Below, in pieces: positions 1 through 64,000 of a DNA stretch of 64,000 nt (positions are counted from its first letter, which is position 1; every line of letters starts with the position of its first letter). This DNA comes from Planctomycetota bacterium. GTDB lineage: Bacteria > Planctomycetota > PLA2 > JAEUHO01. The DNA is taken from positions 110,666-174,665 of the forward strand of contig JBFWRP010000004.1 in assembly GCA_050248855.1 (NCBI GenBank), read 5' to 3'. The notes beneath the pieces were generated by a model. It was not told the origin of the DNA, searched no databases, and saw only the letters and a list, made by a program, of their open reading frames with translations. The position numbers and the translations under genes are program-made.

Positions 1-136
1 AGCGAGGCGACACGCATGCGGCGGCGCCGCTTGAGGTGCAGGTGGAGCACCACGAGCGGAACCGCCAGGAGCAGCGCGAAGAGGGCGCGCGGCTCCCCCA
101 CCGTCCACGCGGCCAGCGGGGCGAGGGCGTCGGTGC

Positions 137-1021
137 TCATCGGGCCGGCCTGCCCCAGCCCACGCCCAGCAAGCGCGGCAAGACCTCCCAGACCGGCGTG
201 CGCGCATCGACGCGCAGGTAGCGCACGCCGCGGCCCACGCACCACGCCTCGAGACGCCGCGCCCGACGCCGCCACGCCGACCGCACGGAGGCCTGGAGCT
301 CCTCGGTCACGTCCACCTTGCGCGTGGCCCCCGTCTCGGCGTCTTCGCAGAGCAGCGCCTGCCCCAGCGGCAAGTCGACGTCGGCCGCGTCCACGACGTG
401 CACGACCACGACATCCAGGCCGCGGGCGCGCAACAGCGCGATGCCGTCCACGCCGGCCCGCGCGTCGTGGAAGTCGGAGAGCACGACCGAGAGCGTCCGA
501 CGCCGCCGTCCCACGAGCGCGCGCGCCAAGTCCCCGGCCAGGTCCGTGCGGCCGCCGAGCGGCGCCGTCGCCACCTCGTCGAGCCAGCGCCCCGCCGCAC
601 CGCGGCCGGGGAACAACGCCGTGGCGCCGTCCGCCGTGGCGGGCAGCCAGGCGAGACGTACCCGGTCCAGCTGCGCGAGCGTCACGTAGCCGAGCGCGCC
701 CGCCAGGCGCCGTGCGGCGAACGACTTGGGCCCCTCCATGGACGGGCTGCGATCCAGGGCGACCAGGAGCTCCATCGCCTCCTCGGCTTCGAAGCGCTTG
801 ACCACGAGGTCGCCCAGGCGCGCATAGACGTTCCAGTCGACGTAGCGCAAGTCGTCGCCCGGCGCGTAGTCGCGGTGGTCGGCGAACAGGCCGCTCGCTC
901 CGAAGCGACGGCTCTGCCAATCCCCGGCCAGCGGTACGCCATGGGGCTTGGCAGGCTTCAACCGCAAGTTCTCCAGCCGCCGGCGCTCGGCGTCGGTGAA
1001 CAGCGGAGCCGGCGCCGTCAC
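137..1021 (-). CDS. DUF58 domain protein (MoxR-associated, VWA-like)
   Basis: Motifs FADHRDYAPGDDLRYVDWNVYAR and LDRSPSM are typical of DUF58. Confidence 0.85.
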   Translation of the reverse strand: MTAPAPLFTDAERRRLENLRLKPAKPHGVPLAGDWQSRRFGASGLFADHRDYAPGDDLRYVDWNVYARLGDLVVKRFEAEEAMELLVALDRSPSMEGPKSFAARRLAGALGYVTLAQLDRVRLAWLPATADGATALFPGRGAAGRWLDEVATAPLGGRTDLAGDLARALVGRRRRTLSVVLSDFHDARAGVDGIALLRARGLDVVVVHVVDAADVDLPLGQALLCEDAETGATRKVDVTEELQASVRSAWRRRARRLEAWCVGRGVRYLRVDARTPVWEVLPRLLGVGWGRPAR

Positions 1022-2307
1022 CGCCCCGCCTCGCTGCGACGCAGCCGCCTACGGAGCGCATCGAAGTAGCGCACGAGGAAGGCGCGCTCGTCCGGCGCGA
1101 GCCGCTCGCGCGCCAGCGCTTCCTCGGCGGAGCGCTCCAGCTCGGGCAAGGCCTGGTCCAAGGGTCGATACTGCGGCGCTTGCGTACCGGCGTCCGGATC
1201 GCGCACCGCGACCACGGCGTCCTCCTTCTGCATGGCCTCGGCGTCCGCGGTGAACGGCTCCACGACCTCGATGCGCGACGGAGGCTTGGGCTCGGGAGGC
1301 GGCGGCGGCTCCTCGCCCGTCTCGGGCGTCGGTTCCGGCGGCGGGGGTTCCGGAGGCGGCTCGGGCGGCGGCTCGTCGGCGCCCCCTCCGCCCCCGCCTG
1401 CGCCCTCGTGCACCTCGATCCATGCGCGGCCCACGAGCACCGGGTTGGCGACGAAGCGCGGTGCGCCCGGCACGGGCTCGACGAAGAGGTCCAAGCGGTG
1501 CTTGCCCGGGGTGACGCGCTCGCGCAGGCCGGGCACGTCGTCGAAGCGGACGTCCAACGGCAGGTCCAGCGCACGGCCGGGCTGCAGGAGCACGTCTTGG
1601 AGCACGAAGGGGCCGGCCTCGTCCCACGTCATCGCGAGGCGCGCCGAGACGGGAGCCGGGCGGCCGCTGCGGTCGCGCACGCCCAGGTCCGGCACGACGA
1701 AGGGGAACCGCAGTCGCATGCGCACGCCCGGCGCGTCCACGCCGAGGCGGAGCGGCGTCGCCGGGTCCAGGCGCGGCGTGCGACGGCTGACGGCGTCCGC
1801 GTCCAGCACCGGTGCGTCCTGCGCGATGGGACCGTACGCCGCGGCGCCGCGCGCCAACAGGTCCACGAGGGCCTCGCGCGAGGCGCGCCCCGGCGCTGCG
1901 GTCCAGCCCACCGCTTGCGCCAGGACACGCCCCTGCGGGTCGATCACGACATGCGTGGGGCTCTCGGCCAGCACGGCCTCCGTGGGCAGGAACTTGAGCG
2001 TGAGCGCGCACGCGAAGAGACGGCTGGCCGCGACGACCTCGGGATGGCGGTAGAGGTCGAGCCACGGGCCCAGCGCATGGGGCCATGTGGCCTCGCCCGT
2101 CGCCGGACGGGCGTGCAGCGCGATCCAGAGGGGACGACCGGCGTCGCGTGCCGCGGCGAGCGCATGCTCCACCTGGGCGAACCAGGCGACGCCGTCGGTG
2201 CGCGGGGACGCCGCATCGTCCTCGGCGCGGACCTCCGTGGGTGCGCCGGGCCACGCGCCGAGCAGGGCGACCAGCACGACGAGCCGCGTCCATCGACGGC
2301 GCCTCAC
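1018..2307 (-). CDS. Hypothetical exported protein with Gly/Pro-rich linker
   Basis: GTG start overlaps upstream TGA (GTGA 2307-2304); signal-peptide-like N-terminus; C-terminal ...LVRYFDAL helix. Confidence 0.6.
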   Translation of the reverse strand: MRRRRWTRLVVLVALLGAWPGAPTEVRAEDDAASPRTDGVAWFAQVEHALAAARDAGRPLWIALHARPATGEATWPHALGPWLDLYRHPEVVAASRLFACALTLKFLPTEAVLAESPTHVVIDPQGRVLAQAVGWTAAPGRASREALVDLLARGAAAYGPIAQDAPVLDADAVSRRTPRLDPATPLRLGVDAPGVRMRLRFPFVVPDLGVRDRSGRPAPVSARLAMTWDEAGPFVLQDVLLQPGRALDLPLDVRFDDVPGLRERVTPGKHRLDLFVEPVPGAPRFVANPVLVGRAWIEVHEGAGGGGGGADEPPPEPPPEPPPPEPTPETGEEPPPPPEPKPPSRIEVVEPFTADAEAMQKEDAVVAVRDPDAGTQAPQYRPLDQALPELERSAEEALARERLAPDERAFLVRYFDALRRRLRRSEAGR

Positions 2308-2987
2308 CGCGGCACGCTCCGCGGGGCATCGTCCGCAGGCAGGGCCTCGACGGGCAGCGGGTCGACCGCGAACCAGCGGAGCCAAAGCTCGGTGTCGAAG
2401 CGACCGCGGCCCGTGGTGGGATCGCCGTCGGGGGCGGCCAGACCCGTCTCGTCGCCGCGACCGATCCCGCGCTCGCCGAACAGGCCGTCCACACCGGGCG
2501 CCAGCAGCAGGAACGCGAAGAGCAGGGCCAGCAGCCGCCGCGGCCAGCGCATGCGGTCGGGCCCCCGACCGTTCGCGCCAGGAGGCGCCGCCGCCGCGAG
2601 CAGGCTCGCGGCCTGGCTCCCGAGCGCGCGGTCCACGCGGGTGCGCGGTGGGTCCACGTCCAGGGCGGTCGACGCCTGGTCCTTCAGGTCCAGCTGGTCG
2701 TCCAGCCGTCGCGCGAGGGCGGCGAGGTCGCGCCGCCCGGCGCCCAACGCCAGCAGGCGCAGGGGCCACGCGAGCAGCAGCAGACCCGCGGCGACGGCCA
2801 ACGTGGGCACGACGTGGCCTTCGAGCGACGAGAGCAGCGGCAAGGGGCGCAGCGCGCGGTTCGTGAAGGCCAGCACGCAAGCCGCCACCAGCACGAGGAG
2901 ATGCACGACCCGCTGACGTCGGCTGCCGCGGCGCAGCGCCATGCCGCGTCCGAGGCGGCCAAGCTGGGACGTGAGGGGCGAGGCCAC
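2304..2987 (-). CDS. Hypothetical membrane protein
   Basis: About three hydrophobic segments; LARRLDDQLDLKDQASTAL; translationally coupled to next gene; start uncertain (2987 or 2942). Confidence 0.55.
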   Translation of the reverse strand: MASPLTSQLGRLGRGMALRRGSRRQRVVHLLVLVAACVLAFTNRALRPLPLLSSLEGHVVPTLAVAAGLLLLAWPLRLLALGAGRRDLAALARRLDDQLDLKDQASTALDVDPPRTRVDRALGSQAASLLAAAAPPGANGRGPDRMRWPRRLLALLFAFLLLAPGVDGLFGERGIGRGDETGLAAPDGDPTTGRGRFDTELWLRWFAVDPLPVEALPADDAPRSVPR

Positions 2988-3111
2988 GCGCTGGGTTCCC
3001 GGGGTCGGAAGGCCGGTCAGCCTACCCCGGGGCCAACCGCCTCCCGGCGTGGTGACGAAACGGCGACCCACGTCGAGGCCCCCGTGGCCAGGTCACGGTA
3101 GGTTTGGGCCC

Positions 3112-3732
3112 ATGGACCAAGCCGAGCGGCAGATCATCGCCTGGCTGTGCATCCTCGTGGGCTCGTACTTCATGGCCAAGAGCGCCGTGAGCCGACGCGA
3201 CCGCGGCCAGATGCGCGAGCTGCTCGGCCTTCCGCTCGACAAGGTCAGGCGCTTCCGCGACTTCTTCGTCCAGCGCTTGGAGCGCATGGTCGGCTTCACG
3301 TTCGTGCTGATCGGCGTGGCCATCCACCTCTACGTGGTCGTGCGCCATCACCAGCGCGCCACCGGAGCCAGCAACCCCCAGGCGGCGCTCGCCCACATCA
3401 GCACGTACCTCGCCATCGCCATCGGCGCGATGTTCGTGATCACGGCGGCGATGCACTACATCTGCTCGTACTTCGCGCGGAAGATCTTCCTCGACATCCT
3501 CGGCTACCTGATGGTCCGGCAGCGCTACCGGCTCGGCGACGACCCCCGGCTCATGAAGCAGATCGGGGAGATGCTCGGCGTCGACCACGAAGACGCGGAC
3601 ACGGTCGAGTCCTACACGAAGCGCATCGAGGACGCGCTCAAGCTGGACACGATCCGTGCGGACCTGCTGCGTCAGGGCAAGCTGCCCGATCTCGACGCCC
3701 CGGGCGTGACGCGCGAGCCCCCCGTGCGGTAG
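3112..3732 (+). CDS. Hypothetical membrane protein (about 3 TM)
   Basis: ATG at 3112; protein-like composition with hydrophobic helices; strong GC3 bias. Confidence 0.7.
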   Translation: MDQAERQIIAWLCILVGSYFMAKSAVSRRDRGQMRELLGLPLDKVRRFRDFFVQRLERMVGFTFVLIGVAIHLYVVVRHHQRATGASNPQAALAHISTYLAIAIGAMFVITAAMHYICSYFARKIFLDILGYLMVRQRYRLGDDPRLMKQIGEMLGVDHEDADTVESYTKRIEDALKLDTIRADLLRQGKLPDLDAPGVTREPPVR

Positions 3733-3799
3733 CGAGCCGTCGGGCCCAGGCTCGGCCCTCGGCGGGCGGCGCGTAGGATGCGCCCCCGAGGAATCTCCG

Positions 3800-6256
3800 A
3801 TGCTCGACGAGCCCTACGAACCCAAGACGATCGACGCCTTCGCCCAGGATCTCTGGGACCGCGAAGGCGTCTACCGCTTCGACCCCGAGGCCCCGGGCGA
3901 GGTGTTCGGCGTCGACACGCCGCCGCCCACCGTGTCGGGCTCCCTCCACGTGGGCCACGTGTTCTCCTACACGCAGGCCGAGTGCATCGTCCGCTTCCAG
4001 CGCATGCGCGGCCGCAACGTGTTCTACCCGTTCGGCTTCGACGACAACGGCCTGCCCACGGAGCGTCTGGCGGAGAAGGAACACGGCGTGCTCGGCCGCG
4101 AGCTGCCGCGCGAGGAGTTCGTGCGCCTCTGCCGGGAGACGGCGGCCCGCTACGAGGCCGAGTTCGAAGCGCTCTGGCGAAGCCTCGGCATCTCCGCCGA
4201 CTGGTCGCTGCGCTACGGCACCATCGACGAGCGCTGCATCCGCATCAGCCAACGCGGCTTCCTCGACCTGCTCGACAAGGACCAGGCCTACCTCAAGACG
4301 AGCCCGACGCTCTGGGACACCGAGACGCAGACGGCCGTGGCCCAGGCCGAGCTCGACGACAAGCCGCAGCAGACCACGATGAACCGCCTGCGCTTCGACC
4401 TCGTGGACGGCGGCGCGGTCGAGATCGCCACCACGCGGCCCGAGCTGCTCGCGGCCTGTGTGGCGATGTTCGTGCATCCGAGCCATGCCCGCGCGAAGGA
4501 GCTGATCGGCCAGAGGGCGCGCGTGCCGCTGTTCGGCCACGAGGTGCTGATCCGCGCCGACGACAAGGTGGACCCGGAGAAGGGCACCGGCATCGTGATG
4601 TGCTGCACGTTCGGCGACAAGACCGACGTGGAGTGGTTCCAGAAGCACGGTCTGGAGCTGCGTCAGGCCATCGGGCGCGACGGCCGCATGACGGCGCTCG
4701 CCGGCCCCGAGGAAGGCCTGTTCGTGAAGCAGGCCCGGCGCGCCGTCCTGGAGCGCTTGGCGGCCGCCGGCCACGTGGTGGCCCAGGAGGCGATCGAGAA
4801 CGTGGTCAAGGTGTCCGAGCGCACGGGCCGCGAGATCGAGTTCCTCCCCACGCGCCAGTGGTTCGTCAAGGTGCTCGACAAGAAGGACGCGCTCGTCGAG
4901 CTGGGCGCCCGCATCCGCTGGTTCCCCGACCACATGGGCAAGCGTTACCGCAACTGGGTGGAAGGCCTGGAGTGGGACTGGTGCATCTCGCGCCAGCGGT
5001 TCTTCGGGGTGCCCTTCCCGGTCTGGTTCTGCGCCGACTGCGGCCACGTGTTCCGGGCGCCGGAGTCCTGGCTGCCGGTGCTCGACCACGACAACCACCG
5101 CGTCGAGGAGACCTGCCCTTCGTGCGGCGGCACCACGTGGGAGCCCGAACGCGACGTGATGGACACCTGGGCGACGTCCAGCGAGACGCCGTCCATCAAC
5201 CACCGCTGGGGCGAAGGCGGGGACGAGCGACGCGCGCCGCTCCCCATGGCGCTCCGACCGCAGGCCCACGACATCATCCGTACGTGGGCCTTCTACACGA
5301 TCGTCAAGTCGTGGGCCCACTTCGCGGACGTCCCCTGGCGCGACGTGATGGTGTCGGGCCACGTGCAGACGGCCAAGCGCGAGAAGATCAGCAAGAGCAA
5401 GTCCAACGCGCCTACCGACCCGCGCGAGATGATCGGCGCCCACGGCGCCGACGCCGTGCGCTACTGGGCCCTGTCGGCGACGCTCGGCAGCGACTACCAG
5501 TACAGCGAGGACGACCTGAAGCAGGGGCGTCGCCTCGGCGTCAAGCTGTGGAACGCCTCGCGCCTGGCGCGCCAGCACCTGGCCGACTTCGACCCGCGCG
5601 CCGAGCGGCCCGAAGACACGCCGATCGACGCATGGGTGCGCGGGCGACTCGCCGAGACGGTGCGCATCGCCACCGACCACCTCGAGCGCTACGAGTTCGG
5701 CTTGGCCAAGGGCGACGTGGAGCGGTTCTTCTGGGGCGAGCTCTGCGACAACTACCTGGAGATGATCAAGACGCGCCTCCACGGCGGCGAGAGCCCCGAG
5801 GCGAAGGCGGCCCGTCGGTCGGCGCAGGCCGGTCTGTACGACGTGCTGTCCGCCGTGCTGCGCCTGCTCTCGCCCTACGTGCCCCACGTCTGCGAGGTGA
5901 TCTGGCAGGAGCTGTTCCGCGACCGCGAGGGCGTAGTCTCCGTGACGGTGGCCCCCTGGCCCACGCCGATGCCCCCCGCCGATGCCGAGGCGGCCGAGGC
6001 CGACGGCGAGGCCGCCGTGGCCGCTCTCACGGCCGTCCGCCGCTGGCGCACGGAACGCAAGGTGGGCGCCGGCAAGCCGCTGGTCGGCGCGCGTCTGGCC
6101 TTGGGCGCCGAGGTGGCCCCGCGCTTCGAACGGGTGCGCGAGGCCATCGTGGCCGCCGCGCGTCTGGAGGACCTCGAGGTGCGCACGGACGCGAGCCTGC
6201 CGCCGGCCGAAGCCCGCCTGGAAGCCGCCGAGGTCGCGACGCCACCCGCGTCGTGA
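3800..6256 (+). CDS. valS: Valine--tRNA ligase (short, archaeal-type)
   Basis: DTPPPTVSGSLHVGH (HIGH), WDWCISRQRFFG, DVMDTWATSS, KISKS (KMSKS). Confidence 0.95.
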   Translation: MLDEPYEPKTIDAFAQDLWDREGVYRFDPEAPGEVFGVDTPPPTVSGSLHVGHVFSYTQAECIVRFQRMRGRNVFYPFGFDDNGLPTERLAEKEHGVLGRELPREEFVRLCRETAARYEAEFEALWRSLGISADWSLRYGTIDERCIRISQRGFLDLLDKDQAYLKTSPTLWDTETQTAVAQAELDDKPQQTTMNRLRFDLVDGGAVEIATTRPELLAACVAMFVHPSHARAKELIGQRARVPLFGHEVLIRADDKVDPEKGTGIVMCCTFGDKTDVEWFQKHGLELRQAIGRDGRMTALAGPEEGLFVKQARRAVLERLAAAGHVVAQEAIENVVKVSERTGREIEFLPTRQWFVKVLDKKDALVELGARIRWFPDHMGKRYRNWVEGLEWDWCISRQRFFGVPFPVWFCADCGHVFRAPESWLPVLDHDNHRVEETCPSCGGTTWEPERDVMDTWATSSETPSINHRWGEGGDERRAPLPMALRPQAHDIIRTWAFYTIVKSWAHFADVPWRDVMVSGHVQTAKREKISKSKSNAPTDPREMIGAHGADAVRYWALSATLGSDYQYSEDDLKQGRRLGVKLWNASRLARQHLADFDPRAERPEDTPIDAWVRGRLAETVRIATDHLERYEFGLAKGDVERFFWGELCDNYLEMIKTRLHGGESPEAKAARRSAQAGLYDVLSAVLRLLSPYVPHVCEVIWQELFRDREGVVSVTVAPWPTPMPPADAEAAEADGEAAVAALTAVRRWRTERKVGAGKPLVGARLALGAEVAPRFERVREAIVAAARLEDLEVRTDASLPPAEARLEAAEVATPPAS

Positions 6257-6349
6257 ACGCACGCCCCGGCCCGCAGGGGGGGACGGGGGGAACGAGCCGT
6301 AGACTCCGCCTTCCGCCCGGTGGGCGGACGCGAGGAGCCACGCTGCCGC

Positions 6350-7816
6350 ATGTGCGGATTCATCGGACTCGTCGGCCCCGACCACGCGGCCGGTCCCCTG
6401 GCCGAGGCGCTCCTGGTGCTGCAACACCGCGGCCAGGACGCCGCGGGCATCACCACCTTCGACGGTGACCAGTTCCACACCCACCGGGGTGCGGGGATGG
6501 TGCGCGAGATCTTCCGGCCCGACGGCCTCAAGGCCCTGGCCGGCCCGATCGCCATCGGCCACACGCGCTACCCCACCGTGGGGAGCGGCACGGCGGACGA
6601 CGCCCAGCCGCTCTACACGAACTCGCCGTTCGGCATCGCGATGGCACACAACGGCAACGTGACCAACTTCCCCGAGCTCAAAGCCGAGCTCTGCGAGAAG
6701 GACGGTCGGCGGCTCGCCACGAGCTGCGACGTCGAAGCCATCCTCAACGCGTTCGCCGCCGCGCTGCTCGGCCAGCAGAGGGGCACGCCGTGGCCGGAGA
6801 TGGCCTTCGCGGCCATGCGCGAGGTGTTCGCCCGTGTGCGCGGCTCGTACAGCGGCGTCGCCATCGTCGGCGGACGCGGTCTCGTCGCATTCCGGGACCC
6901 CTACGGCATCAAGCCGGCGGTGCTCGGCAAGCGCGTCGAGGGCACGCAGACCTGGTGGTGCGTGGCCAGCGAGAGCGCCGCCCTGACGGTGCTGGGCTTC
7001 GACATCGTGCGGGACCTCGACGCCGGCGAAGTCCTGCTGATCGACCCCGAGGGCGGGCTCCAGCACGAGGTCGTCGTACCGCGTGCGCACGTCCACCACC
7101 GCCCATGCGTCTTCGAGTTCATCTACTTCGCGCGCCCCGACAGCATCATGGACGAGATCAGCGTCTACAAGGCGCGGCTGCGCCTGGGCTCGGTGCTGGC
7201 CGAGCACGTCAAGCGGCGCGGCATCCTGCCCGACGTGGTCGTGCCCGTGCCGGACTCGGCGCGCCCGGCGGCGCTCGAGTGCGCGCGCGAGCTGGGCGTG
7301 CTGTACCGCGAGGGCCTGCTCAAGAACCGCTACGTCGGCCGCACCTTCATCATGGCGGGCCAGGGCAACCGGGCGAAGAACGTGCTCGCCAAGCTGACGC
7401 CCTTGCCCATGGAGCTCGAGGGCAAGAAGGTCCTGCTGGTCGACGACAGCGTCGTCCGCGGCACGACGACGCGCGCCGTCGTCGAGATGGTGCGCAAGGC
7501 GGGCGCCACCGAGGTCTACGTCGGCGTCGCCTCACCCAAGATCAAGCACCCCTGCGTGTACGGCATCGACATGCAGACCAAGGACGAGTTCCTCGCACGG
7601 CGCGAGACGACCGACGAGGGCATCGCCAAGGCCCTCGCGGCCGACGCGATCGTGTACGTCCCCATCGAGGAGATGGTCGAGGCCGTGCGCGGCCCCACCA
7701 CGCGCGTCACGTCCTTCTGCCGCGCGTGCATGGATGGCGACTACCCCACGGGGGACGTCACCCCCGCGGTGCTCGAGAACATCGAGTCCGAGCGAAGCCG
7801 CGCCGCGCGCGTGTGA
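6350..7816 (+). CDS. purF: Amidophosphoribosyltransferase
   Basis: MCGFIG N-terminal Cys, LQHRGQDAAG, HNGN, VDDSVVRGTT PRPP motif, four Fe-S-type Cys. Confidence 0.97.
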   Translation: MCGFIGLVGPDHAAGPLAEALLVLQHRGQDAAGITTFDGDQFHTHRGAGMVREIFRPDGLKALAGPIAIGHTRYPTVGSGTADDAQPLYTNSPFGIAMAHNGNVTNFPELKAELCEKDGRRLATSCDVEAILNAFAAALLGQQRGTPWPEMAFAAMREVFARVRGSYSGVAIVGGRGLVAFRDPYGIKPAVLGKRVEGTQTWWCVASESAALTVLGFDIVRDLDAGEVLLIDPEGGLQHEVVVPRAHVHHRPCVFEFIYFARPDSIMDEISVYKARLRLGSVLAEHVKRRGILPDVVVPVPDSARPAALECARELGVLYREGLLKNRYVGRTFIMAGQGNRAKNVLAKLTPLPMELEGKKVLLVDDSVVRGTTTRAVVEMVRKAGATEVYVGVASPKIKHPCVYGIDMQTKDEFLARRETTDEGIAKALAADAIVYVPIEEMVEAVRGPTTRVTSFCRACMDGDYPTGDVTPAVLENIESERSRAARV

Positions 7817-7819
7817 CGG

Positions 7820-9973
7820 CTACTTGATCCGCTCGAGCGCCGCGTCGATCGCGTCCGCCAGCTCGCCGTCGGCGCTCGCCCGTGCCGCCTCCAGCGTGGG
7901 TCGAGCGGCTTGGGCTGGCGCGCCCAGCGCACCGAGCGCCGCGGCGGCCTCCAGGCGATGGGCGGAACGCTCGCACGCCACGAGGCGGGCGATCGCATCC
8001 ACGGCCGGCGCCGCGTCCTCGCCGTAGGCGGCGAGCACGCGAAGCGCGGCGTCCGTGCCGCGGCCGATGCCCTCGAGCCCGTCCTCGAGGTGGCGCCCCA
8101 ACGCCTGGACCACCCGCGGTCGCCACGCGGGGCCCAGCGTCGCGATCACCGCGCCCGCGGCATCGCGCACCTCGGGCTGGCCGGCGTCGAGCTGGTCCAG
8201 GAGCAGCCGCAGGGCCTCGGGCACCCACTCGAGGAGATCGGGCAGCCGCTTCACGGCGGCCAGGCGGTCGTCGGTCGCGTTCCACTCGTCGAGCTCGGCA
8301 CGCGCCTTGGCCAGCCACTGCGTGGTCGGCGGTACCCGCTCGGCTTCCGGGACACCGGGCCGCACGAGCGGCGGTGCGCGCCCCCGGCGCCGGAGGTCCA
8401 TGTAGAGACCGCCCGAGCGGGTCGCACAGCCGCGGAGCAGCTCCTCGTCGTGGTCCTCCCCCACGCCCACCGTCAAGAGGACGGCGTCGACGGACAGGTT
8501 CCAGAGCTCGACGAGACGCAGGAGGGAACGCGTGCTCTGGAAGCGGCCTCGCGTGGGCGTCCCATCGGTCAGGAACACGATGGTGTCGGGCAGCTTCTTG
8601 AAGCGACCCGCCGCGGCGCCGCTGCCCAGGGCATCGTCGAACGCCTCGTGGAGCCCCGCCCAGATGTTGGTCAGCCAGCCCGACTTCTGGCGCAGGAGCC
8701 AGCTGATGGCCGAGCGACGCGAAGCATCGTTGACCTTCGTCGGGCCGCTGCGGAAACGTTCGGCCGCGTCCGAGTACACGACGATCTGGAACAGGGCTCC
8801 GTCCGGCAGGCCGCGCAGCGCACGCGCGACCTCGGCCTGCACCACGCCAAGCCTCGTCGCGGGCAGGCCGAGCTCGTCGCGCACCTCGCGGTTGCGGGCG
8901 TCGTCGAGCTCGAGCTCCTCTTCCATCGACGAGCTGAGGTCCACCAGGAACAGCACGTTCGTGGAGTCGAGCGGCAGGCTGAAGAAGGTCTCCACGGTGT
9001 GGGCACGCCCGGAGGAGCGCGTGGGCGGCTTGTAGGTCCCGTCGCGCACCGCCTCCTCGTTCTCCTTCCAGAACCTCTCCCACTCGGCGGGGTTGTCGGT
9101 GAAGCGGACGCCCAGGAGGCTGCCGAGCAACGCATCGACGCGCTGCGCCATGTCGCCGTCCTCGCGGGCCGCGGCCGCGACCAGCGGCGGAACCGCCATG
9201 TCGAGCGGGGCGCGCGCCAAGCCGTTCCAGGCACCCACCCGAACCTGCCAGAGGTCGTCGCCCGCCGCGCGCACGAGCGCGTCGTAGACGCTGCGACGCA
9301 GGACGGCGGGCTGGAGCGCCCGCACGGACGCCGCGCGGGTCAGCGGATCGGCGTGGTCCAACAAGGCGATCAGGGCCTCGATCGCCTCGTCGTCGCCCAA
9401 GGCCCCCAGCGCACGGATGTACCACTGGCGCACGAGCGGCGAGGACTCGGTCCGTGCGCCGCGCGTGATGGCGGCGACCGCGGCGGGGTCGCGGAACCTG
9501 GAGAAGGACTCCCCGGCCGTCTTCATGATCTCCAGGGCCAGGATCAGGTCCACGGCCTTGGCCTGCCACGCGCGCTGGACCAGCTCGTAGTAGCGCTTGG
9601 CGAGGTCGTAGAACTCGGCGCTGTTGCTGACGCGGGCCTGGCTCCAGTACCCCGCGGCCTCGGTGTAGTCCTCGTCCAGCTTGTCGAGATCCTTCGCCAA
9701 GCGGTCCATGTCCCGCGAGCAGGCGCGGATCGCGTCCTCCAGCGGCTGGACGGCGCCCGGGTCGTCGGACTCGGCCAGCAGGCGCACGCCCTGCAGGCGC
9801 TCGGCCAGGTCCTTCGAGCGCGACAGCTTGCGCCCTTCGACCAGCTGGTCGCGATCGGCGTGGGCCGCCGGGGCCCCGAGGAGGAGCGCAACGAGGAAGA
9901 GGGCCAGCCGCCGTGCGCCACGCGCTTGCGGCCACCGCGTCCACCTGTCCCGCCGCGTGTCCGCCGAACCCAT
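7820..9973 (-). CDS. Exported HEAT-repeat + VWA domain protein
   Basis: Signal peptide; HEAT-like repeats; MIDAS DLSSSM and FLTDG; SD AGGAGG before ATG 9973. Confidence 0.8.
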   Translation of the reverse strand: MGSADTRRDRWTRWPQARGARRLALFLVALLLGAPAAHADRDQLVEGRKLSRSKDLAERLQGVRLLAESDDPGAVQPLEDAIRACSRDMDRLAKDLDKLDEDYTEAAGYWSQARVSNSAEFYDLAKRYYELVQRAWQAKAVDLILALEIMKTAGESFSRFRDPAAVAAITRGARTESSPLVRQWYIRALGALGDDEAIEALIALLDHADPLTRAASVRALQPAVLRRSVYDALVRAAGDDLWQVRVGAWNGLARAPLDMAVPPLVAAAAREDGDMAQRVDALLGSLLGVRFTDNPAEWERFWKENEEAVRDGTYKPPTRSSGRAHTVETFFSLPLDSTNVLFLVDLSSSMEEELELDDARNREVRDELGLPATRLGVVQAEVARALRGLPDGALFQIVVYSDAAERFRSGPTKVNDASRRSAISWLLRQKSGWLTNIWAGLHEAFDDALGSGAAAGRFKKLPDTIVFLTDGTPTRGRFQSTRSLLRLVELWNLSVDAVLLTVGVGEDHDEELLRGCATRSGGLYMDLRRRGRAPPLVRPGVPEAERVPPTTQWLAKARAELDEWNATDDRLAAVKRLPDLLEWVPEALRLLLDQLDAGQPEVRDAAGAVIATLGPAWRPRVVQALGRHLEDGLEGIGRGTDAALRVLAAYGEDAAPAVDAIARLVACERSAHRLEAAAALGALGAPAQAARPTLEAARASADGELADAIDAALERIK

Positions 9974-10029
9974 GCGCCCCTCCTTGGCAAGGCGCCCAGC
10001 GTACGAAACGGGGCAGCCCCTCGCTCGCG

Positions 10030-12804
10030 TCACTCCAGGGCGCGCAGCGCGAAGCGGAAGTAGCTGCGACGCCCCTCGAAGCGCCGCTCGGCCCCGGAGG
10101 TGAGGTCGCGGTACAGGACCGCCCCGTCGCCGACGATCGTCAGCTTCTGGCGGAAGGGGGCGTAGCCGGGACGGCTCACGATCAGCTCGTACGGCCCGGG
10201 CTTGACCGGGCCGACGAGGTAGCCGTCGTCGCTGCGGGCCTCGAGCAGGAGATTGCTGCTGGCCCGCCGCCACGCTTCGTCGTCGGCCACGGGGCCGCCG
10301 AGCGTCCCCCACTGCACGAGATCGAGCCAGTTGCTGCCGTCGGTCCCGGACTCGAGGTCGACGATGGCCCCGAACACGGGGGCGCCGACGGCCGCCATGG
10401 GGTTGGCCACGCGCTCCGTGAGATCCAGCCCCAGGAACGCGCCCTCCTCCAGCGTGACCAGCACCTCGTGCTGCTCGGTCGCCTCGGGGCCGGGGGTCTT
10501 CCCGAGGTCCACGCGGACGGTCGTCGGCGCACGGTTCGCGGCGCCGATGGCGAGGTCGACCGACTCCTTGTAGGCGCGCAGCGGATGCGGGCGCGGCGCC
10601 CCCAAGCCGTCGAGCACGAAGCGCCCGTCCGCGTCCGTCGTGGCCGAACGGAAGAGCTGCTCGCGCTCGACCACGGGGTCGGCCCCGCGGCTCTGCCAGC
10701 CCCGATCGAAAAGGCCGATGCGCGCGCCGGCGATCGGACGGTCGCGCTCGTCGGCCACGCGACCCGTCACCCGCGCTCCGCGGTGCAGCAGCACGACGCC
10801 GTGGTCACGCTCGGCGCCGTGGGGAATCACCATCGTGCCCGTCCAGCGCAAGCCCGGTGCGAACAGGGCCACGTCGAGGCCCTCGGCCGGCAGGTCGTGG
10901 AGCCGGAGACGGCCATCGTGCAGCGCGAAGCCGCGGTCCACGACGACGCGTCCGTCGCGCAAGGATCGCGCGAACACCTGGACGAACGAGAGCGGCTGGT
11001 CGGCGAGGCCGTCGCGGGGCGCCAAGGTGACGCTTCCCGAAGCGGGCAGCAACAGTCGAAGCGGCGCCCCACCGGGCGTCACGACCTCGCGCCGCGGCAG
11101 CACGCGCGCCAGCGGGGCCAATGCGTCGCCGGGACGACCCGCCTCGTAGCCGTAGACGAGGTCGACGGTAGGCGCGAGGCTCTCGACCCCGTCGAGCACG
11201 AAGGCGCCGTCCTCGCCGGTGATGGCTTCGATGCCGGCCGCGCGAAGCGTGACGCCCACGAGCCCGCGTCCGCGCTCGTCCTGCACGACGCCGTGGACCC
11301 GGCGGGTCGCGTCCAGCAAGGCCGGCTCCAACATGAGCTCGATCGGCTGCGCGAGCGGCAGCTCGATGCGCTGGAGCACGCTGCGGTAGCCGGGCACGTA
11401 GGCGCGCACGAACGCCTGCGGCAGCCCCCATCCGCGCAAGACGAAGCGGCCGTCCGCCCCGGTCTCCACGCGGCGGTCGCCGGGCTGTTCGCGGTCCCCG
11501 TCGCGCGGAAGCGGCGACACGAGCAGGCCCACGCCGGGGCGGGGCGACCCATCGGGCGCCAGCAGGCGGCCGTGCAGCGCCCACCCGGCAGGCGGCGCGA
11601 GGTGGACCACGACCTCGTCGCCCGGCGAGGCCACGACGCGCTGGTCGAGGTCGACACCCGCACCCCGTACGCCCACGCGAAGCGGCAAGTCGGCCTCGAC
11701 GTCGCGGAGCTCGAACGTGCCGTCCGCGGCCAGCGGCACGCTGCGCGGACGGTCCAGGGCCTGGCCGGCGCCGAACAGCTCACGCACCACCGCCGCCACC
11801 TCGGGTTCGACGTCGACCTGGGCACCCTGCGCCACGTAGGGCGCGTCCACGTGGCCGCGCACGGTGACCCCTGCCGCGTCGAGCAGCACGTCGCCCACGT
11901 CGACGCGCAACGGACCCGTCGCGGGCGGCGTGACGGCGACGCGGCGGGGGCTCTTGCCGTGCGCGCGCACGCGCAACGCGAGGCGCGCCACGGCAGGTCC
12001 GCGCCACAGGAAACGGCCCTGGGAGTCCGCGGGCATCGCCACGCCGATGTCGACGGGGCCGAACCCTTCCACGATGGTGCCGGGGAGAGGACGACCGGCG
12101 CCGTCGATGGCCCGGCCGACGACCTCGAGCGGCGGATCGAGCACGAGCGTGACGTCGGCGTCCGTGCCCGCCACGAAGCGCCGCACGGGCCCACTGCGCT
12201 CCGCCGAGCCCAGGTCGACGACGACGAGGCCCTCCGGCAGGTGGTCGAGCACGACGGTGCCGCCGCCGTCGGTGCGCAGCATGGGCCCGGGCACGGCGGG
12301 CGTCACGGACACGGGCACGCCTGCTGCGGGACGACCGTCCGGCTCGCGAACGCGGACCACGAGAGGCGTCGCCGCGGGAAGGAGCTCGATGACGGTCCCG
12401 TCCTCCAGCGACTCCGTGCCGACCTCCACCCAGCGGTGGCCGATGGCCCCGAACGCGACGCGCGCCGACTCCGGCTCGACGACGAGCGCGGCGGGGCCGC
12501 CGGCCACGGAGGCCTCGATCACTTCCGTTCGCGCCCCGACGACATCGCGCAAGGGGCCACGCAGGCGGCCGCCCCCGGCGGCTCGGACCTCGACGCGCAC
12601 GCGCCGGGGGGGAGGCGGCTCGGGGACGCCGTCCTCGGGCCGGACGGGGACCTCGGGACGGTCGGCAGGCACCGCGGGCGGAGCGGCCGTGACGTGTGTC
12701 GGCCCGTCCCCAGCGGGGCTGCCCAGGCGGGGCACGACGAACCAGGCGCCGGCCCCGACGATGGCCAGGAACGCCAGGACGTACAGCCAGCCTTCGCGAT
12801 CCAC
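10030..12804 (-). CDS. Membrane-anchored protein with repeated carboxypeptidase-regulatory-like domains
   Basis: N-terminal TM; repeated G-R-V-x-D..G.P..G...TDADGRF units. Confidence 0.75.
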   Translation of the reverse strand: MDREGWLYVLAFLAIVGAGAWFVVPRLGSPAGDGPTHVTAAPPAVPADRPEVPVRPEDGVPEPPPPRRVRVEVRAAGGGRLRGPLRDVVGARTEVIEASVAGGPAALVVEPESARVAFGAIGHRWVEVGTESLEDGTVIELLPAATPLVVRVREPDGRPAAGVPVSVTPAVPGPMLRTDGGGTVVLDHLPEGLVVVDLGSAERSGPVRRFVAGTDADVTLVLDPPLEVVGRAIDGAGRPLPGTIVEGFGPVDIGVAMPADSQGRFLWRGPAVARLALRVRAHGKSPRRVAVTPPATGPLRVDVGDVLLDAAGVTVRGHVDAPYVAQGAQVDVEPEVAAVVRELFGAGQALDRPRSVPLAADGTFELRDVEADLPLRVGVRGAGVDLDQRVVASPGDEVVVHLAPPAGWALHGRLLAPDGSPRPGVGLLVSPLPRDGDREQPGDRRVETGADGRFVLRGWGLPQAFVRAYVPGYRSVLQRIELPLAQPIELMLEPALLDATRRVHGVVQDERGRGLVGVTLRAAGIEAITGEDGAFVLDGVESLAPTVDLVYGYEAGRPGDALAPLARVLPRREVVTPGGAPLRLLLPASGSVTLAPRDGLADQPLSFVQVFARSLRDGRVVVDRGFALHDGRLRLHDLPAEGLDVALFAPGLRWTGTMVIPHGAERDHGVVLLHRGARVTGRVADERDRPIAGARIGLFDRGWQSRGADPVVEREQLFRSATTDADGRFVLDGLGAPRPHPLRAYKESVDLAIGAANRAPTTVRVDLGKTPGPEATEQHEVLVTLEEGAFLGLDLTERVANPMAAVGAPVFGAIVDLESGTDGSNWLDLVQWGTLGGPVADDEAWRRASSNLLLEARSDDGYLVGPVKPGPYELIVSRPGYAPFRQKLTIVGDGAVLYRDLTSGAERRFEGRRSYFRFALRALE

Positions 12805-13016
12805 GCCGTCGCTCCGTCCGTCTCGAAGGCCCTTGGACGCGCGCCGCCGCGCAGCCCGTCCCCCCCATCCTCACCCAGATTCTGGCATTTCCCCCCCAGG
12901 TGGCTGTTCATGGCTCGCCTGATGGCGGCGCCCACGCGCCGTCCCCTTCCTGGGCTCCCGCTGCTCGGAGGCGCAGGAGGCAGCTCGGGCCCATCCAGGT
13001 CCAAGCCGTGTGCGGC

Positions 13017-13125
13017 GCGCATCGGGTCGCCAGGGCGACGGTAGCGTGCCAGCATCGGCGACGACTCGTGGTCTGTTCACTCGAGGAGCCGATGCTGGTG
13101 CGCGACCGAGCATCTGGCGAGCCGC
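13017..13125. repeat. Dispersed ~108-bp hairpin repeat, copy 1 of 3
   Basis: Core CATCGGCGACGACTCGTGGTCTGTTCACTCGAGGAGCCGATG shared with 41079-41185 and 49664-49772; nested inverted repeats. Confidence 0.92.
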
Positions 13126-13151
13126 CCCCGCGCACCCAAGTGCGTAGACGA

Positions 13152-13682
13152 TCAGGGGAAAGCGCGGTGCGAGAGCTGCGAGCGCATGACGACTTGCCCA
13201 TCGGGCTCGACCCAGGCCAAGCCCTTCGCCGTGATCCCGCCCCGCTCGGCCTCGACGAGGGCCTTGCCCTCGGCCGTCACTTCGAGGACGTACACGCGGC
13301 GATAGCCCTGCTGGCGCAAGCCCCGACGCACGAGGTCACGCACGTCGGGATCCCGGTCCTCGTGGGCCGGAAGCGCGTCGGGGCCCGTCAAGGCCAGCGC
13401 CTCGGCCTGCTCGACGGCGTGTGCGACCTGCGCTTCGAGGTCTTCGAGGCGGCGGCCCAGCGTGCCCAGGTGCTGACCGAGATCCTGCGAGGGGCCGGGT
13501 CGCTCCGCCTGGGCGTCCAGCCGCCGGACGGTCTCGCGCAGCTGCTTCTCGAGCGTCGCCAAGCGCGACCTGAGCTGCACCATCTCCAGCGCGAGGTTGC
13601 GGCTCACACGGTGGCTGTGCCACGCGAGCACGACGGTGCCGCCGGCAACCAGAAGCGCGACCAGGGCCAAGACCAGCTCCAT
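13152..13682 (-). CDS. Hypothetical membrane-anchored coiled-coil protein
   Basis: N-terminal TM followed by heptad-rich segment. Confidence 0.65.
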   Translation of the reverse strand: MELVLALVALLVAGGTVVLAWHSHRVSRNLALEMVQLRSRLATLEKQLRETVRRLDAQAERPGPSQDLGQHLGTLGRRLEDLEAQVAHAVEQAEALALTGPDALPAHEDRDPDVRDLVRRGLRQQGYRRVYVLEVTAEGKALVEAERGGITAKGLAWVEPDGQVVMRSQLSHRAFP

Positions 13683-13692
13683 CCCCGCCAGT

Positions 13693-14379
13693 CTACGCGC
13701 CCGGCGCCGGAGCGAGGACGCCGTCGCTCAAGAACAGCTCGTGACGGGCCTGCTCGGCCACACGGGGATCGTGCGTGATCAAGAGGACGGTGGTGCCGGC
13801 CGCGTGCTGCTCGCGGATCAGGTCCAGCACGCGGGCCCCGGAGCCGCTGTCGAGGTTGCCCGTGGGCTCGTCGCAGAGCAGCAAGCGCGGCCGCTTCACC
13901 AGCGCGCGAGCGAGCGCGACGCGCTGCTGCTCGCCACCGGACAGCCGGCCCGGGTCGTGGTCGCGACGCGCCAAGAGGCCCACGCGGTCCAGGGCCTCGT
14001 CGGCGCGCCGCGCCCGTTCGGCGCGTCCCACGCCTTGGTAGAGCAGCGGCAGGGCGACGTTGCGCCAGGCGGGTTCGTCGCGCAGCAGGTGGAAGCGCTG
14101 GAACACGAAGCCGATGGTGCGGCCGCGGAGCGCGGCGAGTGCGGCGTCGTCCAACGTGGCCACGTCCGTCCCCGCGAACACGTAGCGCCCCCCCGTGGGC
14201 CGGTCCAGGCATCCCACGACGTGCAGGAACGTCGACTTGCCACTGCCCGAGGGGCCCATGATGGCGAGGTAGTCGCCCGCCTCGACCACCAGGTCGGTGG
14301 GCCGGAGCGCATGCACGGGCACCGGCCCGGGATAGGTGCGGGCGGCGCCCTCCAAGCGGATCAGGGGCTCGTCGGTCAC
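13693..14379 (-). CDS. ABC transporter ATP-binding protein (LolD/MacB family)
   Basis: GPSGSGKS, LSGGEQQRVALAR, CDEPTGNLD, ITHD. Confidence 0.93.
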   Translation of the reverse strand: MTDEPLIRLEGAARTYPGPVPVHALRPTDLVVEAGDYLAIMGPSGSGKSTFLHVVGCLDRPTGGRYVFAGTDVATLDDAALAALRGRTIGFVFQRFHLLRDEPAWRNVALPLLYQGVGRAERARRADEALDRVGLLARRDHDPGRLSGGEQQRVALARALVKRPRLLLCDEPTGNLDSGSGARVLDLIREQHAAGTTVLLITHDPRVAEQARHELFLSDGVLAPAPGA

Positions 14380-15686
14380 CGCAGTCTCCTTGCCAGGACC
14401 CGTGCCGGGTCGATGGATGCGGCGCGCCACGCGGGCAGCAGGGCCGCCAACGCCCCGATGCCGACGGCGACGGCCACGGCCACCCCCGCGTACCGCATGT
14501 CGAAGCGGAACGGGAACTCCACGATGCGGGCCAGCACGCGCGCGGCCAGCGCGCCCAGGGGCAGCCCGAGCAGTCCTCCGACGAGCGCCGTACCCATGCT
14601 CTCGAACGTGACCTGCGTCGCCACGTCACGCCGCCGTGCGCCCTCGACGCGACGGATCGCCAGCTCGTCGAAGCGCTCGCGCACCGTGACGAGGTTCATG
14701 GTGGCGAGCAAGACGGCGGCCACGAGCGCCACGAGCATCCACACGAGGTTGCCCACGAAGGCGCCGGCTTGCGTGGCGCCCCCCAGCGCCTCCATCCACA
14801 GTCGACGCACGATCACGCCGAGTGCGGGACGCGTCGCCGGGTCGTGCACCGTGGCGATCACCTGCTCCAGCCGCTCGGCGACGGCCGGGACGTCCGTCGG
14901 ACTGCGGGCCACGACGCTGATGCCCGTGAGGTCCAGGTCCTCGCGCTCGGGGTCGGCCGGCAGGTAGACGCAGCGGAAGGCGAGCAGGCTGCTCCCCAGC
15001 AGGCGCGTGCTGCGACCGGCGTCCATTTCCTCGAAGAGGGCGCGGTAGCGCATGGGGTCGCGGAGCACGCCGATCACCTCGACCGTCGGGGCGTCGTCGG
15101 CTGCTCCGACGCGCAGCTCGCGACCCACGAGGTCGCCCGGCTCCTGCACTTCGCGGTCACCGTGGAGGCCGGCCAGGAGCTCGCGCGCGATCGCTTCGTC
15201 GACCACGGCCACGCGGGCCTGGTCGCGCGGAGCGACCTCGTCCTCGCGCCACCAGCGGCCCGCGACCAGCTCCACGTCCACCGTGGCGGCCAGCCCCGTC
15301 GGCGCCTCGACCACCGTGACGCCACCGAGGACACGCGCCCCCGCGCCGACGGGCAGCGCCACGTCGCGCACGCGGTGCGCGCGGGGCACGATCGCCAAGG
15401 CAAGAGAGCCCAAGTCCTCGCGCACGGCCTCGACGTACGTACGGCCGAATCGCTCGCGGCCGGGGCGCAGTCCCAAGACGGGCGCGCGTACCAGGTCGAC
15501 CGTGCGCGCGCCGAACTGCGCGACGTCGTCGCGGATGTCGCGGTCGAAGCCCTGCGAGAGCGAGATCACGTTGGCGACGACGGCCACGGCGGCCGCGCTC
15601 GTGACGGCCGCGAGCAGCGTGCGCAGGGGATGGTGGGCCAGCGAGCGAAGCGCTTGGCCCACGTGGCGTGCGGCGCGGCCGCTCAC
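14376..15686 (-). CDS. ABC transporter permease (MacB/FtsX family)
   Basis: HHPLRTLLA N-terminus, VRERFDELAIRRVEGA, PAWRAASIDP C-terminus. Confidence 0.88.
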   Translation of the reverse strand: MSGRAARHVGQALRSLAHHPLRTLLAAVTSAAAVAVVANVISLSQGFDRDIRDDVAQFGARTVDLVRAPVLGLRPGRERFGRTYVEAVREDLGSLALAIVPRAHRVRDVALPVGAGARVLGGVTVVEAPTGLAATVDVELVAGRWWREDEVAPRDQARVAVVDEAIARELLAGLHGDREVQEPGDLVGRELRVGAADDAPTVEVIGVLRDPMRYRALFEEMDAGRSTRLLGSSLLAFRCVYLPADPEREDLDLTGISVVARSPTDVPAVAERLEQVIATVHDPATRPALGVIVRRLWMEALGGATQAGAFVGNLVWMLVALVAAVLLATMNLVTVRERFDELAIRRVEGARRRDVATQVTFESMGTALVGGLLGLPLGALAARVLARIVEFPFRFDMRYAGVAVAVAVGIGALAALLPAWRAASIDPARVLARRLR

Positions 15687-16978
15687 TCGACCTCCAGCGA
15701 TCGCGCCGGGTCGGCTGCCGCCACGCGGCGTGCCGGCAGCCAAGCGGCCAGGCAGCCGACGACGACGGAGACGAGCAACGCCAGGAGCGCGCGCGACCAG
15801 GGGAAGATCCAGGTGAAGCCGCTCACCGGCTCCAAGCGCACGCGAAGCTCGGCGAGGCCCGCACCCAGCGCGAACCCGAGCACCCCCCCCACCGCGCCGA
15901 GCAGGAGGCCCTCGAACAGCACCTGCCGACCCACGTCCTTGCGCGTGGCCCCCTCGACGCGGTGCAGCGCGATCTCGCCTTGGCGGGCCATCGCGGTGAC
16001 CAGGCCGAGGTTGGCGATGACGACCGCACCCATCGCCAGGCAGGCCAGGAACATGGCCCAGGCCACGGGCCGGAAGCGGTCCAGCCGCGGGTCGAGGAGC
16101 GAAGGCAGCACGAGGGCGTGCCGCGCGACCACGGGCCGGTCGGCGAAGCGCTCGAGCCCGCGCAGCGACACGCCCGCTTCCCGCACGAGGGCGGCGTGTC
16201 GCACGCGCACGACGATCTCGTCGACCGCCGCGTCCGGCGGGGCCGCCGACCACGGGATGTGCACGCTCTCGTCCACGTGCTTCCAGTGCGCCAGCGAGAC
16301 GGGCACGCCGAGGGCGCCGAGCAGGGGCAGCGCCACGCGTCTGTACATCTCGTGGCGCGTGTCGAAGCCCGCTTCGTCCGTTGCCCGCGCCAGGTCCGGG
16401 CGTGGCGCCGTGATGCCGACGATGCGATGGAGCCGCTCGTCGGGCCCACGGATCGCGTCGCCCAGGCGCAGCGCGTCCAAGCCCAGCCGGGCCGCCACAC
16501 CCGCTTCGATGACGCAGACGTCGGGAGGATCTCCCTCCTCCAGCCAGCGACCCTGCGCGAGGCGGAAGCCCCGGGCCGCGCCGGTCTCCGGCGTCGTCGC
16601 GATCCACGTGGGCGCATGCGGTGTCGGCGCCCCCGCGTCGGGGTCGGGCAGCACGCCGGGGGCGGCCACGTCACCCCGGGCCAGGACACGCAGCGCGCCG
16701 GCATGGAGCACGTCGTCGGGGAGCGCTGCGCGCACGGCCTCGAGGTCCGCCAGGGCGAGCGCGTCACCGGGCGCAGTCGGGTCGCGGACGAGCGCGATGC
16801 GGTCCGCGCCCAAGGCGGCTGCCTGCTCGCGAGCCGCCACACGGGTCCCCTCCAGCACGGCCGCCGGCAGGATCGCCACGGCCACGCCCCAGGCCGTGCC
16901 CTGGGCCAGCAGGAAGGTGCGCAGCGGACGGCGCAGCAGGGCCCGGAGGGCCATGTGGAGAGCGAGGAGGAAGCGCAC
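15683..16978 (-). CDS. ABC transporter permease (MacB/FtsX family)
   Basis: RRPLRTFL, EIALHRVEGA, PARRVAAADP; start approximate. Confidence 0.85.
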   Translation of the reverse strand: MRFLLALHMALRALLRRPLRTFLLAQGTAWGVAVAILPAAVLEGTRVAAREQAAALGADRIALVRDPTAPGDALALADLEAVRAALPDDVLHAGALRVLARGDVAAPGVLPDPDAGAPTPHAPTWIATTPETGAARGFRLAQGRWLEEGDPPDVCVIEAGVAARLGLDALRLGDAIRGPDERLHRIVGITAPRPDLARATDEAGFDTRHEMYRRVALPLLGALGVPVSLAHWKHVDESVHIPWSAAPPDAAVDEIVVRVRHAALVREAGVSLRGLERFADRPVVARHALVLPSLLDPRLDRFRPVAWAMFLACLAMGAVVIANLGLVTAMARQGEIALHRVEGATRKDVGRQVLFEGLLLGAVGGVLGFALGAGLAELRVRLEPVSGFTWIFPWSRALLALLVSVVVGCLAAWLPARRVAAADPARSLEVE

Positions 16979-16991
16979 GACGAGGCGGAGG

Positions 16992-18596
16992 CTACCGGCG
17001 CGCTGCCGCAAGTCCGCGTGCGCGTCCGGTCAACGCTCCCGCCACCGGCACCAGCCACGCGCCGAGGAGCGCGAGCGCCGCGAGGCCCAACAACGGCTGG
17101 CGCAGGCGGTGCGCAGGCAAGCTGGCGGGCGCCGCTTCGGCCGTGGCCACGCCGCGCGGGCCGCCGCCGGTCCGTACCAGCCGGGTCAGGCTCGGCGGGC
17201 GTAGGCGATGCGCGCGCCAGCCGGCTCCGATGTCGGGCCCGACCACGTCGTCGACGAGGTTGTCGAGCAGCAGGGGCAGGAACGGCGTGGTGCGCAGCGG
17301 GGGCCGCCCGTCCAGGAGCGAGGCCGTGAGCAGGACGCCGCCCGGCAGCTCGACCAGCAGTGGCCAGGTCTGGTCGCCGTCGCGCCACCCCAGCAGCATC
17401 GTGCCGCCGCGGGCCGCATCGAGCGCGGCCGGCGACAGCCGCACGCTCCCCGCCTCCGCGGCGAGATCGCGAACGAGCGGCGAGGAGGAGCGGACGGGAG
17501 CAGCGCGAGCGGGCACGGCCACGCCGCGATGCCCGCTCGGGGCGGGCACGACCAAGGCCTGGACACCAGCAGCCTCCGGAGGCGTCTCCCCGAGGCGGAT
17601 CACGTGGATCCACGGCCCCCGGGCCGCGTCCCCCAGCCGCATGCGCCCACCGGCTTCCGCCGCGGCCCGCAGCGCGCTTGCGACCTCGCTTTCCAGACCG
17701 GGGTCCAGCAACAGCGCCGCCGTCTCGGCGCCGGCCTCCAGGTCCACCGTGTCGTCCGCGGGGAGGACATCCTCGCGCCCGAGGGCCACCCGAAGCAGAC
17801 CACGACCCGGGGCGTGGGCATCCACGGCCGTCCTCTGCTCGGCCGTCAGCTCCAGCGCGAGCCCCGCGGCGCCGCCAGGCTGCAGGGTCGTCGTGCCCGC
17901 CACCAGGCGCTCGCCGTCCGAGCCGGGCCCGGTCACGACCACGGTCACGTCGGCGGCTCCTCGGCCCTCCCGCGATGCCTCCAGGGTGGTCTGGACGCGC
18001 AAGCCCCCCGTGTCGGTGGGTACGACCCCGACCGCCACGATGCCGACGTTGGCAGGCCCGGGCGGCAGGTCCCAGGTGGCCTCCAGGTCCAACGGCCACC
18101 AGCGCACGCCGGGGCGTGGCGCCGCCGGCAGGACGCGCGCGATCACGTAGCGCTGCCAGGCCGCTCCGAGCCGGGCCAGCGTCTCGAGGTACGCGGGCGA
18201 GGATGCCGTGGGCGTGACGGTCACGACATCGAGCTCGACATCTCCGGGCAGCTCGGCGCGAATCCCGGCCAGGGCGCTCTCGACGGCGGCCTCGTAGCCG
18301 CGGGCACCGCGAAGCCAGCCGCTCTCGACGACGACGCGCGCCATGCGGCGCGAGGCGCCCCGCCCGACCTGTGGCCCGGCCGCGGCGAACGCCGCCGCTG
18401 CGGCGCCGAGCAGCAGCAGGGCGAGCACCGGATCGAACCGACGCGCGCGACGGGTGGCCGAGCCGGACGGGAGATCGGTGAAGAACAGCAGCGACGCCAC
18501 GGTCACGGCGCGTGGCGCCCGGCTCCGGCGGTGCAACCACCAGATCCCCGGCAGCGCCAGGAGCCCGAGCAGGCCCAGCGGCGCGGCGAAGCTCAC
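16992..18596 (-). CDS. BatA-like (N-terminal double-TM) domain protein
   Basis: MSFAAPLGLLGLLALPGIWWLH...VASLLF is a BatA-type N-terminus; follows a DUF58 gene. Confidence 0.75.
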   Translation of the reverse strand: MSFAAPLGLLGLLALPGIWWLHRRSRAPRAVTVASLLFFTDLPSGSATRRARRFDPVLALLLLGAAAAAFAAAGPQVGRGASRRMARVVVESGWLRGARGYEAAVESALAGIRAELPGDVELDVVTVTPTASSPAYLETLARLGAAWQRYVIARVLPAAPRPGVRWWPLDLEATWDLPPGPANVGIVAVGVVPTDTGGLRVQTTLEASREGRGAADVTVVVTGPGSDGERLVAGTTTLQPGGAAGLALELTAEQRTAVDAHAPGRGLLRVALGREDVLPADDTVDLEAGAETAALLLDPGLESEVASALRAAAEAGGRMRLGDAARGPWIHVIRLGETPPEAAGVQALVVPAPSGHRGVAVPARAAPVRSSSPLVRDLAAEAGSVRLSPAALDAARGGTMLLGWRDGDQTWPLLVELPGGVLLTASLLDGRPPLRTTPFLPLLLDNLVDDVVGPDIGAGWRAHRLRPPSLTRLVRTGGGPRGVATAEAAPASLPAHRLRQPLLGLAALALLGAWLVPVAGALTGRARGLAAARR

Positions 18597-19519
18597 GGGA
18601 CTTCCAGGACGAGGCGACGCAGCACGTCCTCGCTGCGCTCCGACGGCGCGAACGGCAGGTAGCGCAAGCCCACGCTACGTGCGTGATGGGCCCACAGGTC
18701 GGCATGGCGCTGCGCGCGCGCGGCGACTTCCGCGGCCACGCGGGCGTCCACGAGCAAGCGCCGCGACTCGCCGGTCTCCGCGTCCTGCGCGACGATGGCC
18801 CCGAGCGGCTCGGGGGCATGCACCTCGGGTGCACGCACGTGCACGAGGGCGCCGCGGACGGCGCGGCCCGCGAGCCCATGCAGCACCCCGGGGTCGGTGC
18901 GGGTCAGCAGGTCCGAGACCAGCAAGAAGCGCGTGCCACGCGCGAGGCGACGCACGACGCGCGGGAGCGTCTGCGCCAGCTCCGCACGCCCCGTCGGGGG
19001 TGTGGCCGAGAGCCGCTCCAACGCGGCCCGTACCTCGCCCGGCTCGCGCCCCTCGGCCAAGGGACGCGCCTCGCCCCCTTGCAGGATGCCCAGCCGCGCC
19101 ACACCGCGACCCGCCACGGCGATCGCGAACGCGAGCGCCGCCAGCCGTGCCGACGCCACGCGCACGCCATGCAGCCCCATGGACGCACTACCGTCGAGCC
19201 AGACCTCGGTGACCAGGTCGCGCTCGGGATCCAGCTGGCGCACGACGACGCGGCCCAGGCGCGCGGCGACGTTCCAGTCGACGCGCTTCAGGTCGTCGCC
19301 GGGGCGGTAGGCGCGATGGCCGCGGAACAGGAAGCGACCGCCTTCCCCGCGCACCGCCCGGCGTCCGTCGGCCACGCCTGCGTGGAGCCTCGGCACCGCC
19401 GCGGGAACCAGCGACAAGAGGCGCAGGAAGGAGGCCGGGAACAGCTCCGGGTCGAGCGCTCCGGCGCCGACGTCCCGACGCGGTGTGGACCGCGTGCCCG
19501 ACGCGCGGCGCGCGTTCAC
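18593..19519 (-). CDS. DUF58 domain protein
   Basis: FRGHRAYRPGDDLKRVDWNVAAR, LDGSASM, VSDL. Confidence 0.85.
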   Translation of the reverse strand: MNARRASGTRSTPRRDVGAGALDPELFPASFLRLLSLVPAAVPRLHAGVADGRRAVRGEGGRFLFRGHRAYRPGDDLKRVDWNVAARLGRVVVRQLDPERDLVTEVWLDGSASMGLHGVRVASARLAALAFAIAVAGRGVARLGILQGGEARPLAEGREPGEVRAALERLSATPPTGRAELAQTLPRVVRRLARGTRFLLVSDLLTRTDPGVLHGLAGRAVRGALVHVRAPEVHAPEPLGAIVAQDAETGESRRLLVDARVAAEVAARAQRHADLWAHHARSVGLRYLPFAPSERSEDVLRRLVLEVP

Positions 19520-20397
19520 GCCTCGTCCTCGACCGGCGGTTCGGGGTCGGTCGGGTAGTAGGGCCGACCGCGCCAGCCGAGCTTGCGGCGCAGGGTCTCG
19601 TAGAAGGGGCCGCCGAAGACGCGGACCAGGGTCAGCGGCGACGCCGACTTGGCGACTTCGATGGCGTCATCCGGCGCGAGGTGCATGGCATCGGCGCCGT
19701 CCACCGTGAAGGTTGCCGGCGTGCGGCTCTCGGCCACGGTGAGGCGGAACACATGGCGCCCCGACAACACGAGCGGGCGCGTGCTCAGCGAGTGCGCCGC
19801 GATCGGCACCATCACGATGGCCTCGATCGTGGGATCGAGCAGCGGGCCGCCCGCCGCCACGGCGTGGGCGCTCGATCCGGTCGGCGAGGCCAAGATCAGG
19901 CCGTCGCCGCTGAAACGGATCGCGTGGCGGCCGTCGATGCCCACGTCCACGTCCACCATGCGGCCGAGCTCGCTGCGACCGACGACCACGTCGTTGAGCG
20001 CAAGCCAGCGTCCGCCGAGGCGCTCCCCGCGCAACCACGTCACGTCCAGGCGCGTCCGGCGGTGCAGCTCGGCCGCGCCCTGGAGCCAGCGGTCGATGCC
20101 CTCGTCCAGCTGCTCGGGTGCGAGGTCGGCCAGGAAGCCGAAGCGACCGTAGTTGACGCCCAGGACGGGAATCGGGTTGGTGCCAAGGCGCCGCGCGACG
20201 TGCAAGATCGAGCCGTCGCCGCCGAACACGAGCACCAGGTCGGCCTCGGCCGTGGCGAGGTCGATGCGCTCGTCGAGGTCCTCGCCGACCAGCTCGACGC
20301 GCTCGGCCAAGCGCGAGCGATGCAGCCGCACGCCCTCGGCCACCCCGGGCCGCCTGCGGTCCCCCACGATCAAGACACGGCGGCGCGCGCTCGTCAT
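19516..20397 (-). CDS. nadK: NAD(+) kinase
   Basis: [33 protein letters not shown]. Confidence 0.93.
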
Positions 20398-20503
20398 GCA
20401 CGGAGCCTACCCGGGGCCCGGACGGGGCGGTCGGGGAGTCTGCCCGTGGCACGACGAGCGGGGGTGGCCCGGCTACCCTCATGGCCCCTTGCAAGGAGCC
20501 CCC

Positions 20504-21820
20504 ATGACGACCACCGTGCGCCCCACCCAGGACTACAAGGTCAAGGACATCCGCTTGGCCGCCGAGGGCCGCAAGGACATCGAGATCTCCGAGCCGGAGA
20601 TGCCGGGCCTCATGGCGCTCCGCGAGCGCTACGGCGAGAGCCAGCCCTTGAAGGGCGCACGGATCGCCGGCTGCCTCCACATGACGGTCGAGACGGCCAT
20701 CCTGATCGAGACCCTGACGGCGCTCGGCGCCGAGGTCCGCTGGTCGTCCTGCAACATCTACTCCACCGAGGACCACGCCGCGGCAGCCGTCGCGGCGGCG
20801 GGTGTCCCCGTCTTCGCCTGGAAGGGCGAGACGGAGGAGGAGTACGAGTGGTGCATCGAGCAGACGCTGCGCTGGCCCGACGGCTCGGGGCCCAACCTGA
20901 TCCTCGACGACGGCGGTGACCTCACGTGGATCGTCCACCAGCGCCACCCCGAGCTGCTCGCCGAGATCCGCGGCTTGTCCGAGGAGACCACCACGGGTGT
21001 CGCGCGTTTGTACCGCGCGCTCGAGGAGGGCACGCTCAAGGTGCCGGCGATCAACGTCAACGACTCGGTCACCAAGTCCAAGTTCGACAACCTCTACGGC
21101 TGCCGCGAGTCGCTGGCCGACGGCTTGAAGCGCGCCACCGGCGTGATGGTCGCCGGCAAGGTCGTGGTCATCGCGGGCTACGGGGACGTGGGCAAGGGCT
21201 GCGCCCAGTCCATGCGCGGCCTCGGCGCCCGCGTGCTGGTCACCGAGATCGACCCCATCTGCGCGCTGCAGGCGGCGATGGAGGGCTTCGAGGTCACGAC
21301 CATGGAAGAGGCCGCCCCCGAGGGCGACATCTTCGTGACGGCCACCGGCTGCTGCAAGGTGGTCACCGGCGAGCACATGGTCGCCATGAAGGACAACGTG
21401 ATCCTCTGCAACATCGGCCACTTCGACCACGAGATCGACGTGGCGTGGCTCGAGAAGCACCCCGAGATCCGCGAAGAGGAGATCAAGGCCCAGGTCGACC
21501 GGTTCACGCTCCCCGACGGCAAGCGCCTGATCCTGCTGGCACGCGGTCGCCTCGTGAACCTCGGCTGCGCCACCGGCCATCCCTCGTTCGTGATGTCCAA
21601 CAGCTTCTCGAACCAGGTCCTGGCCCAGATCGCCCTCTGGACCGCCAAGGAGCCCTACGCGCTCGGCGTCCACGTGCTGCCCAAGTCGCTCGACGAAGAA
21701 GTCGCACGCCTTCACCTCGGCAAGCTCGGCGTCAAGCTCACCAAGCTCACCCCCGAACAGGCCGAGTACATCGGCGTGCCCGTCGCCGGGCCCTACAAGC
21801 CCGCGCACTACAGGTACTAG
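20504..21820 (+). CDS. ahcY: Adenosylhomocysteinase
   Basis: [40 protein letters not shown]-terminus; SD AAGGAG. Confidence 0.98.
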
Positions 21821-21826
21821 GCGCGC

Positions 21827-23764
21827 TCAGAGCGCGGAGCGCGAGGGATCTTCGGAGGGGCGGGTCGCGAGCGCCGTGAGCTCGCGGCGAGCGCGGGCGG
21901 CGAGGCCGCGGGCGTCCAGGCCGAAGCGCTCGCGCCAGTCGGCGGCCTCGCCGTGCCAGACCAGCTGGTCGGGCACGCCGAGCACGCGGACGACGGCGGC
22001 GGGCGGCGTGGGGAGCGTGGCGACGTGCTCGAGCACGGCGCTGCCGAAACCCCCGGCGATGGCGTGCTCCTCGACCGTCATCACCAGGCGGTGGCTGTCG
22101 AGGAAGCGGTCGATGGCGCGCGTGTCCAGCGGGCGCGCGAAGCGGGCGTTGAACACGGCGGCCTCGATACCGACCTCGGCCAGCTCGTCGGCCGCGGCCA
22201 GGGCTTCGCGCACGAGGTTGCCGTAGGCGAGGAAGACCATGTCCTTGCCGTCGCGCAGGAGCTCGCCGCGCCCCGTGCGCAGCGGCGTGTCGTTGCCGGC
22301 GAGCGGCGCGTTGGCGTGGCCGCCGCGCGGGTAGCGGACCGCGGACGGCTTGCCGAGCGACAACGCGTGCCGCAGCATGCGCTCCAGCTCCGGCGGGTCC
22401 GCGGGCGCCATGAGGACGATGTCGGGAAACGTGCGCAGGTAGGCGATGTCGTAGAGCCCCTGGTGCGTGACACCGTCGCCGCCCACGATGCCGGCCCGGT
22501 CCATGGCAAACACGACGGGCAAGCCCTGCACGACGACTTCCTGCCAGATCTGGTCGTAGCCGCGCTGCAGGAACGTGCTGTAGATCGCCACGACGGGCTT
22601 CATGCCCGCGTCGGCCAAGCCGCCCGCCAGCGCCACGCCGTGCTGCTCGCAGATGCCCACGTCGATCACGCGCTCGGCGTGCTCGGGGGCAACCTTGTCC
22701 AGGCTGGTGCCGCTGGGCATGGCCGCGGTGATGGCGACGACGCGCGGGTCGTGGTCCATCACCGCCTTCATCGTGTGGGCGAAAACGTCCTGGTACTTGA
22801 CGACGGGCGCGACCGGCTCGCTGGAGCGCAGCGGCTGGGGCTCGCCCGCGGGACGTGGCAGCTTGGGCTCGCTCACGGCGTGCGCCGCCTCGTGGCCCTT
22901 GTCCGGAGCGCCGCGGCCCTTCTCGGTGACCACGTGGAGCAGCACGGGGCCCTTGACGCGCTTGAGGTCGTGGAGCAGCTGCTCCATGCGGTGGACGTCG
23001 TGGCCGTTCTCGGGTCCGAAGTAGGTCCAGCCCAGCTCGCGGAACAGGTGGCCGGGGCTGATGGCGTTGGCGAACGCCTCCTTGACGTTGCCCACCCAGC
23101 GGCTCAAGCGGTCGCCGAAGAAGGGCACGGAGCCCAGCGCCTCGTGCAGCTCGCCCTTGCCTTCGCGGTAGGCCGGGAGCGTGCGGATGCGATTGAGGTA
23201 CTTGCGCAGCGCCCCGACGGTGCGGCTGATCGACCACTGGTTGTCGTTGAGGATCACCAGGAGGTTGGTGTCGCCCTGGCCTACGTCGTTCAAGGCCTCG
23301 AAGGTCACGCCGCTGGCCGCGGCCGCGTCGCCCACGATGGCCACGACGCGGCGGTCGTCGATGCCGCGCAGCTTGTCGGCCAGGGCCAGGCCCGCCGCCG
23401 CCGAGACGGCCGTCCCGGCGTGGCCCGACGTGAACGTGTCGTAGGGGCTCTCGCCGCGGTGCATGAAGCCCGAGAGGCCGTCGGTGCGGCGCAAGGTGGG
23501 GAAGCGGTCGCCGCGGCCCGTGATGACCTTGTGCGGGTAGACCTGGTGGCTGGTGTCCAGCACCAGGCGGTCGGTCTTGAAGTCGAAGACCCGGTGGAGG
23601 GCCACCGTGAGCTCCACCACACCCAGGTTGCTGCCCAGGTGCCCACCCGTCGCGGTGACCGCGCGGATGAGGAACGCGCGCAGCTCGGCGCAGTAGGCCG
23701 CCACCTCGTCGGGGGCGAGGGCCTTCAAGTCCTGCGGCGAACGGACGCGATCGAAGACGGACAT
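21827..23764 (-). CDS. dxs: 1-deoxy-D-xylulose-5-phosphate synthase
   Basis: GGHLGSNLGVVEL, GD...LNDN ThDP motif, YSTFLQRGYDQ, DRAG. Confidence 0.96.
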   Translation of the reverse strand: MSVFDRVRSPQDLKALAPDEVAAYCAELRAFLIRAVTATGGHLGSNLGVVELTVALHRVFDFKTDRLVLDTSHQVYPHKVITGRGDRFPTLRRTDGLSGFMHRGESPYDTFTSGHAGTAVSAAAGLALADKLRGIDDRRVVAIVGDAAAASGVTFEALNDVGQGDTNLLVILNDNQWSISRTVGALRKYLNRIRTLPAYREGKGELHEALGSVPFFGDRLSRWVGNVKEAFANAISPGHLFRELGWTYFGPENGHDVHRMEQLLHDLKRVKGPVLLHVVTEKGRGAPDKGHEAAHAVSEPKLPRPAGEPQPLRSSEPVAPVVKYQDVFAHTMKAVMDHDPRVVAITAAMPSGTSLDKVAPEHAERVIDVGICEQHGVALAGGLADAGMKPVVAIYSTFLQRGYDQIWQEVVVQGLPVVFAMDRAGIVGGDGVTHQGLYDIAYLRTFPDIVLMAPADPPELERMLRHALSLGKPSAVRYPRGGHANAPLAGNDTPLRTGRGELLRDGKDMVFLAYGNLVREALAAADELAEVGIEAAVFNARFARPLDTRAIDRFLDSHRLVMTVEEHAIAGGFGSAVLEHVATLPTPPAAVVRVLGVPDQLVWHGEAADWRERFGLDARGLAARARRELTALATRPSEDPSRSAL

Positions 23765-23878
23765 GGTGCACGAGGATACCCGTGCGCCGACCGGGGCCCC
23801 CGCGGGGACCGCCCCGCGACCGGCCCCAGCGCCCGGACGGCCCTCGCCGCGCGGCACCCTGGACCCCAAGATGCCGTC

Positions 23879-24784
23879 GTGAGCCTACCGTCGTCCGCCT
23901 CCGCGCCCCGCGAGCTCGGGGCCTTCCTCGCGCACGCCCGGTCGCGCGTGGAGGAGCACCTCGAGCGTTGGCTGCCCAAGGGCGGAGAGGCTCCGCAGCG
24001 CCTTGCCGACGCGATGCGCTACAGCGTCGGCGCGGGCGGCAAGCGACTACGGCCCGCGTTGGCCCTCGCCGGCGCGCTGGCCGTCGGGGGACGTGAAGAG
24101 GACGCCCTGCCCTTCGCGGCGGCCGTGGAGATGCTGCACACCTACAGCCTCATCCACGACGACCTGCCCGCGATGGACGACGACGACCTGCGCCGGGGGC
24201 GTCCGACGAGCCACAAGGTCTTCGGCGAGGCGCTCGCCATCCTGGCGGGCGACGCGCTGCACACGGAGGCCTTCCGTTGCTTGCTCGACGCGCCGCTGTC
24301 CGCGGACGTCCTCGTGGCGCAAGCACGCCGACTCGCCGACGCCGCCGGCAGCAAGGGCATGGTGGGCGGCCAGGTCGACGACCTCGCGGCCGATGGCATG
24401 GCGCCGTCCCTCGAGCGTCTGCAGAGGATCCACCGCGCCAAGACCGGGGCCCTGATCGCCGCCTCGGTGGTGGGCGGCGCCCTGGCCGGCGGCGCCGACA
24501 CGGCAGCCGTCGAGGCCCTGGAGCGCTACGGCGCGGCCGTCGGCTTGGCTTTCCAGATCGCCGACGACGTGCTCGACGAGACGGCCACGGCCGAGCAGCT
24601 GGGCAAGACACCGGGCAAGGACCGTGCGGACGCCAAGATGACCTACGTCGCCCTGGCCGGTCTGGACGGAGCGCGACGGCTGGCTGCGGACGCGGTGGCC
24701 GAGGCCCTGGCGGCGCTGTCCGCCGTGGGCGACGACGAACGCCTCGCCGCGCTGGCGCGCTACGCCGTCGAGCGCCCGGCCTGA
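23879..24784 (+). CDS. ispA: Polyprenyl (farnesyl/geranylgeranyl) diphosphate synthase
   Basis: GGKRLRP, SLIHDDLPAMDDDDLRRG, FQIADDVLD. Confidence 0.93.
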   Translation: MSLPSSASAPRELGAFLAHARSRVEEHLERWLPKGGEAPQRLADAMRYSVGAGGKRLRPALALAGALAVGGREEDALPFAAAVEMLHTYSLIHDDLPAMDDDDLRRGRPTSHKVFGEALAILAGDALHTEAFRCLLDAPLSADVLVAQARRLADAAGSKGMVGGQVDDLAADGMAPSLERLQRIHRAKTGALIAASVVGGALAGGADTAAVEALERYGAAVGLAFQIADDVLDETATAEQLGKTPGKDRADAKMTYVALAGLDGARRLAADAVAEALAALSAVGDDERLAALARYAVERPA

Positions 24785-26031
24785 CGACGACGCACGCGGA
24801 AGGCGTAAGCAGCCGCGAGCAAGGCCCCCACGACACCGGCGATGCCGAACGCCTGGAGCGCCCGCGACGTGGACGTCCGCTCGGCGAGCGCTGCGAGCAG
24901 CCAGCCGCCGATCGGATAGGCCGCTCCGAACATCAGCGCCCAGATGCCCATGACCCGGCCGCGCAGGGCGTCGGGCACCGTCTCCTGGACCACCGTGTTG
25001 GCCGTGGCCATGTAGCCGACCTGGCAGAAGCCGGCGACCAGCACGGCGGCGGCGGTCAGCGCCGGCCAGCGCGAGAACGAGAGCCCGAGCACGGCGAGGC
25101 CCGTGACGAGGGCCAAGCGACCGAGGCGACGCGCGCGACCGGCGCGATCGCCCGCATGACCGGCCACCCACAGCGCGGCCAGCAGCGAGCCCACGCCCGC
25201 CATGGCCATGACGAGGCCGTAGCCCCGCTCGTCCAAGCCGAGGTCGTCCTTGATCAAGGCGGGCGCCACCGTCCGCCACGACAAGACGATCATCACGAGG
25301 GTGAACGTGCTGGCGAGGACCCGGCGCAGCACGGGCTCGTGGACGACGTAGGCGAAGCCCTCGCGCAGCTCGGACCACGCGCTACGGCGCGGGGGCGCGT
25401 CGGGATCGCGGGCCACGTGCGGCATCGTGCCGGCGATCGCGACCATCGGCACGGTGAGGGCCGCGACCACGAAGAAGCAGCCGGCGGGTCCCAGCGCGGC
25501 ATAGAGCCAGCCGGCCAGCGCAAACCCCGCGGCGTTGGTCAGGTGGAAGCCCGCGGCGTTCATGCCGATGGCGTTGGGCAAGCGCTCCAGGCCCACCACG
25601 TGGCGCACGAGCAGGTGGCGCGTCGGGTTCTCCACCCCGCGCAGGACGCCCGTCGCGATCGTCCAGGTGAGCAGCCAGGGGTAGGCCACGTGGCCCGCGA
25701 GCAGCGCCACGCCCAAGCCGACGTTGGCCACCACCACGGCGGCGTACACGACCTGCAGCAGGCGCCTCGGGTCCACCCGGTCGGCCAGCACGCCGCTGAA
25801 GGGCGAGATCACGATCCAGGGCAGCAGGCTTGCGGCGGCGATCTCGCCCAGCGCGTGCTTGGAGCCCGTCATCTCGTAGACGAGCCAGGGCAGCGCGGCG
25901 ATGCGCACCCAGAAGCCGCTCATCACGCACACCAAGCCGGCGAAGTAGCGGCGGTACGCGGGCGTGTCGAACACCTCGAGCGCGCGCCGTCGCCAGCGCG
26001 GCGGGGTGTCGGGATCGGTCGCGAGGCTCAC
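24760..26031 (-). CDS. MFS transporter
   Basis: About 12 TM; GVLADRVDPRR motif A; VPDALRGRVMG. Confidence 0.88.
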   Translation of the reverse strand: MSLATDPDTPPRWRRRALEVFDTPAYRRYFAGLVCVMSGFWVRIAALPWLVYEMTGSKHALGEIAAASLLPWIVISPFSGVLADRVDPRRLLQVVYAAVVVANVGLGVALLAGHVAYPWLLTWTIATGVLRGVENPTRHLLVRHVVGLERLPNAIGMNAAGFHLTNAAGFALAGWLYAALGPAGCFFVVAALTVPMVAIAGTMPHVARDPDAPPRRSAWSELREGFAYVVHEPVLRRVLASTFTLVMIVLSWRTVAPALIKDDLGLDERGYGLVMAMAGVGSLLAALWVAGHAGDRAGRARRLGRLALVTGLAVLGLSFSRWPALTAAAVLVAGFCQVGYMATANTVVQETVPDALRGRVMGIWALMFGAAYPIGGWLLAALAERTSTSRALQAFGIAGVVGALLAAAYAFRVRRRQAGRSTA

Positions 26032-26429
26032 GCGCCTGCGGCCGTGGCATCCAGCCGCAGGCCTTCCGGATGCTCCTTCGGATGCGCCCAGCGTCGGTCG
26101 AACACGAGGACGGCGTCCACGGCGGGGAGCTGGCGCTCGACGGTGACCGTGCCGTCGTGCTCGGGCTCGTCGGGCTTGCGGGGCCGCGCCAGCACGTTCA
26201 CGCTCCACGGGCCTTCGAGCGCGGGCTCGACCTCGACGTCGATCGTGGCCTCGAGCCCGACGTGCAGGACGCGCAGCACCAAGCGCGACGTGTTCGTGTC
26301 CACGCGCACCAACCGGCTCCCCTCGGGATCGATGTGGCGCGCGGGCAGATACGGCTGGGAGAGCATGTACCCGATGTAGATCGCAAGCCCGACGAAGAGC
26401 ACGCCCGCGAGGACGACGAGGGGCTTCAT
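26028..26429 (-). CDS. Hypothetical membrane-anchored protein
   Basis: ATG overlaps the xseB stop; N-terminal TM; stop overlaps the MFS start. Confidence 0.6.
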   Translation of the reverse strand: MKPLVVLAGVLFVGLAIYIGYMLSQPYLPARHIDPEGSRLVRVDTNTSRLVLRVLHVGLEATIDVEVEPALEGPWSVNVLARPRKPDEPEHDGTVTVERQLPAVDAVLVFDRRWAHPKEHPEGLRLDATAAGA

Positions 26430-26719
26430 TCCTCTTCCACCGCGTCCTCGAGCCCGCCCTCCCCCACCTGGAGCGGTCGCTCCACGGGACGGCCGTCCGG
26501 GCCCTGGGTCAGCTCGACGAGCCGTGCTTCGGCCTCGTCGAGCAGCGCGCGGCAGGCTTCGAGATGGGCCACGCCCTCGCGATAGCGCGCGAGGCTCTCC
26601 TCGAGGCCGAGGTCCTCGGCCTCCAAGGCGTCCACGACCTCTTCCAGCGCCGCCAGCCGCTCCTCGAACGTCGGCGTCGTGGCCTTCGGCGAAGCAGGAC
26701 GGCGTGACGGCGGCACCAT
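26426..26719 (-). CDS. xseB: Exodeoxyribonuclease VII small subunit
   Basis: TFEERLAALEEVVDALE...LEESLARYREG...L.EAE. Confidence 0.92.
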   Translation of the reverse strand: MVPPSRRPASPKATTPTFEERLAALEEVVDALEAEDLGLEESLARYREGVAHLEACRALLDEAEARLVELTQGPDGRPVERPLQVGEGGLEDAVEEE

Positions 26720-26821
26720 GCCGTGAACCTACGCCCCGCCCGGTCGTCCACCAACCGCGGGCCCGGGCATAGCCTCGGGGCCGCGGGCCCGTACGCGAGG
26801 GCCGCCGGGAGGTAGACGACC

Positions 26822-28066
26822 CTGGGCACGGTTCGGCACGTCGTGGGCGCGGGGCTCGGCGGACTCCTCGTGGCGTGGCGTGCCCGGGCGGCCGGCGAGG
26901 ACGTCGTGGTCCACGAGGCCGCCGAGCACGTGGGCGGCGAGACGCGGACCGCGGTGCGCGACGGGTGGCGCGTCGAGCACGGCGCTTGGTTCCTGCCCGG
27001 CGCCGCGCCCGCGCAGGGGCTCTCCCTGGCCGCCGCCGGGCGCCTGGGCCTGCGGCCCCTCCTTGGCCGCGTGGCGCAGGCTGGCCCACGCGGGCTGACG
27101 CCGCTCTGGACGCCCGCTCGGCGTCGGCGCGCCGCGCTCCGCGACGGGCTTGCCCCGCGCCCCCGCGCCGTGGCCTCGAGCGCCGCGAACGAGTCGCTCG
27201 AGAGCTTCGCCCGCCGCCGCTTCGGCCCCGCCACCACGGAGGACGTGGTGCGGCCCGTGGCCCAGCTGCTCACGGGCTTCGGCCCCGAGCGCGTGGGCAT
27301 CGCCGATGCCCTTCCGGCATGGCTCGCGCGCGAGGCACGGCACGGACGTGTGGGTGTGCAGACGTTCGCGGCACTCGACGGGCGGGCGCCCCTGGGCTGG
27401 ACCTCGGCAGGTGGCCTGGCGGCGCTCGTGGAGCGACTGCGAGCTGACCTCGGTGCATGCGTGCAGACGGCGTGTCGCGTCGTGGAGGTGGTGCCGGGCG
27501 GCGATCCCTCGTCCGCACGCGTGGTCGACGAAGCGGGAGCGACGAGTGCCCCGGGCACGGTCACGCTGGCGGTGCCGCACGACGAGCAGGTGCGCCTGCT
27601 GCGCCGCGCCGCGCCCGCGCTGGCCGACCAGCTGGCCGGGGAGCGGGGGGTGGACGGCGTGCGCGTGGTGATCGCGTGGACGCATGGGGAAGACGGGCCC
27701 GCAACACCTCCCTACGTGGCGGCGGTGCGCGGTCGCAGCCGCCTGCGCGTGCGCGGCGTGCTGTTTCCCGCCGCGTTGGACGTCTCCGCCGTGCCCGACA
27801 CCGGCGCTTGCGCGGTGGCCTGGCTCGGCGGGGCGCACGACCCGCACGCGGCGGGCGAGCCCGAGGGGAAGCTGGTCCGTCGCGTGCTGGCCGACCTGGC
27901 GCTGGTCCTGGGCCGGCGCGTGCGTCCGCACTTCGTCGAAGTGCAGCGCCGGGCCGGCGACGTGCGTGCCCCCTGGCCCGGACGCCGCGCGCGGCTGCTC
28001 GAGCCCTTGCGCGCTCTCGCGGGCGCCGGCGTGGAGCTGGTCGAGCGACCTGCGTGGCGCGTGTAG
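26822..28066 (+). CDS. Divergent HemY/protoporphyrinogen oxidase-like FAD protein (probable CTG start)
   Basis: VVGAGLGGL Rossmann motif, HEAAEHVGGETRT, EHGA, ESLESFARRRFG; GGAGG SD upstream of CTG 26822. Confidence 0.7.
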   Translation: MGTVRHVVGAGLGGLLVAWRARAAGEDVVVHEAAEHVGGETRTAVRDGWRVEHGAWFLPGAAPAQGLSLAAAGRLGLRPLLGRVAQAGPRGLTPLWTPARRRRAALRDGLAPRPRAVASSAANESLESFARRRFGPATTEDVVRPVAQLLTGFGPERVGIADALPAWLAREARHGRVGVQTFAALDGRAPLGWTSAGGLAALVERLRADLGACVQTACRVVEVVPGGDPSSARVVDEAGATSAPGTVTLAVPHDEQVRLLRRAAPALADQLAGERGVDGVRVVIAWTHGEDGPATPPYVAAVRGRSRLRVRGVLFPAALDVSAVPDTGACAVAWLGGAHDPHAAGEPEGKLVRRVLADLALVLGRRVRPHFVEVQRRAGDVRAPWPGRRARLLEPLRALAGAGVELVERPAWRV

Positions 28067-28076
28067 CGCGCGGCCG

Positions 28077-28913
28077 CTACGCGCGCAGGGCCTCGGCGGC
28101 GCGGGCGCCCAACGCCGCCGCCGCCGTCAACGCACCCTCCACCCGCACGCGCCGAGGGGGCGCCCCGTCGCCAGGGTCGTACCCCACGTCGAGACGCAGC
28201 ACGCCATGGGCGAGCGTGGCGCGAGCCCCGACGGCAGCTGCCGGCGTCAGCCCCAGGCGCTCCAGCACGGCACGCTCGGCCGTGACGGAGGCCGCCGTCT
28301 CGACGTCGCCGCACGACTCGACGGCCTCGGCGGCCCGGGCGTCGTCGACCCGCACGAGCAGCGCCTGGGCGCCCTGGCCCGCGCGCGGCAGGAACGCCTC
28401 GCCCGCCGGTACGGCCCGCACGGAGAGGGCCAGCCCTTCGGCCGCGTCGGCGGCCAGGAGCGCGACGTCGGCCTCGCCCTCCACGACCGCGGCGAGAGCC
28501 GCCGCGGCATCCCGATGCGTCGTGACGGCCGTCGGCGGCTGGGGCAGCGCGCGTAGCCCCGAGACGCGCCACGCGTGGTCGGTGGCGACATGCGCAGCCG
28601 CCGGGATGTCGCGATCGGACGCCTGGCTGCGCACGAACCATGCGTCCGCCGGCGGCGCACGTCGCGGCACGCAGGCCACGTGCACGCGTGCAGGAGGCGG
28701 CGCGGGCACGTCGACGAGCGGCATTACCACGACGTCCACGCGGTCCTCGGCGAGGGCCTCGATCAAGCACGTGCGACGAGCGTCGGGGCAGTGCGCGTCG
28801 GCGGGCTCGACCCAGGCGAGGCACCACGCGCCCGCCAAGCGCTCGACGACCCGCTCGGCGGCCGCCCGCGCCGCCGGCGTGGTGCAGGCCCCGAGGCGCC
28901 ACACGGCGTTCAC
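28077..28913 (-). CDS. Degenerate porphobilinogen deaminase (HemC)-like protein
   Basis: ALAEDRVDVVV.PLVDVP, FLPRAGQGA, VTAERAVLERLG..AAVGA align with HemC, but key residues are altered. Confidence 0.7.
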   Translation of the reverse strand: MNAVWRLGACTTPAARAAAERVVERLAGAWCLAWVEPADAHCPDARRTCLIEALAEDRVDVVVMPLVDVPAPPPARVHVACVPRRAPPADAWFVRSQASDRDIPAAAHVATDHAWRVSGLRALPQPPTAVTTHRDAAAALAAVVEGEADVALLAADAAEGLALSVRAVPAGEAFLPRAGQGAQALLVRVDDARAAEAVESCGDVETAASVTAERAVLERLGLTPAAAVGARATLAHGVLRLDVGYDPGDGAPPRRVRVEGALTAAAALGARAAEALRA

Positions 28914-30202
28914 GACGCCTGCTCGCCCGTTGGCGGTCGCACGACGTCGACGCGGCTCTCCACGTGGCCGCCGTCGCCGAAGCGCGTGACGAGCCGTGCG
29001 CCGGGGACGATGCCCTCGGTGGTCCGCACGAGACGCCCGCTCTCGTCCGTGACGAGCGACCAGCCGCGGGCCATGACGGCCAAGGGCGAGAGGGCCCGGA
29101 GCCGTCCCCCGAGCACGTCCAAGCGACCGCGACGCGTCGCGACCGCGCGAGGCGCCGCCGCGCCGAGCCGCCTCGACAGGTCTTCGCTTTGCTGACGCCA
29201 GCGCGCCAGGCGGTGCGCCGGTGCGGCCGCACGCAGGCGCACGGCGTCTTGGCCCAGGCGGGCACGCCAACGGGCCAGGAGCGCCCGTGGGCTCTTGAGC
29301 ACGGGACGCTCGCCCAAGGCCTCGACACGCTGCCACGCCGCATCGACGCGTGCGCGCAGGCGCCGGCCGAGTCGCTGGCCCTCGCGGTCGAGCGCGCGCA
29401 GCAGGTCCTCGCGCATCGGTGCGACCAGCTCGCCGGCATGCGACGGCGTCGCTGCCCGCACGTCGGCCACGAGGTCGGCGATCGTGACGTCGGTCTCGTG
29501 CCCGACGGCGCTCACGACCGGCACGTTGCATGCGGCGATCGCGCGCGCCACGACTTCCTCGTTGAAGCACCACAGGTCCTCGAGCGAACCTCCACCGCGC
29601 GCAAGCACGATCACGTCCGCGTTGGCCAGGGTGTCGGCCATGTGCAGGGCCAGCGCGATCTCCTGCGCGGCACCGCCGCCTTGCACGCGCGTCGGCACGA
29701 GCACGAGGCGAAGTCCCGGGTGCCGCTGGTGCAGCACGCGAACGAGGTCGCGCACGGCGGCTCCCGTACGACTGGTGACCAGGGCGACCGTGCGGGGCAG
29801 CACGGGCAAGGGCTTCTTGCGCTCGGGGGCGAAGAGGCCTTCGGCCTCCAAGCGCGCACGCAGCATCTCGAAGGCGCGTTGCAGGGCGCCCGCGCCCACG
29901 GCTTCCAGCTGGCGGACGATCAGCTGGTAGCGCCCGTGCGGCGGGTACACGTCGATGCCGCCACGGGCCAGCACCTCCAAGCCGTCCTCGGGGGCCACGC
30001 GCAGCCGGGCCGCGGCCGAGCGCCAGATGACGGCGGGCAAGACGGCACCGGCGTCCTTGAGCGTGAGGTAGACGTGCCCGCTGGCCACGCGACGTGCTTG
30101 CGAGACCTCGCCGCGCACGACCACGTCGTCGAACGTGGCCCCGAGCACGCCGCGCAGCTCGTTCGTGAGCGTGCTGACGGTGAAGGGCTCGTCAGGCGTC
30201 AC
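28910..30202 (-). CDS. xseA: Exodeoxyribonuclease VII large subunit
   Basis: SGHVYLTLKD, ARGGGSLEDLWCFN, SAVGHETD, RAATPS. Confidence 0.96.
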   Translation of the reverse strand: MTPDEPFTVSTLTNELRGVLGATFDDVVVRGEVSQARRVASGHVYLTLKDAGAVLPAVIWRSAAARLRVAPEDGLEVLARGGIDVYPPHGRYQLIVRQLEAVGAGALQRAFEMLRARLEAEGLFAPERKKPLPVLPRTVALVTSRTGAAVRDLVRVLHQRHPGLRLVLVPTRVQGGGAAQEIALALHMADTLANADVIVLARGGGSLEDLWCFNEEVVARAIAACNVPVVSAVGHETDVTIADLVADVRAATPSHAGELVAPMREDLLRALDREGQRLGRRLRARVDAAWQRVEALGERPVLKSPRALLARWRARLGQDAVRLRAAAPAHRLARWRQQSEDLSRRLGAAAPRAVATRRGRLDVLGGRLRALSPLAVMARGWSLVTDESGRLVRTTEGIVPGARLVTRFGDGGHVESRVDVVRPPTGEQAS

Positions 30203-31011
30203 GCTCCTCCTTCGTTCTCCGCGTCGTCGGGGACCGCAAGCCACAGCCCCTCGATCCTGGTCGTGGCCCCGCGCGCGGGGTCGATCTCGGCCCACACGGC
30301 GCCCAGGCGGACGTCGCCCGAGGCCACCTCGAAGGGATGGTGCACGCCAGTCCTCATCTTGGCGAGCACGGCGGTTGCGCTGCGCCCGATCACGCCCTCG
30401 TAGGGGCCCGTCATGCCGCAGTCGGTGATGTAGCCAAGGCCCTGCGGTCGGATCGTGGCGTCGGCCGTGGGCACGTGCGTGTGGGTCCCGAAGAGGAGCG
30501 CCACACGGCCGTCCAGGTGCCATGAGAGGGCGATCTTCTCGCTCGTGGCCTCGGCGTGGATGTCCACCACGACGACGTCGGCCTCCGCCCGACAGGCCTC
30601 GACCTCGCGGTCGGCGGCCTCGAGCAGGTCGTCGGCGGGGCCCATGAAGACGCGTCCCTGCAGGTGCACGACGCCGACGCGTACGCCGGATGCCAGGGTG
30701 ACCACCGCGCGCCCGCGACCCGGGGCGGCGCCCGGCCAGTTCGCCGGGCGGAGCAGCGTCGGATCCTCGTCGAAGAGCGCCAGACCCTCGCGACGCTTGA
30801 AGGCGTGGTCGCCCATCGTGACCACGTCCACGCCCGGGGCGCGGACCTCGCGAAGCACCCTGGGCGTGATCCCGCTGCCGGACGCGGCGTTCTCGGCGTT
30901 CACGACGACGAAGTCGATCGCGCGCTCGGCCCGCAGCCGAGGCAGGTGCCACGCCAGGGCCCTGCGGCCCGGTCGACCCACGACATCGCCTACGGCAAGG
31001 ACGCCGATCAT
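30199..31011 (-). CDS. ymdB: YmdB-family metallophosphoesterase
   Basis: GDVVGRPG, NAENAA, DIHAEATSEK, GTHTHV, TDCGMTG. Confidence 0.92.
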   Translation of the reverse strand: MIGVLAVGDVVGRPGRRALAWHLPRLRAERAIDFVVVNAENAASGSGITPRVLREVRAPGVDVVTMGDHAFKRREGLALFDEDPTLLRPANWPGAAPGRGRAVVTLASGVRVGVVHLQGRVFMGPADDLLEAADREVEACRAEADVVVVDIHAEATSEKIALSWHLDGRVALLFGTHTHVPTADATIRPQGLGYITDCGMTGPYEGVIGRSATAVLAKMRTGVHHPFEVASGDVRLGAVWAEIDPARGATTRIEGLWLAVPDDAENEGGA

Positions 31012-32687
31012 CGAACGGCGACGAAGCTCCAGCCGCTCGCGGCCCAGGCATCGACGAGGTCCGGGGCCCGCGCCACGACGATCCGCAAGCCCTGCGGAGG
31101 CAAGTCCTGCGTGCCGGTGCGCGCGCCGTGGCGGATCCCGTCGCGCAGCACCAGGCCCACTTCGCCCGACGCCCGGTCCACGACCACGCGGGCATCGCGC
31201 GCGCGGAAGATGTCGTCGGCGTTGCCCTGGGTGTCGTAGCGCACGAGCGTCAGGCCGGACACGGCTCCGCCGTCGACACGGTCGACGCCCGTCACCTGGA
31301 ACCAGCCGCGCCCGGGACCGCGAGCGCGCTGCAGCAAACCGTTGATGCCGTTGCGCGCCCCCTGCGTCACGAGGATCGAGGACGGGGGCGCGTCGCGGGG
31401 AGCAGCCACTTCCGGCACGACGGGCGCGGAGCCGGCTGGCGGCACGGCGCGGGGCCCGTCCAGGGAAACGTCCTCGTCACCGCCGTCACGACGACGAACG
31501 ATGGGCGGCGGCATGTCCGAGGTCGGCGGCGGCGCCGGGGGGGGGGCCGGGCGGACTTCGGGGGCGGAGGGGGTGCCCGGCGGCACGAGCAGCGGGGCGT
31601 CCTCCTTGGGTTCGCTCGGCAGGGGCCCCAGGTCACGCACGGCCCAGGGGTCGTCGCCCGTCAAGACCGGCTGTTCGGGCGGCGGCACCTCGGTCGCGCC
31701 CTCGTCGGCTCCAGGCGCCGTCCCGTCCGCGGTGTCGGGCTGGGGCGGGCCGGGATCGGCGACGATGACGTTCGGGACGCCAGCCGGCCGCGAGCCGTCG
31801 TCGTCATCGTCGCCGCTGGATATGCCCAGCGCTCGATCCCCCAGCCGCGTGCGCAAGTCGAGCGTGGTGTTGCGCAGCTCGGAGATCTCCTTCTCGAGGC
31901 GCTGCACGACCGTGTCGTGCGCCATGCGCTCGCGCTCCAGGCGCTCGACCTCACGGGCCAGGAGCTCGCGGGCGACGGCCGCCTCCTGCCCGCGCGCGAC
32001 GCGCTGTGCCAGGTCTTCGTTCTCGCCCTCGAGCACGCGACGGGCGCGCTGCGCGAGCGCGAGCTCGTCGAGCTTCTCGTCCAGGAGGGCGCCCGCTTCC
32101 TGCGACCGCTTGCGCGCGACGTCGGCTTCCGCTTCGAGACGCTCGATGTCGCGCTCGCGGGCCGCACGGCCTTCGGCGTGGCCCGCCTCGAAGCTGCTGC
32201 GAACCTCGCGGGCGATCTCGGTGGTGTTGATGCGACCCACCTCGCCGTTGCGGCGGATGGCTTCCGTGAGGGCGACGATGCCGCCGACCAACACCAGCAG
32301 CAGGCCAAGCACGGCCAGCGGCACCAAGCGCGAGCGCTTGGCGGCCGGCGCCGCCTCGAGGCGCTCGAGCAAGGAGCGCTGGATCGTGGCCAGGCCGCGG
32401 AACGTCTCGTTGAGGGCCTGCGTGGACTGCAAGACGAGCTCGCTGCGGTCGCTGCGCTGGACGGCGCGGGCCAGCTCGCCCTGCAACGCCTCGAGGCGAT
32501 GCAGCGCCTCCGCGTTGAGGCGGAACGCCTGCACGAGGTCGCCCGGCGCGCCGCGGGAGAGCCGGGGCTCGTCCCGCTCCCCCAAGCTGCCGCCGCTCGC
32601 CTGCACGACCCACTGCATGCCGCCGGACTTCTGCGGACGCTCGTCGTCCTCGGGAGGCAGCGGCGTGGGGTCCGACGTCGCGCTCAT
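31008..32687 (-). CDS. Hypothetical single-TM protein with coiled coil, Pro-rich linker and C-terminal beta domain
   Basis: TM LAVLGLLLVLVGGIV; heptad region; Pro/Ala tract; coupled to neighbouring genes. Confidence 0.7.
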   Translation of the reverse strand: MSATSDPTPLPPEDDERPQKSGGMQWVVQASGGSLGERDEPRLSRGAPGDLVQAFRLNAEALHRLEALQGELARAVQRSDRSELVLQSTQALNETFRGLATIQRSLLERLEAAPAAKRSRLVPLAVLGLLLVLVGGIVALTEAIRRNGEVGRINTTEIAREVRSSFEAGHAEGRAARERDIERLEAEADVARKRSQEAGALLDEKLDELALAQRARRVLEGENEDLAQRVARGQEAAVARELLAREVERLERERMAHDTVVQRLEKEISELRNTTLDLRTRLGDRALGISSGDDDDDGSRPAGVPNVIVADPGPPQPDTADGTAPGADEGATEVPPPEQPVLTGDDPWAVRDLGPLPSEPKEDAPLLVPPGTPSAPEVRPAPPPAPPPTSDMPPPIVRRRDGGDEDVSLDGPRAVPPAGSAPVVPEVAAPRDAPPSSILVTQGARNGINGLLQRARGPGRGWFQVTGVDRVDGGAVSGLTLVRYDTQGNADDIFRARDARVVVDRASGEVGLVLRDGIRHGARTGTQDLPPQGLRIVVARAPDLVDAWAASGWSFVAVR

Positions 32688-33361
32688 CGCAACAGCTCCT
32701 CCACGTCGGACGCCTCCCGACTGACGACCAACCGCCGGAGCTCGTCCTGCGTCCTCTGACGCGGCGACCAGGGCGCTCCGTCCGCCGCGCTGACACCCTC
32801 GGCCCGGGTCAGGTCGACGGCTTGGTCGAAGGGTACGAGGAGCGAGACGGTTCCCCCCGCGGGGACCTCGACGCGGTCCTGGAGCGGGCCGAGGACGCGC
32901 AGCACGAAGGCGAAGCCCTCAGGCGGCGACCAGCTGCCCTCCGCCACACGGCGGGACAAGTCCAAGGTGGACGAGGTCCGGCCCCCGGGCAGGCGGACGC
33001 GCACGGTTCCGTCCCCCACGTCCAGGGTCCGCGGGGTGCTTCCGGCGTTGGCCACGACCAATCGGGCAAAGCCCAGCTGCGGGCCGTCACCCCAGTCCAG
33101 GTGCTCGTTCCACTGTTCGGCGTGCAGCTCGTCCGGGCCCGGGTCGCCCATGACCGGCGCCAGCACCCCGCGCAGCTCGTCCGCGAGGTCGCCGACCCAC
33201 ACGCTGACACCGGCAGGCGGCAGGCGCCGCTCGTGACCGGGACCGACGTCGTCGTCGCTGGACCTGAGGGGGCCCAAAAACCAGACGACGCCCGCCATGG
33301 CGACGGCAAAGAGCGCCGTCATGACCACGGCAGGCGTCCAGTCGGGTCGGGTCGGCTGCAC
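32684..33361 (-). CDS. Hypothetical membrane-anchored protein
   Basis: N-terminal TM; stop overlaps the next start (ATGA). Confidence 0.6.
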   Translation of the reverse strand: MQPTRPDWTPAVVMTALFAVAMAGVVWFLGPLRSSDDDVGPGHERRLPPAGVSVWVGDLADELRGVLAPVMGDPGPDELHAEQWNEHLDWGDGPQLGFARLVVANAGSTPRTLDVGDGTVRVRLPGGRTSSTLDLSRRVAEGSWSPPEGFAFVLRVLGPLQDRVEVPAGGTVSLLVPFDQAVDLTRAEGVSAADGAPWSPRQRTQDELRRLVVSREASDVEELLR

Positions 33362-33400
33362 CTGGCCTCGGGAGGGTGGGCCCTCTAGGCGCCGATGCGC

Positions 33401-34444
33401 CTACTCGTCCGGGTCCACCCAAGGCGCCTTGCGCTTGTTCTTGTGATCGCGGAACCACTCATCGAACTGCGCCATCGTGGACAGCGCCTCGTTGGTATCG
33501 GGGTTGACCGGGTTGCCGGCGTAGTACGCGACGACGGGCACCGTGAAGGTGCGGATGTCGTCCCAGAACCGCTTCTTGGCCTGGTCCTTGGGGTCGGTGC
33601 TGCTGTTGTTCGCCGCGCTCTCGACGCCCACGTACGTGCGAACGAACTGCTCGACGAGGTCGTAGCGCAGGCTGCCCGGCACGTCGGAGAACTTGATCAG
33701 GGCCTTGTGCGCCGCGACGAGCCACATCACCTCGTTGTTCTTGGCGTGGCTGTAGTTCTCGAGCATCCACGCGACGCTGTTGAACGTGTTGAGGTCGCCG
33801 AGCGCGCCGAACGCCGCCTGGAGCACGTCGCTGGAGAGGTCGTACTTGGCCTTGTGGAGGCCCTCGATCTCCTTCATCAGCTTCTTGGCGAGGTCCTCGC
33901 GCGCGTCGACGTTCTCCTTGACGACCGGATCCTCCTTGACCTTTGCAGGGCTTCCGGGGAACGCCGCGCCCATCGCGCCGATCACCTGCGCAGCCTTCAT
34001 GTTGACCTCGTTGCGCTCGTTGGTCTCGCGAGACAGCTTGGTCAACCCGAGGGCCTTGAAGATCGCCTTCTCGGCCTTCTTCCGGTAGTCGGCGAAGTCC
34101 TTCTCGAACTTCTTCAGGTCCTGTTCGTACTTGTCCTTCTCCTCTTGGGGAGCGTCGTCGGCGGGCTTCTCGGGGGCCTTGATGGCGCGGAAGTGACCAC
34201 CGACGAGGTCGAGGTACTGGATGATCTCGTCGTTGATGGACTTCCTGTTCTTCAGCGCGTCCTCGAGCTTCTCGAGGTCCGCCAGGGCCTCCGGCATCTC
34301 GGCGGCCGGCGCCTCCGGAGCTGCCTCCGGGCCTTCCGCCAGGGCCGAACGACCAGGGACCCCAACGAGCAGGCCGCTCGCGGCGCAGAAGAGGAGCGCG
34401 GCGCCGAGGCGCCACGGGCGGGACGGGAGGGAGCATTCGGTCAT
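33401..34444 (-). CDS. Hypothetical exported Lys/Glu-rich helical protein
   Basis: Signal peptide ending ALA; GGAG SD; strongly biased codons. Confidence 0.75.
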   Translation of the reverse strand: MTECSLPSRPWRLGAALLFCAASGLLVGVPGRSALAEGPEAAPEAPAAEMPEALADLEKLEDALKNRKSINDEIIQYLDLVGGHFRAIKAPEKPADDAPQEEKDKYEQDLKKFEKDFADYRKKAEKAIFKALGLTKLSRETNERNEVNMKAAQVIGAMGAAFPGSPAKVKEDPVVKENVDAREDLAKKLMKEIEGLHKAKYDLSSDVLQAAFGALGDLNTFNSVAWMLENYSHAKNNEVMWLVAAHKALIKFSDVPGSLRYDLVEQFVRTYVGVESAANNSSTDPKDQAKKRFWDDIRTFTVPVVAYYAGNPVNPDTNEALSTMAQFDEWFRDHKNKRKAPWVDPDE

Positions 34445-34624
34445 GGTTCGGTCTCCGGAACGGACCAGGGGCGGCTCCATCCTACGGCAAGCACGGCCTA
34501 CCCGTGGCGGGTCGAGGACGCCGAGCGTCCTGGTCAGGGGACGCGGAGCGCTCGGGAGCGTGTTCCGCGACCTCGTACCGAGGTCTGTGCAAAGGCCCTG
34601 CCACTGGGCCCCTACAATCCGCGC

Positions 34625-36034
34625 GTGACCGGGCGCCCCCCTGCAGCCGCAGCCACCGCGCGCCGCGCCGCCCGCGTCGTGGCCCTCGCGCCGCTGGCAG
34701 CGCCCGGCGGCCCGGTCCAGCTCATGGCGGCCTGGGCCGGACGCCGGCACCTGGCCGCTCGCGTCGTGGGCGGGCGGGGGCACCGCGGGACGCCGTGGTC
34801 CTACGTGGCGTGCGACCCCGTCGACGTGCTGGACGTCCAGCGCTGGCCGCGGGGTCGACGGCTCGCGGACGTGCTCGCGCCGCTGGCCGCCCCCGCCGAG
34901 CCTCCGCGCGGCGCAGGGCTCCCGCCGTTCGCGGGGGGCTGGCTCGGCATGCTCGGGTACGAGGCGCGAAGCGGCGTGGAAGTCACGCCCGCGGCACGCC
35001 GCCCGCCGCTGGGGTTCCCCGTGGTGTGGTTCGGCCGCTACGAGCGCCTCGTGGCCTTCGACCACGCCAAGGGCCGTGCCTGGGCGGTCGCCGCGGGGCG
35101 CGACACGCGCCACGCAGAGCGGGCGGCACGCGCGCTGGCCAGCGAGGCCCGCGGTGCGCTCGCCGCCGTCCCCACGGACTCCGACGTGGCCACGAGCGGC
35201 GCCCCGCAGCCGGCGTGGCCGCGCGCGCGCTTCTTGGCGGCGGTCCGCGCGGCCCGCGCGGCGATCTTGCGGGGCGACATCTTCCAGACCAACGTGAGCC
35301 AGCGCATCGACGCTCGCGTGGCGGGGCCGTCGGTCGCATGGTTTGCCCGCCTGGCCGCGGCCCAGCCCGCGCCCTACATGACCTTCCTGGACCTCGGCAG
35401 CGAGCGCGCCGCGCTCTCGGCGAGCCCCGAGCGCTTCCTCCGCCTGCGTGGCCGCACGGTGGAGACCGAGCCGATGAAGGGCACGCGTCCGCGCGGAGCA
35501 ACGCGCGAGGCCGACGCGGCGCTGCGCGAGGAGCTCCTCGGCAGCGTCAAGGACCGCGCCGAGCTGGCCATGATCGTCGACCTGGCCCGCAACGACCTGG
35601 CGCGCTCGTGCCGCGCGGGAAGCGTGCGCGTGGTCACGCCGCGCCGGCTCGTGCGCTTCGCCCGCGTCCATCAGGCCATCGGCATCGTGCGCGGCACGCT
35701 TCGCCCGGGCGTCGACCGCCTCGAAGCGCTCGCTGCCGCCTTCCCACCCGGCAGCGTGACGGGCGCCCCCAAGGTGCGGGCCATGGAGATCCTCGACGAG
35801 ATCGAAGGCGAAGCGCGCGGACCCTACTGCGGCGCGCTCGGATGGCTGGACGACCGGGGCGACATGGACCTCGCCGTGGCCATCCGGACGATCGTGAGGC
35901 ACGGCAACCGCGTCGCCTATCGGGTGGGCGGAGGCATCACGCTGGGCAGCGATCCCGTGGCCGAGTGGGAGGAGACGATCACGAAGGGCCGCGGCCTGTT
36001 CGCCGCGCTCGCGGGCCGCGAGGACCCGACGTGA
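34625..36034 (+). CDS. pabB: Chorismate-binding enzyme, PabB/TrpE family (probable aminodeoxychorismate synthase component I)
   Basis: SASPERF, PMKGT, MIVDLARNDL, FPPGSVTGAPK, IRT, GGGIT. Confidence 0.82.
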   Translation: MTGRPPAAAATARRAARVVALAPLAAPGGPVQLMAAWAGRRHLAARVVGGRGHRGTPWSYVACDPVDVLDVQRWPRGRRLADVLAPLAAPAEPPRGAGLPPFAGGWLGMLGYEARSGVEVTPAARRPPLGFPVVWFGRYERLVAFDHAKGRAWAVAAGRDTRHAERAARALASEARGALAAVPTDSDVATSGAPQPAWPRARFLAAVRAARAAILRGDIFQTNVSQRIDARVAGPSVAWFARLAAAQPAPYMTFLDLGSERAALSASPERFLRLRGRTVETEPMKGTRPRGATREADAALREELLGSVKDRAELAMIVDLARNDLARSCRAGSVRVVTPRRLVRFARVHQAIGIVRGTLRPGVDRLEALAAAFPPGSVTGAPKVRAMEILDEIEGEARGPYCGALGWLDDRGDMDLAVAIRTIVRHGNRVAYRVGGGITLGSDPVAEWEETITKGRGLFAALAGREDPT

Positions 36035-36942
36035 GCGCGCGGCTCATGCCCCTCGTCGAGCGCTTCCTCGTGCACATGGAGGCGGCGCGCAACCTGTCGC
36101 CGCACACCCTGCGCGCCTACGGCGGCGACCTCGACGAGCTCGTCACGTCGCTGGCCGGGCGCGGCATCGACCGCGCCGATGCCGTGGACTTGCTCGTGCT
36201 ACGCCGCCATCTCGTCGGGCTGGCCGACCGCGGCCTCGGGCAGCGCTCCATCGCACGCAAGATCAGCGCGATCCGGGCGTTCTTCCGCTGGCATGCGGCC
36301 GAGGCCGGCAGGGACCACGACCCGGCGCGCGGCTTGCGATCTCCGCGGCGGCGGCGCGCGCTGCCCGACGTGCTCGACCGCGGCGAGGTCGAGCGCTTGC
36401 TGGCGGCACCGGGCAGCGAGGACTGGCGCGCGCTGCGCGACGCTGCCCTGCTCGAGACGCTCTACAGCACGGGCGGTCGCGTCGGCGAGATGAGTGCCCT
36501 GGACGTCGCCCACGTGGACCTGGTCGGGGGCACGGCCCTCTTGCAGGGCAAAGGACGCCGGGAACGCTTGGCCGGTCTCGGCAACCCGTGTCTGGAAGCG
36601 ATCGAAGCGTATCTCGCTGCACTCGCGCGAGCCCGCGTGCGGCGCGACCCGCGCCCGCTGTTCGTCAACCACCGGGGCTGGCGGCTGACGACGCGCGGCA
36701 TGGCCCTGGCGGTGGAGCGCCACGCGCGCGCCGTGGGCCTCGAGGGCCGCGTCACACCGCACACCTTGCGCCACAGCTTCGCCACGCACATGCTGGAAGC
36801 GGGGGCCAACCTGCGCGAAGTGCAGGAGCTGTTGGGGCACCGCGACGTGAGCAGCACCCAGATCTACACGCACCTCACGTTGGACCACGTCCGTGCCGTG
36901 TACGAGCGTGCCCACCCGCGCGCCCGCGGAGCGGCCTCGTGA
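36031..36942 (+). CDS. xerC: Tyrosine recombinase XerC/XerD
   Basis: LSPHTLRAY, LYSTGGRVGE, GKG, HTLRHSFATH, LLGH, TQIYTH. Confidence 0.88.
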   Translation: MSARLMPLVERFLVHMEAARNLSPHTLRAYGGDLDELVTSLAGRGIDRADAVDLLVLRRHLVGLADRGLGQRSIARKISAIRAFFRWHAAEAGRDHDPARGLRSPRRRRALPDVLDRGEVERLLAAPGSEDWRALRDAALLETLYSTGGRVGEMSALDVAHVDLVGGTALLQGKGRRERLAGLGNPCLEAIEAYLAALARARVRRDPRPLFVNHRGWRLTTRGMALAVERHARAVGLEGRVTPHTLRHSFATHMLEAGANLREVQELLGHRDVSSTQIYTHLTLDHVRAVYERAHPRARGAAS

Positions 36943-38072
36943 GCGGCCCCGGCGGGCGGGGCAGCCGCGCCACGCGCTGGCTCGCCGCCCTCGTCCCGCT
37001 CGCCGTGATCGGCGTGTACGTCGGCGAGCGCTTGGCCAGCGCCCGACCGTGGAACGACCCGCGGGTCGGCCCGCTCGGTTTCGGGCTCGTCGAAGGCAGC
37101 GTGCTCGCGACGTTCGGAGCCGCGTTGCCGTGGCGCGTCGCCCAGGGCGAGGTCCAACGCCTCGTGTTGGACCTGTTCACGTCGCAGACCCTCCTCGACG
37201 TGGTGCTCGGCGTGCTCTTCCTTCGCAGCTCCCTGGCGCGAGGCGGCGCGCTGTTCGGTGCGGGGGCAACGCTCGCGTTCCTGCTCCTGGGCGGCGCCTC
37301 GGCCGTCGCAACCGATACCTGGGTGCGCGAGGGATCGCGCCAGGCGTTGGCGCTAGGTTGGTTCTCCGGCGTCCTGGCCCTGACGGGCGGGAGCCTCGCC
37401 TTCGGCCTCCTCGCCGGCAGCCACCCGGCCCGCGTTGCGGTGCGGCGGGGGGCCGTGTCCACCTTGGTGTTCCTGGCCGTGCTGCACGTGGGACTCACGT
37501 GGCCGCTGCGCGCGGGCGCAGGACTCGTCGCCGACGTCGGCGACCACGCCATGCTCGCCGCCACGGGGGTGGGCTTCGCCGCGGGCGCGCTGCTGCGACC
37601 CTGGCGCGCCGCGGTCGCTTCGGGTGGAGCCGGACGCGTGCTCCTCACGCTCTCGGTGGCGGTGCTGGGCGTGGCGGCGTTCCTGCAAGTGCAGCGCGTC
37701 CAGGCCGAGGCCACCGCCCCCGAAGCCGGAGCCGTCTGGAAGCAGCTGCGGCAGCTCGAGCTGGACGCGCGCGCGGTGCTCTTGGATGGGCCGCGCGCGA
37801 CGTCGTCGGCCCGCAACCGCCTCGACCGCAGCCGAAGCGCCCTGCGGCAGCGGGCGGCCGAGGTCGTGCCGGCAGCCCATCGCCCGCTGCTCGAGGACTA
37901 CCTGGATCGTCTCGATCCACTCGTCACGGGCGACGTGCCCGACCCCGGCGCCGTTCGCATGCGCCTCGGGATGGCCGCGAGCGCTTGGTACGAGGCCGAA
38001 GATGCGTGGCGGCGCGACGTGGGCCTGCCCGTGCGCGACGCCTACGCCCGCAGGACCTGGGAGTCGCGATGA
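36939..38072 (+). CDS. Rhomboid-like membrane protein (degenerate)
   Basis: About 6-7 TM; FGAA...VAQGEVQRL resembles the rhomboid L1 loop; soluble C-terminal helical domain. Confidence 0.55.
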   Translation: MSGPGGRGSRATRWLAALVPLAVIGVYVGERLASARPWNDPRVGPLGFGLVEGSVLATFGAALPWRVAQGEVQRLVLDLFTSQTLLDVVLGVLFLRSSLARGGALFGAGATLAFLLLGGASAVATDTWVREGSRQALALGWFSGVLALTGGSLAFGLLAGSHPARVAVRRGAVSTLVFLAVLHVGLTWPLRAGAGLVADVGDHAMLAATGVGFAAGALLRPWRAAVASGGAGRVLLTLSVAVLGVAAFLQVQRVQAEATAPEAGAVWKQLRQLELDARAVLLDGPRATSSARNRLDRSRSALRQRAAEVVPAAHRPLLEDYLDRLDPLVTGDVPDPGAVRMRLGMAASAWYEAEDAWRRDVGLPVRDAYARRTWESR

Positions 38073-38761
38073 GGATCGTCCGCACCCGCCACGGCGCGCG
38101 CGTGGAGCAAGGGGGCCTCGTCCTGAGCGAGGTGCGCCGTGACCCCGGTCCCACGCACTCCCTGTTCGACGTGCTGGCGGCTGCGATCTCCACGCAGGTT
38201 CCTGGCCATCGCGTGGCAGTCCTGGGGTTCGCCATGGGCGGGATCGTGGCCCCCCTGCGCGCCCTGGGCTTCGGCCACCCGATCGAGGCCGTGGACCTGG
38301 ACGTCTCCCTCGTGCCGCCCTTCCGCGAGCTCTCCGAGCCCTGGTGCGGCGACGTCCGCGTGGAACGCGGCGAGGCGGGTGCGTGGCTGCGCAAGCGCAA
38401 GCGGCCCTTCGACTTGATCCTGGAGGACCTCTCGGCGCAGGTGGACGGCGAGGTGACCAAACCACCGGTCAGCCTCGGCTCCCTGCCCATGGCCATCCGG
38501 GCCCGCCTCAAGCCCGGCGGCGTGGCCGTGACCAACGTGCTGCCGGTGCCGGGCCGCCCTCTCGGCGACGTGCTCGCAACGCTCGCGGCGCCCTACGCCC
38601 GCGCCGTCGTCCTGCACCTCGAGCGCTGGGAGAACAAGGTGCTGCTCTGCGGCGATGCGGTCCCTGCCGCGCGCGACGTCGGCCGCGCGCTGCGCTCGGC
38701 GCTCGCCGCCATCGGCTCCTGCGAAGCGGACCAGCTGGCCGTCCGCACGCTTGCCCGCTGA
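38069..38761 (+). CDS. Spermidine synthase-like SAM-dependent methyltransferase
   Basis: VAVLGFAMGG, IEAVDLD, FDLILED, LKPGGVAVTN. Confidence 0.7.
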   Translation: MRIVRTRHGARVEQGGLVLSEVRRDPGPTHSLFDVLAAAISTQVPGHRVAVLGFAMGGIVAPLRALGFGHPIEAVDLDVSLVPPFRELSEPWCGDVRVERGEAGAWLRKRKRPFDLILEDLSAQVDGEVTKPPVSLGSLPMAIRARLKPGGVAVTNVLPVPGRPLGDVLATLAAPYARAVVLHLERWENKVLLCGDAVPAARDVGRALRSALAAIGSCEADQLAVRTLAR

Positions 38762-38818
38762 CACGGCGTCGCGCCGAGTTCCGTGGGCAGTGGGCCGCGC
38801 CTCATCGACAATGACCCC

Positions 38819-40027
38819 ATGGCCGCTCTCGCCACGCGCTTGGTGTTCGCCATCGTGCTCGTCCTCGCCTGGGGGCCCGTGGGCGCGCGGGCCGACGACG
38901 AGACCCTCCCGCCCGACATCGAGTTCTTCACGAACCGCGACTGCCGACACTGCGAGGCCGCTGCGGAGTACCTCGCCGGGCTGCAGGCCGACCGACCCGA
39001 GCTGGTCGTCGTCACGCGGCACATCCTGGAGGACGAGGGGGCCCGCGAGCGCTTCGCCGGGCTCGTGGAGCAAGCGGGCGTACAGGCTGCCTCGACGCCG
39101 GCGTTCCTCGTGCAGGGCAAGCTGATCATCGGCTGGACGAGCCCCGTGACGACGGGACGCCTGATCGAGGACATCCTCGAAGGCCTCGAGACCTCCCCCG
39201 AGGAACGAGGCGGAGCGGGCTGCGTCGTCGACCTCTCCAGGGCCCCGGGCGAGGCGCAGCCCCCCTGCGTCGACCCGCGGGACCAGGCGATCGACCTGCC
39301 CCTCTTCGGGTCCGTGAAGCCGCGGGACCTCGGCCTCCCCGTCTTCACGGTCGTGTTGGGCCTCGTGGATGGGTTCAACCCGTGTGCCATGTGGGTGCTG
39401 CTGTTCCTGCTCTCGCTGCTTGTCCACCTGAACAGCCGCTCGCGCATGTTCGCGATCGCCGGCACGTTCGTGCTCGTCTCGGGCCTCGTCTACTTCGCGT
39501 TCATGGCCGCGTGGTTCACCTTCTTCGACGTGATCGGCAAGGCGCGGGCGATCCAGGTGATCCTGGGCGCGGTCGCCGTGTTCATCGGTGCGGTCCATGC
39601 CAAGGACTTCTTCGCCTTCCACAAGGGCTTGACCTTCAGCATCCCGGAAAGCGCGAAGCCCGGCATCTATGCGCGCGTCAACCGCATCCTGAAGGCGGAG
39701 AACATGAAGGCGGCCCTCGTCACGGTGGTCGTCCTCGCCTTCATGGTGAACGTGGTCGAGCTGTTGTGCACGGCGGGGCTTCCGGCCATCTACACGAACG
39801 TGCTGGCGCAGCACGAGCTGCCGCGGGCGCAGTACTACGGCTACATCGCCCTGTACCAGGTGTTCTACATGCTCGACGACATGGCCATGCTGTCGATCGC
39901 CATCTTCACCCTGTCCCGCACACGCCTCCAGGAGACGGGTGGCCGTTGGCTCAAGCTGGTCAGTGGAGTGGTCATGATCGCGCTCGGGCTCGCCTTGGTC
40001 TTCAAGCCAGGACTGCTGTCGTGGTAG
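38819..40027 (+). CDS. Glutaredoxin-like domain fused to Cys-containing multi-TM domain
   Basis: Signal peptide; CRHC; TM domain with DGFNPC and ELLCTAG. Confidence 0.8.
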   Translation: MAALATRLVFAIVLVLAWGPVGARADDETLPPDIEFFTNRDCRHCEAAAEYLAGLQADRPELVVVTRHILEDEGARERFAGLVEQAGVQAASTPAFLVQGKLIIGWTSPVTTGRLIEDILEGLETSPEERGGAGCVVDLSRAPGEAQPPCVDPRDQAIDLPLFGSVKPRDLGLPVFTVVLGLVDGFNPCAMWVLLFLLSLLVHLNSRSRMFAIAGTFVLVSGLVYFAFMAAWFTFFDVIGKARAIQVILGAVAVFIGAVHAKDFFAFHKGLTFSIPESAKPGIYARVNRILKAENMKAALVTVVVLAFMVNVVELLCTAGLPAIYTNVLAQHELPRAQYYGYIALYQVFYMLDDMAMLSIAIFTLSRTRLQETGGRWLKLVSGVVMIALGLALVFKPGLLSW

Positions 40028-41001
40028 GGGCACGGCGCCTGGGCTGGCTGCTCGCGGTCGCCGGGCTTGTCGGCGCCTCGGGGCCACTCGCCGAAGCGCG
40101 GATCGCGCGTGGCATGCGGGCGGCGCCGCTCGACGCACGAACGGCCGACGGGGCGGCCCCGATCCGCCTGTCGGACCGCCTGGGCCGGACGGTCCTCCTG
40201 TCGTTCTTCGGCACCGCCTGTCCGCATTGCCGGCGGGCCGTGCCGCGCTTGAACGAGCTCGCGGCACGCGGGGCGCCGCTCGGCGTGGACGTCCTGGGCG
40301 TCACGCCCGACAGCGGCGCCGAGCTGGCGCGCTTCGTCCAAGGCGAGGGCGTGCGCCACGAGGTGGCCCTCGTGCCGATGGACGCACTCCGCTGGTACGG
40401 CGTGACGACGTACCCCCACGGCGTCCTGGTCGGGCCGGAGGGACGGGTTCTTTGGCAGGGGCCGCTCGACCGGATGACGGACCGCGTGCTCGAGGCGTAC
40501 GTCGCGCGCGTGCGTACCGCGCCCGCGGCACCCGCGCAGTTCGCCCTCGTCGACGCCGAGCGCCGGGCGGGGCGCTACGCGGCCGTTGCGCAGGCCTTGG
40601 AGCGGCACCGACGTTGCGAACGCCTGGACTCGCTCGCGTGCCGCTACGTGCTCGACACCCTGGCGTGGATCGAGTGGTTCGCCGAGGTCTCCCTCGCCGG
40701 CGCGAGTGCCGACGAGCAAGCGGGGCGGTGGGGCTCGGCCGTACGCACGTACGAGGAGCTCGAGGCTGCGTACGCGGGTGCGGCCGTGGAGCGAGATGCG
40801 CGTGCCGCACGCGAGCGCGTCCTCGCCGATCCGACCCGCGCCCGCGAAGCGCGCGCATCGCACGCCCTGGACGAAGCCCGCCGCGCCGGCCGCTGGCAAA
40901 GCACCCCCATCGCGCGCGAACACCTCCAGCGCATGGCCCAAGCCCACCCCGGCACCCAAGCCGCCGCCGAAGCCGCCGACCTCCTCGCCCTCCTCCGCTA
41001 G
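40021..41001 (+). CDS. TlpA/redoxin-family protein with helical C-terminal extension
   Basis: IRLSD..GRTVLLSFFGTACPHC, YGVTTYP..VLVGPEGRV. Confidence 0.78.
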   Translation: MVGARRLGWLLAVAGLVGASGPLAEARIARGMRAAPLDARTADGAAPIRLSDRLGRTVLLSFFGTACPHCRRAVPRLNELAARGAPLGVDVLGVTPDSGAELARFVQGEGVRHEVALVPMDALRWYGVTTYPHGVLVGPEGRVLWQGPLDRMTDRVLEAYVARVRTAPAAPAQFALVDAERRAGRYAAVAQALERHRRCERLDSLACRYVLDTLAWIEWFAEVSLAGASADEQAGRWGSAVRTYEELEAAYAGAAVERDARAARERVLADPTRAREARASHALDEARRAGRWQSTPIAREHLQRMAQAHPGTQAAAEAADLLALLR

Positions 41002-41078
41002 CCCCCCGCCTTCTCCCCTTGCCTTCCTGCCCTCTCTCGCTGCCTTCTCTTCTTGCCTTCTGAACAGCCTTCACCACA

Positions 41079-41185
41079 CATCGGGTCGTCAGGGCGAAGG
41101 CGCCAGCAAGCCATCGGCGACGACTCGTGGTCTGTTCACTCGAGGAGCCGATGGCGCCGCTGCCGCCGAGCACTCGGCGAGCCGC
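41079..41185. repeat. Dispersed ~108-bp hairpin repeat, copy 2 of 3
   Basis: 42-nt core identical to copy 1; flanking arms differ but remain complementary. Confidence 0.9.
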
Positions 41186-41221
41186 CCCAAAACACCTAGA
41201 GGCGTGCTCGAATGGAAGGAG

Positions 41222-41294
41222 TACCCCCAACGGGATTCGAACCCGTGTTACCGGCTTGAAAGGCCGGCGTCCTAGGCCACTGGACGATGGGGGC
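41222..41294 (-). tRNA. tRNA-Glu (anticodon TTC), CCA not encoded
   Basis: Reverse complement GCCCCCATCGTCCAGTGGCCTAGGACGCCGGCCTTTCAAGCCGGTAACACGGGTTCGAATCCCGTTGGGGGTA folds as a cloverleaf. Confidence 0.97.
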
Positions 41295-41360
41295 GCGACG
41301 ATCGAGGCACTTCCTTACCACGGCCTCGGCGTCCTGCCCGCCGACGGGCCTACCCGGGGC

Positions 41361-42434
41361 TCAGTCCCCGCGTTGGAGGAGTGCGGCCAAGCGGTCTCGC
41401 CAGCGATCGCGGTTGGCCCCCACCTTCGTCCAGTCGACCTCCTCGGCGCGGAACTCGAGGCCAGGCCGCTTGACGTGGCCATCGGGCGGGACGCCCACGC
41501 CCGGCCGCACGGGGATCTGCGCCGAGCGGCTGAAGGCGAGGGCCTGTTCCAGCTCGGGGCTCGCGAGCCATTCGAGCAGCTTCACGGCCGCCTCCGGATG
41601 CGGGCGGCCCGTGATGAGGCCAGCCGTGTTGGGAATGAGCAGCGCGCCCGGCTCATCGGGGCCCTGGTCCGGGTAGATGATGGTGACGGGCGCCTTCAGC
41701 TCGTTGATCGCGATCCACGCGTCGTCCGTGTCCGTGAGCCCGAACGCGACGCGACGCGATGTGTCGGCGACGGCGCTCATCACCTGCCCGTTGGACTTGA
41801 CGAGCTTCATGTGGCCCGCATCCGCCGCCTTGCGCACGGCTTCGAAGAACGCCCAGCCGTCCGTCTCGTCGCGCGTGAGCCACGCCACGGCGTGCGTGTA
41901 CGTCGTGCCGGTCAAGGGCACGGCCATCGTCGTGAGCAGGTCGCGCTGGGCCCACTTGGGGTCGAGCAGGTCCCTGACCGACTTGGGGTGATCCGCGGGA
42001 TCCGGCACGAGCACCGTGTTGACGAGCAGCACGCGCGCTCGCGCACCGAACTGGATGTAGCGACCACCGGGATCCCGCCACGCCTGCGGGAACTTCCCGG
42101 CCATGCCTTCGGGCAGCTTGTCGATCAGGCCCTTCGAAGCGAGGTCGACCATGTGCATGATCTCGTTCGACCACCAGACGTCCCCGCGCGGCCGGTCGCG
42201 CTCCGCCTCGATGCGCTGCGGGAGCCCAATGCTGCGGAACGCCTCGGTCTCGCCGTGGTAGTCCACGACCAGACCACTCGCCTCCCGGAAGTCATCGACC
42301 AGCCTCTGGCTCTGGTCGGGGTCGACGCCGCAGTAGAGGACCACGTCGGGCTCCGGGCCGCCGCGCATCGACACGGCGAGCCACACGACGGCCGCCACGA
42401 TCAGGATCCCGAGCACGAGGGGAATGGCACGCAT
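41361..42434 (-). CDS. ABC transporter substrate-binding protein (Fe3+/AfuA-like)
   Basis: RIEAE...PRGDVWW, RARVLLVNT, GLTDTDD, IPNTAGLI. Confidence 0.8.
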   Translation of the reverse strand: MRAIPLVLGILIVAAVVWLAVSMRGGPEPDVVLYCGVDPDQSQRLVDDFREASGLVVDYHGETEAFRSIGLPQRIEAERDRPRGDVWWSNEIMHMVDLASKGLIDKLPEGMAGKFPQAWRDPGGRYIQFGARARVLLVNTVLVPDPADHPKSVRDLLDPKWAQRDLLTTMAVPLTGTTYTHAVAWLTRDETDGWAFFEAVRKAADAGHMKLVKSNGQVMSAVADTSRRVAFGLTDTDDAWIAINELKAPVTIIYPDQGPDEPGALLIPNTAGLITGRPHPEAAVKLLEWLASPELEQALAFSRSAQIPVRPGVGVPPDGHVKRPGLEFRAEEVDWTKVGANRDRWRDRLAALLQRGD

Positions 42435-42514
42435 CTTGGACTCCTGGAAGATCGAGAACGTATCCTGCGGGTAACGACGTAGCCTCCTGACCACGACGCT
42501 TCGCCGAAGGTGGG

Positions 42515-43288
42515 TCAGAGGTCGCGCAGCTTGCCCCGCCGCGCCGCCTGCTTGAAGCGCTCCGCGTCCACATCCAGCACGCGGAGCTTCTTGTGGAAGT
42601 TGGGGCGCGAGATCCCCGCCAGGCGGGCGGCGGCGGCGACGTTGCCGCCCGTGCGGGCGAGGAGGTCGCGGACGTAGGCGACCTCGAAGCGCTGGACGGC
42701 TTCCCGCAAGGACAGCGGGGTGCCGTCGGGGTGCTCACCCAGCACGGCCACGAGCGCCGCGCGCGCCGGCGGGGGCGGGCCCTCGGGGGCCTCCGCGGCC
42801 GGCGCGCCCTGGCGCGTCTTGAGCTCGGCCTCGACGGCCTCGAAGCCCTCCGGGTCGAGCCGACGCTCGACGAGGGCCCTCAGGCGCCTGTTTTCCAAGC
42901 TCATGCGGCGCTCTTCGATGGCCCGGGTCAGCGTGCGGACGACGTCCTGCACGACGAACGGCTTGCCGACATAGTCGCGGGCGCCCCGACGCATCGACTC
43001 GAGCGCCGTGTCCATCGTGCCGTAGCCCGTCATCACCACGACAGGCACGCCCGGGTCCATCTCCGTGAGCACGGCCACCACGTCGAGCCCGGAGAAGTCG
43101 GGCAGGCGCACGTCGGTCAGGACCGCGTCGAAGCCGCCGCGGACGAAGCGCTCCACGCCCTCCTTGCCCGTCCCGACCGAGGTGCACCGGAAGCCCGCGC
43201 GCTCCAGCCCACGCTCCAACGCATGGCGCATCGACTCCTCGTCGTCGATCACGAGCACATGGCCGAGGGCCGCGGATGCGTCGTCCAT
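42515..43288 (-). CDS. Response regulator, receiver + Fis-type HTH
   Basis: VIDDE, LTDVRLP, MTGYG, GKPF; C-terminal GGNVAAAARLAGISR. Confidence 0.88.
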   Translation of the reverse strand: MDDASAALGHVLVIDDEESMRHALERGLERAGFRCTSVGTGKEGVERFVRGGFDAVLTDVRLPDFSGLDVVAVLTEMDPGVPVVVMTGYGTMDTALESMRRGARDYVGKPFVVQDVVRTLTRAIEERRMSLENRRLRALVERRLDPEGFEAVEAELKTRQGAPAAEAPEGPPPPARAALVAVLGEHPDGTPLSLREAVQRFEVAYVRDLLARTGGNVAAAARLAGISRPNFHKKLRVLDVDAERFKQAARRGKLRDL

Positions 43289-43326
43289 GGGAGCCTCCGG
43301 CCCGGAAGACGCAAGCGGCGGGCCGC

Positions 43327-44805
43327 TCAGGCGGCGGACGGTAGCGAGAGGCGGAAGCGTGCGCCGCCGAGCGGGCCGCGGTCGACGGCCAACGTGCCGC
43401 CGTGCCGCTCGACGATGCCGTACGAGATGAAGAGCCCCAAGCCCGTCCCACCATCCCGTGTGGTGTAGAAGGGCTCGAAGATGCGGTCGACGAGCTCGGG
43501 AGGCACCCCCGGACCGTCGTCCTCGACGACCAGCTCGACACGCCCTTGCGCGCGCGCCGTGGCGAGCTGCACGTGGCCGCCGCGGCCCGCGGCCTGCAGC
43601 GCGTTCGTGACGAGGTTGAGCACCACCTGGTGCAGCTGGCCGGCATCGCCCAGGACGGCCGGCACCTCGCCACGGTGCCGGACGAGGTCCACGCCCTCGC
43701 GGCGTGCGAACGGCTCGGCTGCGCGCGCGACGTCGTCCGCCAGCTCGTCCAGGTCCACCGCGGCGAACGCGCGCTCGCCGGGCCGGGCCACGTCGAGCAG
43801 CGCACGCACGAGCGCCGAGGCGCGCCGGGCCGTGCGCTCGGCCACCGCGAGGTCCTCCCGGGCACGGCCCTCGCCGACCTCGCTCTTCGCACTCTCCAAG
43901 CACCCGAGGATGCCGCCGAGCAAGTTGTTGAACTCGTGCGCGACGCCCCCGGCCAGCGTGCCGAGCCCGGCCATTTTCGCCGACTGCACGAGCCGATCCC
44001 GCGTGCGGCGCAGCTCGTCGAGCGCGGCGGTGCGCTCGGCCAACGTCGCCTGCAGCTTCGTGGTCTTCTGCGCGACCTCCTGCTCGAGGCCCGCGGTGAG
44101 CTGCGCGATCCGCGTCCGCATGCGTTCGACATCCTCGGCCAGGCGCGAGATCTCGCGCGGTGCGCGACGCGGGGCCGTCACCGGCCGCCGGAGGTCGCCG
44201 CGCGCGATGCGGTCCACGGCCGCCTGCGTCTCGCGCAGCGGACGGACGACCAACCAGACGAGAACGAGCGCCACGAGACCGGCCAAGGCCAGCAGCAGGA
44301 GGCCCAGATGCAGCAGGAGGCGTCGCTGCCGCGTGTCGACGCCGGCCTCGCTGCGGGCCGCCGAGCGCTCGGCCATGCGCTCCAGCGCGGCGGCGATGCG
44401 GCGTTCGCCGTCTTGCGCCAACCGCTCGGCCAGGACATGGATCCGATCGCTTTCCTCGCGGCCCGAGGCGCGAACGCGTGCCACGAGGTCGCGGCCCAGC
44501 GCGTCGACGTCCACGCGGGTGGGATCCTCGGCGGCCCGGTAGAGCGCCAGGGGCTCCTGCTCGAGCCACGTGCGCAGGCGGCGCTGCGCGGACTCCGAAA
44601 GGCCGATCGCGAGAACCTCGGACTGGTCCACGAGGTCCGCCGCCAGCGCGCGCAGGGCCGCGCCGGCCGCTTCCTGTTCCTCGCGAGCCTGCGCGCGTGC
44701 GGCTTCGCGGTCTGCCGCCGCGACCCAGGCCACGAGCAGCGCGCCGCCCACCAGGACCACGCCGCCCACGACCAGCAGCGTCAGCGTCACCAGCGAGCGC
44801 GTCAC
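43327..44805 (-). CDS. Sensor histidine kinase (2 TM, HAMP)
   Basis: AGGVAHEFNN H-box, NLVTNA, DDGPG, FEPFYTT, GTGLGL. Confidence 0.93.
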   Translation of the reverse strand: MTRSLVTLTLLVVGGVVLVGGALLVAWVAAADREAARAQAREEQEAAGAALRALAADLVDQSEVLAIGLSESAQRRLRTWLEQEPLALYRAAEDPTRVDVDALGRDLVARVRASGREESDRIHVLAERLAQDGERRIAAALERMAERSAARSEAGVDTRQRRLLLHLGLLLLALAGLVALVLVWLVVRPLRETQAAVDRIARGDLRRPVTAPRRAPREISRLAEDVERMRTRIAQLTAGLEQEVAQKTTKLQATLAERTAALDELRRTRDRLVQSAKMAGLGTLAGGVAHEFNNLLGGILGCLESAKSEVGEGRAREDLAVAERTARRASALVRALLDVARPGERAFAAVDLDELADDVARAAEPFARREGVDLVRHRGEVPAVLGDAGQLHQVVLNLVTNALQAAGRGGHVQLATARAQGRVELVVEDDGPGVPPELVDRIFEPFYTTRDGGTGLGLFISYGIVERHGGTLAVDRGPLGGARFRLSLPSAA

Positions 44806-45800
44806 CGCGGGCGCTCCGAGGGTCGCCCGCGGCGCAGGCGGTCGGTCGAGGCCAACAGCCCCCATGGCACGTCCAGCCCCTGGCGGTCGCACGCTTCGAG
44901 GTCGATCCACGTCCGCATCGCGGACACCGCGCGCTCCCGGGGCGCGTCCTCTTCGGCCAGCGCCAAGCGCCGCGCCACGTCGGCTGTCACGCGCCCGATC
45001 AGGTCGTGGTCCGGCACGAGCACGAGCGCCGCCCCGTCGCCGAAGCGTCCGCGGTCGTCGCTGACCAGCGGAGCGCCACCGGCACGCGCCGCCGCAAGGG
45101 CCTGGTCGAAGGGCGCGCGCGGCGCCGCATCCAGCCTGAGGTGCAGGACCGCATCGAACACCACGCCTTCGCCTTCGCGACCGGGTGTGCGTTCCCCGAC
45201 GACGTCCACCTCGGCCGCCGCGAGGAACCGCGTGACCGTGGCCTCGGCGCCCGCGCCGCGCCAGAGCACGCGCGGTCGCTCGCGTCCGCACCACGCGCGC
45301 AGGCGCTCCCCCACCCACGCCGCCTCCGCCAGGCCCCGCACGACACCGCGCCGCGGAGCCGCGGGCACGGCCGCGTCCAGCGGCTCGCCGGCAATGGCGT
45401 AGCCCGTGCGCGCCACCACGTGCGGCAGCGCCGCCAGCGCCGCCAGCTCGACGGGCGGCAGGGCCTCGCCCACGACGAAGAGCCAGGGCTCGACGTCGCC
45501 GCGCGCGCGCGCGGCCTCGAAGCGCTCGCGCCAACGACGCACGAGCGCCTCCGGGCCCTGGTCCGGTGGCGGAAGCTCCTCGCAGACGCGCTGCCAGCGG
45601 GCACGCTCGAGCCCCAGGCGGATGCCCTCGTACAGCGCCTGGGCGCCGGCGTCGCCGCGTTCGATCACGGCCCCGTGGACGCAGGCGGGGCTGCCGGCCT
45701 CGTCGCCTCCGCGCGCCGGCGCCGCGCTGGCGACGATCGTGGCCACGAGGCCCAGCAGGGCGAAGAGGCGGACAAGGTGGCCGGGCGGGGACGGGGACAC
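44802..45800 (-). CDS. Exported periplasmic-binding-fold-like protein
   Basis: Signal peptide; GAALVLVPDHDLIGR and TWIDLEAC..GLDVP resemble ABC substrate-binding C-termini. Confidence 0.55.
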   Translation of the reverse strand: MSPSPPGHLVRLFALLGLVATIVASAAPARGGDEAGSPACVHGAVIERGDAGAQALYEGIRLGLERARWQRVCEELPPPDQGPEALVRRWRERFEAARARGDVEPWLFVVGEALPPVELAALAALPHVVARTGYAIAGEPLDAAVPAAPRRGVVRGLAEAAWVGERLRAWCGRERPRVLWRGAGAEATVTRFLAAAEVDVVGERTPGREGEGVVFDAVLHLRLDAAPRAPFDQALAAARAGGAPLVSDDRGRFGDGAALVLVPDHDLIGRVTADVARRLALAEEDAPRERAVSAMRTWIDLEACDRQGLDVPWGLLASTDRLRRGRPSERPR

Positions 45801-45851
45801 GGCCCCACACTACGCTCGGGGCCCCTTCGAACGCAGGAGCCGACCTCGACC

Positions 45852-46880
45852 ATGCGCGTGCTGGGCATCGACACGAGCTGCGACGACACCGCCGCCGCCG
45901 TCCTGGACGGCCCGCGCACGGTGCTCAGCAACGTCGTGGCGTCGCAGCACGACCTCCACGCCGCGTTCGGCGGCGTCGTGCCCGAGATCGCCAGCCGCGC
46001 GCATGCGGAGCGGATCAGTGCCGTGATCGCCACGGCGCTCGCGGAGGCCGGGGCGACGCCGGCGTCGCTGGACGCCATCGCCGTCACGAACCGCCCCGGC
46101 TTGGTCGGCTCCTTGCTCGTCGGCGTGGCCGCGGCCAAGACCCTGGCCTGGGCCTGGGACCTGCCGCTGGTCGGCGTCCACCACATCGAGGCGCACGTGC
46201 TCTCCGCACTGGCCGACCACCCCCAGCTGGAGCCGCCGTTCGTATCCCTCGTGGCCTCCGGCGGCCACACCGCGCTGTACCTCGCCGAGGACCTGGCCAC
46301 GATCCACTGCCTCGGCGCCACCGTGGACGACGCCGCGGGCGAGAGCTTCGACAAGGTCGCCGTGCTGCTCGACCTCCCCCAGCCCGGAGGCCCGCACGTC
46401 TCGCGGCTGGCCGAGGCGGGCAATCCGCAGGCGGTGCGCTTCCCCCGTTCGCGCCCGGGCGCCGACCCGATGGGCTTCTCGTTCTCGGGGCTCAAGACGG
46501 CCGTGCTCTACCACCTCAAGGGCCCGGGCGGAAAGCGCGACGCGCCTGACCGACCCGACCTCGAGACGTCACCCGCCGACGTGGCTGCGTCCTTCGAGAT
46601 GGCCGTGGTCGACGTGCTCGCGACGCGCACGTGCGAGGCGGTCGCCGCCACGGGCGTGCGACGCGTCGCGATCGGCGGCGGCGTGGCGGCCAATCGCACG
46701 CTGCGACGCGTGCTGGCCGAGCGGCTGCCGCGCGACGTGCCGCTCTACGCCCCCTCGCCCACGCTCTGCGTGGACAACGGCGCCATGATCGCGCTGCGCG
46801 GCCATGCGCTGTTGGAGCAGGGCGTTCGCTCCAGCCTGGATCTTGAGGTGTGCGCGACCGGGGACGACGCGGCAGGGTAG
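45852..46880 (+). CDS. tsaD: tRNA N6-adenosine threonylcarbamoyltransferase
   Basis: LGIDTSCDDT, GGVVPEIASRAH, HHIEAH, SGGHT, DDAAGESFDK, DNGAMI. Confidence 0.97.
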   Translation: MRVLGIDTSCDDTAAAVLDGPRTVLSNVVASQHDLHAAFGGVVPEIASRAHAERISAVIATALAEAGATPASLDAIAVTNRPGLVGSLLVGVAAAKTLAWAWDLPLVGVHHIEAHVLSALADHPQLEPPFVSLVASGGHTALYLAEDLATIHCLGATVDDAAGESFDKVAVLLDLPQPGGPHVSRLAEAGNPQAVRFPRSRPGADPMGFSFSGLKTAVLYHLKGPGGKRDAPDRPDLETSPADVAASFEMAVVDVLATRTCEAVAATGVRRVAIGGGVAANRTLRRVLAERLPRDVPLYAPSPTLCVDNGAMIALRGHALLEQGVRSSLDLEVCATGDDAAG

Positions 46881-48197
46881 CTACCGGCCGAGCAGGCGAA
46901 CCGCTTCGGCCAGCTGGGGATCGAGCTCGTCGGCGGGGACGTCCGGATAGCGCGGCGCCTCGCCCCACGGGACGCCCTCTTCGTTGCCCCACTGCTGCAG
47001 GAGGCGCAGCTCCTGCTCGGCCGTGAGCTCGACGACCACGTCGGGCAGCAGCCCCGCGGGCTCGTGGTTGCCCGAGACGCCTTCCCCGGCCGCGTCGCCC
47101 GGGGCTTGGAACGAGCGCCCGCTGGGCAGGTAGTAGCGCGACGTCGTCAGCTTCAGGCCCGCTCCGCGGCGCGGGATCTCAACGATCGACTGCACGAGGA
47201 ACTTGCCGTAGGTGCGCGTGCCCGCGACGACCGCACGCCGGTGGTCCTGGAAGGCGCCCGCCACGACCTCGCTGGCACTCGCGCTGCGGCCGTCGACGAG
47301 GACCACGATGGGCAGGCCCAACAGGTCGGAGGGCTCGGCCCGCGCGCTGATCGAGCGATTGCCCTCGCGCACGCGACCCTCCATGCGCACGATCACGCCG
47401 CGGTCGAGGAAGCGGTCCACGAGGTCGGTGGCCACGGTGAGCAGCCCGCCGCCGTTGTGGCGCAGGTCCAGGACGAGCGCTTCGATGCGCGGGGGGGCGA
47501 AGAAGGCCGCGAGGTCCTGCTCGATCTCGTGCGCGGTCTCCTCGGTGAAATCGGTCAGACGCAGCACGCCGATGCGCCCGCCGGGGCCGACGCGCCGCGT
47601 GAAGGTGGTCGGGGGCCGGATCACGTCGCGGGTGACGTCCACGCGCCGCGCCGTGGCGTGCAGCGCGCCGCCCTCCGGTCGCGGGCCGGGAGCGACGGCA
47701 ACCGTCACCACGCTGCCTGCGGTGCCCTTCAGCCAACGGGTCACCGTGTCGATGTCGACGCCCTCCAGGCGCTGCCCCTGGACGGCCGTGATCGTCTCGC
47801 CGGGCACGATGCCGGCGCGCGCGGCGGGGCCGTCGGGCCACACCCCCACGACGTGCAGCCCCTCGGGTACCGCATCGATCTTGACGCCCAGGCCCGCGTA
47901 GCGGCCCTGCGTGTCTTCCTTCCAGCGGAGGTAGCGCTCGGGCGGGATGAACTCGCAGTAGCGATCGAAATGGACGTAGGCGTCCATCGCCCGGTAGAAG
48001 GCCTCGCGCGCCGCCTCGCCATCGAGCTCGTCGACGTAGCTGGCCTGCACCTGCTCGCGCACGAAGCGCGCCATCGGCTCGTCCCACCAGGTCTCGGCGC
48101 CGCCGCCCCGGGCCCCAGCGCGCCGCGAGGCAAAGACGAACGCCGCGAACAGCAGCAGGATCGAGAGGCTGAGGACGGCAGCGGTCAGCGGTCGCAT
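46881..48197 (-). CDS. S41 family C-terminal processing peptidase (PDZ)
   Basis: GLGV PDZ loop, LDLRHNGGG, SASASEV, TYGK. Confidence 0.92.
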   Translation of the reverse strand: MRPLTAAVLSLSILLLFAAFVFASRRAGARGGGAETWWDEPMARFVREQVQASYVDELDGEAAREAFYRAMDAYVHFDRYCEFIPPERYLRWKEDTQGRYAGLGVKIDAVPEGLHVVGVWPDGPAARAGIVPGETITAVQGQRLEGVDIDTVTRWLKGTAGSVVTVAVAPGPRPEGGALHATARRVDVTRDVIRPPTTFTRRVGPGGRIGVLRLTDFTEETAHEIEQDLAAFFAPPRIEALVLDLRHNGGGLLTVATDLVDRFLDRGVIVRMEGRVREGNRSISARAEPSDLLGLPIVVLVDGRSASASEVVAGAFQDHRRAVVAGTRTYGKFLVQSIVEIPRRGAGLKLTTSRYYLPSGRSFQAPGDAAGEGVSGNHEPAGLLPDVVVELTAEQELRLLQQWGNEEGVPWGEAPRYPDVPADELDPQLAEAVRLLGR

Positions 48198-48236
48198 CCG
48201 CGCTCCTTCGTCGGCAGTCGGTCGGGGTGCCCGCCG

Positions 48237-49490
48237 TCAGGCCGACGGGTCCGCCGACGCACCGGGGAGATCGGGCGGCTCCCCGGGGGTCGGCCCGTCG
48301 AGGCTACCGAGGAGTTCGGGATCGAGCGGAGCGATCTTCCTGCGCTTGCGCTTGCCGCGGGTCGGCGAGAGGGCCCGCATGGACTCGAGACGGCCGTAGC
48401 ACAGCATCCGGTCGTGGGCCTCGATCACGCGGTGCCCGCGGGGGTTGGAGATCACGCCCGTGCCGCGCTGCAGCGTCAGCACGACGATGTCCTTCTCGCG
48501 CAGCCCCGAGGTCTCGATGGTCCGCCCGACGAGCTCGTGGGCGGCGGGAATCGAGATCTCGGCCACCCCGTAGCCGCGGGTCACGGTGAGGCGCTGGCGC
48601 AGGTCGATCTCGGGGAAGTCCGTCTGGTCGGCGATGTAGTCGACGATGGCGCCGGCGACGTCGAGCCCCGTAGCGTGCTCGATGCCTTCCAACCCCGGCG
48701 AGCTGTTGACCTCCATGACCAGCGGACCCTCGTCGCTCTCGAGCAGGTCCACGCCGGCCACCCGGAGCCCCATGATCTGGGCGGCGCGCACGGCCGTCGT
48801 CTCGAAGGCCGGCTCCAGCTGGACCGCGCCCACCGTGCCGCCGCGGTGGACGTTGCTGCGGAACTCGTCGCCCTGCGCGGTGCGGCGCATGGCCGCCACG
48901 ACGCGGTCGCCGACCACGATCGCCCGGAGGTCGGTGCCCCGGCTCTCGCGGATGAAGCGCTGCACGAGCACGTTCTGCCGGGCGGACTGCAGGGTCTCGA
49001 TGATCGCCTCGGCGACCTTGGTGGTCTCGGCCAGGATCACGCCGACTCCCTGCGTGCCCTCGAGGATCTTGATGATGATGGGCGCGCCGCCCAGGCGTTC
49101 GATGGCCGGGAGCACGTCCTCGCGATCGCGCACGAACGTCGTGTGCGGGATGCCGATGTCGTGCCGGGACAGGATCTGGAGCGAGCGCAGCTTGTCGCGC
49201 GCGTTGGCAATGCCGTTCGCCGTGTTGGGCGTGTACACGTCCATCTGCTCGAACTGGCGGACGACGGCCGTACCGAAGTACGTCACGGAGGCCCCGATGC
49301 GCGGCAGGATCGCGTCGACGCGACGCATGGGCTTGCTGCGGTACCAGAGAGTGGGCTCGCCGTGCTCCAGCTCGATGGCAAAGCGCAGCGTGTCGCGCAC
49401 CTTGGGCGTGTGGCCGCGCTGCAACGCAGCCTGGCGCAGGCGACGGGTGCTGTAGCAGCCGGGGGCCGTGGAGAGGATGGCGAGCCGCAC
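48237..49490 (-). CDS. rimK: RimK-family alpha-L-glutamate ligase with C-terminal TrkA-C-like domain
   Basis: YSTRRL, PRIGAS, GTQGVGV, FRSNVHRGG, EVNSSPGLEGIE. Confidence 0.92.
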   Translation of the reverse strand: MRLAILSTAPGCYSTRRLRQAALQRGHTPKVRDTLRFAIELEHGEPTLWYRSKPMRRVDAILPRIGASVTYFGTAVVRQFEQMDVYTPNTANGIANARDKLRSLQILSRHDIGIPHTTFVRDREDVLPAIERLGGAPIIIKILEGTQGVGVILAETTKVAEAIIETLQSARQNVLVQRFIRESRGTDLRAIVVGDRVVAAMRRTAQGDEFRSNVHRGGTVGAVQLEPAFETTAVRAAQIMGLRVAGVDLLESDEGPLVMEVNSSPGLEGIEHATGLDVAGAIVDYIADQTDFPEIDLRQRLTVTRGYGVAEISIPAAHELVGRTIETSGLREKDIVVLTLQRGTGVISNPRGHRVIEAHDRMLCYGRLESMRALSPTRGKRKRRKIAPLDPELLGSLDGPTPGEPPDLPGASADPSA

Positions 49491-49663
49491 GAGGCGTCTC
49501 CAGGGGAAGGGGGCGGGAGTCTACCCCCCTCCTCCGGGACCCAAGCGTTCAGGCCTGGGCTGGGCGCCGGAGCAGCGCCTGCCACGCACGGCACCCACTT
49601 GCCTCACCCGAGAGCCGCCCCCCCAGGGTGCGCCGACGCCGCTTGGATCTGAGCGCGGCCGCC

Positions 49664-49772
49664 GCGCATCGGGTCGTCAGGGCGACGGTAGCGCGCCAGC
49701 ATCGGCGACGACTCGTGGTCTGTTCCCTCGAGGAGCCGATGCTGGTGCGGGACCGAGCATCTGACGAGCCGC
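49664..49772. repeat. Dispersed ~108-bp hairpin repeat, copy 3 of 3
   Basis: Near-identical to copy 1, with a compensatory C-G to T-A change in the outer stem. Confidence 0.92.
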
Positions 49773-49810
49773 ACCACCGAGTGCAAGGGGGGTGAACGCT
49801 TGCGGCGGGA

Positions 49811-50515
49811 CTACCCCAGGTAGGCCTTGCGCACCTCCGGATCCACGAGGAGGCGCTCGGCGGTGTCCTCGAGCACGACGCGACCGGTCTCGAGGACGTA
49901 GCCCCGGTGGGCGGTCTTCAGCGCCAAGTGGGCGTTCTGTTCGACCAGCAGGATGGTGGTGCCCAGCTCCCGGTTGACGCGGGCGATCTCCGTGAAGATC
50001 TGGCGCACGAGCAGGGGGGCGATGCCCAGGCTGGGCTCGTCCAGGAGCAGCAGCCGGGGGCCGGCCATCAACGCGCGGCCGATGGCCAGCATCTGCTGCT
50101 CGCCCCCCGAGAGCGTTCCGCCGCTCTGGTCCTTGCGCTCCTCCAAGCGCGGGAACAGTCCGAACACCTGTTCCAGCCGTTGGCCCACGACGCCGCGGTC
50201 CCGGACGAGGTAGGCCCCCATCTCGAGGTTCTCGAGCACGGTGAGGCGCGTGAAGATCCGGCGCCCTTCGGGGGCGTGGGCGATCCCCAAGCGGACGATC
50301 CGCTCGGCGGAGGCGTTCTCGATGGCCTTCCCCTCGAAACGCACCGACCCACGGCTCGGGCGGTGCAGGCCCGACAGCGCGCGGAGCGTGGTCGTCTTGC
50401 CGGCGCCGTTGCAGCCGATGAGCGTGACGATCTCCCCCTCGTCGACCCGCAGCGAGACGCCGTGCAGGGCCTGGATGCGCCCGTAGGCGACGTCGAGCCC
50501 TTCGACCTGCAGCAT
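49811..50515 (-). CDS. livF: Branched-chain amino acid ABC transporter ATPase
   Basis: GCNGAGKT, PEGRRIF, LSGGEQQML, LDEPSLG, VEQNA. Confidence 0.93.
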   Translation of the reverse strand: MLQVEGLDVAYGRIQALHGVSLRVDEGEIVTLIGCNGAGKTTTLRALSGLHRPSRGSVRFEGKAIENASAERIVRLGIAHAPEGRRIFTRLTVLENLEMGAYLVRDRGVVGQRLEQVFGLFPRLEERKDQSGGTLSGGEQQMLAIGRALMAGPRLLLLDEPSLGIAPLLVRQIFTEIARVNRELGTTILLVEQNAHLALKTAHRGYVLETGRVVLEDTAERLLVDPEVRKAYLG

Positions 50516-51285
50516 CAGGCCTCCCCCCCGAGGTAGGCCTCGATCACCCTGGGGTCGGCACGGACTTCGTCCGGCGTCCCGTGCGCGATGCGCTCGCCGT
50601 GGTCGAGCACCACGATGCGTTCGCAGATGCCCATCACGAACTTCATGTCGTGTTCGATCAGGAGGATGGCGAGCCCGAGGTCGTCGCGCAGCCGGCGCAC
50701 CGTGTTCATCAGGTCCACCTTCTCGGCGGGGTTCATGCCGGCCGCGGGCTCGTCGAGCAGCAACAGCTGCGGGCCCAGCGCCAGGGCGCGGCAGATTTCG
50801 AGCTTGCGCTGGTCGCCGTAGGGCAGGTCGCCCGCGCGATCCCCGGCTTCGTCGGCGAGGCCGAGGCGGTCCAGCAACCCGAGGACGTCGTCGCGGATCG
50901 ACGCCTCGGCGCGCCGAAAGGCCGGCAGCCGCAGCACGCTCGCCCAGATCCCGGTACCGGGTCGTGCAGGCAGCACGGCGGCCACGTTGTCGGCCACGGT
51001 CATGTCCTGCCACAGGCGGATGTTCTGGAACGTGCGCGCCATCCCCAGCCGCGCCCGCTCCCAGGGCGCCAGCTTGGCGATGTCGTGGCCCTGCCAGCGG
51101 ACGGCGCCCGACGTGACGGTGTCGGCCCCCGTGATGAGGTTGAACAGGGTGGTCTTGCCCGCGCCGTTGGCGCCGATGAGCCCCACGAGCTCGCCCTGCT
51201 CCAGCGACAGGGAAACGTCGCTGACAGCCGTCAAGCCGCCGTAGCACTTCGTGACGTGCTCCACTTCGAAGAGAGTCGTGGTCAC
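50515..51285 (-). CDS. livG: Branched-chain amino acid ABC transporter ATPase
   Basis: GANGAGKT, ARTFQNIRL, LPYG, LDEPAAGMN, IEHDM. Confidence 0.93.
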   Translation of the reverse strand: MTTTLFEVEHVTKCYGGLTAVSDVSLSLEQGELVGLIGANGAGKTTLFNLITGADTVTSGAVRWQGHDIAKLAPWERARLGMARTFQNIRLWQDMTVADNVAAVLPARPGTGIWASVLRLPAFRRAEASIRDDVLGLLDRLGLADEAGDRAGDLPYGDQRKLEICRALALGPQLLLLDEPAAGMNPAEKVDLMNTVRRLRDDLGLAILLIEHDMKFVMGICERIVVLDHGERIAHGTPDEVRADPRVIEAYLGGEA

Positions 51286-52256
51286 GCGGCCCCTCCCTCC
51301 GTGCGAGCCCGCCGCTTGGCCTTCCACTCCCGGACGATGTCGGTGAGCTCCCGCGGCCCGAAGATCCCCTTGGGCCGGAAGATCATCATGAGGATCAGCA
51401 GCAGGGCGAAGATGACCTGCGACCACTGACCGATGATCCCGCCCCTCATGATGAGCGCACGCTCCGTGGCGTAGAACACGACGGCAGCCACGATGCAGCC
51501 CGAGAGCGAGCCGAGCCCCCCGAGCACGACCACGAGGAAGATGTAGACCATGCGGACGAACTCGAAGTCCTTGGTGGCCACGCTGCCGCTGTAGTGGGCG
51601 AAGAGGGCGCCGGCCAAGCCGGCGATGCCCGAGCCCACGACGAACACGAACACGCGACTGCGGGCCGGTGGCAGGCCAAGCAACCCGGCCGCTACTTCGT
51701 CCTGGGCCACGGCGAGCATCACCCGGCCCTTGCTGCTGCGGATGAAGTTGCGGATGCCCAAGGCAACGAGGACCACGACACCCACCAGCACGCCGAGGTA
51801 GATCAGGCGGTACGTGAGCTGAGTCGACGGACTCAGCTCGAACAGGACGTGGCGGACGCCCATCCCCGGCGGCACGCGACTGTCCAGGGCGGTCACGACC
51901 TGCCGAACGCCCTCGCCGAAGCCCAAGGTCGCAATGGCCAGGTAGTCGCCACGCAGACGCAGGCACGGGACGCCGATGGCAAGTCCGCCCAGGGCCGCCA
52001 GGGCCGTGCCGAAGAGGACGCTCACGAGGAGCACCAGCACACCCGGAAGGCCCGGATCGAGCTCGGCTGTCATCCAGGCGGCGCCGTACGCCCCGAGGAA
52101 GTAGAAGCCGTGGTGCCCCAAGCTGAACATGCGTCCCCACCCGTTGATCAGGTTGAGGGACAGCGCGAGCAACACGAGCACGGAGATCTGGATCAGCTGG
52201 TCGGGCAGCCACAGATGCAGCATCATCGCCAACGGCAGGTCGCCGAGCCCGCCCAT
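51282..52256 (-). CDS. livM: Branched-chain amino acid ABC transporter permease
   Basis: LRLRGDYLAIATLGFGE, VVLGGLGS. Confidence 0.9.
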   Translation of the reverse strand: MGGLGDLPLAMMLHLWLPDQLIQISVLVLLALSLNLINGWGRMFSLGHHGFYFLGAYGAAWMTAELDPGLPGVLVLLVSVLFGTALAALGGLAIGVPCLRLRGDYLAIATLGFGEGVRQVVTALDSRVPPGMGVRHVLFELSPSTQLTYRLIYLGVLVGVVVLVALGIRNFIRSSKGRVMLAVAQDEVAAGLLGLPPARSRVFVFVVGSGIAGLAGALFAHYSGSVATKDFEFVRMVYIFLVVVLGGLGSLSGCIVAAVVFYATERALIMRGGIIGQWSQVIFALLLILMMIFRPKGIFGPRELTDIVREWKAKRRARTEGGAA

Positions 52257-53320
52257 CAGACCTTCTCCCGCAACGGTCGCCCGAGAAGGCCCGTGGGTCG
52301 GATGACCAGCACGACGATCAGGAACACGTAGGCCAAGGCTTCCTGGAACGCCTTGGCCTCGCTCCAGCCCGCCTCCTCGAGCAGCCAGGGGAGCCCGAAC
52401 TCGGCCATGCCCAGCACCAAGCCCCCGACGAGGGCTCCCGGGATCGAGCCGATGCCACCGATGACGGCAGCGATGAATGCCTTCAACCCCGGGATCCAGC
52501 CGGTGAGCGGCCTGACGCTTCCGTAGGTGCTGCAGAACGCCACACCCCCGATCCCGGCGAGCACCGCACCCAGGAAGAACGTCCACGCCACGACGCGGTC
52601 GAGATTGATGCCCATCAGCTTCGCAGCATCTGGATCCTCGGACACGGCACGCATCGCCCGGCCCATGCGCGTGCGCTGGACGAGGAACCAGAGGACGGGC
52701 GCGCACAGCACCAACAGGGCGAGCACGAAGCCCTGCTTGCCCTCCTTGGTGATGCCCATCGACTTGACGACACGCTCCACGCCGGCGGCTTTCAGCTCGG
52801 CACGTCGGGCGGCCGTAACCGGCTCGCCGGCCTTGATGACCGCGGCGGGATCATCGCGGCGGCGATAGCTGGCGTCCGCTGGCGAGGGCACGTCGTCGAC
52901 GCTCACCCAGATCCCGGGCTCCGGGTACGCACGCGCCCCCGCGCCCCACACCTGGATGGCGAGGTTCTGGAGGAAGAACGACACGCCGACGGCCGTGAGC
53001 AGGGCGGCGATGCGGCCCGCGTGCCGCACGGGGCGATACGCCAAACGCTCGGTCACCACGGCCAAGAGGCCGGCCGCCAACCCGGCCGCCGCGAGCGCCA
53101 GGAAGAAGGCGAGCAACACCGGCAGCGGCTGCGGGAGCGGCAGCTCCTCGATCCGCGAGTCACGCAGCACGAACAGGCCGACGAACCCGCCCACCATGAA
53201 GAACTCGCCATGGGCGAAGTTGATGAGGCGGATGATCCCGTAGACCATCGTGTAGCCCAGCGCGATGAAGGCGTAGATCGCCCCCAGCCCCAAGCCGTCG
53301 AGCAGTATGTTCGCGAGCAC
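52256..53320 (-). CDS. livH: Branched-chain amino acid ABC transporter permease
   Basis: ALGYTMVYGIIRLINFAHGE, GRAMRAVS, GGIGSIPGA. Confidence 0.93.
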   Translation of the reverse strand: MLANILLDGLGLGAIYAFIALGYTMVYGIIRLINFAHGEFFMVGGFVGLFVLRDSRIEELPLPQPLPVLLAFFLALAAAGLAAGLLAVVTERLAYRPVRHAGRIAALLTAVGVSFFLQNLAIQVWGAGARAYPEPGIWVSVDDVPSPADASYRRRDDPAAVIKAGEPVTAARRAELKAAGVERVVKSMGITKEGKQGFVLALLVLCAPVLWFLVQRTRMGRAMRAVSEDPDAAKLMGINLDRVVAWTFFLGAVLAGIGGVAFCSTYGSVRPLTGWIPGLKAFIAAVIGGIGSIPGALVGGLVLGMAEFGLPWLLEEAGWSEAKAFQEALAYVFLIVVLVIRPTGLLGRPLREKV

Positions 53321-53346
53321 GCGGTGGGTCCGCTACGCGTTGCGGA

Positions 53347-54474
53347 TCAGGGGTTGATGGTCGCGTGGTACTTCTTGGCGCCCGCTTCGACGCGGACGAT
53401 CACCACGTCCTTCACCGGGGTGCGCTCGTCGTTGTCGAGCGAGATCGAGCCCGTGATGCCCTTCAAGCCCTTCGTGGCGGCGATCGCCTTGGCCAAGGCT
53501 TCTGCCGAAGGTGCCTCCCCGGCGCGCTGGACCGCATCGGACATCACGAAGAGCACGTCGTAGCCCAGCGCCGCCATCGCGCCGGGCGCGGACCCGAACT
53601 TCTCCTCGTAGCGCTTGGCGAACGCCTGGACCCGATCGTCGGGCGCGTCCGGCGCGAAGTGCGTGGTGAAGTAGATGGGGTTGGAGGCGCTGGCCACCAG
53701 CTGGATGAAGGTGTCCGAGTCGATCCCGTCACCGCCGATGACCGGGAGCTGCCCCCAGCGGCCCTGGGCCTGCTTGATCATCGCGCCGCCGTCCTCGTAG
53801 TAGCCGCTGAAGAAGACGACGTCGGGCGCGAAATCGGCCACACCCTGGATCACGTTGGAGAAGTCGGGGTTGCCGGCCTTGAAGAACTCGTCGTGCGCGG
53901 TACCGCCCTGGGCCTCGAAGCGCGTCTTGAAGTTGCTCGAGAGGCCGAGGCTGTAGTCCGACTCCTTGTCGATGATGACCGCGGCCTTCTTCCAGCCGTT
54001 CTCGAGGGCGAAGTTGGCCAGCACCGTGCCCTGGAAGCTGTCCTTGTAGCAGATGCGCGATAGGTAGGGATTGCCGGGCGTCAGCTGGTCGTTCGTGGAC
54101 GCGGGCGTGATGCACGGAACGCCCGAAGCCTTGACCACGGTGCCGATCTTCTTGGTGTTGGAAGAGGCGACGGAGCCGATGAGGGCGCGGGCGCCGTTGA
54201 CCTCGATGAGGGTCTTGGCGCGCGACTCGGCCTCGGTGGGCTCGGACTTCTCGTCCTGCAGGACGAGCTCGAACGGCAGCTTGGCCCCGTCGGTCTGGAG
54301 ATCCTCGAGCGCCAGCTGCATGCCGTTCCAGGACTCTTCCCCGTAGGTGGCCTGGGGTCCGGACATCGGCAGGATGACGCCGACGACGACCTTGCCGCTG
54401 TCGCTTCCGCAGCCGGCCAGGCTGCCCAGTGTGGCCACGCAGGCGATCGAGGCGAGCAGCAAACGGCGGATCAT
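53347..54474 (-). CDS. livK: Branched-chain amino acid ABC substrate-binding lipoprotein (LivK/LivJ family)
   Basis: Lipobox LAGC; PMSGPQATYG; PAST; first gene of the liv operon. Confidence 0.88.
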   Translation of the reverse strand: MIRRLLLASIACVATLGSLAGCGSDSGKVVVGVILPMSGPQATYGEESWNGMQLALEDLQTDGAKLPFELVLQDEKSEPTEAESRAKTLIEVNGARALIGSVASSNTKKIGTVVKASGVPCITPASTNDQLTPGNPYLSRICYKDSFQGTVLANFALENGWKKAAVIIDKESDYSLGLSSNFKTRFEAQGGTAHDEFFKAGNPDFSNVIQGVADFAPDVVFFSGYYEDGGAMIKQAQGRWGQLPVIGGDGIDSDTFIQLVASASNPIYFTTHFAPDAPDDRVQAFAKRYEEKFGSAPGAMAALGYDVLFVMSDAVQRAGEAPSAEALAKAIAATKGLKGITGSISLDNDERTPVKDVVIVRVEAGAKKYHATINP

Positions 54475-54582
54475 GGCGGTTCTCCGGGGGGTCCAGCCTC
54501 AAGGAGTGCGGATCCTACCCGCATCCGTCCCCGCCCCGGAACCCCTCCCCGCTGGACGCCTTGGGCCCCGGGCGGAGGCGGC

Positions 54583-55713
54583 TCAGTCGAAGTCCCCGCG
54601 TCCGAACTCGTAGGGGTGATCGGCACCCACGTTGAGGACCAGGCCCAGGGCCAGGAAGCTCGTGAGCAGGCTGCTGCCGCCGTAGCTCATGAAGCCCAAG
54701 GGCATGCCGACGACGGGGAGGAGCCCCACCGTCATCATCAGGTTGATGATCGCCTGGCAGGCGAACAGCGCGCCGACGCCGACGCAGAGCAGCCGCCCGC
54801 TGGGTTCTCGCACGCTCGAGCCCACGCGCAGGACCAGCCCGACGAGCAGGGCGTAGAGCAGGAACAGCACGACGGCGCCCCCCGTGCCGAAGGCCATCAC
54901 GAACACGGGGTAGATGAAGTCCGAGTGGCGCTCGGGCAGGTAGCGCACGGCCTCGGCCGTGTCCTCGCCGAGGCCGGTCCCGAGGAACCCTGCCGTGCCG
55001 ACGACGGTCTTGCTCTGGTGCAAGTGGTGCAGCTGGTGGCGCTGCAGCATCGTGTCGTCGGCGTGCTGCAGCAGGAAGGCGTGCACGCGGTCCTTCTGGT
55101 AGCCGCTCATGAGCCCGGGCAGGAAGAAGAGCGCCAGCCCGGCGAGCACGCCAAGCCCCATCACGAGGCCCAAGTGCTGGCGCCGGGCGCCCGCGACATA
55201 GAGCATCACGAGCAAGAGGGGCAGCAGCAGCAGCGCCGTGCCGAGATCCGGCTGCTTCATGATCAGCAGCACGGGCACCAGGGTGATCGCCAGCGGCCGC
55301 AGGAGACCGCGCAGCTCGCGGTGGCTGCGGTCGTAGCGGATGTAGCCGGCCAGCATCACGACCAGCACGACCTTCATGAGCTCGCTCGGCTGGGCGCGGA
55401 AGCCGCCCAGCTGGATCCAGCGCCCGGCGCTCTTGCCGCGGCCCACGACCAGCACCGCGACGAGCGCGAGCAGGCCGAGCGCGTAGACGAACCAGCGCGC
55501 GTCCACGATGCGCCGGTAGGGCACGGCGAGCACGAGCAGGCACGCGACCACGCCCAGCACGACCCAGCGCACCTGTGCCGCGCCGTAGTCGACGGCTTGG
55601 CCGAGGCTGGCCACGTGGACCGTGGCGGCGCCCACGAGAGCGAGCAGCACGCCCACGCCCAGCAGCAGCCAGTTGGCGCGCTTCAGCCGATCGCCCAGGC
55701 TCAGCGCACGCAC
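54583..55713 (-). CDS. rodA: SEDS peptidoglycan glycosyltransferase RodA
   Basis: QPSELMK, KQPDLGTA, LPERHSDFI, SYGGSS; located in the mre cluster. Confidence 0.92.
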   Translation of the reverse strand: MRALSLGDRLKRANWLLLGVGVLLALVGAATVHVASLGQAVDYGAAQVRWVVLGVVACLLVLAVPYRRIVDARWFVYALGLLALVAVLVVGRGKSAGRWIQLGGFRAQPSELMKVVLVVMLAGYIRYDRSHRELRGLLRPLAITLVPVLLIMKQPDLGTALLLLPLLLVMLYVAGARRQHLGLVMGLGVLAGLALFFLPGLMSGYQKDRVHAFLLQHADDTMLQRHQLHHLHQSKTVVGTAGFLGTGLGEDTAEAVRYLPERHSDFIYPVFVMAFGTGGAVVLFLLYALLVGLVLRVGSSVREPSGRLLCVGVGALFACQAIINLMMTVGLLPVVGMPLGFMSYGGSSLLTSFLALGLVLNVGADHPYEFGRGDFD

Positions 55714-55732
55714 GACGGAGGCCCTCCCTGCT

Positions 55733-58339
55733 TCACGAGCCGAACCACCAGGACAGGAACTGGGCGACCGCCTTGGCGGACGTCATGGCCGCGGCGTCTT
55801 CTTCACGCGCGTGCAGCACGCAGGCGAAGGCCACCGTGCGACGGCCGGGGGCCTCCGCGAAGCCCGCAAACCAGTGGTGCCATGCCTCTTCCTCGCGGCG
55901 GCCGCGCTCGTCGAGGCCGTACTCCCAGGGGCGCCATTCGGGCCCCAGCTGCGCGGTGCCGGTCTTGCCGTACACGATGCCGGGCACGCTCTCGAAGCCG
56001 GCGTTGCGCGCCGTGCCATCCGCCGAGGTGACCGCGAGCATGCCCTCGCGCACGATCGCCAGGTGTTCGGGGTCGAGATGGAGGTTCTCGCGGCGCGGTT
56101 CGCGGACCCGGCCGTCGACGGCATGCACGGGCTGCGGCACGGGCAGATAGCCACCGTTGGCGATGGCGCACATGGCTCGCGCCATCTGCAGCGGCGTCGT
56201 CAGCACCGGCCCCTGGCCGATGGCGACGTTCGACGCGTCGTGGGCGTGGATGGCCGCGGCCGCCTCGGGGGTCGTGCGGCCGAGGTCCTTGGCGAAGCGC
56301 AGCTTGAACCAGACGTGGCCGCCGCGGGCCGGATCGCCGACCACGCCTGCGCGGTTGCTGGCGACGAGCTCGCTCCAGGAGGCGGGAACGGCGGCCGTGC
56401 CACGCGAGGGCAGCACGGTCCACGGGGCCGGCGTGGCGGCACGCACGTCGAAGGTCAGCGTGACGTCGCGGTCACGGTCCCCGTCCCGCGTGACGCCGAC
56501 GCGAACGCGCGTGGCGCCGCTGGCCCGGTGCACGACGCGCACGGCCTCGGCCAGGTGGAGCCGCGCTCGCGCCGGACTTCCGCCCACCGTACCGGGCGCC
56601 TTGCGATCCGGCTGGAAGTCGAGCTCGACCTCGAGGGGCCGGGCCGCGTCCCCGTCCCCCCCGGCACGCAGATCGTCCTGGGCGCCGGCGACCACGCTGG
56701 CCAGGGGAAAGTCGTAGCCCCCCGCGAGCCACGTGCCCGCATGCCACTCGGGGTAGCTGGGGTCGGGATGGGTGCCGAAGCCAAAGCGCGGCAGGTACCG
56801 ACCAAGCGCCGCCAGGCGCGTGCTCGTCTGCGAGGGGTCGGCGCCGTGACGCACCCAGTGGGCGAAGTACTTGTTGCACGAGTGCTCGAGGGCACCGATC
56901 AGGTCGACATCGCCGCAGCCATGGCAGCCGGGCCCCCCGGCGTGCGCGCTGCAGCCGAAGTGCCACTCGGGGCGCAGGTAGCCCGTGCCGAGCAGGCCCA
57001 ACGCCACGAAGGTCTTGAACGTACTGCCCGGTTCGATCGCGATCTGCGACACGCGGCTGACACCGGGGCCGATCGGAGCGCTCAGCCGGTCGCGCCACGT
57101 CGCGAGGTCGAGCCCCGCGGGCAGGGCCCGGACCGGCAGCCACTCGCGTCGCTGGCGGTCGGGCACGCGATCGCGGTAGAGGTCCGTGAAGAGCGTGCTC
57201 ACGTCGCTCTGCAGGTCGAAGCCCGGGATCTCGGCCCAGACGAGGATCTCACCACTCTCCGCGTCGAGCAGGACGAGCGCGCCCGACGGCCGGGCATGCG
57301 GGTGGTACTTGTCGCGCGTCGCGATGTCCACCAGCACCTGCCGGGCCTTCTCCGACGCCGCCACATCCAGCGCCAGCGTCACGTCGAGCCCGGGCACCGG
57401 ACGCACCTCGTCCAGGACGCGCGTGAAGTGGCCGTCGTCGTCGCGGAGCAGCTCCTGGTACCCCGGGCGCCCTTGCAGCACGTCATCGAGCGCCCGCTCC
57501 ACGCCCGTACGCCCGATTCGCGTGTCCCCGTCGGCGCCGCGCACGGTCATGCGCAACTTCTCGAGCTCCTCGGCGTCGACGACCTTGGTGGCGTAGCCGA
57601 CGAGGTGAGGGGCCGCTTCGCCGAACTCGGCACGGCGGCGCAAGTCGTGGCGCACGAGGAAGCCGCGGAACGCCTCCTGCTCGTCGGTCAGGAGCAGGCG
57701 CGCGACGTCGTCGCCGATCCCCGTCTCCAGCACGTAGGGTCGTCGCAGCATGTCCTCGAGGAACGCGCGCTCGCGTGTGTCGAGGAAGAGATCGATGCCG
57801 TCCGCTTCGAGCGCCCGACGGAAGAGACCCGTCAGGCGGTAGATCTCCTGGATGCGCTGCTGGCCGCGGGCGAGCAGCGTTCCGGGCTCGAGCCCGAGCG
57901 CCGTGTCGAGCGGCGTGTAGTCGGGTGGCGGGAGGTCGAGGATGGTGGGCTCGGGCTTGCGACCGGTGCCGCGGCACGCCTCGACCTGGCAGGCGCAGAT
58001 GCGCGAAGGCGAGGGCTTGGGATCGTCGGGGTAGAGCTGCGGGCGCCACGAACGCACGAGCCCGCACTCGGTGCAGCGTCCGCTGCGGTTGCCGAGCAGC
58101 TCCCACGGCAGCACGGCCAGCTGCAGCGTGGCCTGGTCGTAGGCCAGGGGGCGACCGCTGCGATCCAGGATGCGACCGCGCGGGGCCTGGAGGATCTCGG
58201 TCCGGGCGCGCAAGCGCCACGCCGCGTCCTCCCACTCCGCGCGGTCCACGGTCTGCATCCAGATCGTGCGCAGGAGGATGACGCCCAGCGCCACCAGGAA
58301 GGCCACGTAGAGGACGACGACCCTACGCCGAAAGCGCAC
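55733..58339 (-). CDS. mrdA: Penicillin-binding protein 2 (class B) with insertions
   Basis: APRGRILDR, GRTGVER, PGSTFK (SxxK), SCN (SxN), GKTGTAQ. Confidence 0.88.
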   Translation of the reverse strand: MRFRRRVVVLYVAFLVALGVILLRTIWMQTVDRAEWEDAAWRLRARTEILQAPRGRILDRSGRPLAYDQATLQLAVLPWELLGNRSGRCTECGLVRSWRPQLYPDDPKPSPSRICACQVEACRGTGRKPEPTILDLPPPDYTPLDTALGLEPGTLLARGQQRIQEIYRLTGLFRRALEADGIDLFLDTRERAFLEDMLRRPYVLETGIGDDVARLLLTDEQEAFRGFLVRHDLRRRAEFGEAAPHLVGYATKVVDAEELEKLRMTVRGADGDTRIGRTGVERALDDVLQGRPGYQELLRDDDGHFTRVLDEVRPVPGLDVTLALDVAASEKARQVLVDIATRDKYHPHARPSGALVLLDAESGEILVWAEIPGFDLQSDVSTLFTDLYRDRVPDRQRREWLPVRALPAGLDLATWRDRLSAPIGPGVSRVSQIAIEPGSTFKTFVALGLLGTGYLRPEWHFGCSAHAGGPGCHGCGDVDLIGALEHSCNKYFAHWVRHGADPSQTSTRLAALGRYLPRFGFGTHPDPSYPEWHAGTWLAGGYDFPLASVVAGAQDDLRAGGDGDAARPLEVELDFQPDRKAPGTVGGSPARARLHLAEAVRVVHRASGATRVRVGVTRDGDRDRDVTLTFDVRAATPAPWTVLPSRGTAAVPASWSELVASNRAGVVGDPARGGHVWFKLRFAKDLGRTTPEAAAAIHAHDASNVAIGQGPVLTTPLQMARAMCAIANGGYLPVPQPVHAVDGRVREPRRENLHLDPEHLAIVREGMLAVTSADGTARNAGFESVPGIVYGKTGTAQLGPEWRPWEYGLDERGRREEEAWHHWFAGFAEAPGRRTVAFACVLHAREEDAAAMTSAKAVAQFLSWWFGS

Positions 58340-58832
58340 GGCGCCTCCCGAGCAGGCCTTCCAGCGCCTGGGTGCGGTCGAGGAGCGCCGAGAGCGGGAT
58401 GGCGAGCACGGTGGTCCAGAGCGCCGTCATGACGGCGCCGCCGAAGGCGGGGCCCAACGGGCCGACGCTGGCGTAGGGCAACACGCGCAGCGCATGCACC
58501 CAGCCCGCGAGGCACGTGCCGAGGAAGATGATCAGGAGGCCCGCGACGCCGTCGAGTCGCCCCCGGCCGCGCCCGCCCTCGGCGAGCAGCCACGCAACGA
58601 AGCCCAGGACGAACGCGTGCGTCCCAAGCGGGTCGAGGGACAGGCAGTCCTTGAGCACGCCCAGCGTGATGCTCCAGCCGACGGCCGCATACGCGCGCGC
58701 ACGGCTGGCCAGGTACAGGGCGAGCAGCGCGAACAGGTCGGGCGGCCACGTGGACAGTCCGAGCGCATCCGGCATGAGGTCGGGGAGTGCCGCCCCCAGG
58801 AGCACCAAGAGGAGAAGCGTGACCGGTGCCAC
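58323..58832 (-). CDS. mreD: Rod shape-determining protein MreD
   Basis: Highly hydrophobic; PDL, GVLKDCLS..PLG; lies between mreC and mrdA. Confidence 0.82.
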   Translation of the reverse strand: MAPVTLLLLVLLGAALPDLMPDALGLSTWPPDLFALLALYLASRARAYAAVGWSITLGVLKDCLSLDPLGTHAFVLGFVAWLLAEGGRGRGRLDGVAGLLIIFLGTCLAGWVHALRVLPYASVGPLGPAFGGAVMTALWTTVLAIPLSALLDRTQALEGLLGRRRALSA

Positions 58833-58836
58833 GGCC

Positions 58837-59682
58837 TCAGCGGTCCACGCGCGGGTCGCGCGGCAGGCGCAACACCACGACCTCGGTGATGCGATCCGGA
58901 TCGACCAGCGGGATCATCCGCAGCCGGGGCATGCCGTCGCGGTCGGCATCGGCGAGCTCCGCCACGCGACCGACGAGGAGCCCGGCGGGCATCTGCGGGT
59001 CCTGGTTGGCGGAGACGACGGGCGCACCCCGCTCGATGCGACCGTCGGCGGGCGTCCAGCGGACGAACTCGATCGCCAGCGCGTCGAGCCCGTCGATCGA
59101 CCCCTCGCGCCGCGTCCAGCCGCGCAGTCGCTGCCCCGTGGACGTGACGACGAAGACCTCGAGCCTGCTCTGCCGATCGCTCGCGAGCTGGGCGAGCGCC
59201 GAACCGGGCCACGCCACCTCGATGCGCCCGAGCAGCACGCCGTCGTAGACCACGGGCTGTCCACGCGCGATGCCCGCATCACTCCCCACGTCGAGCAGCA
59301 ACGAGCGGCGCCCCGGGGACGCGTCACGCGCGCGCAGCACGCGGGCGGACGTGAGCGAGGGAACCTGTTGCAGGCGATCGGCACCGAGCGTGGCGGCCAG
59401 CGCCCCGGCCTGCTGGAGCCGCTCGCGCAGGACGACGTTGTCGTACCAGAGGCGGAGCACCTCGCGATCGCGCGCGGCGACCAGCTCCCGGGGGGCGTCC
59501 TCGTCGCCGCGGGCACCCTCGCCTGCGAGCAGCCGCGGGTTGAGCGCGGGAACCTCGGCGAGCCAGTTGAGCACCTGCCCGACGGGCTTCTCGACGGGAT
59601 CCACGCCTCCCGGACGCAGCACCGGCAGCGCGAACCAGAGGACCAAGACGGCTCCCCAGGCGTGACGCTTGCGCAGGCGCAT
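58837..59682 (-). CDS. mreC: Rod shape-determining protein MreC
   Basis: LLDVGSDAGIARGQPVV..GVLLGRI, PAGLLVGRV; follows mreB. Confidence 0.85.
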   Translation of the reverse strand: MRLRKRHAWGAVLVLWFALPVLRPGGVDPVEKPVGQVLNWLAEVPALNPRLLAGEGARGDEDAPRELVAARDREVLRLWYDNVVLRERLQQAGALAATLGADRLQQVPSLTSARVLRARDASPGRRSLLLDVGSDAGIARGQPVVYDGVLLGRIEVAWPGSALAQLASDRQSRLEVFVVTSTGQRLRGWTRREGSIDGLDALAIEFVRWTPADGRIERGAPVVSANQDPQMPAGLLVGRVAELADADRDGMPRLRMIPLVDPDRITEVVVLRLPRDPRVDR

Positions 59683-59796
59683 CGGCTCTCTACCAGGGCT
59701 AGGGGGCCTTGACCGGACGGACCCCCAGGCGTAGTGCCATTCGACACCCCGGGGGGGACACGTCAAGCCCCCCCGCCAGCCCAGCCCGCCTGCCTG

Positions 59797-60849
59797 CTAG
59801 TCGTCGCTTTCGTCCATCGCGATCCGCAGGTCCTGGATCTTCTCCAAGAAGACCCCGGTGCCGCGCGCGACGGCCGTGAGGGGGTCCTCGGCGACGCGCA
59901 CGGGGAGGTCGATCTCCTCGGCGATCACCCGATCCAGCCCCCGCAGGAGCGATCCGCCGCCCGCCATGACCACGCCGCTGTCGACCAGGTCGGCGGCGAG
60001 CTCGGGAGGCGTGGCCTCGAGCGTGGTCTTGACGGTCTCCACGACGCCGCGCACGGGCTCCTGCAGCGCCTCGCGGATCTCCTCGCTGGTGACGACGACC
60101 TTGCGCGGCAGACCCTTCTTCAGGTCGCGGCCGCGCACGTCCATGGTCATCTCGCGCTTGAGCGGATACGCCGAACCGATGCCGATCTTGACCTTCTCGG
60201 CCGTCTGCTCGCCGATGAGCAGGTTGTAGGTGTTGCGCATGTGCTCGACGATGGCCGCGTCCATCGCATCGCCGGCCACGCGCATGGAGCGCGCCTCCAC
60301 GATGCCGGCCAGCGAGATCACGGCCACCTCCGTCGTGCCGCCGCCGATGTCGACGATCATGCTGGCCTGCGGCTCGGTGATGGGCAGGCCCACGCCGATG
60401 CCGGCCGCCATGGGCTCCTCGATGAGGTAGACCTTGCGAGCACCGGCCCGCTCCGCGGAGTTGATGACCGCGCGGCGCTCCACGGGCGTGATGCCGTAGG
60501 GGATCGCGATCACCACGCGCGGATGAACGGCCCAGGTGCGGTCGTGCACCTTGTGGATGAAGTAGCGGAGCATCGCCTCGGTGATCTCGAAATCGGCGAT
60601 GACGCCGTCCTTCAGCGGACGGATGGCCACGATGTTGCCCGGGGTCTTGCCGAGCATCTCCTTGGCGGTGTCACCGACCGCCCGCCCCTCGAGCAGCACC
60701 TTGCTCGTGCCCTTCTTGACGGCGACGACGCTGGGCTCGTTGAGGATGATGCCGCGCCCCTGGACGCAAACCAGGGTGTTGGCCGTGCCCAGGTCGATCC
60801 CCATGTCGACCGAGAACTTGCCGATGAGCCACTCGAGGAGCTTGGGCAT
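59797..60849 (-). CDS. mreB: Actin-like rod shape-determining protein MreB
   Basis: IDLGTANT, NEPSVVA, RPLKDGVIADF, DIGGGTTE, GGGSLL. Confidence 0.98.
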   Translation of the reverse strand: MPKLLEWLIGKFSVDMGIDLGTANTLVCVQGRGIILNEPSVVAVKKGTSKVLLEGRAVGDTAKEMLGKTPGNIVAIRPLKDGVIADFEITEAMLRYFIHKVHDRTWAVHPRVVIAIPYGITPVERRAVINSAERAGARKVYLIEEPMAAGIGVGLPITEPQASMIVDIGGGTTEVAVISLAGIVEARSMRVAGDAMDAAIVEHMRNTYNLLIGEQTAEKVKIGIGSAYPLKREMTMDVRGRDLKKGLPRKVVVTSEEIREALQEPVRGVVETVKTTLEATPPELAADLVDSGVVMAGGGSLLRGLDRVIAEEIDLPVRVAEDPLTAVARGTGVFLEKIQDLRIAMDESDD

Positions 60850-60986
60850 GTGCGACCTGTCACCGCCCTCACCGCCGCGCGCCGGCCGGGGTACGGCCCC
60901 GCTGTTCTACCCGCGTGTGGCGACGGCGCGACCCGGGACGGGCGGCCGCTTGCCGAGGGTCAGGTCGCGCCCGGACGAGCGGGCGG

Positions 60987-61175
60987 CTAGCTGCCGCCGA
61001 CGAGCGGCTGGCTCTTGTCCGCGAACATGCCTGCGCCGTAGTGGTCCTTGAGGGCCTTCTGGGCCAGGAACACCGACAGCGCGAGCAGGACGAACGTGAT
61101 GTAGACCAGCGCGTTGCCCAGGCCCTCCTTGGGGGCCGTGGTCTCGTCGTGGTCCTCGTAGATGTCGCGTGCCAT
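60987..61175 (-). CDS. Small (62 aa) single-TM protein
   Basis: GGAG SD; acidic N-terminus then one TM; GC3-biased codons. Confidence 0.65.
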   Translation of the reverse strand: MARDIYEDHDETTAPKEGLGNALVYITFVLLALSVFLAQKALKDHYGAGMFADKSQPLVGGS

Positions 61176-61274
61176 GGGTCTCTCTCCGCGGGGCGCCGGA
61201 TCTGTCGGGTCAGGGAGGCCACGGGCCGGGGCGACGGGTCCGCCCGCCGCCCCTACCCCGCGCTCGCCTGGCGA

Positions 61275-61342
61275 GCATGCCTTCTAGCGGGCATGCCTTT
61301 CAGCGGGCATGCCTTTCAGCGGGCATGCCTTCTAGCGTGCAT
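61275..61342. repeat. Tandem repeat, 4 x 16 bp GCATGCCTT(CT/TC)AGCGG
   Basis: Units at 61275, 61291, 61307 and 61323 plus a partial GCAT; overlaps the stop of the 61332-62171 gene. Confidence 0.93.
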
Positions 61343-62171
61343 TGTGGATGTCGTCGCCGGACTGGATCGGCCCCTTGGCATCACCGACGATGAAGCCGGA
61401 GGACTGCTTGGCCTGGACGTCGTCGATCTGGAGATCGCCGAGGTACGTGCTGCCGCGCGAGATCATGTAGAGGAAGCCGGGGCGGACACCGTCCTCGGCA
61501 CCCAGCGAGATCACGATGGCCCGCGGGCCAGCCACGTTCAGGACCTTGCCGCTGTGCGGGGGCTGCGAGGCGACCTCGACGCCGGGGAACCGCTCGCGGA
61601 ACACGCGCAGCGAGAACTCCTGGGCGCGGATCTTCTCGTTGGCGTCCTCGAGCTTGCTCTCGAGGTCCTTGATCTGGGCCTGGGCCCGATCCAGCGCCAG
61701 CTCCTTGGCGTTCAGGATCTGGGTGCCCTGGTTGCGGCTCTCCTGGAGCGAGGCGATCTGCTCACGCTGCGTGGACATCGTCTCCTGCTGCGTGGTGATC
61801 AGGTCGCGGTTGGCGTTGAGCGTGTTCGCCATGCGATCCACGGTCCGCGCCATCACGCTGTGGTTCTCGGCGAGCGTGTTGTAGGCGGCCTGCAGCTGCT
61901 GGTTCTCGCTGAGCAGGCGGCCGTTCTCGGTCTCGGCCTTGGCCTTGGCCGCGTTGGCCGAGCGCAAGTTCGAGTCCGCATTGCGGAGATCGTTCTTGGT
62001 CGAGTCCAGCTGCTCGTTGAGGTCTGCCCGAACACGATCGGCGTCTGCGACGGCCTTGTCGTGCTTGGACTTCCAGGTGTCCTGCTGACCGAGGATGCTC
62101 CCGATGCTCGCGAGGAACCCGACTGCAAGCAGCAGGTTCACGACGACGAGGATCTTGGCGAGGGTGCTCAT
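61332..62171 (-). CDS. Membrane-anchored long coiled-coil protein with C-terminal beta domain
   Basis: N-terminal TM; ~170 aa heptad region; ISLGAEDGVRPG...RG..YLG. Confidence 0.8.
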   Translation of the reverse strand: MSTLAKILVVVNLLLAVGFLASIGSILGQQDTWKSKHDKAVADADRVRADLNEQLDSTKNDLRNADSNLRSANAAKAKAETENGRLLSENQQLQAAYNTLAENHSVMARTVDRMANTLNANRDLITTQQETMSTQREQIASLQESRNQGTQILNAKELALDRAQAQIKDLESKLEDANEKIRAQEFSLRVFRERFPGVEVASQPPHSGKVLNVAGPRAIVISLGAEDGVRPGFLYMISRGSTYLGDLQIDDVQAKQSSGFIVGDAKGPIQSGDDIHNAR

Positions 62172-62449
62172 GCGACGTCTCCCTGACCGACCCCCTCCCG
62201 AGGGGTCCGCCTCCCTGTGGCCCGCATCCTACCCGGAACGGACCGACTGCCAGCCCTGTCTTGGCGGCCTTGAACGGCCTCCAGCCCACGCCGGCGCGCC
62301 GACACGACCTCCCTGCCTCGGAGGCGTGCCGTCGGTGCGCGGGGGTTGTCCCAAGGCCGCGTAGCGGAGTCAAACGTTTTCGTTCCGTCACGGGCGGGAT
62401 CGGGGGAGCGGAGGGCGCCGCGGCGATCGCCGCTGGTCAAACGCGCTTA

Positions 62450-64000
62450 CTAGGAGCGAACGCCGCGTCTCCAAGCCCCGAGGGCCAGGAGCAGGAGGCC
62501 CGCAGCAAACCAGACCAGGTCCCCCATCCGCACGTAGGGCGTCCGCTCCGGGTCGGCCACGAGCGGGCCCGTGGCCCAGCCCTCGACGAAGGTGGTGGCC
62601 AAGGCCCCCGCGGGAGCTGCCTGGGGGTCCACGCCACGCCGGTAGAAGCGCCCGTAGAGGCGGCCGACCGGGTCCACGAACACCGTCGGACCCGTGTTGC
62701 CGGCCATGACGACCGTCGTGCGCGTCTCCGCCGCGCGCAGCCTCGCCAGGGCCAGCACCTGGGCGCGGAAGTCGCTCTGCCCGAACCACCCGTAGTTGGC
62801 CGGGTTCAGCAGCACGTCGGCGCCGCGCTCCCGCCAGCCTCGGCAGGTGGCCGGGAACGCGAGGTCGAAGCAGATCACGGAGCCCACGTGCAACACCGCG
62901 TGGCCCGGTGGCCGCTCGCCGGTGATCCACGGGGGGCCCAGCTCCAGGCGAAACGGCGGCTGGTCGGGGTCGCCGGGCTCGAGCTCGGGGATGGCCGCCA
63001 CGAGGTCGCGCACCCTCTTCAGGAACGGCAGCATGCCGCCGAGCGGCGTGTACTCGCCGCCGGGCACGAGGTTGACCTTGTCGTGGCGCGCAACCGGCCC
63101 AGCCCAAGGGGGGCGCGCCTCGCCCACGGGCGGTCGCGGCAGCGGCTCCGTGGGCGGAGGCACGCGTGCCGGCCGGACGTGCACGAGGCTGTCGCGCTCG
63201 GGCAGCTCGGCGAGCGATCCGCGGGCGCGACCGTCCGGGTGCGGATGACGGGAGAGCACGCCGAGGAAGACGTCGAGGTCGCGGGCGCCGGTCACGTCGG
63301 TCTGCACGCGGCGTACGACGGACACCTCGTCGCGCCACGCGGGCGGGTAGCGCGCCTCCAGCCCCTCGGCGAGCCACGTCCACGGCACCATCGTCTCGGG
63401 CCAGAGCAGGCCCGCCAGCGGGTTGTCGCCTGCCGCCGCGAGGGCCTCGCTCGAGATCTCGAGGTGCCGATCGAAGAGCTCGTTGCGCGTCGGCCCTCCG
63501 GCGTTCTTCAAGGCCTGCGGGATGTTGGCCTGCACGGCCACGAAGTCGGCGTCCGACACGAACGCCTCGCCCGACGCGCGTCGCGCGTCGTGCCCTTCGC
63601 GGGCGGTGCGCGCCGCGAGCGCGAGCACGAACAGCGCGACGACGGGGACGAGCGCGCCCACGAGCACGCTGCGCGCCGCGCGACGACGGTCGGCGCCCTC
63701 GAAGCGGGCAAGACGGGCCGCCCCATACAGCAGCGCCGAGGTACTGCCCGCCACGAAGGTGAACGCATAGGCACCCACGAGCCCGGCCGCCGGGACGAGC
63801 GCGGCAAGGGCCTGGCCCGCCGGCGCCTCGCTGGCGAAAGCGAGGGAGCGCAGGGGCCACGGCATGCCGCCCATCCACACGGTGCGCAGCATCTCCTCGA
63901 ACACGGCCGCCACGCCGACGCCTGCGACGAAGGGCACGCGCAAGCGCGCCAGCAGGCGGATGGCCAGCCCGAACAGGAGGTACACGGGTCCGAGCACGAA
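62450..64000 (-). CDS. lnt: Apolipoprotein N-acyltransferase (5' end lies outside the window)
   Basis: VQANIPQ, LWPET, HDKVNLVPGGEY, VICFD, NYGWF, TPYVRMGD. Confidence 0.9.
   Translation of the reverse strand, partial: FVLGPVYLLFGLAIRLLARLRVPFVAGVGVAAVFEEMLRTVWMGGMPWPLRSLAFASEAPAGQALAALVPAAGLVGAYAFTFVAGSTSALLYGAARLARFEGADRRRAARSVLVGALVPVVALFVLALAARTAREGHDARRASGEAFVSDADFVAVQANIPQALKNAGGPTRNELFDRHLEISSEALAAAGDNPLAGLLWPETMVPWTWLAEGLEARYPPAWRDEVSVVRRVQTDVTGARDLDVFLGVLSRHPHPDGRARGSLAELPERDSLVHVRPARVPPPTEPLPRPPVGEARPPWAGPVARHDKVNLVPGGEYTPLGGMLPFLKRVRDLVAAIPELEPGDPDQPPFRLELGPPWITGERPPGHAVLHVGSVICFDLAFPATCRGWRERGADVLLNPANYGWFGQSDFRAQVLALARLRAAETRTTVVMAGNTGPTVFVDPVGRLYGRFYRRGVDPQAAPAGALATTFVEGWATGPLVADPERTPYVRMGDLVWFAAGLLLLALGAWRRGVRS

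Follow-up and report, generated by a model that had tools for sequence, protein, structure and literature searches.

A lineage-specific family of hairpin repeats maintained on one strand and set against stop codons in a group of Planctomycetota

The three long intergenic hairpins found in the window analysed here (a 64,000-nt stretch of a 4.5-Mb, 96% complete Planctomycetota genome, denoted G000) are members of a large lineage-specific repeat family that is scattered in one Planctomycetota group. Pairing in these hairpins is maintained in one strand only, and the units that carry them lie directly against stop codons, most often TAG, the strand that folds being antisense to the respective gene. 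On balance, the hairpins are probably the conserved core of small, non-autonomous mobile elements specific to this lineage, which resemble REP/BIME or MITE sequences but are built differently. Hairpin repeats of the interspersed kind have been studied extensively in Proteobacteria and described little in Planctomycetota; in the literature on this phylum, we found only short GTAG-tagged REPs reported.

The repeat family and its fold

The initial annotation placed three copies at positions 13017-13125, 41079-41185 and 49664-49772, all on the plus strand, with a common 42-nt core that carries one substitution in copy 3, and all these details are confirmed, as are the compensatory changes in the outer stem (TCGCCAG/CTGGCGA versus TCGTCAG/CTGACGA) and in the inner stem (AGCATCGGC/GCCGATGCT versus GCCATCGGC/GCCGATGGC). 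The copies are spaced 28 and 8.6 kb apart. Each folds on the plus strand as a single rod, as had been proposed, with predicted energies of -69.8, -57.5 and -69.0 kcal/mol for copies 1, 2 and 3, respectively (z -5.1, -2.7 and -4.8); the folds of the reverse strand are weaker (-58.3, -53.3 and -61.2 kcal/mol). The corresponding matches to a covariance model of the rod are 13012-13130 for copy 1, which has a type A apex (G000:C4:123677-123795), 41071-41190 for copy 2, in which the middle arms are rebuilt, and 49659-49777 for copy 3.

The description of a three-copy element does not hold for the genome as a whole, where the 42-mer has 18 matches, a 29-nt core is found at 21 places when up to 4 mismatches are allowed, and the covariance model yields 48 matches dispersed over 29 contigs. 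Model matches are present in 19 of the 40 genomes of the order, all from one family (f1, 18 of 28 genomes; sister family f2, 0 of 11), with 53 matches in G002, a sister species, 42 in G006 and 21 in G015. A scan of a genome collection identifies 30 loci, which belong without exception to three other MAGs of Planctomycetota. An Rfam search of the window returns tRNA matches only, and a search with the three full units and their flanks, considering E-values up to 1, gives only a chance match to SCARNA20 elsewhere (E 0.3). The suggestion of a new family is upheld, as an interspersed repeat without an Rfam match.

The rod core is about 108 to 153 nt long and includes 34 pairs, 20 of which show compensatory double changes, versus 6.9 +/- 1.4 in shuffles. 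Paired cells account for 96.9% of the total in 49 copies, versus 90.4% in shuffled alignments and 30-43% with slid partners. On every measure, 0 of 500 shuffles match the observed value, which excludes chance and bears out the earlier proposal that pairing is under selection. The preference of G·T pairs for the plus strand, antisense to the neighbouring gene, that was noticed in the window copies also extends to the family: 177 G·T against 10 A·C combinations are found among 1666 cells, and 57 against 16 in other genera. The same applies to the conservation of apical and internal-loop sequences alongside covarying stems, which is seen across genera too: the stems of the other genera are rebuilt, the apex and internal loops are kept, and the apical 30 nt (GACGAC-stem-loop-stem-GAGGAG) are almost invariant.

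Placement at stop codons and the possibility of a host RNA

Each window copy lies shortly beyond the 3' end of a minus-strand gene, at the distances originally given (rod ends 13125, 41185 and 49772, gene ends 13152, 41221 and 49811). The first of these genes, called by our own codon-score caller, which was used throughout without curated annotation, encodes a 176-aa protein (13152..13682, minus strand) for which a Pfam scan identifies no family; its stop codon, TGA, abuts copy 1, at a distance of 22 nt from where the model match ends. Copy 2 is followed by a tRNA-Glu gene (TTC, 41221..41294, minus strand, identified by ARAGORN and the Rfam tRNA model), the 3' end of which is 36 nt past the rod, and is preceded on its own strand by a gene of the AhpC/TSA family (40021..41001, plus strand, assigned by Pfam) that ends 70 nt upstream of the model match. 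The neighbour of copy 3 is a LivF-like ABC-transporter ATPase gene, also recognised by Pfam (49811..50515, minus strand), that ends with …EVRKAYLG and a TAG stop.

This arrangement is systematic, a point that the initial annotation missed. None of 42 rods in this genome overlaps a called gene, and they adjoin ordinary genes of the chromosome as well as a tRNA gene. In 32 of the 42 cases, the neighbour on the 3' side runs on the opposite strand (p ~0.001), and in 25 its stop codon lies at -7 to +34 nt from the rod. Among the best-scoring matches from 15 other genomes, which are not a random sample, the respective counts are 28 and 21 of 36. The abutting stop codon is TAG in 18 of the 25 cases here and in 17 of the 21 elsewhere, compared with 36.6% genome-wide. 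Of the 42 rod strands, 20 are G-rich and 22 C-rich by local GC skew, a weak signal in this genome, so that there is no replication-strand bias.

Two copies are conserved in place. An orthologous pair of rods in G000 and G002 differs at only 3 of about 100 rod positions within surroundings where the coding flanks show 80-86% identity and the remaining spacer is unalignable, and in two genera, the same zinc-ribbon gene is followed by a rod with compensated stems. These two cases, the first between two species of the genus and the second across genera, suggest that the host has co-opted some of the copies. Alternatively, such conservation could result from gene conversion among copies instead of selection.

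Conservation in place, compensated between genera, together with a fold selected on the strand antisense to the adjoining gene and a position just beyond the stop codon that is constant in the 15 other genomes, would also be compatible with the rod being mainly a host RNA element. Such an element would be a candidate protein-binding kink-turn hairpin in transcripts antisense to the neighbouring gene that ends or processes transcription entering the 3' end of the gene or, as a cis-antisense RNA, targets the region of the stop codon, with the copies being spread by other vehicles. At the level of the sequence pattern, apex types A, B and C match a kink-turn (GGC|GAC|GA|C… / …G|GA|GCC), and the lower loop, CGA(A/C)G/CGAG, is able to form tandem G·A pairs; however, the pattern is lost in the apex variants A' and D, and an L7Ae-family protein is found in 0 of the 40 genomes. 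Moreover, no T run follows the rod in the three window copies, a search of the flanks for a conserved promoter or 5' structure found none, and the single RNA-library contig that spans 49635-49720, at about 91% identity, could represent DNA or another copy. Given further that rod positions turn over between species and that the enrichment of TAG is left unexplained, a host RNA as the main nature of the rod appears rather unlikely.

Extended units, target duplications and mobility

The repeat is longer than the ~108 bp first assigned to it: a semi-conserved linker (about 30-55 nt) precedes the rod on its 5' side, a tail (about 15-25 nt) follows on its 3' side, and the rod-bearing units measure about 210-330 bp. 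In copy 1, alignment of the flanks of the copies in this genome delineates a linker (…CCATCCAGGTCCAAGCCGTG…CGCGCATCGG) at 12960..13016 on the plus strand, with an approximate left limit, and, together with the sequence itself, a tail (CCCCCGCGCACCCAAG…) at 13126..13151 on the same strand that reaches the stop codon of the adjacent gene. Some of the copies in this genus, copy 3 among them, have a unit that is bounded by 10-14-bp inverted repeats (GTAAGCGTTCAG… / …CTGAACGCTTAC) and flanked by 9-bp target duplications. Among 32 matches to the right end, a left-end motif is recognisable at 11, two of which are one element read both ways. At 10 of these 11 end pairs, the flanking 9-mers are identical at 7 to 9 positions (9/9 in two, 8/9 in five and 7/9 in three pairs), versus 0-6/9 in shifted controls; the remaining pair shows 1/9. 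At three copies, TAG immediately precedes the 9-bp duplication, and one copy sits inside a perfect hairpin. Around the rods of other genera, neither inverted repeats nor 9-bp duplications are seen.

The whole unit of copy 3 (261 bp, 49542..49802, plus strand) is delimited by a left end CAAGCGTTCAG at 49542-49552 and a right end TGAACGCTTG at 49793-49802, and its left 35-37 nt are common to the long-form copies C23:2562 and C3:38105. The imperfect 9-bp direct repeat at this copy (CGGCGGGAC at 49803..49811 versus CTCCGGGAC at 49532-49540) is 7/9 identical with a 1-nt offset and accordingly weak, whereas the duplication is solid at other copies. Its right part shares bases with the ABC ATPase stop codon, which lies 8 nt from the right end of the unit; 51 nt from the left end is the start of a RimK-like ATP-grasp gene (48237..49490, minus strand; gene call and Pfam).

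The comparison of empty sites among relatives that was recommended at the outset supports mobility. At all three orthologous loci with both flanks alignable, G002 contains a rod-bearing block of 235, 288 or 328 bp where the present genome has 0-16 bp. Furthermore, only 2 of 21 copies share their flanks with a G002 copy, and among the best matches in this genome to rod-adjacent genes of other genomes, only 2 of 16 adjoin a rod. The end of one G002 gene (…DEG*) differs from that of its G000 counterpart (…DEQR*), the new stop codon being located within the inserted block. A mobilising enzyme for the rods was not found, and in the assembly, no two of the 26 inverted-repeat-like sites enclose a gene as the ends of an autonomous element would; given that the assembly consists of 55 contigs that break in repeats, such an element could be missing from it. 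In general, rod repeats break the assemblies of these genomes and can alter gene ends.

The 9-bp duplications at inverted-repeat-bounded copies imply staggered cleavage by a DDE-type transposase, which in this case might cut beside TAG. For the mobile elements favoured here, a protein supplied in trans would recognise the folded apex, as single-stranded DNA or RNA, and move or copy the unit. Copies might then persist because a stable hairpin just outside the 3' end of a gene does no harm or brings a benefit, such as the termination or processing of transcripts that enter the gene from the other side. With symmetric inverted repeats, insertion is expected in either orientation, so that the observed orientation bias requires selection or a strand-specific mechanism as an added assumption. 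Longer flanking repeats, from 13 to about 45 nt, are detected at some other copies, indicating that more than one mechanism may be involved.

A bolder version, which we regard as quite unlikely, would make the rod a transcribed kink-turn RNA that serves a new class of mobile elements, homing to TAG stop codons, as functional part and recognition handle alike, with a dedicated protein that binds the invariant apex and sets the unit directly 3' of TAG in one orientation. If so, each copy would place an antisense hairpin loaded with protein at a gene end, and the family would be a mobile RNA gene that targets stop codons instead of a passive repeat.

The strand-specific, RNA-like fold, the element minus strand that runs on directly from TAG on the gene strand, and flanking repeats that range from 9 to about 45 nt are also what one might expect of a SINE-like retroelement, in which a plus-strand RNA ending with …CUA would be reverse-transcribed from a nick after TAG, yielding target duplications that vary in length. 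Among the f1 genomes, those with rods more often have reverse-transcriptase genes (13/6 versus 2/8, p 0.02 without correction for kinship). However, the present genome, with its 48 rods, has no RVT_1 candidate despite being 96% complete, and the reverse transcriptases of G003, G005, G006, G019 and G042 (about 300-400 aa) form one orthologous group with RQxVTGLVVN, a hallmark motif of retrons. In G003, G006, G019 and G042, these enzymes share a conserved upstream region that is unrelated to rods; there are no rods within 3.8-6.5 kb around any of the five genes, that is, none in the position of a retron msd. Together with the exact 9-bp duplications at inverted-repeat-bounded copies, which point to a DNA transposase, these observations make a SINE-like origin very improbable.

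The initial annotation considered that the hairpin would fit a substrate of a HUH or RAYT-type transposase or a small antisense RNA, and the specific link to such a transposase is not borne out. In that reading, the rod would be a single-stranded DNA hairpin recognised by a Y1 enzyme, either as a giant REP or REPIN with its RAYT or as a palindrome-associated element of the IS200/IS605 type that inserts beside a short target, TAG for example. IS200/IS605 elements, which have no inverted repeats, recognise hairpins in a strand-specific manner and insert next to such a target. The strand-specific fold with G·T pairs, the TAG directly beside the element end and the lack of clear duplications at most copies outside the inverted-repeat subset are all compatible with this possibility. 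The genome also encodes two Y1_Tnp genes, located outside the window, and GTACGGAG hairpins occur in exact form upstream of about 10 rods and, with one mismatch allowed, upstream of 23 of 42 rods versus downstream of 7. Yet both Y1_Tnp genes are flanked by this different hairpin family, GTACGGAG...CTCCGTAC, instead of rods, and the only model match near them (30 bits) falls on a GTACGGAG…CTCCGTAC hairpin. These hairpins and the two genes are probably a true REPIN-RAYT system of this genome. Across genomes, Y1_Tnp is present in 10 of 11 members of the rod-free sister family f2, is not found in the rod-rich G002 (75% complete), G006 and G015 (92% complete), and is not significantly associated with rods within f1 (13/6 versus 4/6, Fisher p 0.24). 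Replication-strand bias is absent (20/22), the polarity is wrong, with TAG 5' of the element on the worse-folding strand, and a subset of copies has 9-bp duplications. Mobilisation of the rods by a Y1 transposase is thus improbable.

Integron attC sites are imperfect hairpins that directly follow the stop codon of an ORF, fold on the template strand and are conserved in structure above sequence. The rods, hairpins of comparable length with the same position and folding strand, fit this geometry, although geometry only, and the inverted-repeat-bounded copies end with …TGAAC / GTTCA…. Conceivably, then, a tyrosine recombinase could recombine the folded bottom strand, with each gene and its rod forming a cassette. 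Against this, no integron integrase is encoded in the genome (the best match to TIGR02249 scores 82 bits versus a cut-off of 265), and the integrase exceeds the cut-off in only 7 of the 40 genomes, 5 of which belong to the rod-free family. In addition, the rods are dispersed beside ordinary genes and a tRNA and do not form arrays, and recombination of this kind makes no 9-bp duplications. An attC-like function is therefore extremely unlikely.

Relation to known repeat families

Among the known systems, REP/BIME and REPIN sequences resemble the rods in being extragenic and lineage-specific with tens of copies per genome, in forming hairpins with compensatory changes that are concentrated at the 3' ends of genes, and in occurring as mosaics with other palindromic modules. 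According to PMC3733652, however, REPs are units of 20-40 bp or doublets of such units, whereas a rod is a single 108-153-nt hairpin in which two internal loops are conserved and the apex is invariant. The rods also differ in having no association with RAYT, in the inverted repeats and 9-bp duplications of a subset of units, and in the fixed orientation relative to the stop codon of the neighbour.

Bacterial MITEs (such as Correia elements, ERIC/IRU and RU-1/2/3) are similar in size (below 350 bp) and have no coding capacity. A further common feature is the presence/absence polymorphism between related genomes, whereas terminal inverted repeats and a fixed target duplication are shared only in part, namely by those rod copies that such repeats bound. 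In the rod family, however, the part that is conserved across genera is the internal rod and not the ends, and rods of other genera have no inverted repeats at all; selection for pairing acts on a single strand, the search for a parent insertion sequence gave none, and the units are set against TAG stop codons.

IS200/IS605 ends and their palindrome-associated derivatives are similar in that the recognised hairpin is strand-specific and the insertion site adjoins a short target, but the rods show neither a replication-strand bias nor co-occurrence with Y1_Tnp; the target is on the wrong side of the folding strand, and 9-bp duplications flank a subset. With integron attC sites, the likeness is that of an imperfect hairpin of comparable length after a stop codon, conserved in structure over sequence; the difference lies in the rods being found in a genome without an integrase, outside cassette arrays, beside ordinary chromosomal genes and a tRNA.

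A protein partner of the rods, if one exists, would recognise a folded nucleic acid together with its stop-codon context and would be of interest for both transposon targeting and the biology of gene 3' ends. Compared with the systems above, this family unites features that are seldom found together: the pairing of a long rod is under selection on one strand, the apex is kept from genus to genus, there is mobility, with target duplications at some of the copies, and placement against TAG stop codons is near-constant, in a fixed orientation.

Fold, covariation and spread of the rod family

The three copies of the ~110-base hairpin repeat (hereafter, rod) in the window are located on the plus strand at 13017-13125, 41079-41185 and 49664-49772, as initially annotated; they share the 42-nt core, each folds as a single long rod, and the quoted compensatory changes between them are found in the sequences. 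The plus strands of copies 1, 2 and 3 fold with -69.8, -57.5 and -69.0 kcal/mol (z -5.1, -2.7 and -4.8), and the reverse strands fold less well (-58.3, -53.3 and -61.2 kcal/mol). The proposed selection on pairing is borne out in the larger family. RNAalifold identifies 34 pairs in 49 copies, 20 of which stay paired through changes on both sides; standard pairs occupy 96.9% of the cells compared with 90.4% after partner shuffling and 30-43% after sliding, and the observed values are reached by none of 500 shuffles on any of five measures. The suggested plus-strand preference of G-T pairs is also apparent, given that wobble cells are one-sided, with 177 G·T vs 10 A·C among 1666 cells; G·T occurs in 15 of the 34 pair columns and A·C in 6, and in other genera, the cell counts are 57 and 16. 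At the G·T columns, the pair alternates with G-C and A-T, as would be expected under selection for pairing on the rod strand and not under selection for mismatches on the opposite strand.

No variation is seen in the apical helix or the loops that flank it within the subfamily of G000, the genome that contains the window. In other genera, the stems are almost wholly rebuilt, and GACGAC(T/G)CGTGG…CCAC(T/G)CGAGGAG is retained together with the lower loop GGGGCGAAGG / CCGAGCATCC. Several variants of the apex, the near-invariant top of the rod, exist in G000, one with an extra 34-nt hairpin and another with GAGGACGAC flanking the apical stem on both sides. At the sequence level, the upper internal loop (GGC-GAC-GA-CUCG … CGAG-GA-GCC) has the standard kink-turn pattern as given in the abstract of PMC5061560. 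This pattern is missing from two apex variants, and an L7Ae-family protein is found in none of the 40 genomes of the order. The linker 5' of the rod yields no consensus structure; a tRNA-like 5' linker, proposed by eye from a GGTTCGAGTC-like motif, was rejected because its stems are unpaired and ARAGORN makes no call there in the window.

The description of a three-copy element turns out to be a considerable undercount. In the assembly (4.53 Mb, 55 contigs, 71.7% G+C), there are 18 occurrences of the 42-mer (up to 3 mismatches) and 21 of the 29-nt apex (up to 4), the latter including one half copy and one copy with a ~47-nt insertion in the left arm. A covariance model built from 49 distinct copies produces 48 matches in G000 and identifies matches in 19 of the 40 genomes of the order, namely in 18 of the 28 members of the G000 family and in none of the 11 members of the sister family, which served as the control for false matches in G+C-rich DNA. 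An apex scan of one genome per species detects 30 loci in three other records (25, 4 and 1), all titled Planctomycetota bacterium MAGs, and a metagenome scan finds matches in 20 short contigs. A pattern scan of viral contigs yields no matches to the rod, and a distant DNA search of plasmids yields none to the copy 3 unit. Rfam contains no rod family, either for the window at the gathering score or for three units at E-values up to 1, in line with the novelty originally suggested.

Position relative to genes and stop codons

The rods in the window end 27, 36 and 39 nt from the 3' ends of minus-strand genes, within the range of about 25-40 nt reported initially; these genes encode, for copies 1 to 3, a 176-aa protein that matches no Pfam family, tRNA-Glu and a LivF-type ABC-transporter ATPase. 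Elsewhere in the window, ARAGORN calls an 83-nt tRNA-Ala with the anticodon AGC at 56166-56248 on the plus strand that the Rfam tRNA model does not report at the gathering score, and this could be either a spurious prediction or an atypical tRNA.

Genome-wide placement was analyzed with a codon-score gene caller trained on 525 long ORFs, which predicts 53 genes, the expected neighbors among them, on 94% of the window. Among 42 of the 48 model matches (six truncated or low-scoring matches of 60-141 nt were left out), none overlaps a called gene. The gene 3' of the rod lies on the opposite strand in 32 of the 42 cases (two-sided p 0.0009), which extends the antisense placement noted for the window copies, and in 25 of the 42 the stop codon of that gene falls between -7 and +34 nt relative to the match end. 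Neighbors on the 5' side are of both kinds (20 on the same strand and 21 on the opposite strand, 49-1333 nt away). For nine rods, a stop on the rod's own strand lies 49-83 nt upstream, at the position of the left end of the short unit. Orientation shows no relation to local GC skew (20 vs 22). Among 36 rods from 15 other genomes, which are the best-scoring matches rather than a random sample, 28 have an opposite-strand 3' neighbor and 21 have its stop within 40 nt. The abutting stops are TAG in 18 of 25 cases in G000 (p 3e-4) and in 17 of 21 in the other genomes (p 4e-5), against a baseline of 36.6% among 3391 called genes.

These placements bear on the main rival explanation, under which the rod acts as an RNA, either an antisense insulator or a protein-loaded hairpin; in its strongest form, this is also the most novel possibility. 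The antisense position and the strand-specific pairing are what such an RNA would be expected to show. One RNA-library contig, 234 nt long, covers 49635-49720, half a rod, with 8 differences (about 91% identity); it may derive from another copy or from DNA and does not show transcription. The stretch is present in DNA runs from landfill, wastewater and sludge, and in four runs the contigs mapped to it end in or beside repeats and none bridges a rod, so these runs bear neither on empty sites nor on expression.

Unit architecture and turnover of sites

The rod fold of the ~108-bp element stands, whereas its extent as a repeat has to be revised: flank alignments add a 5' linker that is semi-conserved, as well as a 3' tail, and the whole units are ~210-330 bp long. 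G000 contains 32 occurrences of a 37-nt right-end motif, and 25 of them have no apex nearby. At several of these sites, one half of the rod is swapped for another module of ~100 nt. This module (…GTTCCGCGCTC(A/C)CGCGCGGATTCGGTGCTCCGGC…CCCCTGCACCCCTCACGG) replaces the half-rod in either orientation in otherwise typical units, at C5:21694, C2:204343, C6:119813, C8:99805-100007 and C30:36371 of G000, and the repeats thus form mosaics. Hairpins of a different kind, GTACGGAG…CTCCGTAC, are found in exact form upstream of about 10 rods and, with one mismatch allowed, upstream of 23 and downstream of 7 of the 42. In two other genera, rods occur in head-to-tail tandem together with their flanks, some with differing apexes (L106 in G043, 1300-1830; L112 in G010, 1329-1620). 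The ends of most G000 contigs are full of repeats (e.g., the right end of C30, C23, C46 and C40), the terminal 600 nt of many of them have hundreds of matches elsewhere in the genome (up to 526 blastn pieces), and assembly breaks fall in short repeats of interspersed or tandem type.

A subset of the G000 units is bounded by inverted repeats of the GTAAGCGTTCAG type. Eleven of the 32 right ends have a recognizable left end, although two of these are a single element read in both directions; the units are 211 to 315 bp long. The flanking 9-mers are identical at 7-9 of 9 positions in 10 of the 11 end pairs (two 9/9, five 8/9 and three 7/9) and at 1 of 9 in the remaining pair, compared with 0-6 of 9 in shifted controls. 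Copy 3 is such a unit (49542-49802), with an imperfect duplication (7/9 with a 1-nt offset); one unit interrupts an otherwise perfect hairpin, and at three copies the 9-bp duplication comes immediately after a TAG. Inverted-repeat ends of this type are absent from rods of other genera. Some of these rods have longer flanking repeats, as read by eye, and exact flanking repeats of 13, 14 and 17 nt are present at some rods, the control maximum being 10.

Comparison of genomes points to a turnover of sites between species. For only two of 21 G000 copies does the sister species, G002, have a copy with both flanks in common, and among 21 rod-adjacent genes from other genomes, 16 of which have a usable ORF and a match in G000, the G000 match is accompanied by a rod in only two of the 16. 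A whole-locus DNA search for empty sites in three relatives (G001, G002 and G006) failed, owing to excessive divergence of the intergenic sequence or to contigs that stop at the repeat, and the empty sites were then resolved by protein-anchored comparison of five G002 loci with their G000 counterparts. Both flanks align at three of the five loci and a single flank at the other two. All three both-flank loci contain a rod block in G002 (235, 288 and 328 bp), in place of which G000 has 0, 8 or 16 bp. TAG is found at the gene end at all three empty orthologous sites, and at one filled G002 site the stop lies inside the inserted block and the last residues of the gene differ. With two genomes to compare, these differences could reflect either insertions in one lineage or losses from the other. 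A diverged gene-end copy inside the G002 block at L039 was considered and rejected, with an alignment score of 19 compared with 13-20 in unrelated comparisons.

Some rods are conserved in place. Between G000 and G002, the rod they have in common shows 3 differences in about 100 positions, compared with coding flanks that are 80-86% identical and a remaining spacer that is unalignable. In G002, the spacer upstream of this rod (L041, G002:C12) contains a second, inverted rod with another apex type that is missing from the matching G000 spacer (L009, G000:C9). A zinc-ribbon gene (…RNDVYAVQNR…) that G000 shares with G015, a member of another genus, has a rod immediately after it in both genomes, with compensated stems. 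Such cases suggest that retained copies are under selection, or that copies undergo gene conversion with one another.

Candidate partner enzymes and relation to known systems

Originally, no cognate transposase was noted in the window; elsewhere in G000 there are two Y1_Tnp genes, flanked by non-rod hairpins. These RAYT-like genes (342-343 aa) are each bracketed by long GTACGGAG…CTCCGTAC hairpins, at 1300-1430 and 2470-2615 of L094 (G000:C24:12589-15918) and at 680-710 and 1810-1850 of L095 (G000:C32:20287-23523). The link to a RAYT/HUH transposase is not supported across the order either: Y1_Tnp is found in 10 of the 11 genomes of the rod-free sister family and not in three rod-rich genomes. 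G000 has 349 occurrences of the GTACGGAG-family 8-mer and its complement, with 92 forward/reverse pairs 30-200 nt apart; together with the Y1_Tnp genes, these hairpins probably make up a true REPIN-RAYT system, here in a member of the Planctomycetota. An IS110-family transposase (DEDD_Tnp_IS110 and Transposase_20; L095, 2102-3181, minus strand) adjoins the second Y1_Tnp gene.

Across the 40 genomes, none of the partners sought (integron integrase, Y1_Tnp, reverse transcriptase and L7Ae) co-occurs convincingly with rods. An integron integrase above the curated cut-off is encoded in seven of the 40, five of them in the rod-free family, and not in G000; the loci include L126-L131, from G029, G032, G028, G025, G021 and G014. 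G000 has no RVT_1 candidate. The reverse transcriptases of five relatives (L168-L172, from G006, G003, G042, G005 and G019) form one orthologous group of ~300-400 aa with the sequence RQxVTGLVVN, which we take to be a retron hallmark, and no rod is found within 3.8-6.5 kb of these genes. In four of the relatives (G006, G003, G042 and G019), a conserved upstream stretch (…TTGGCGGTG…GCGATGTTTCGTCG…CCGGGC…) unrelated to rods may be their non-coding RNA. A retron reverse transcriptase was accordingly rejected as the rod partner, given the lack of nearby rods and the four unrelated upstream regions. Thus, the Y1_Tnp, integrase and reverse-transcriptase results identify no enzyme.

Taken together, the rods fit a lineage-specific, non-autonomous mobile element, the essential part of which is a protein-recognized, strand-specific hairpin. 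The folded form recognized could be RNA or single-stranded DNA; the unit lands, or survives, right beside TAG stop codons, and in the G000 genus the rod is also carried by a vehicle that has inverted repeats and 9-bp duplications. In their mode of action, the rods resemble REP/BIME and MITE repeats. They do not pass the tests that define REPIN-RAYT systems, attC sites or IS200/IS605 elements, and pass those for MITEs only in part.
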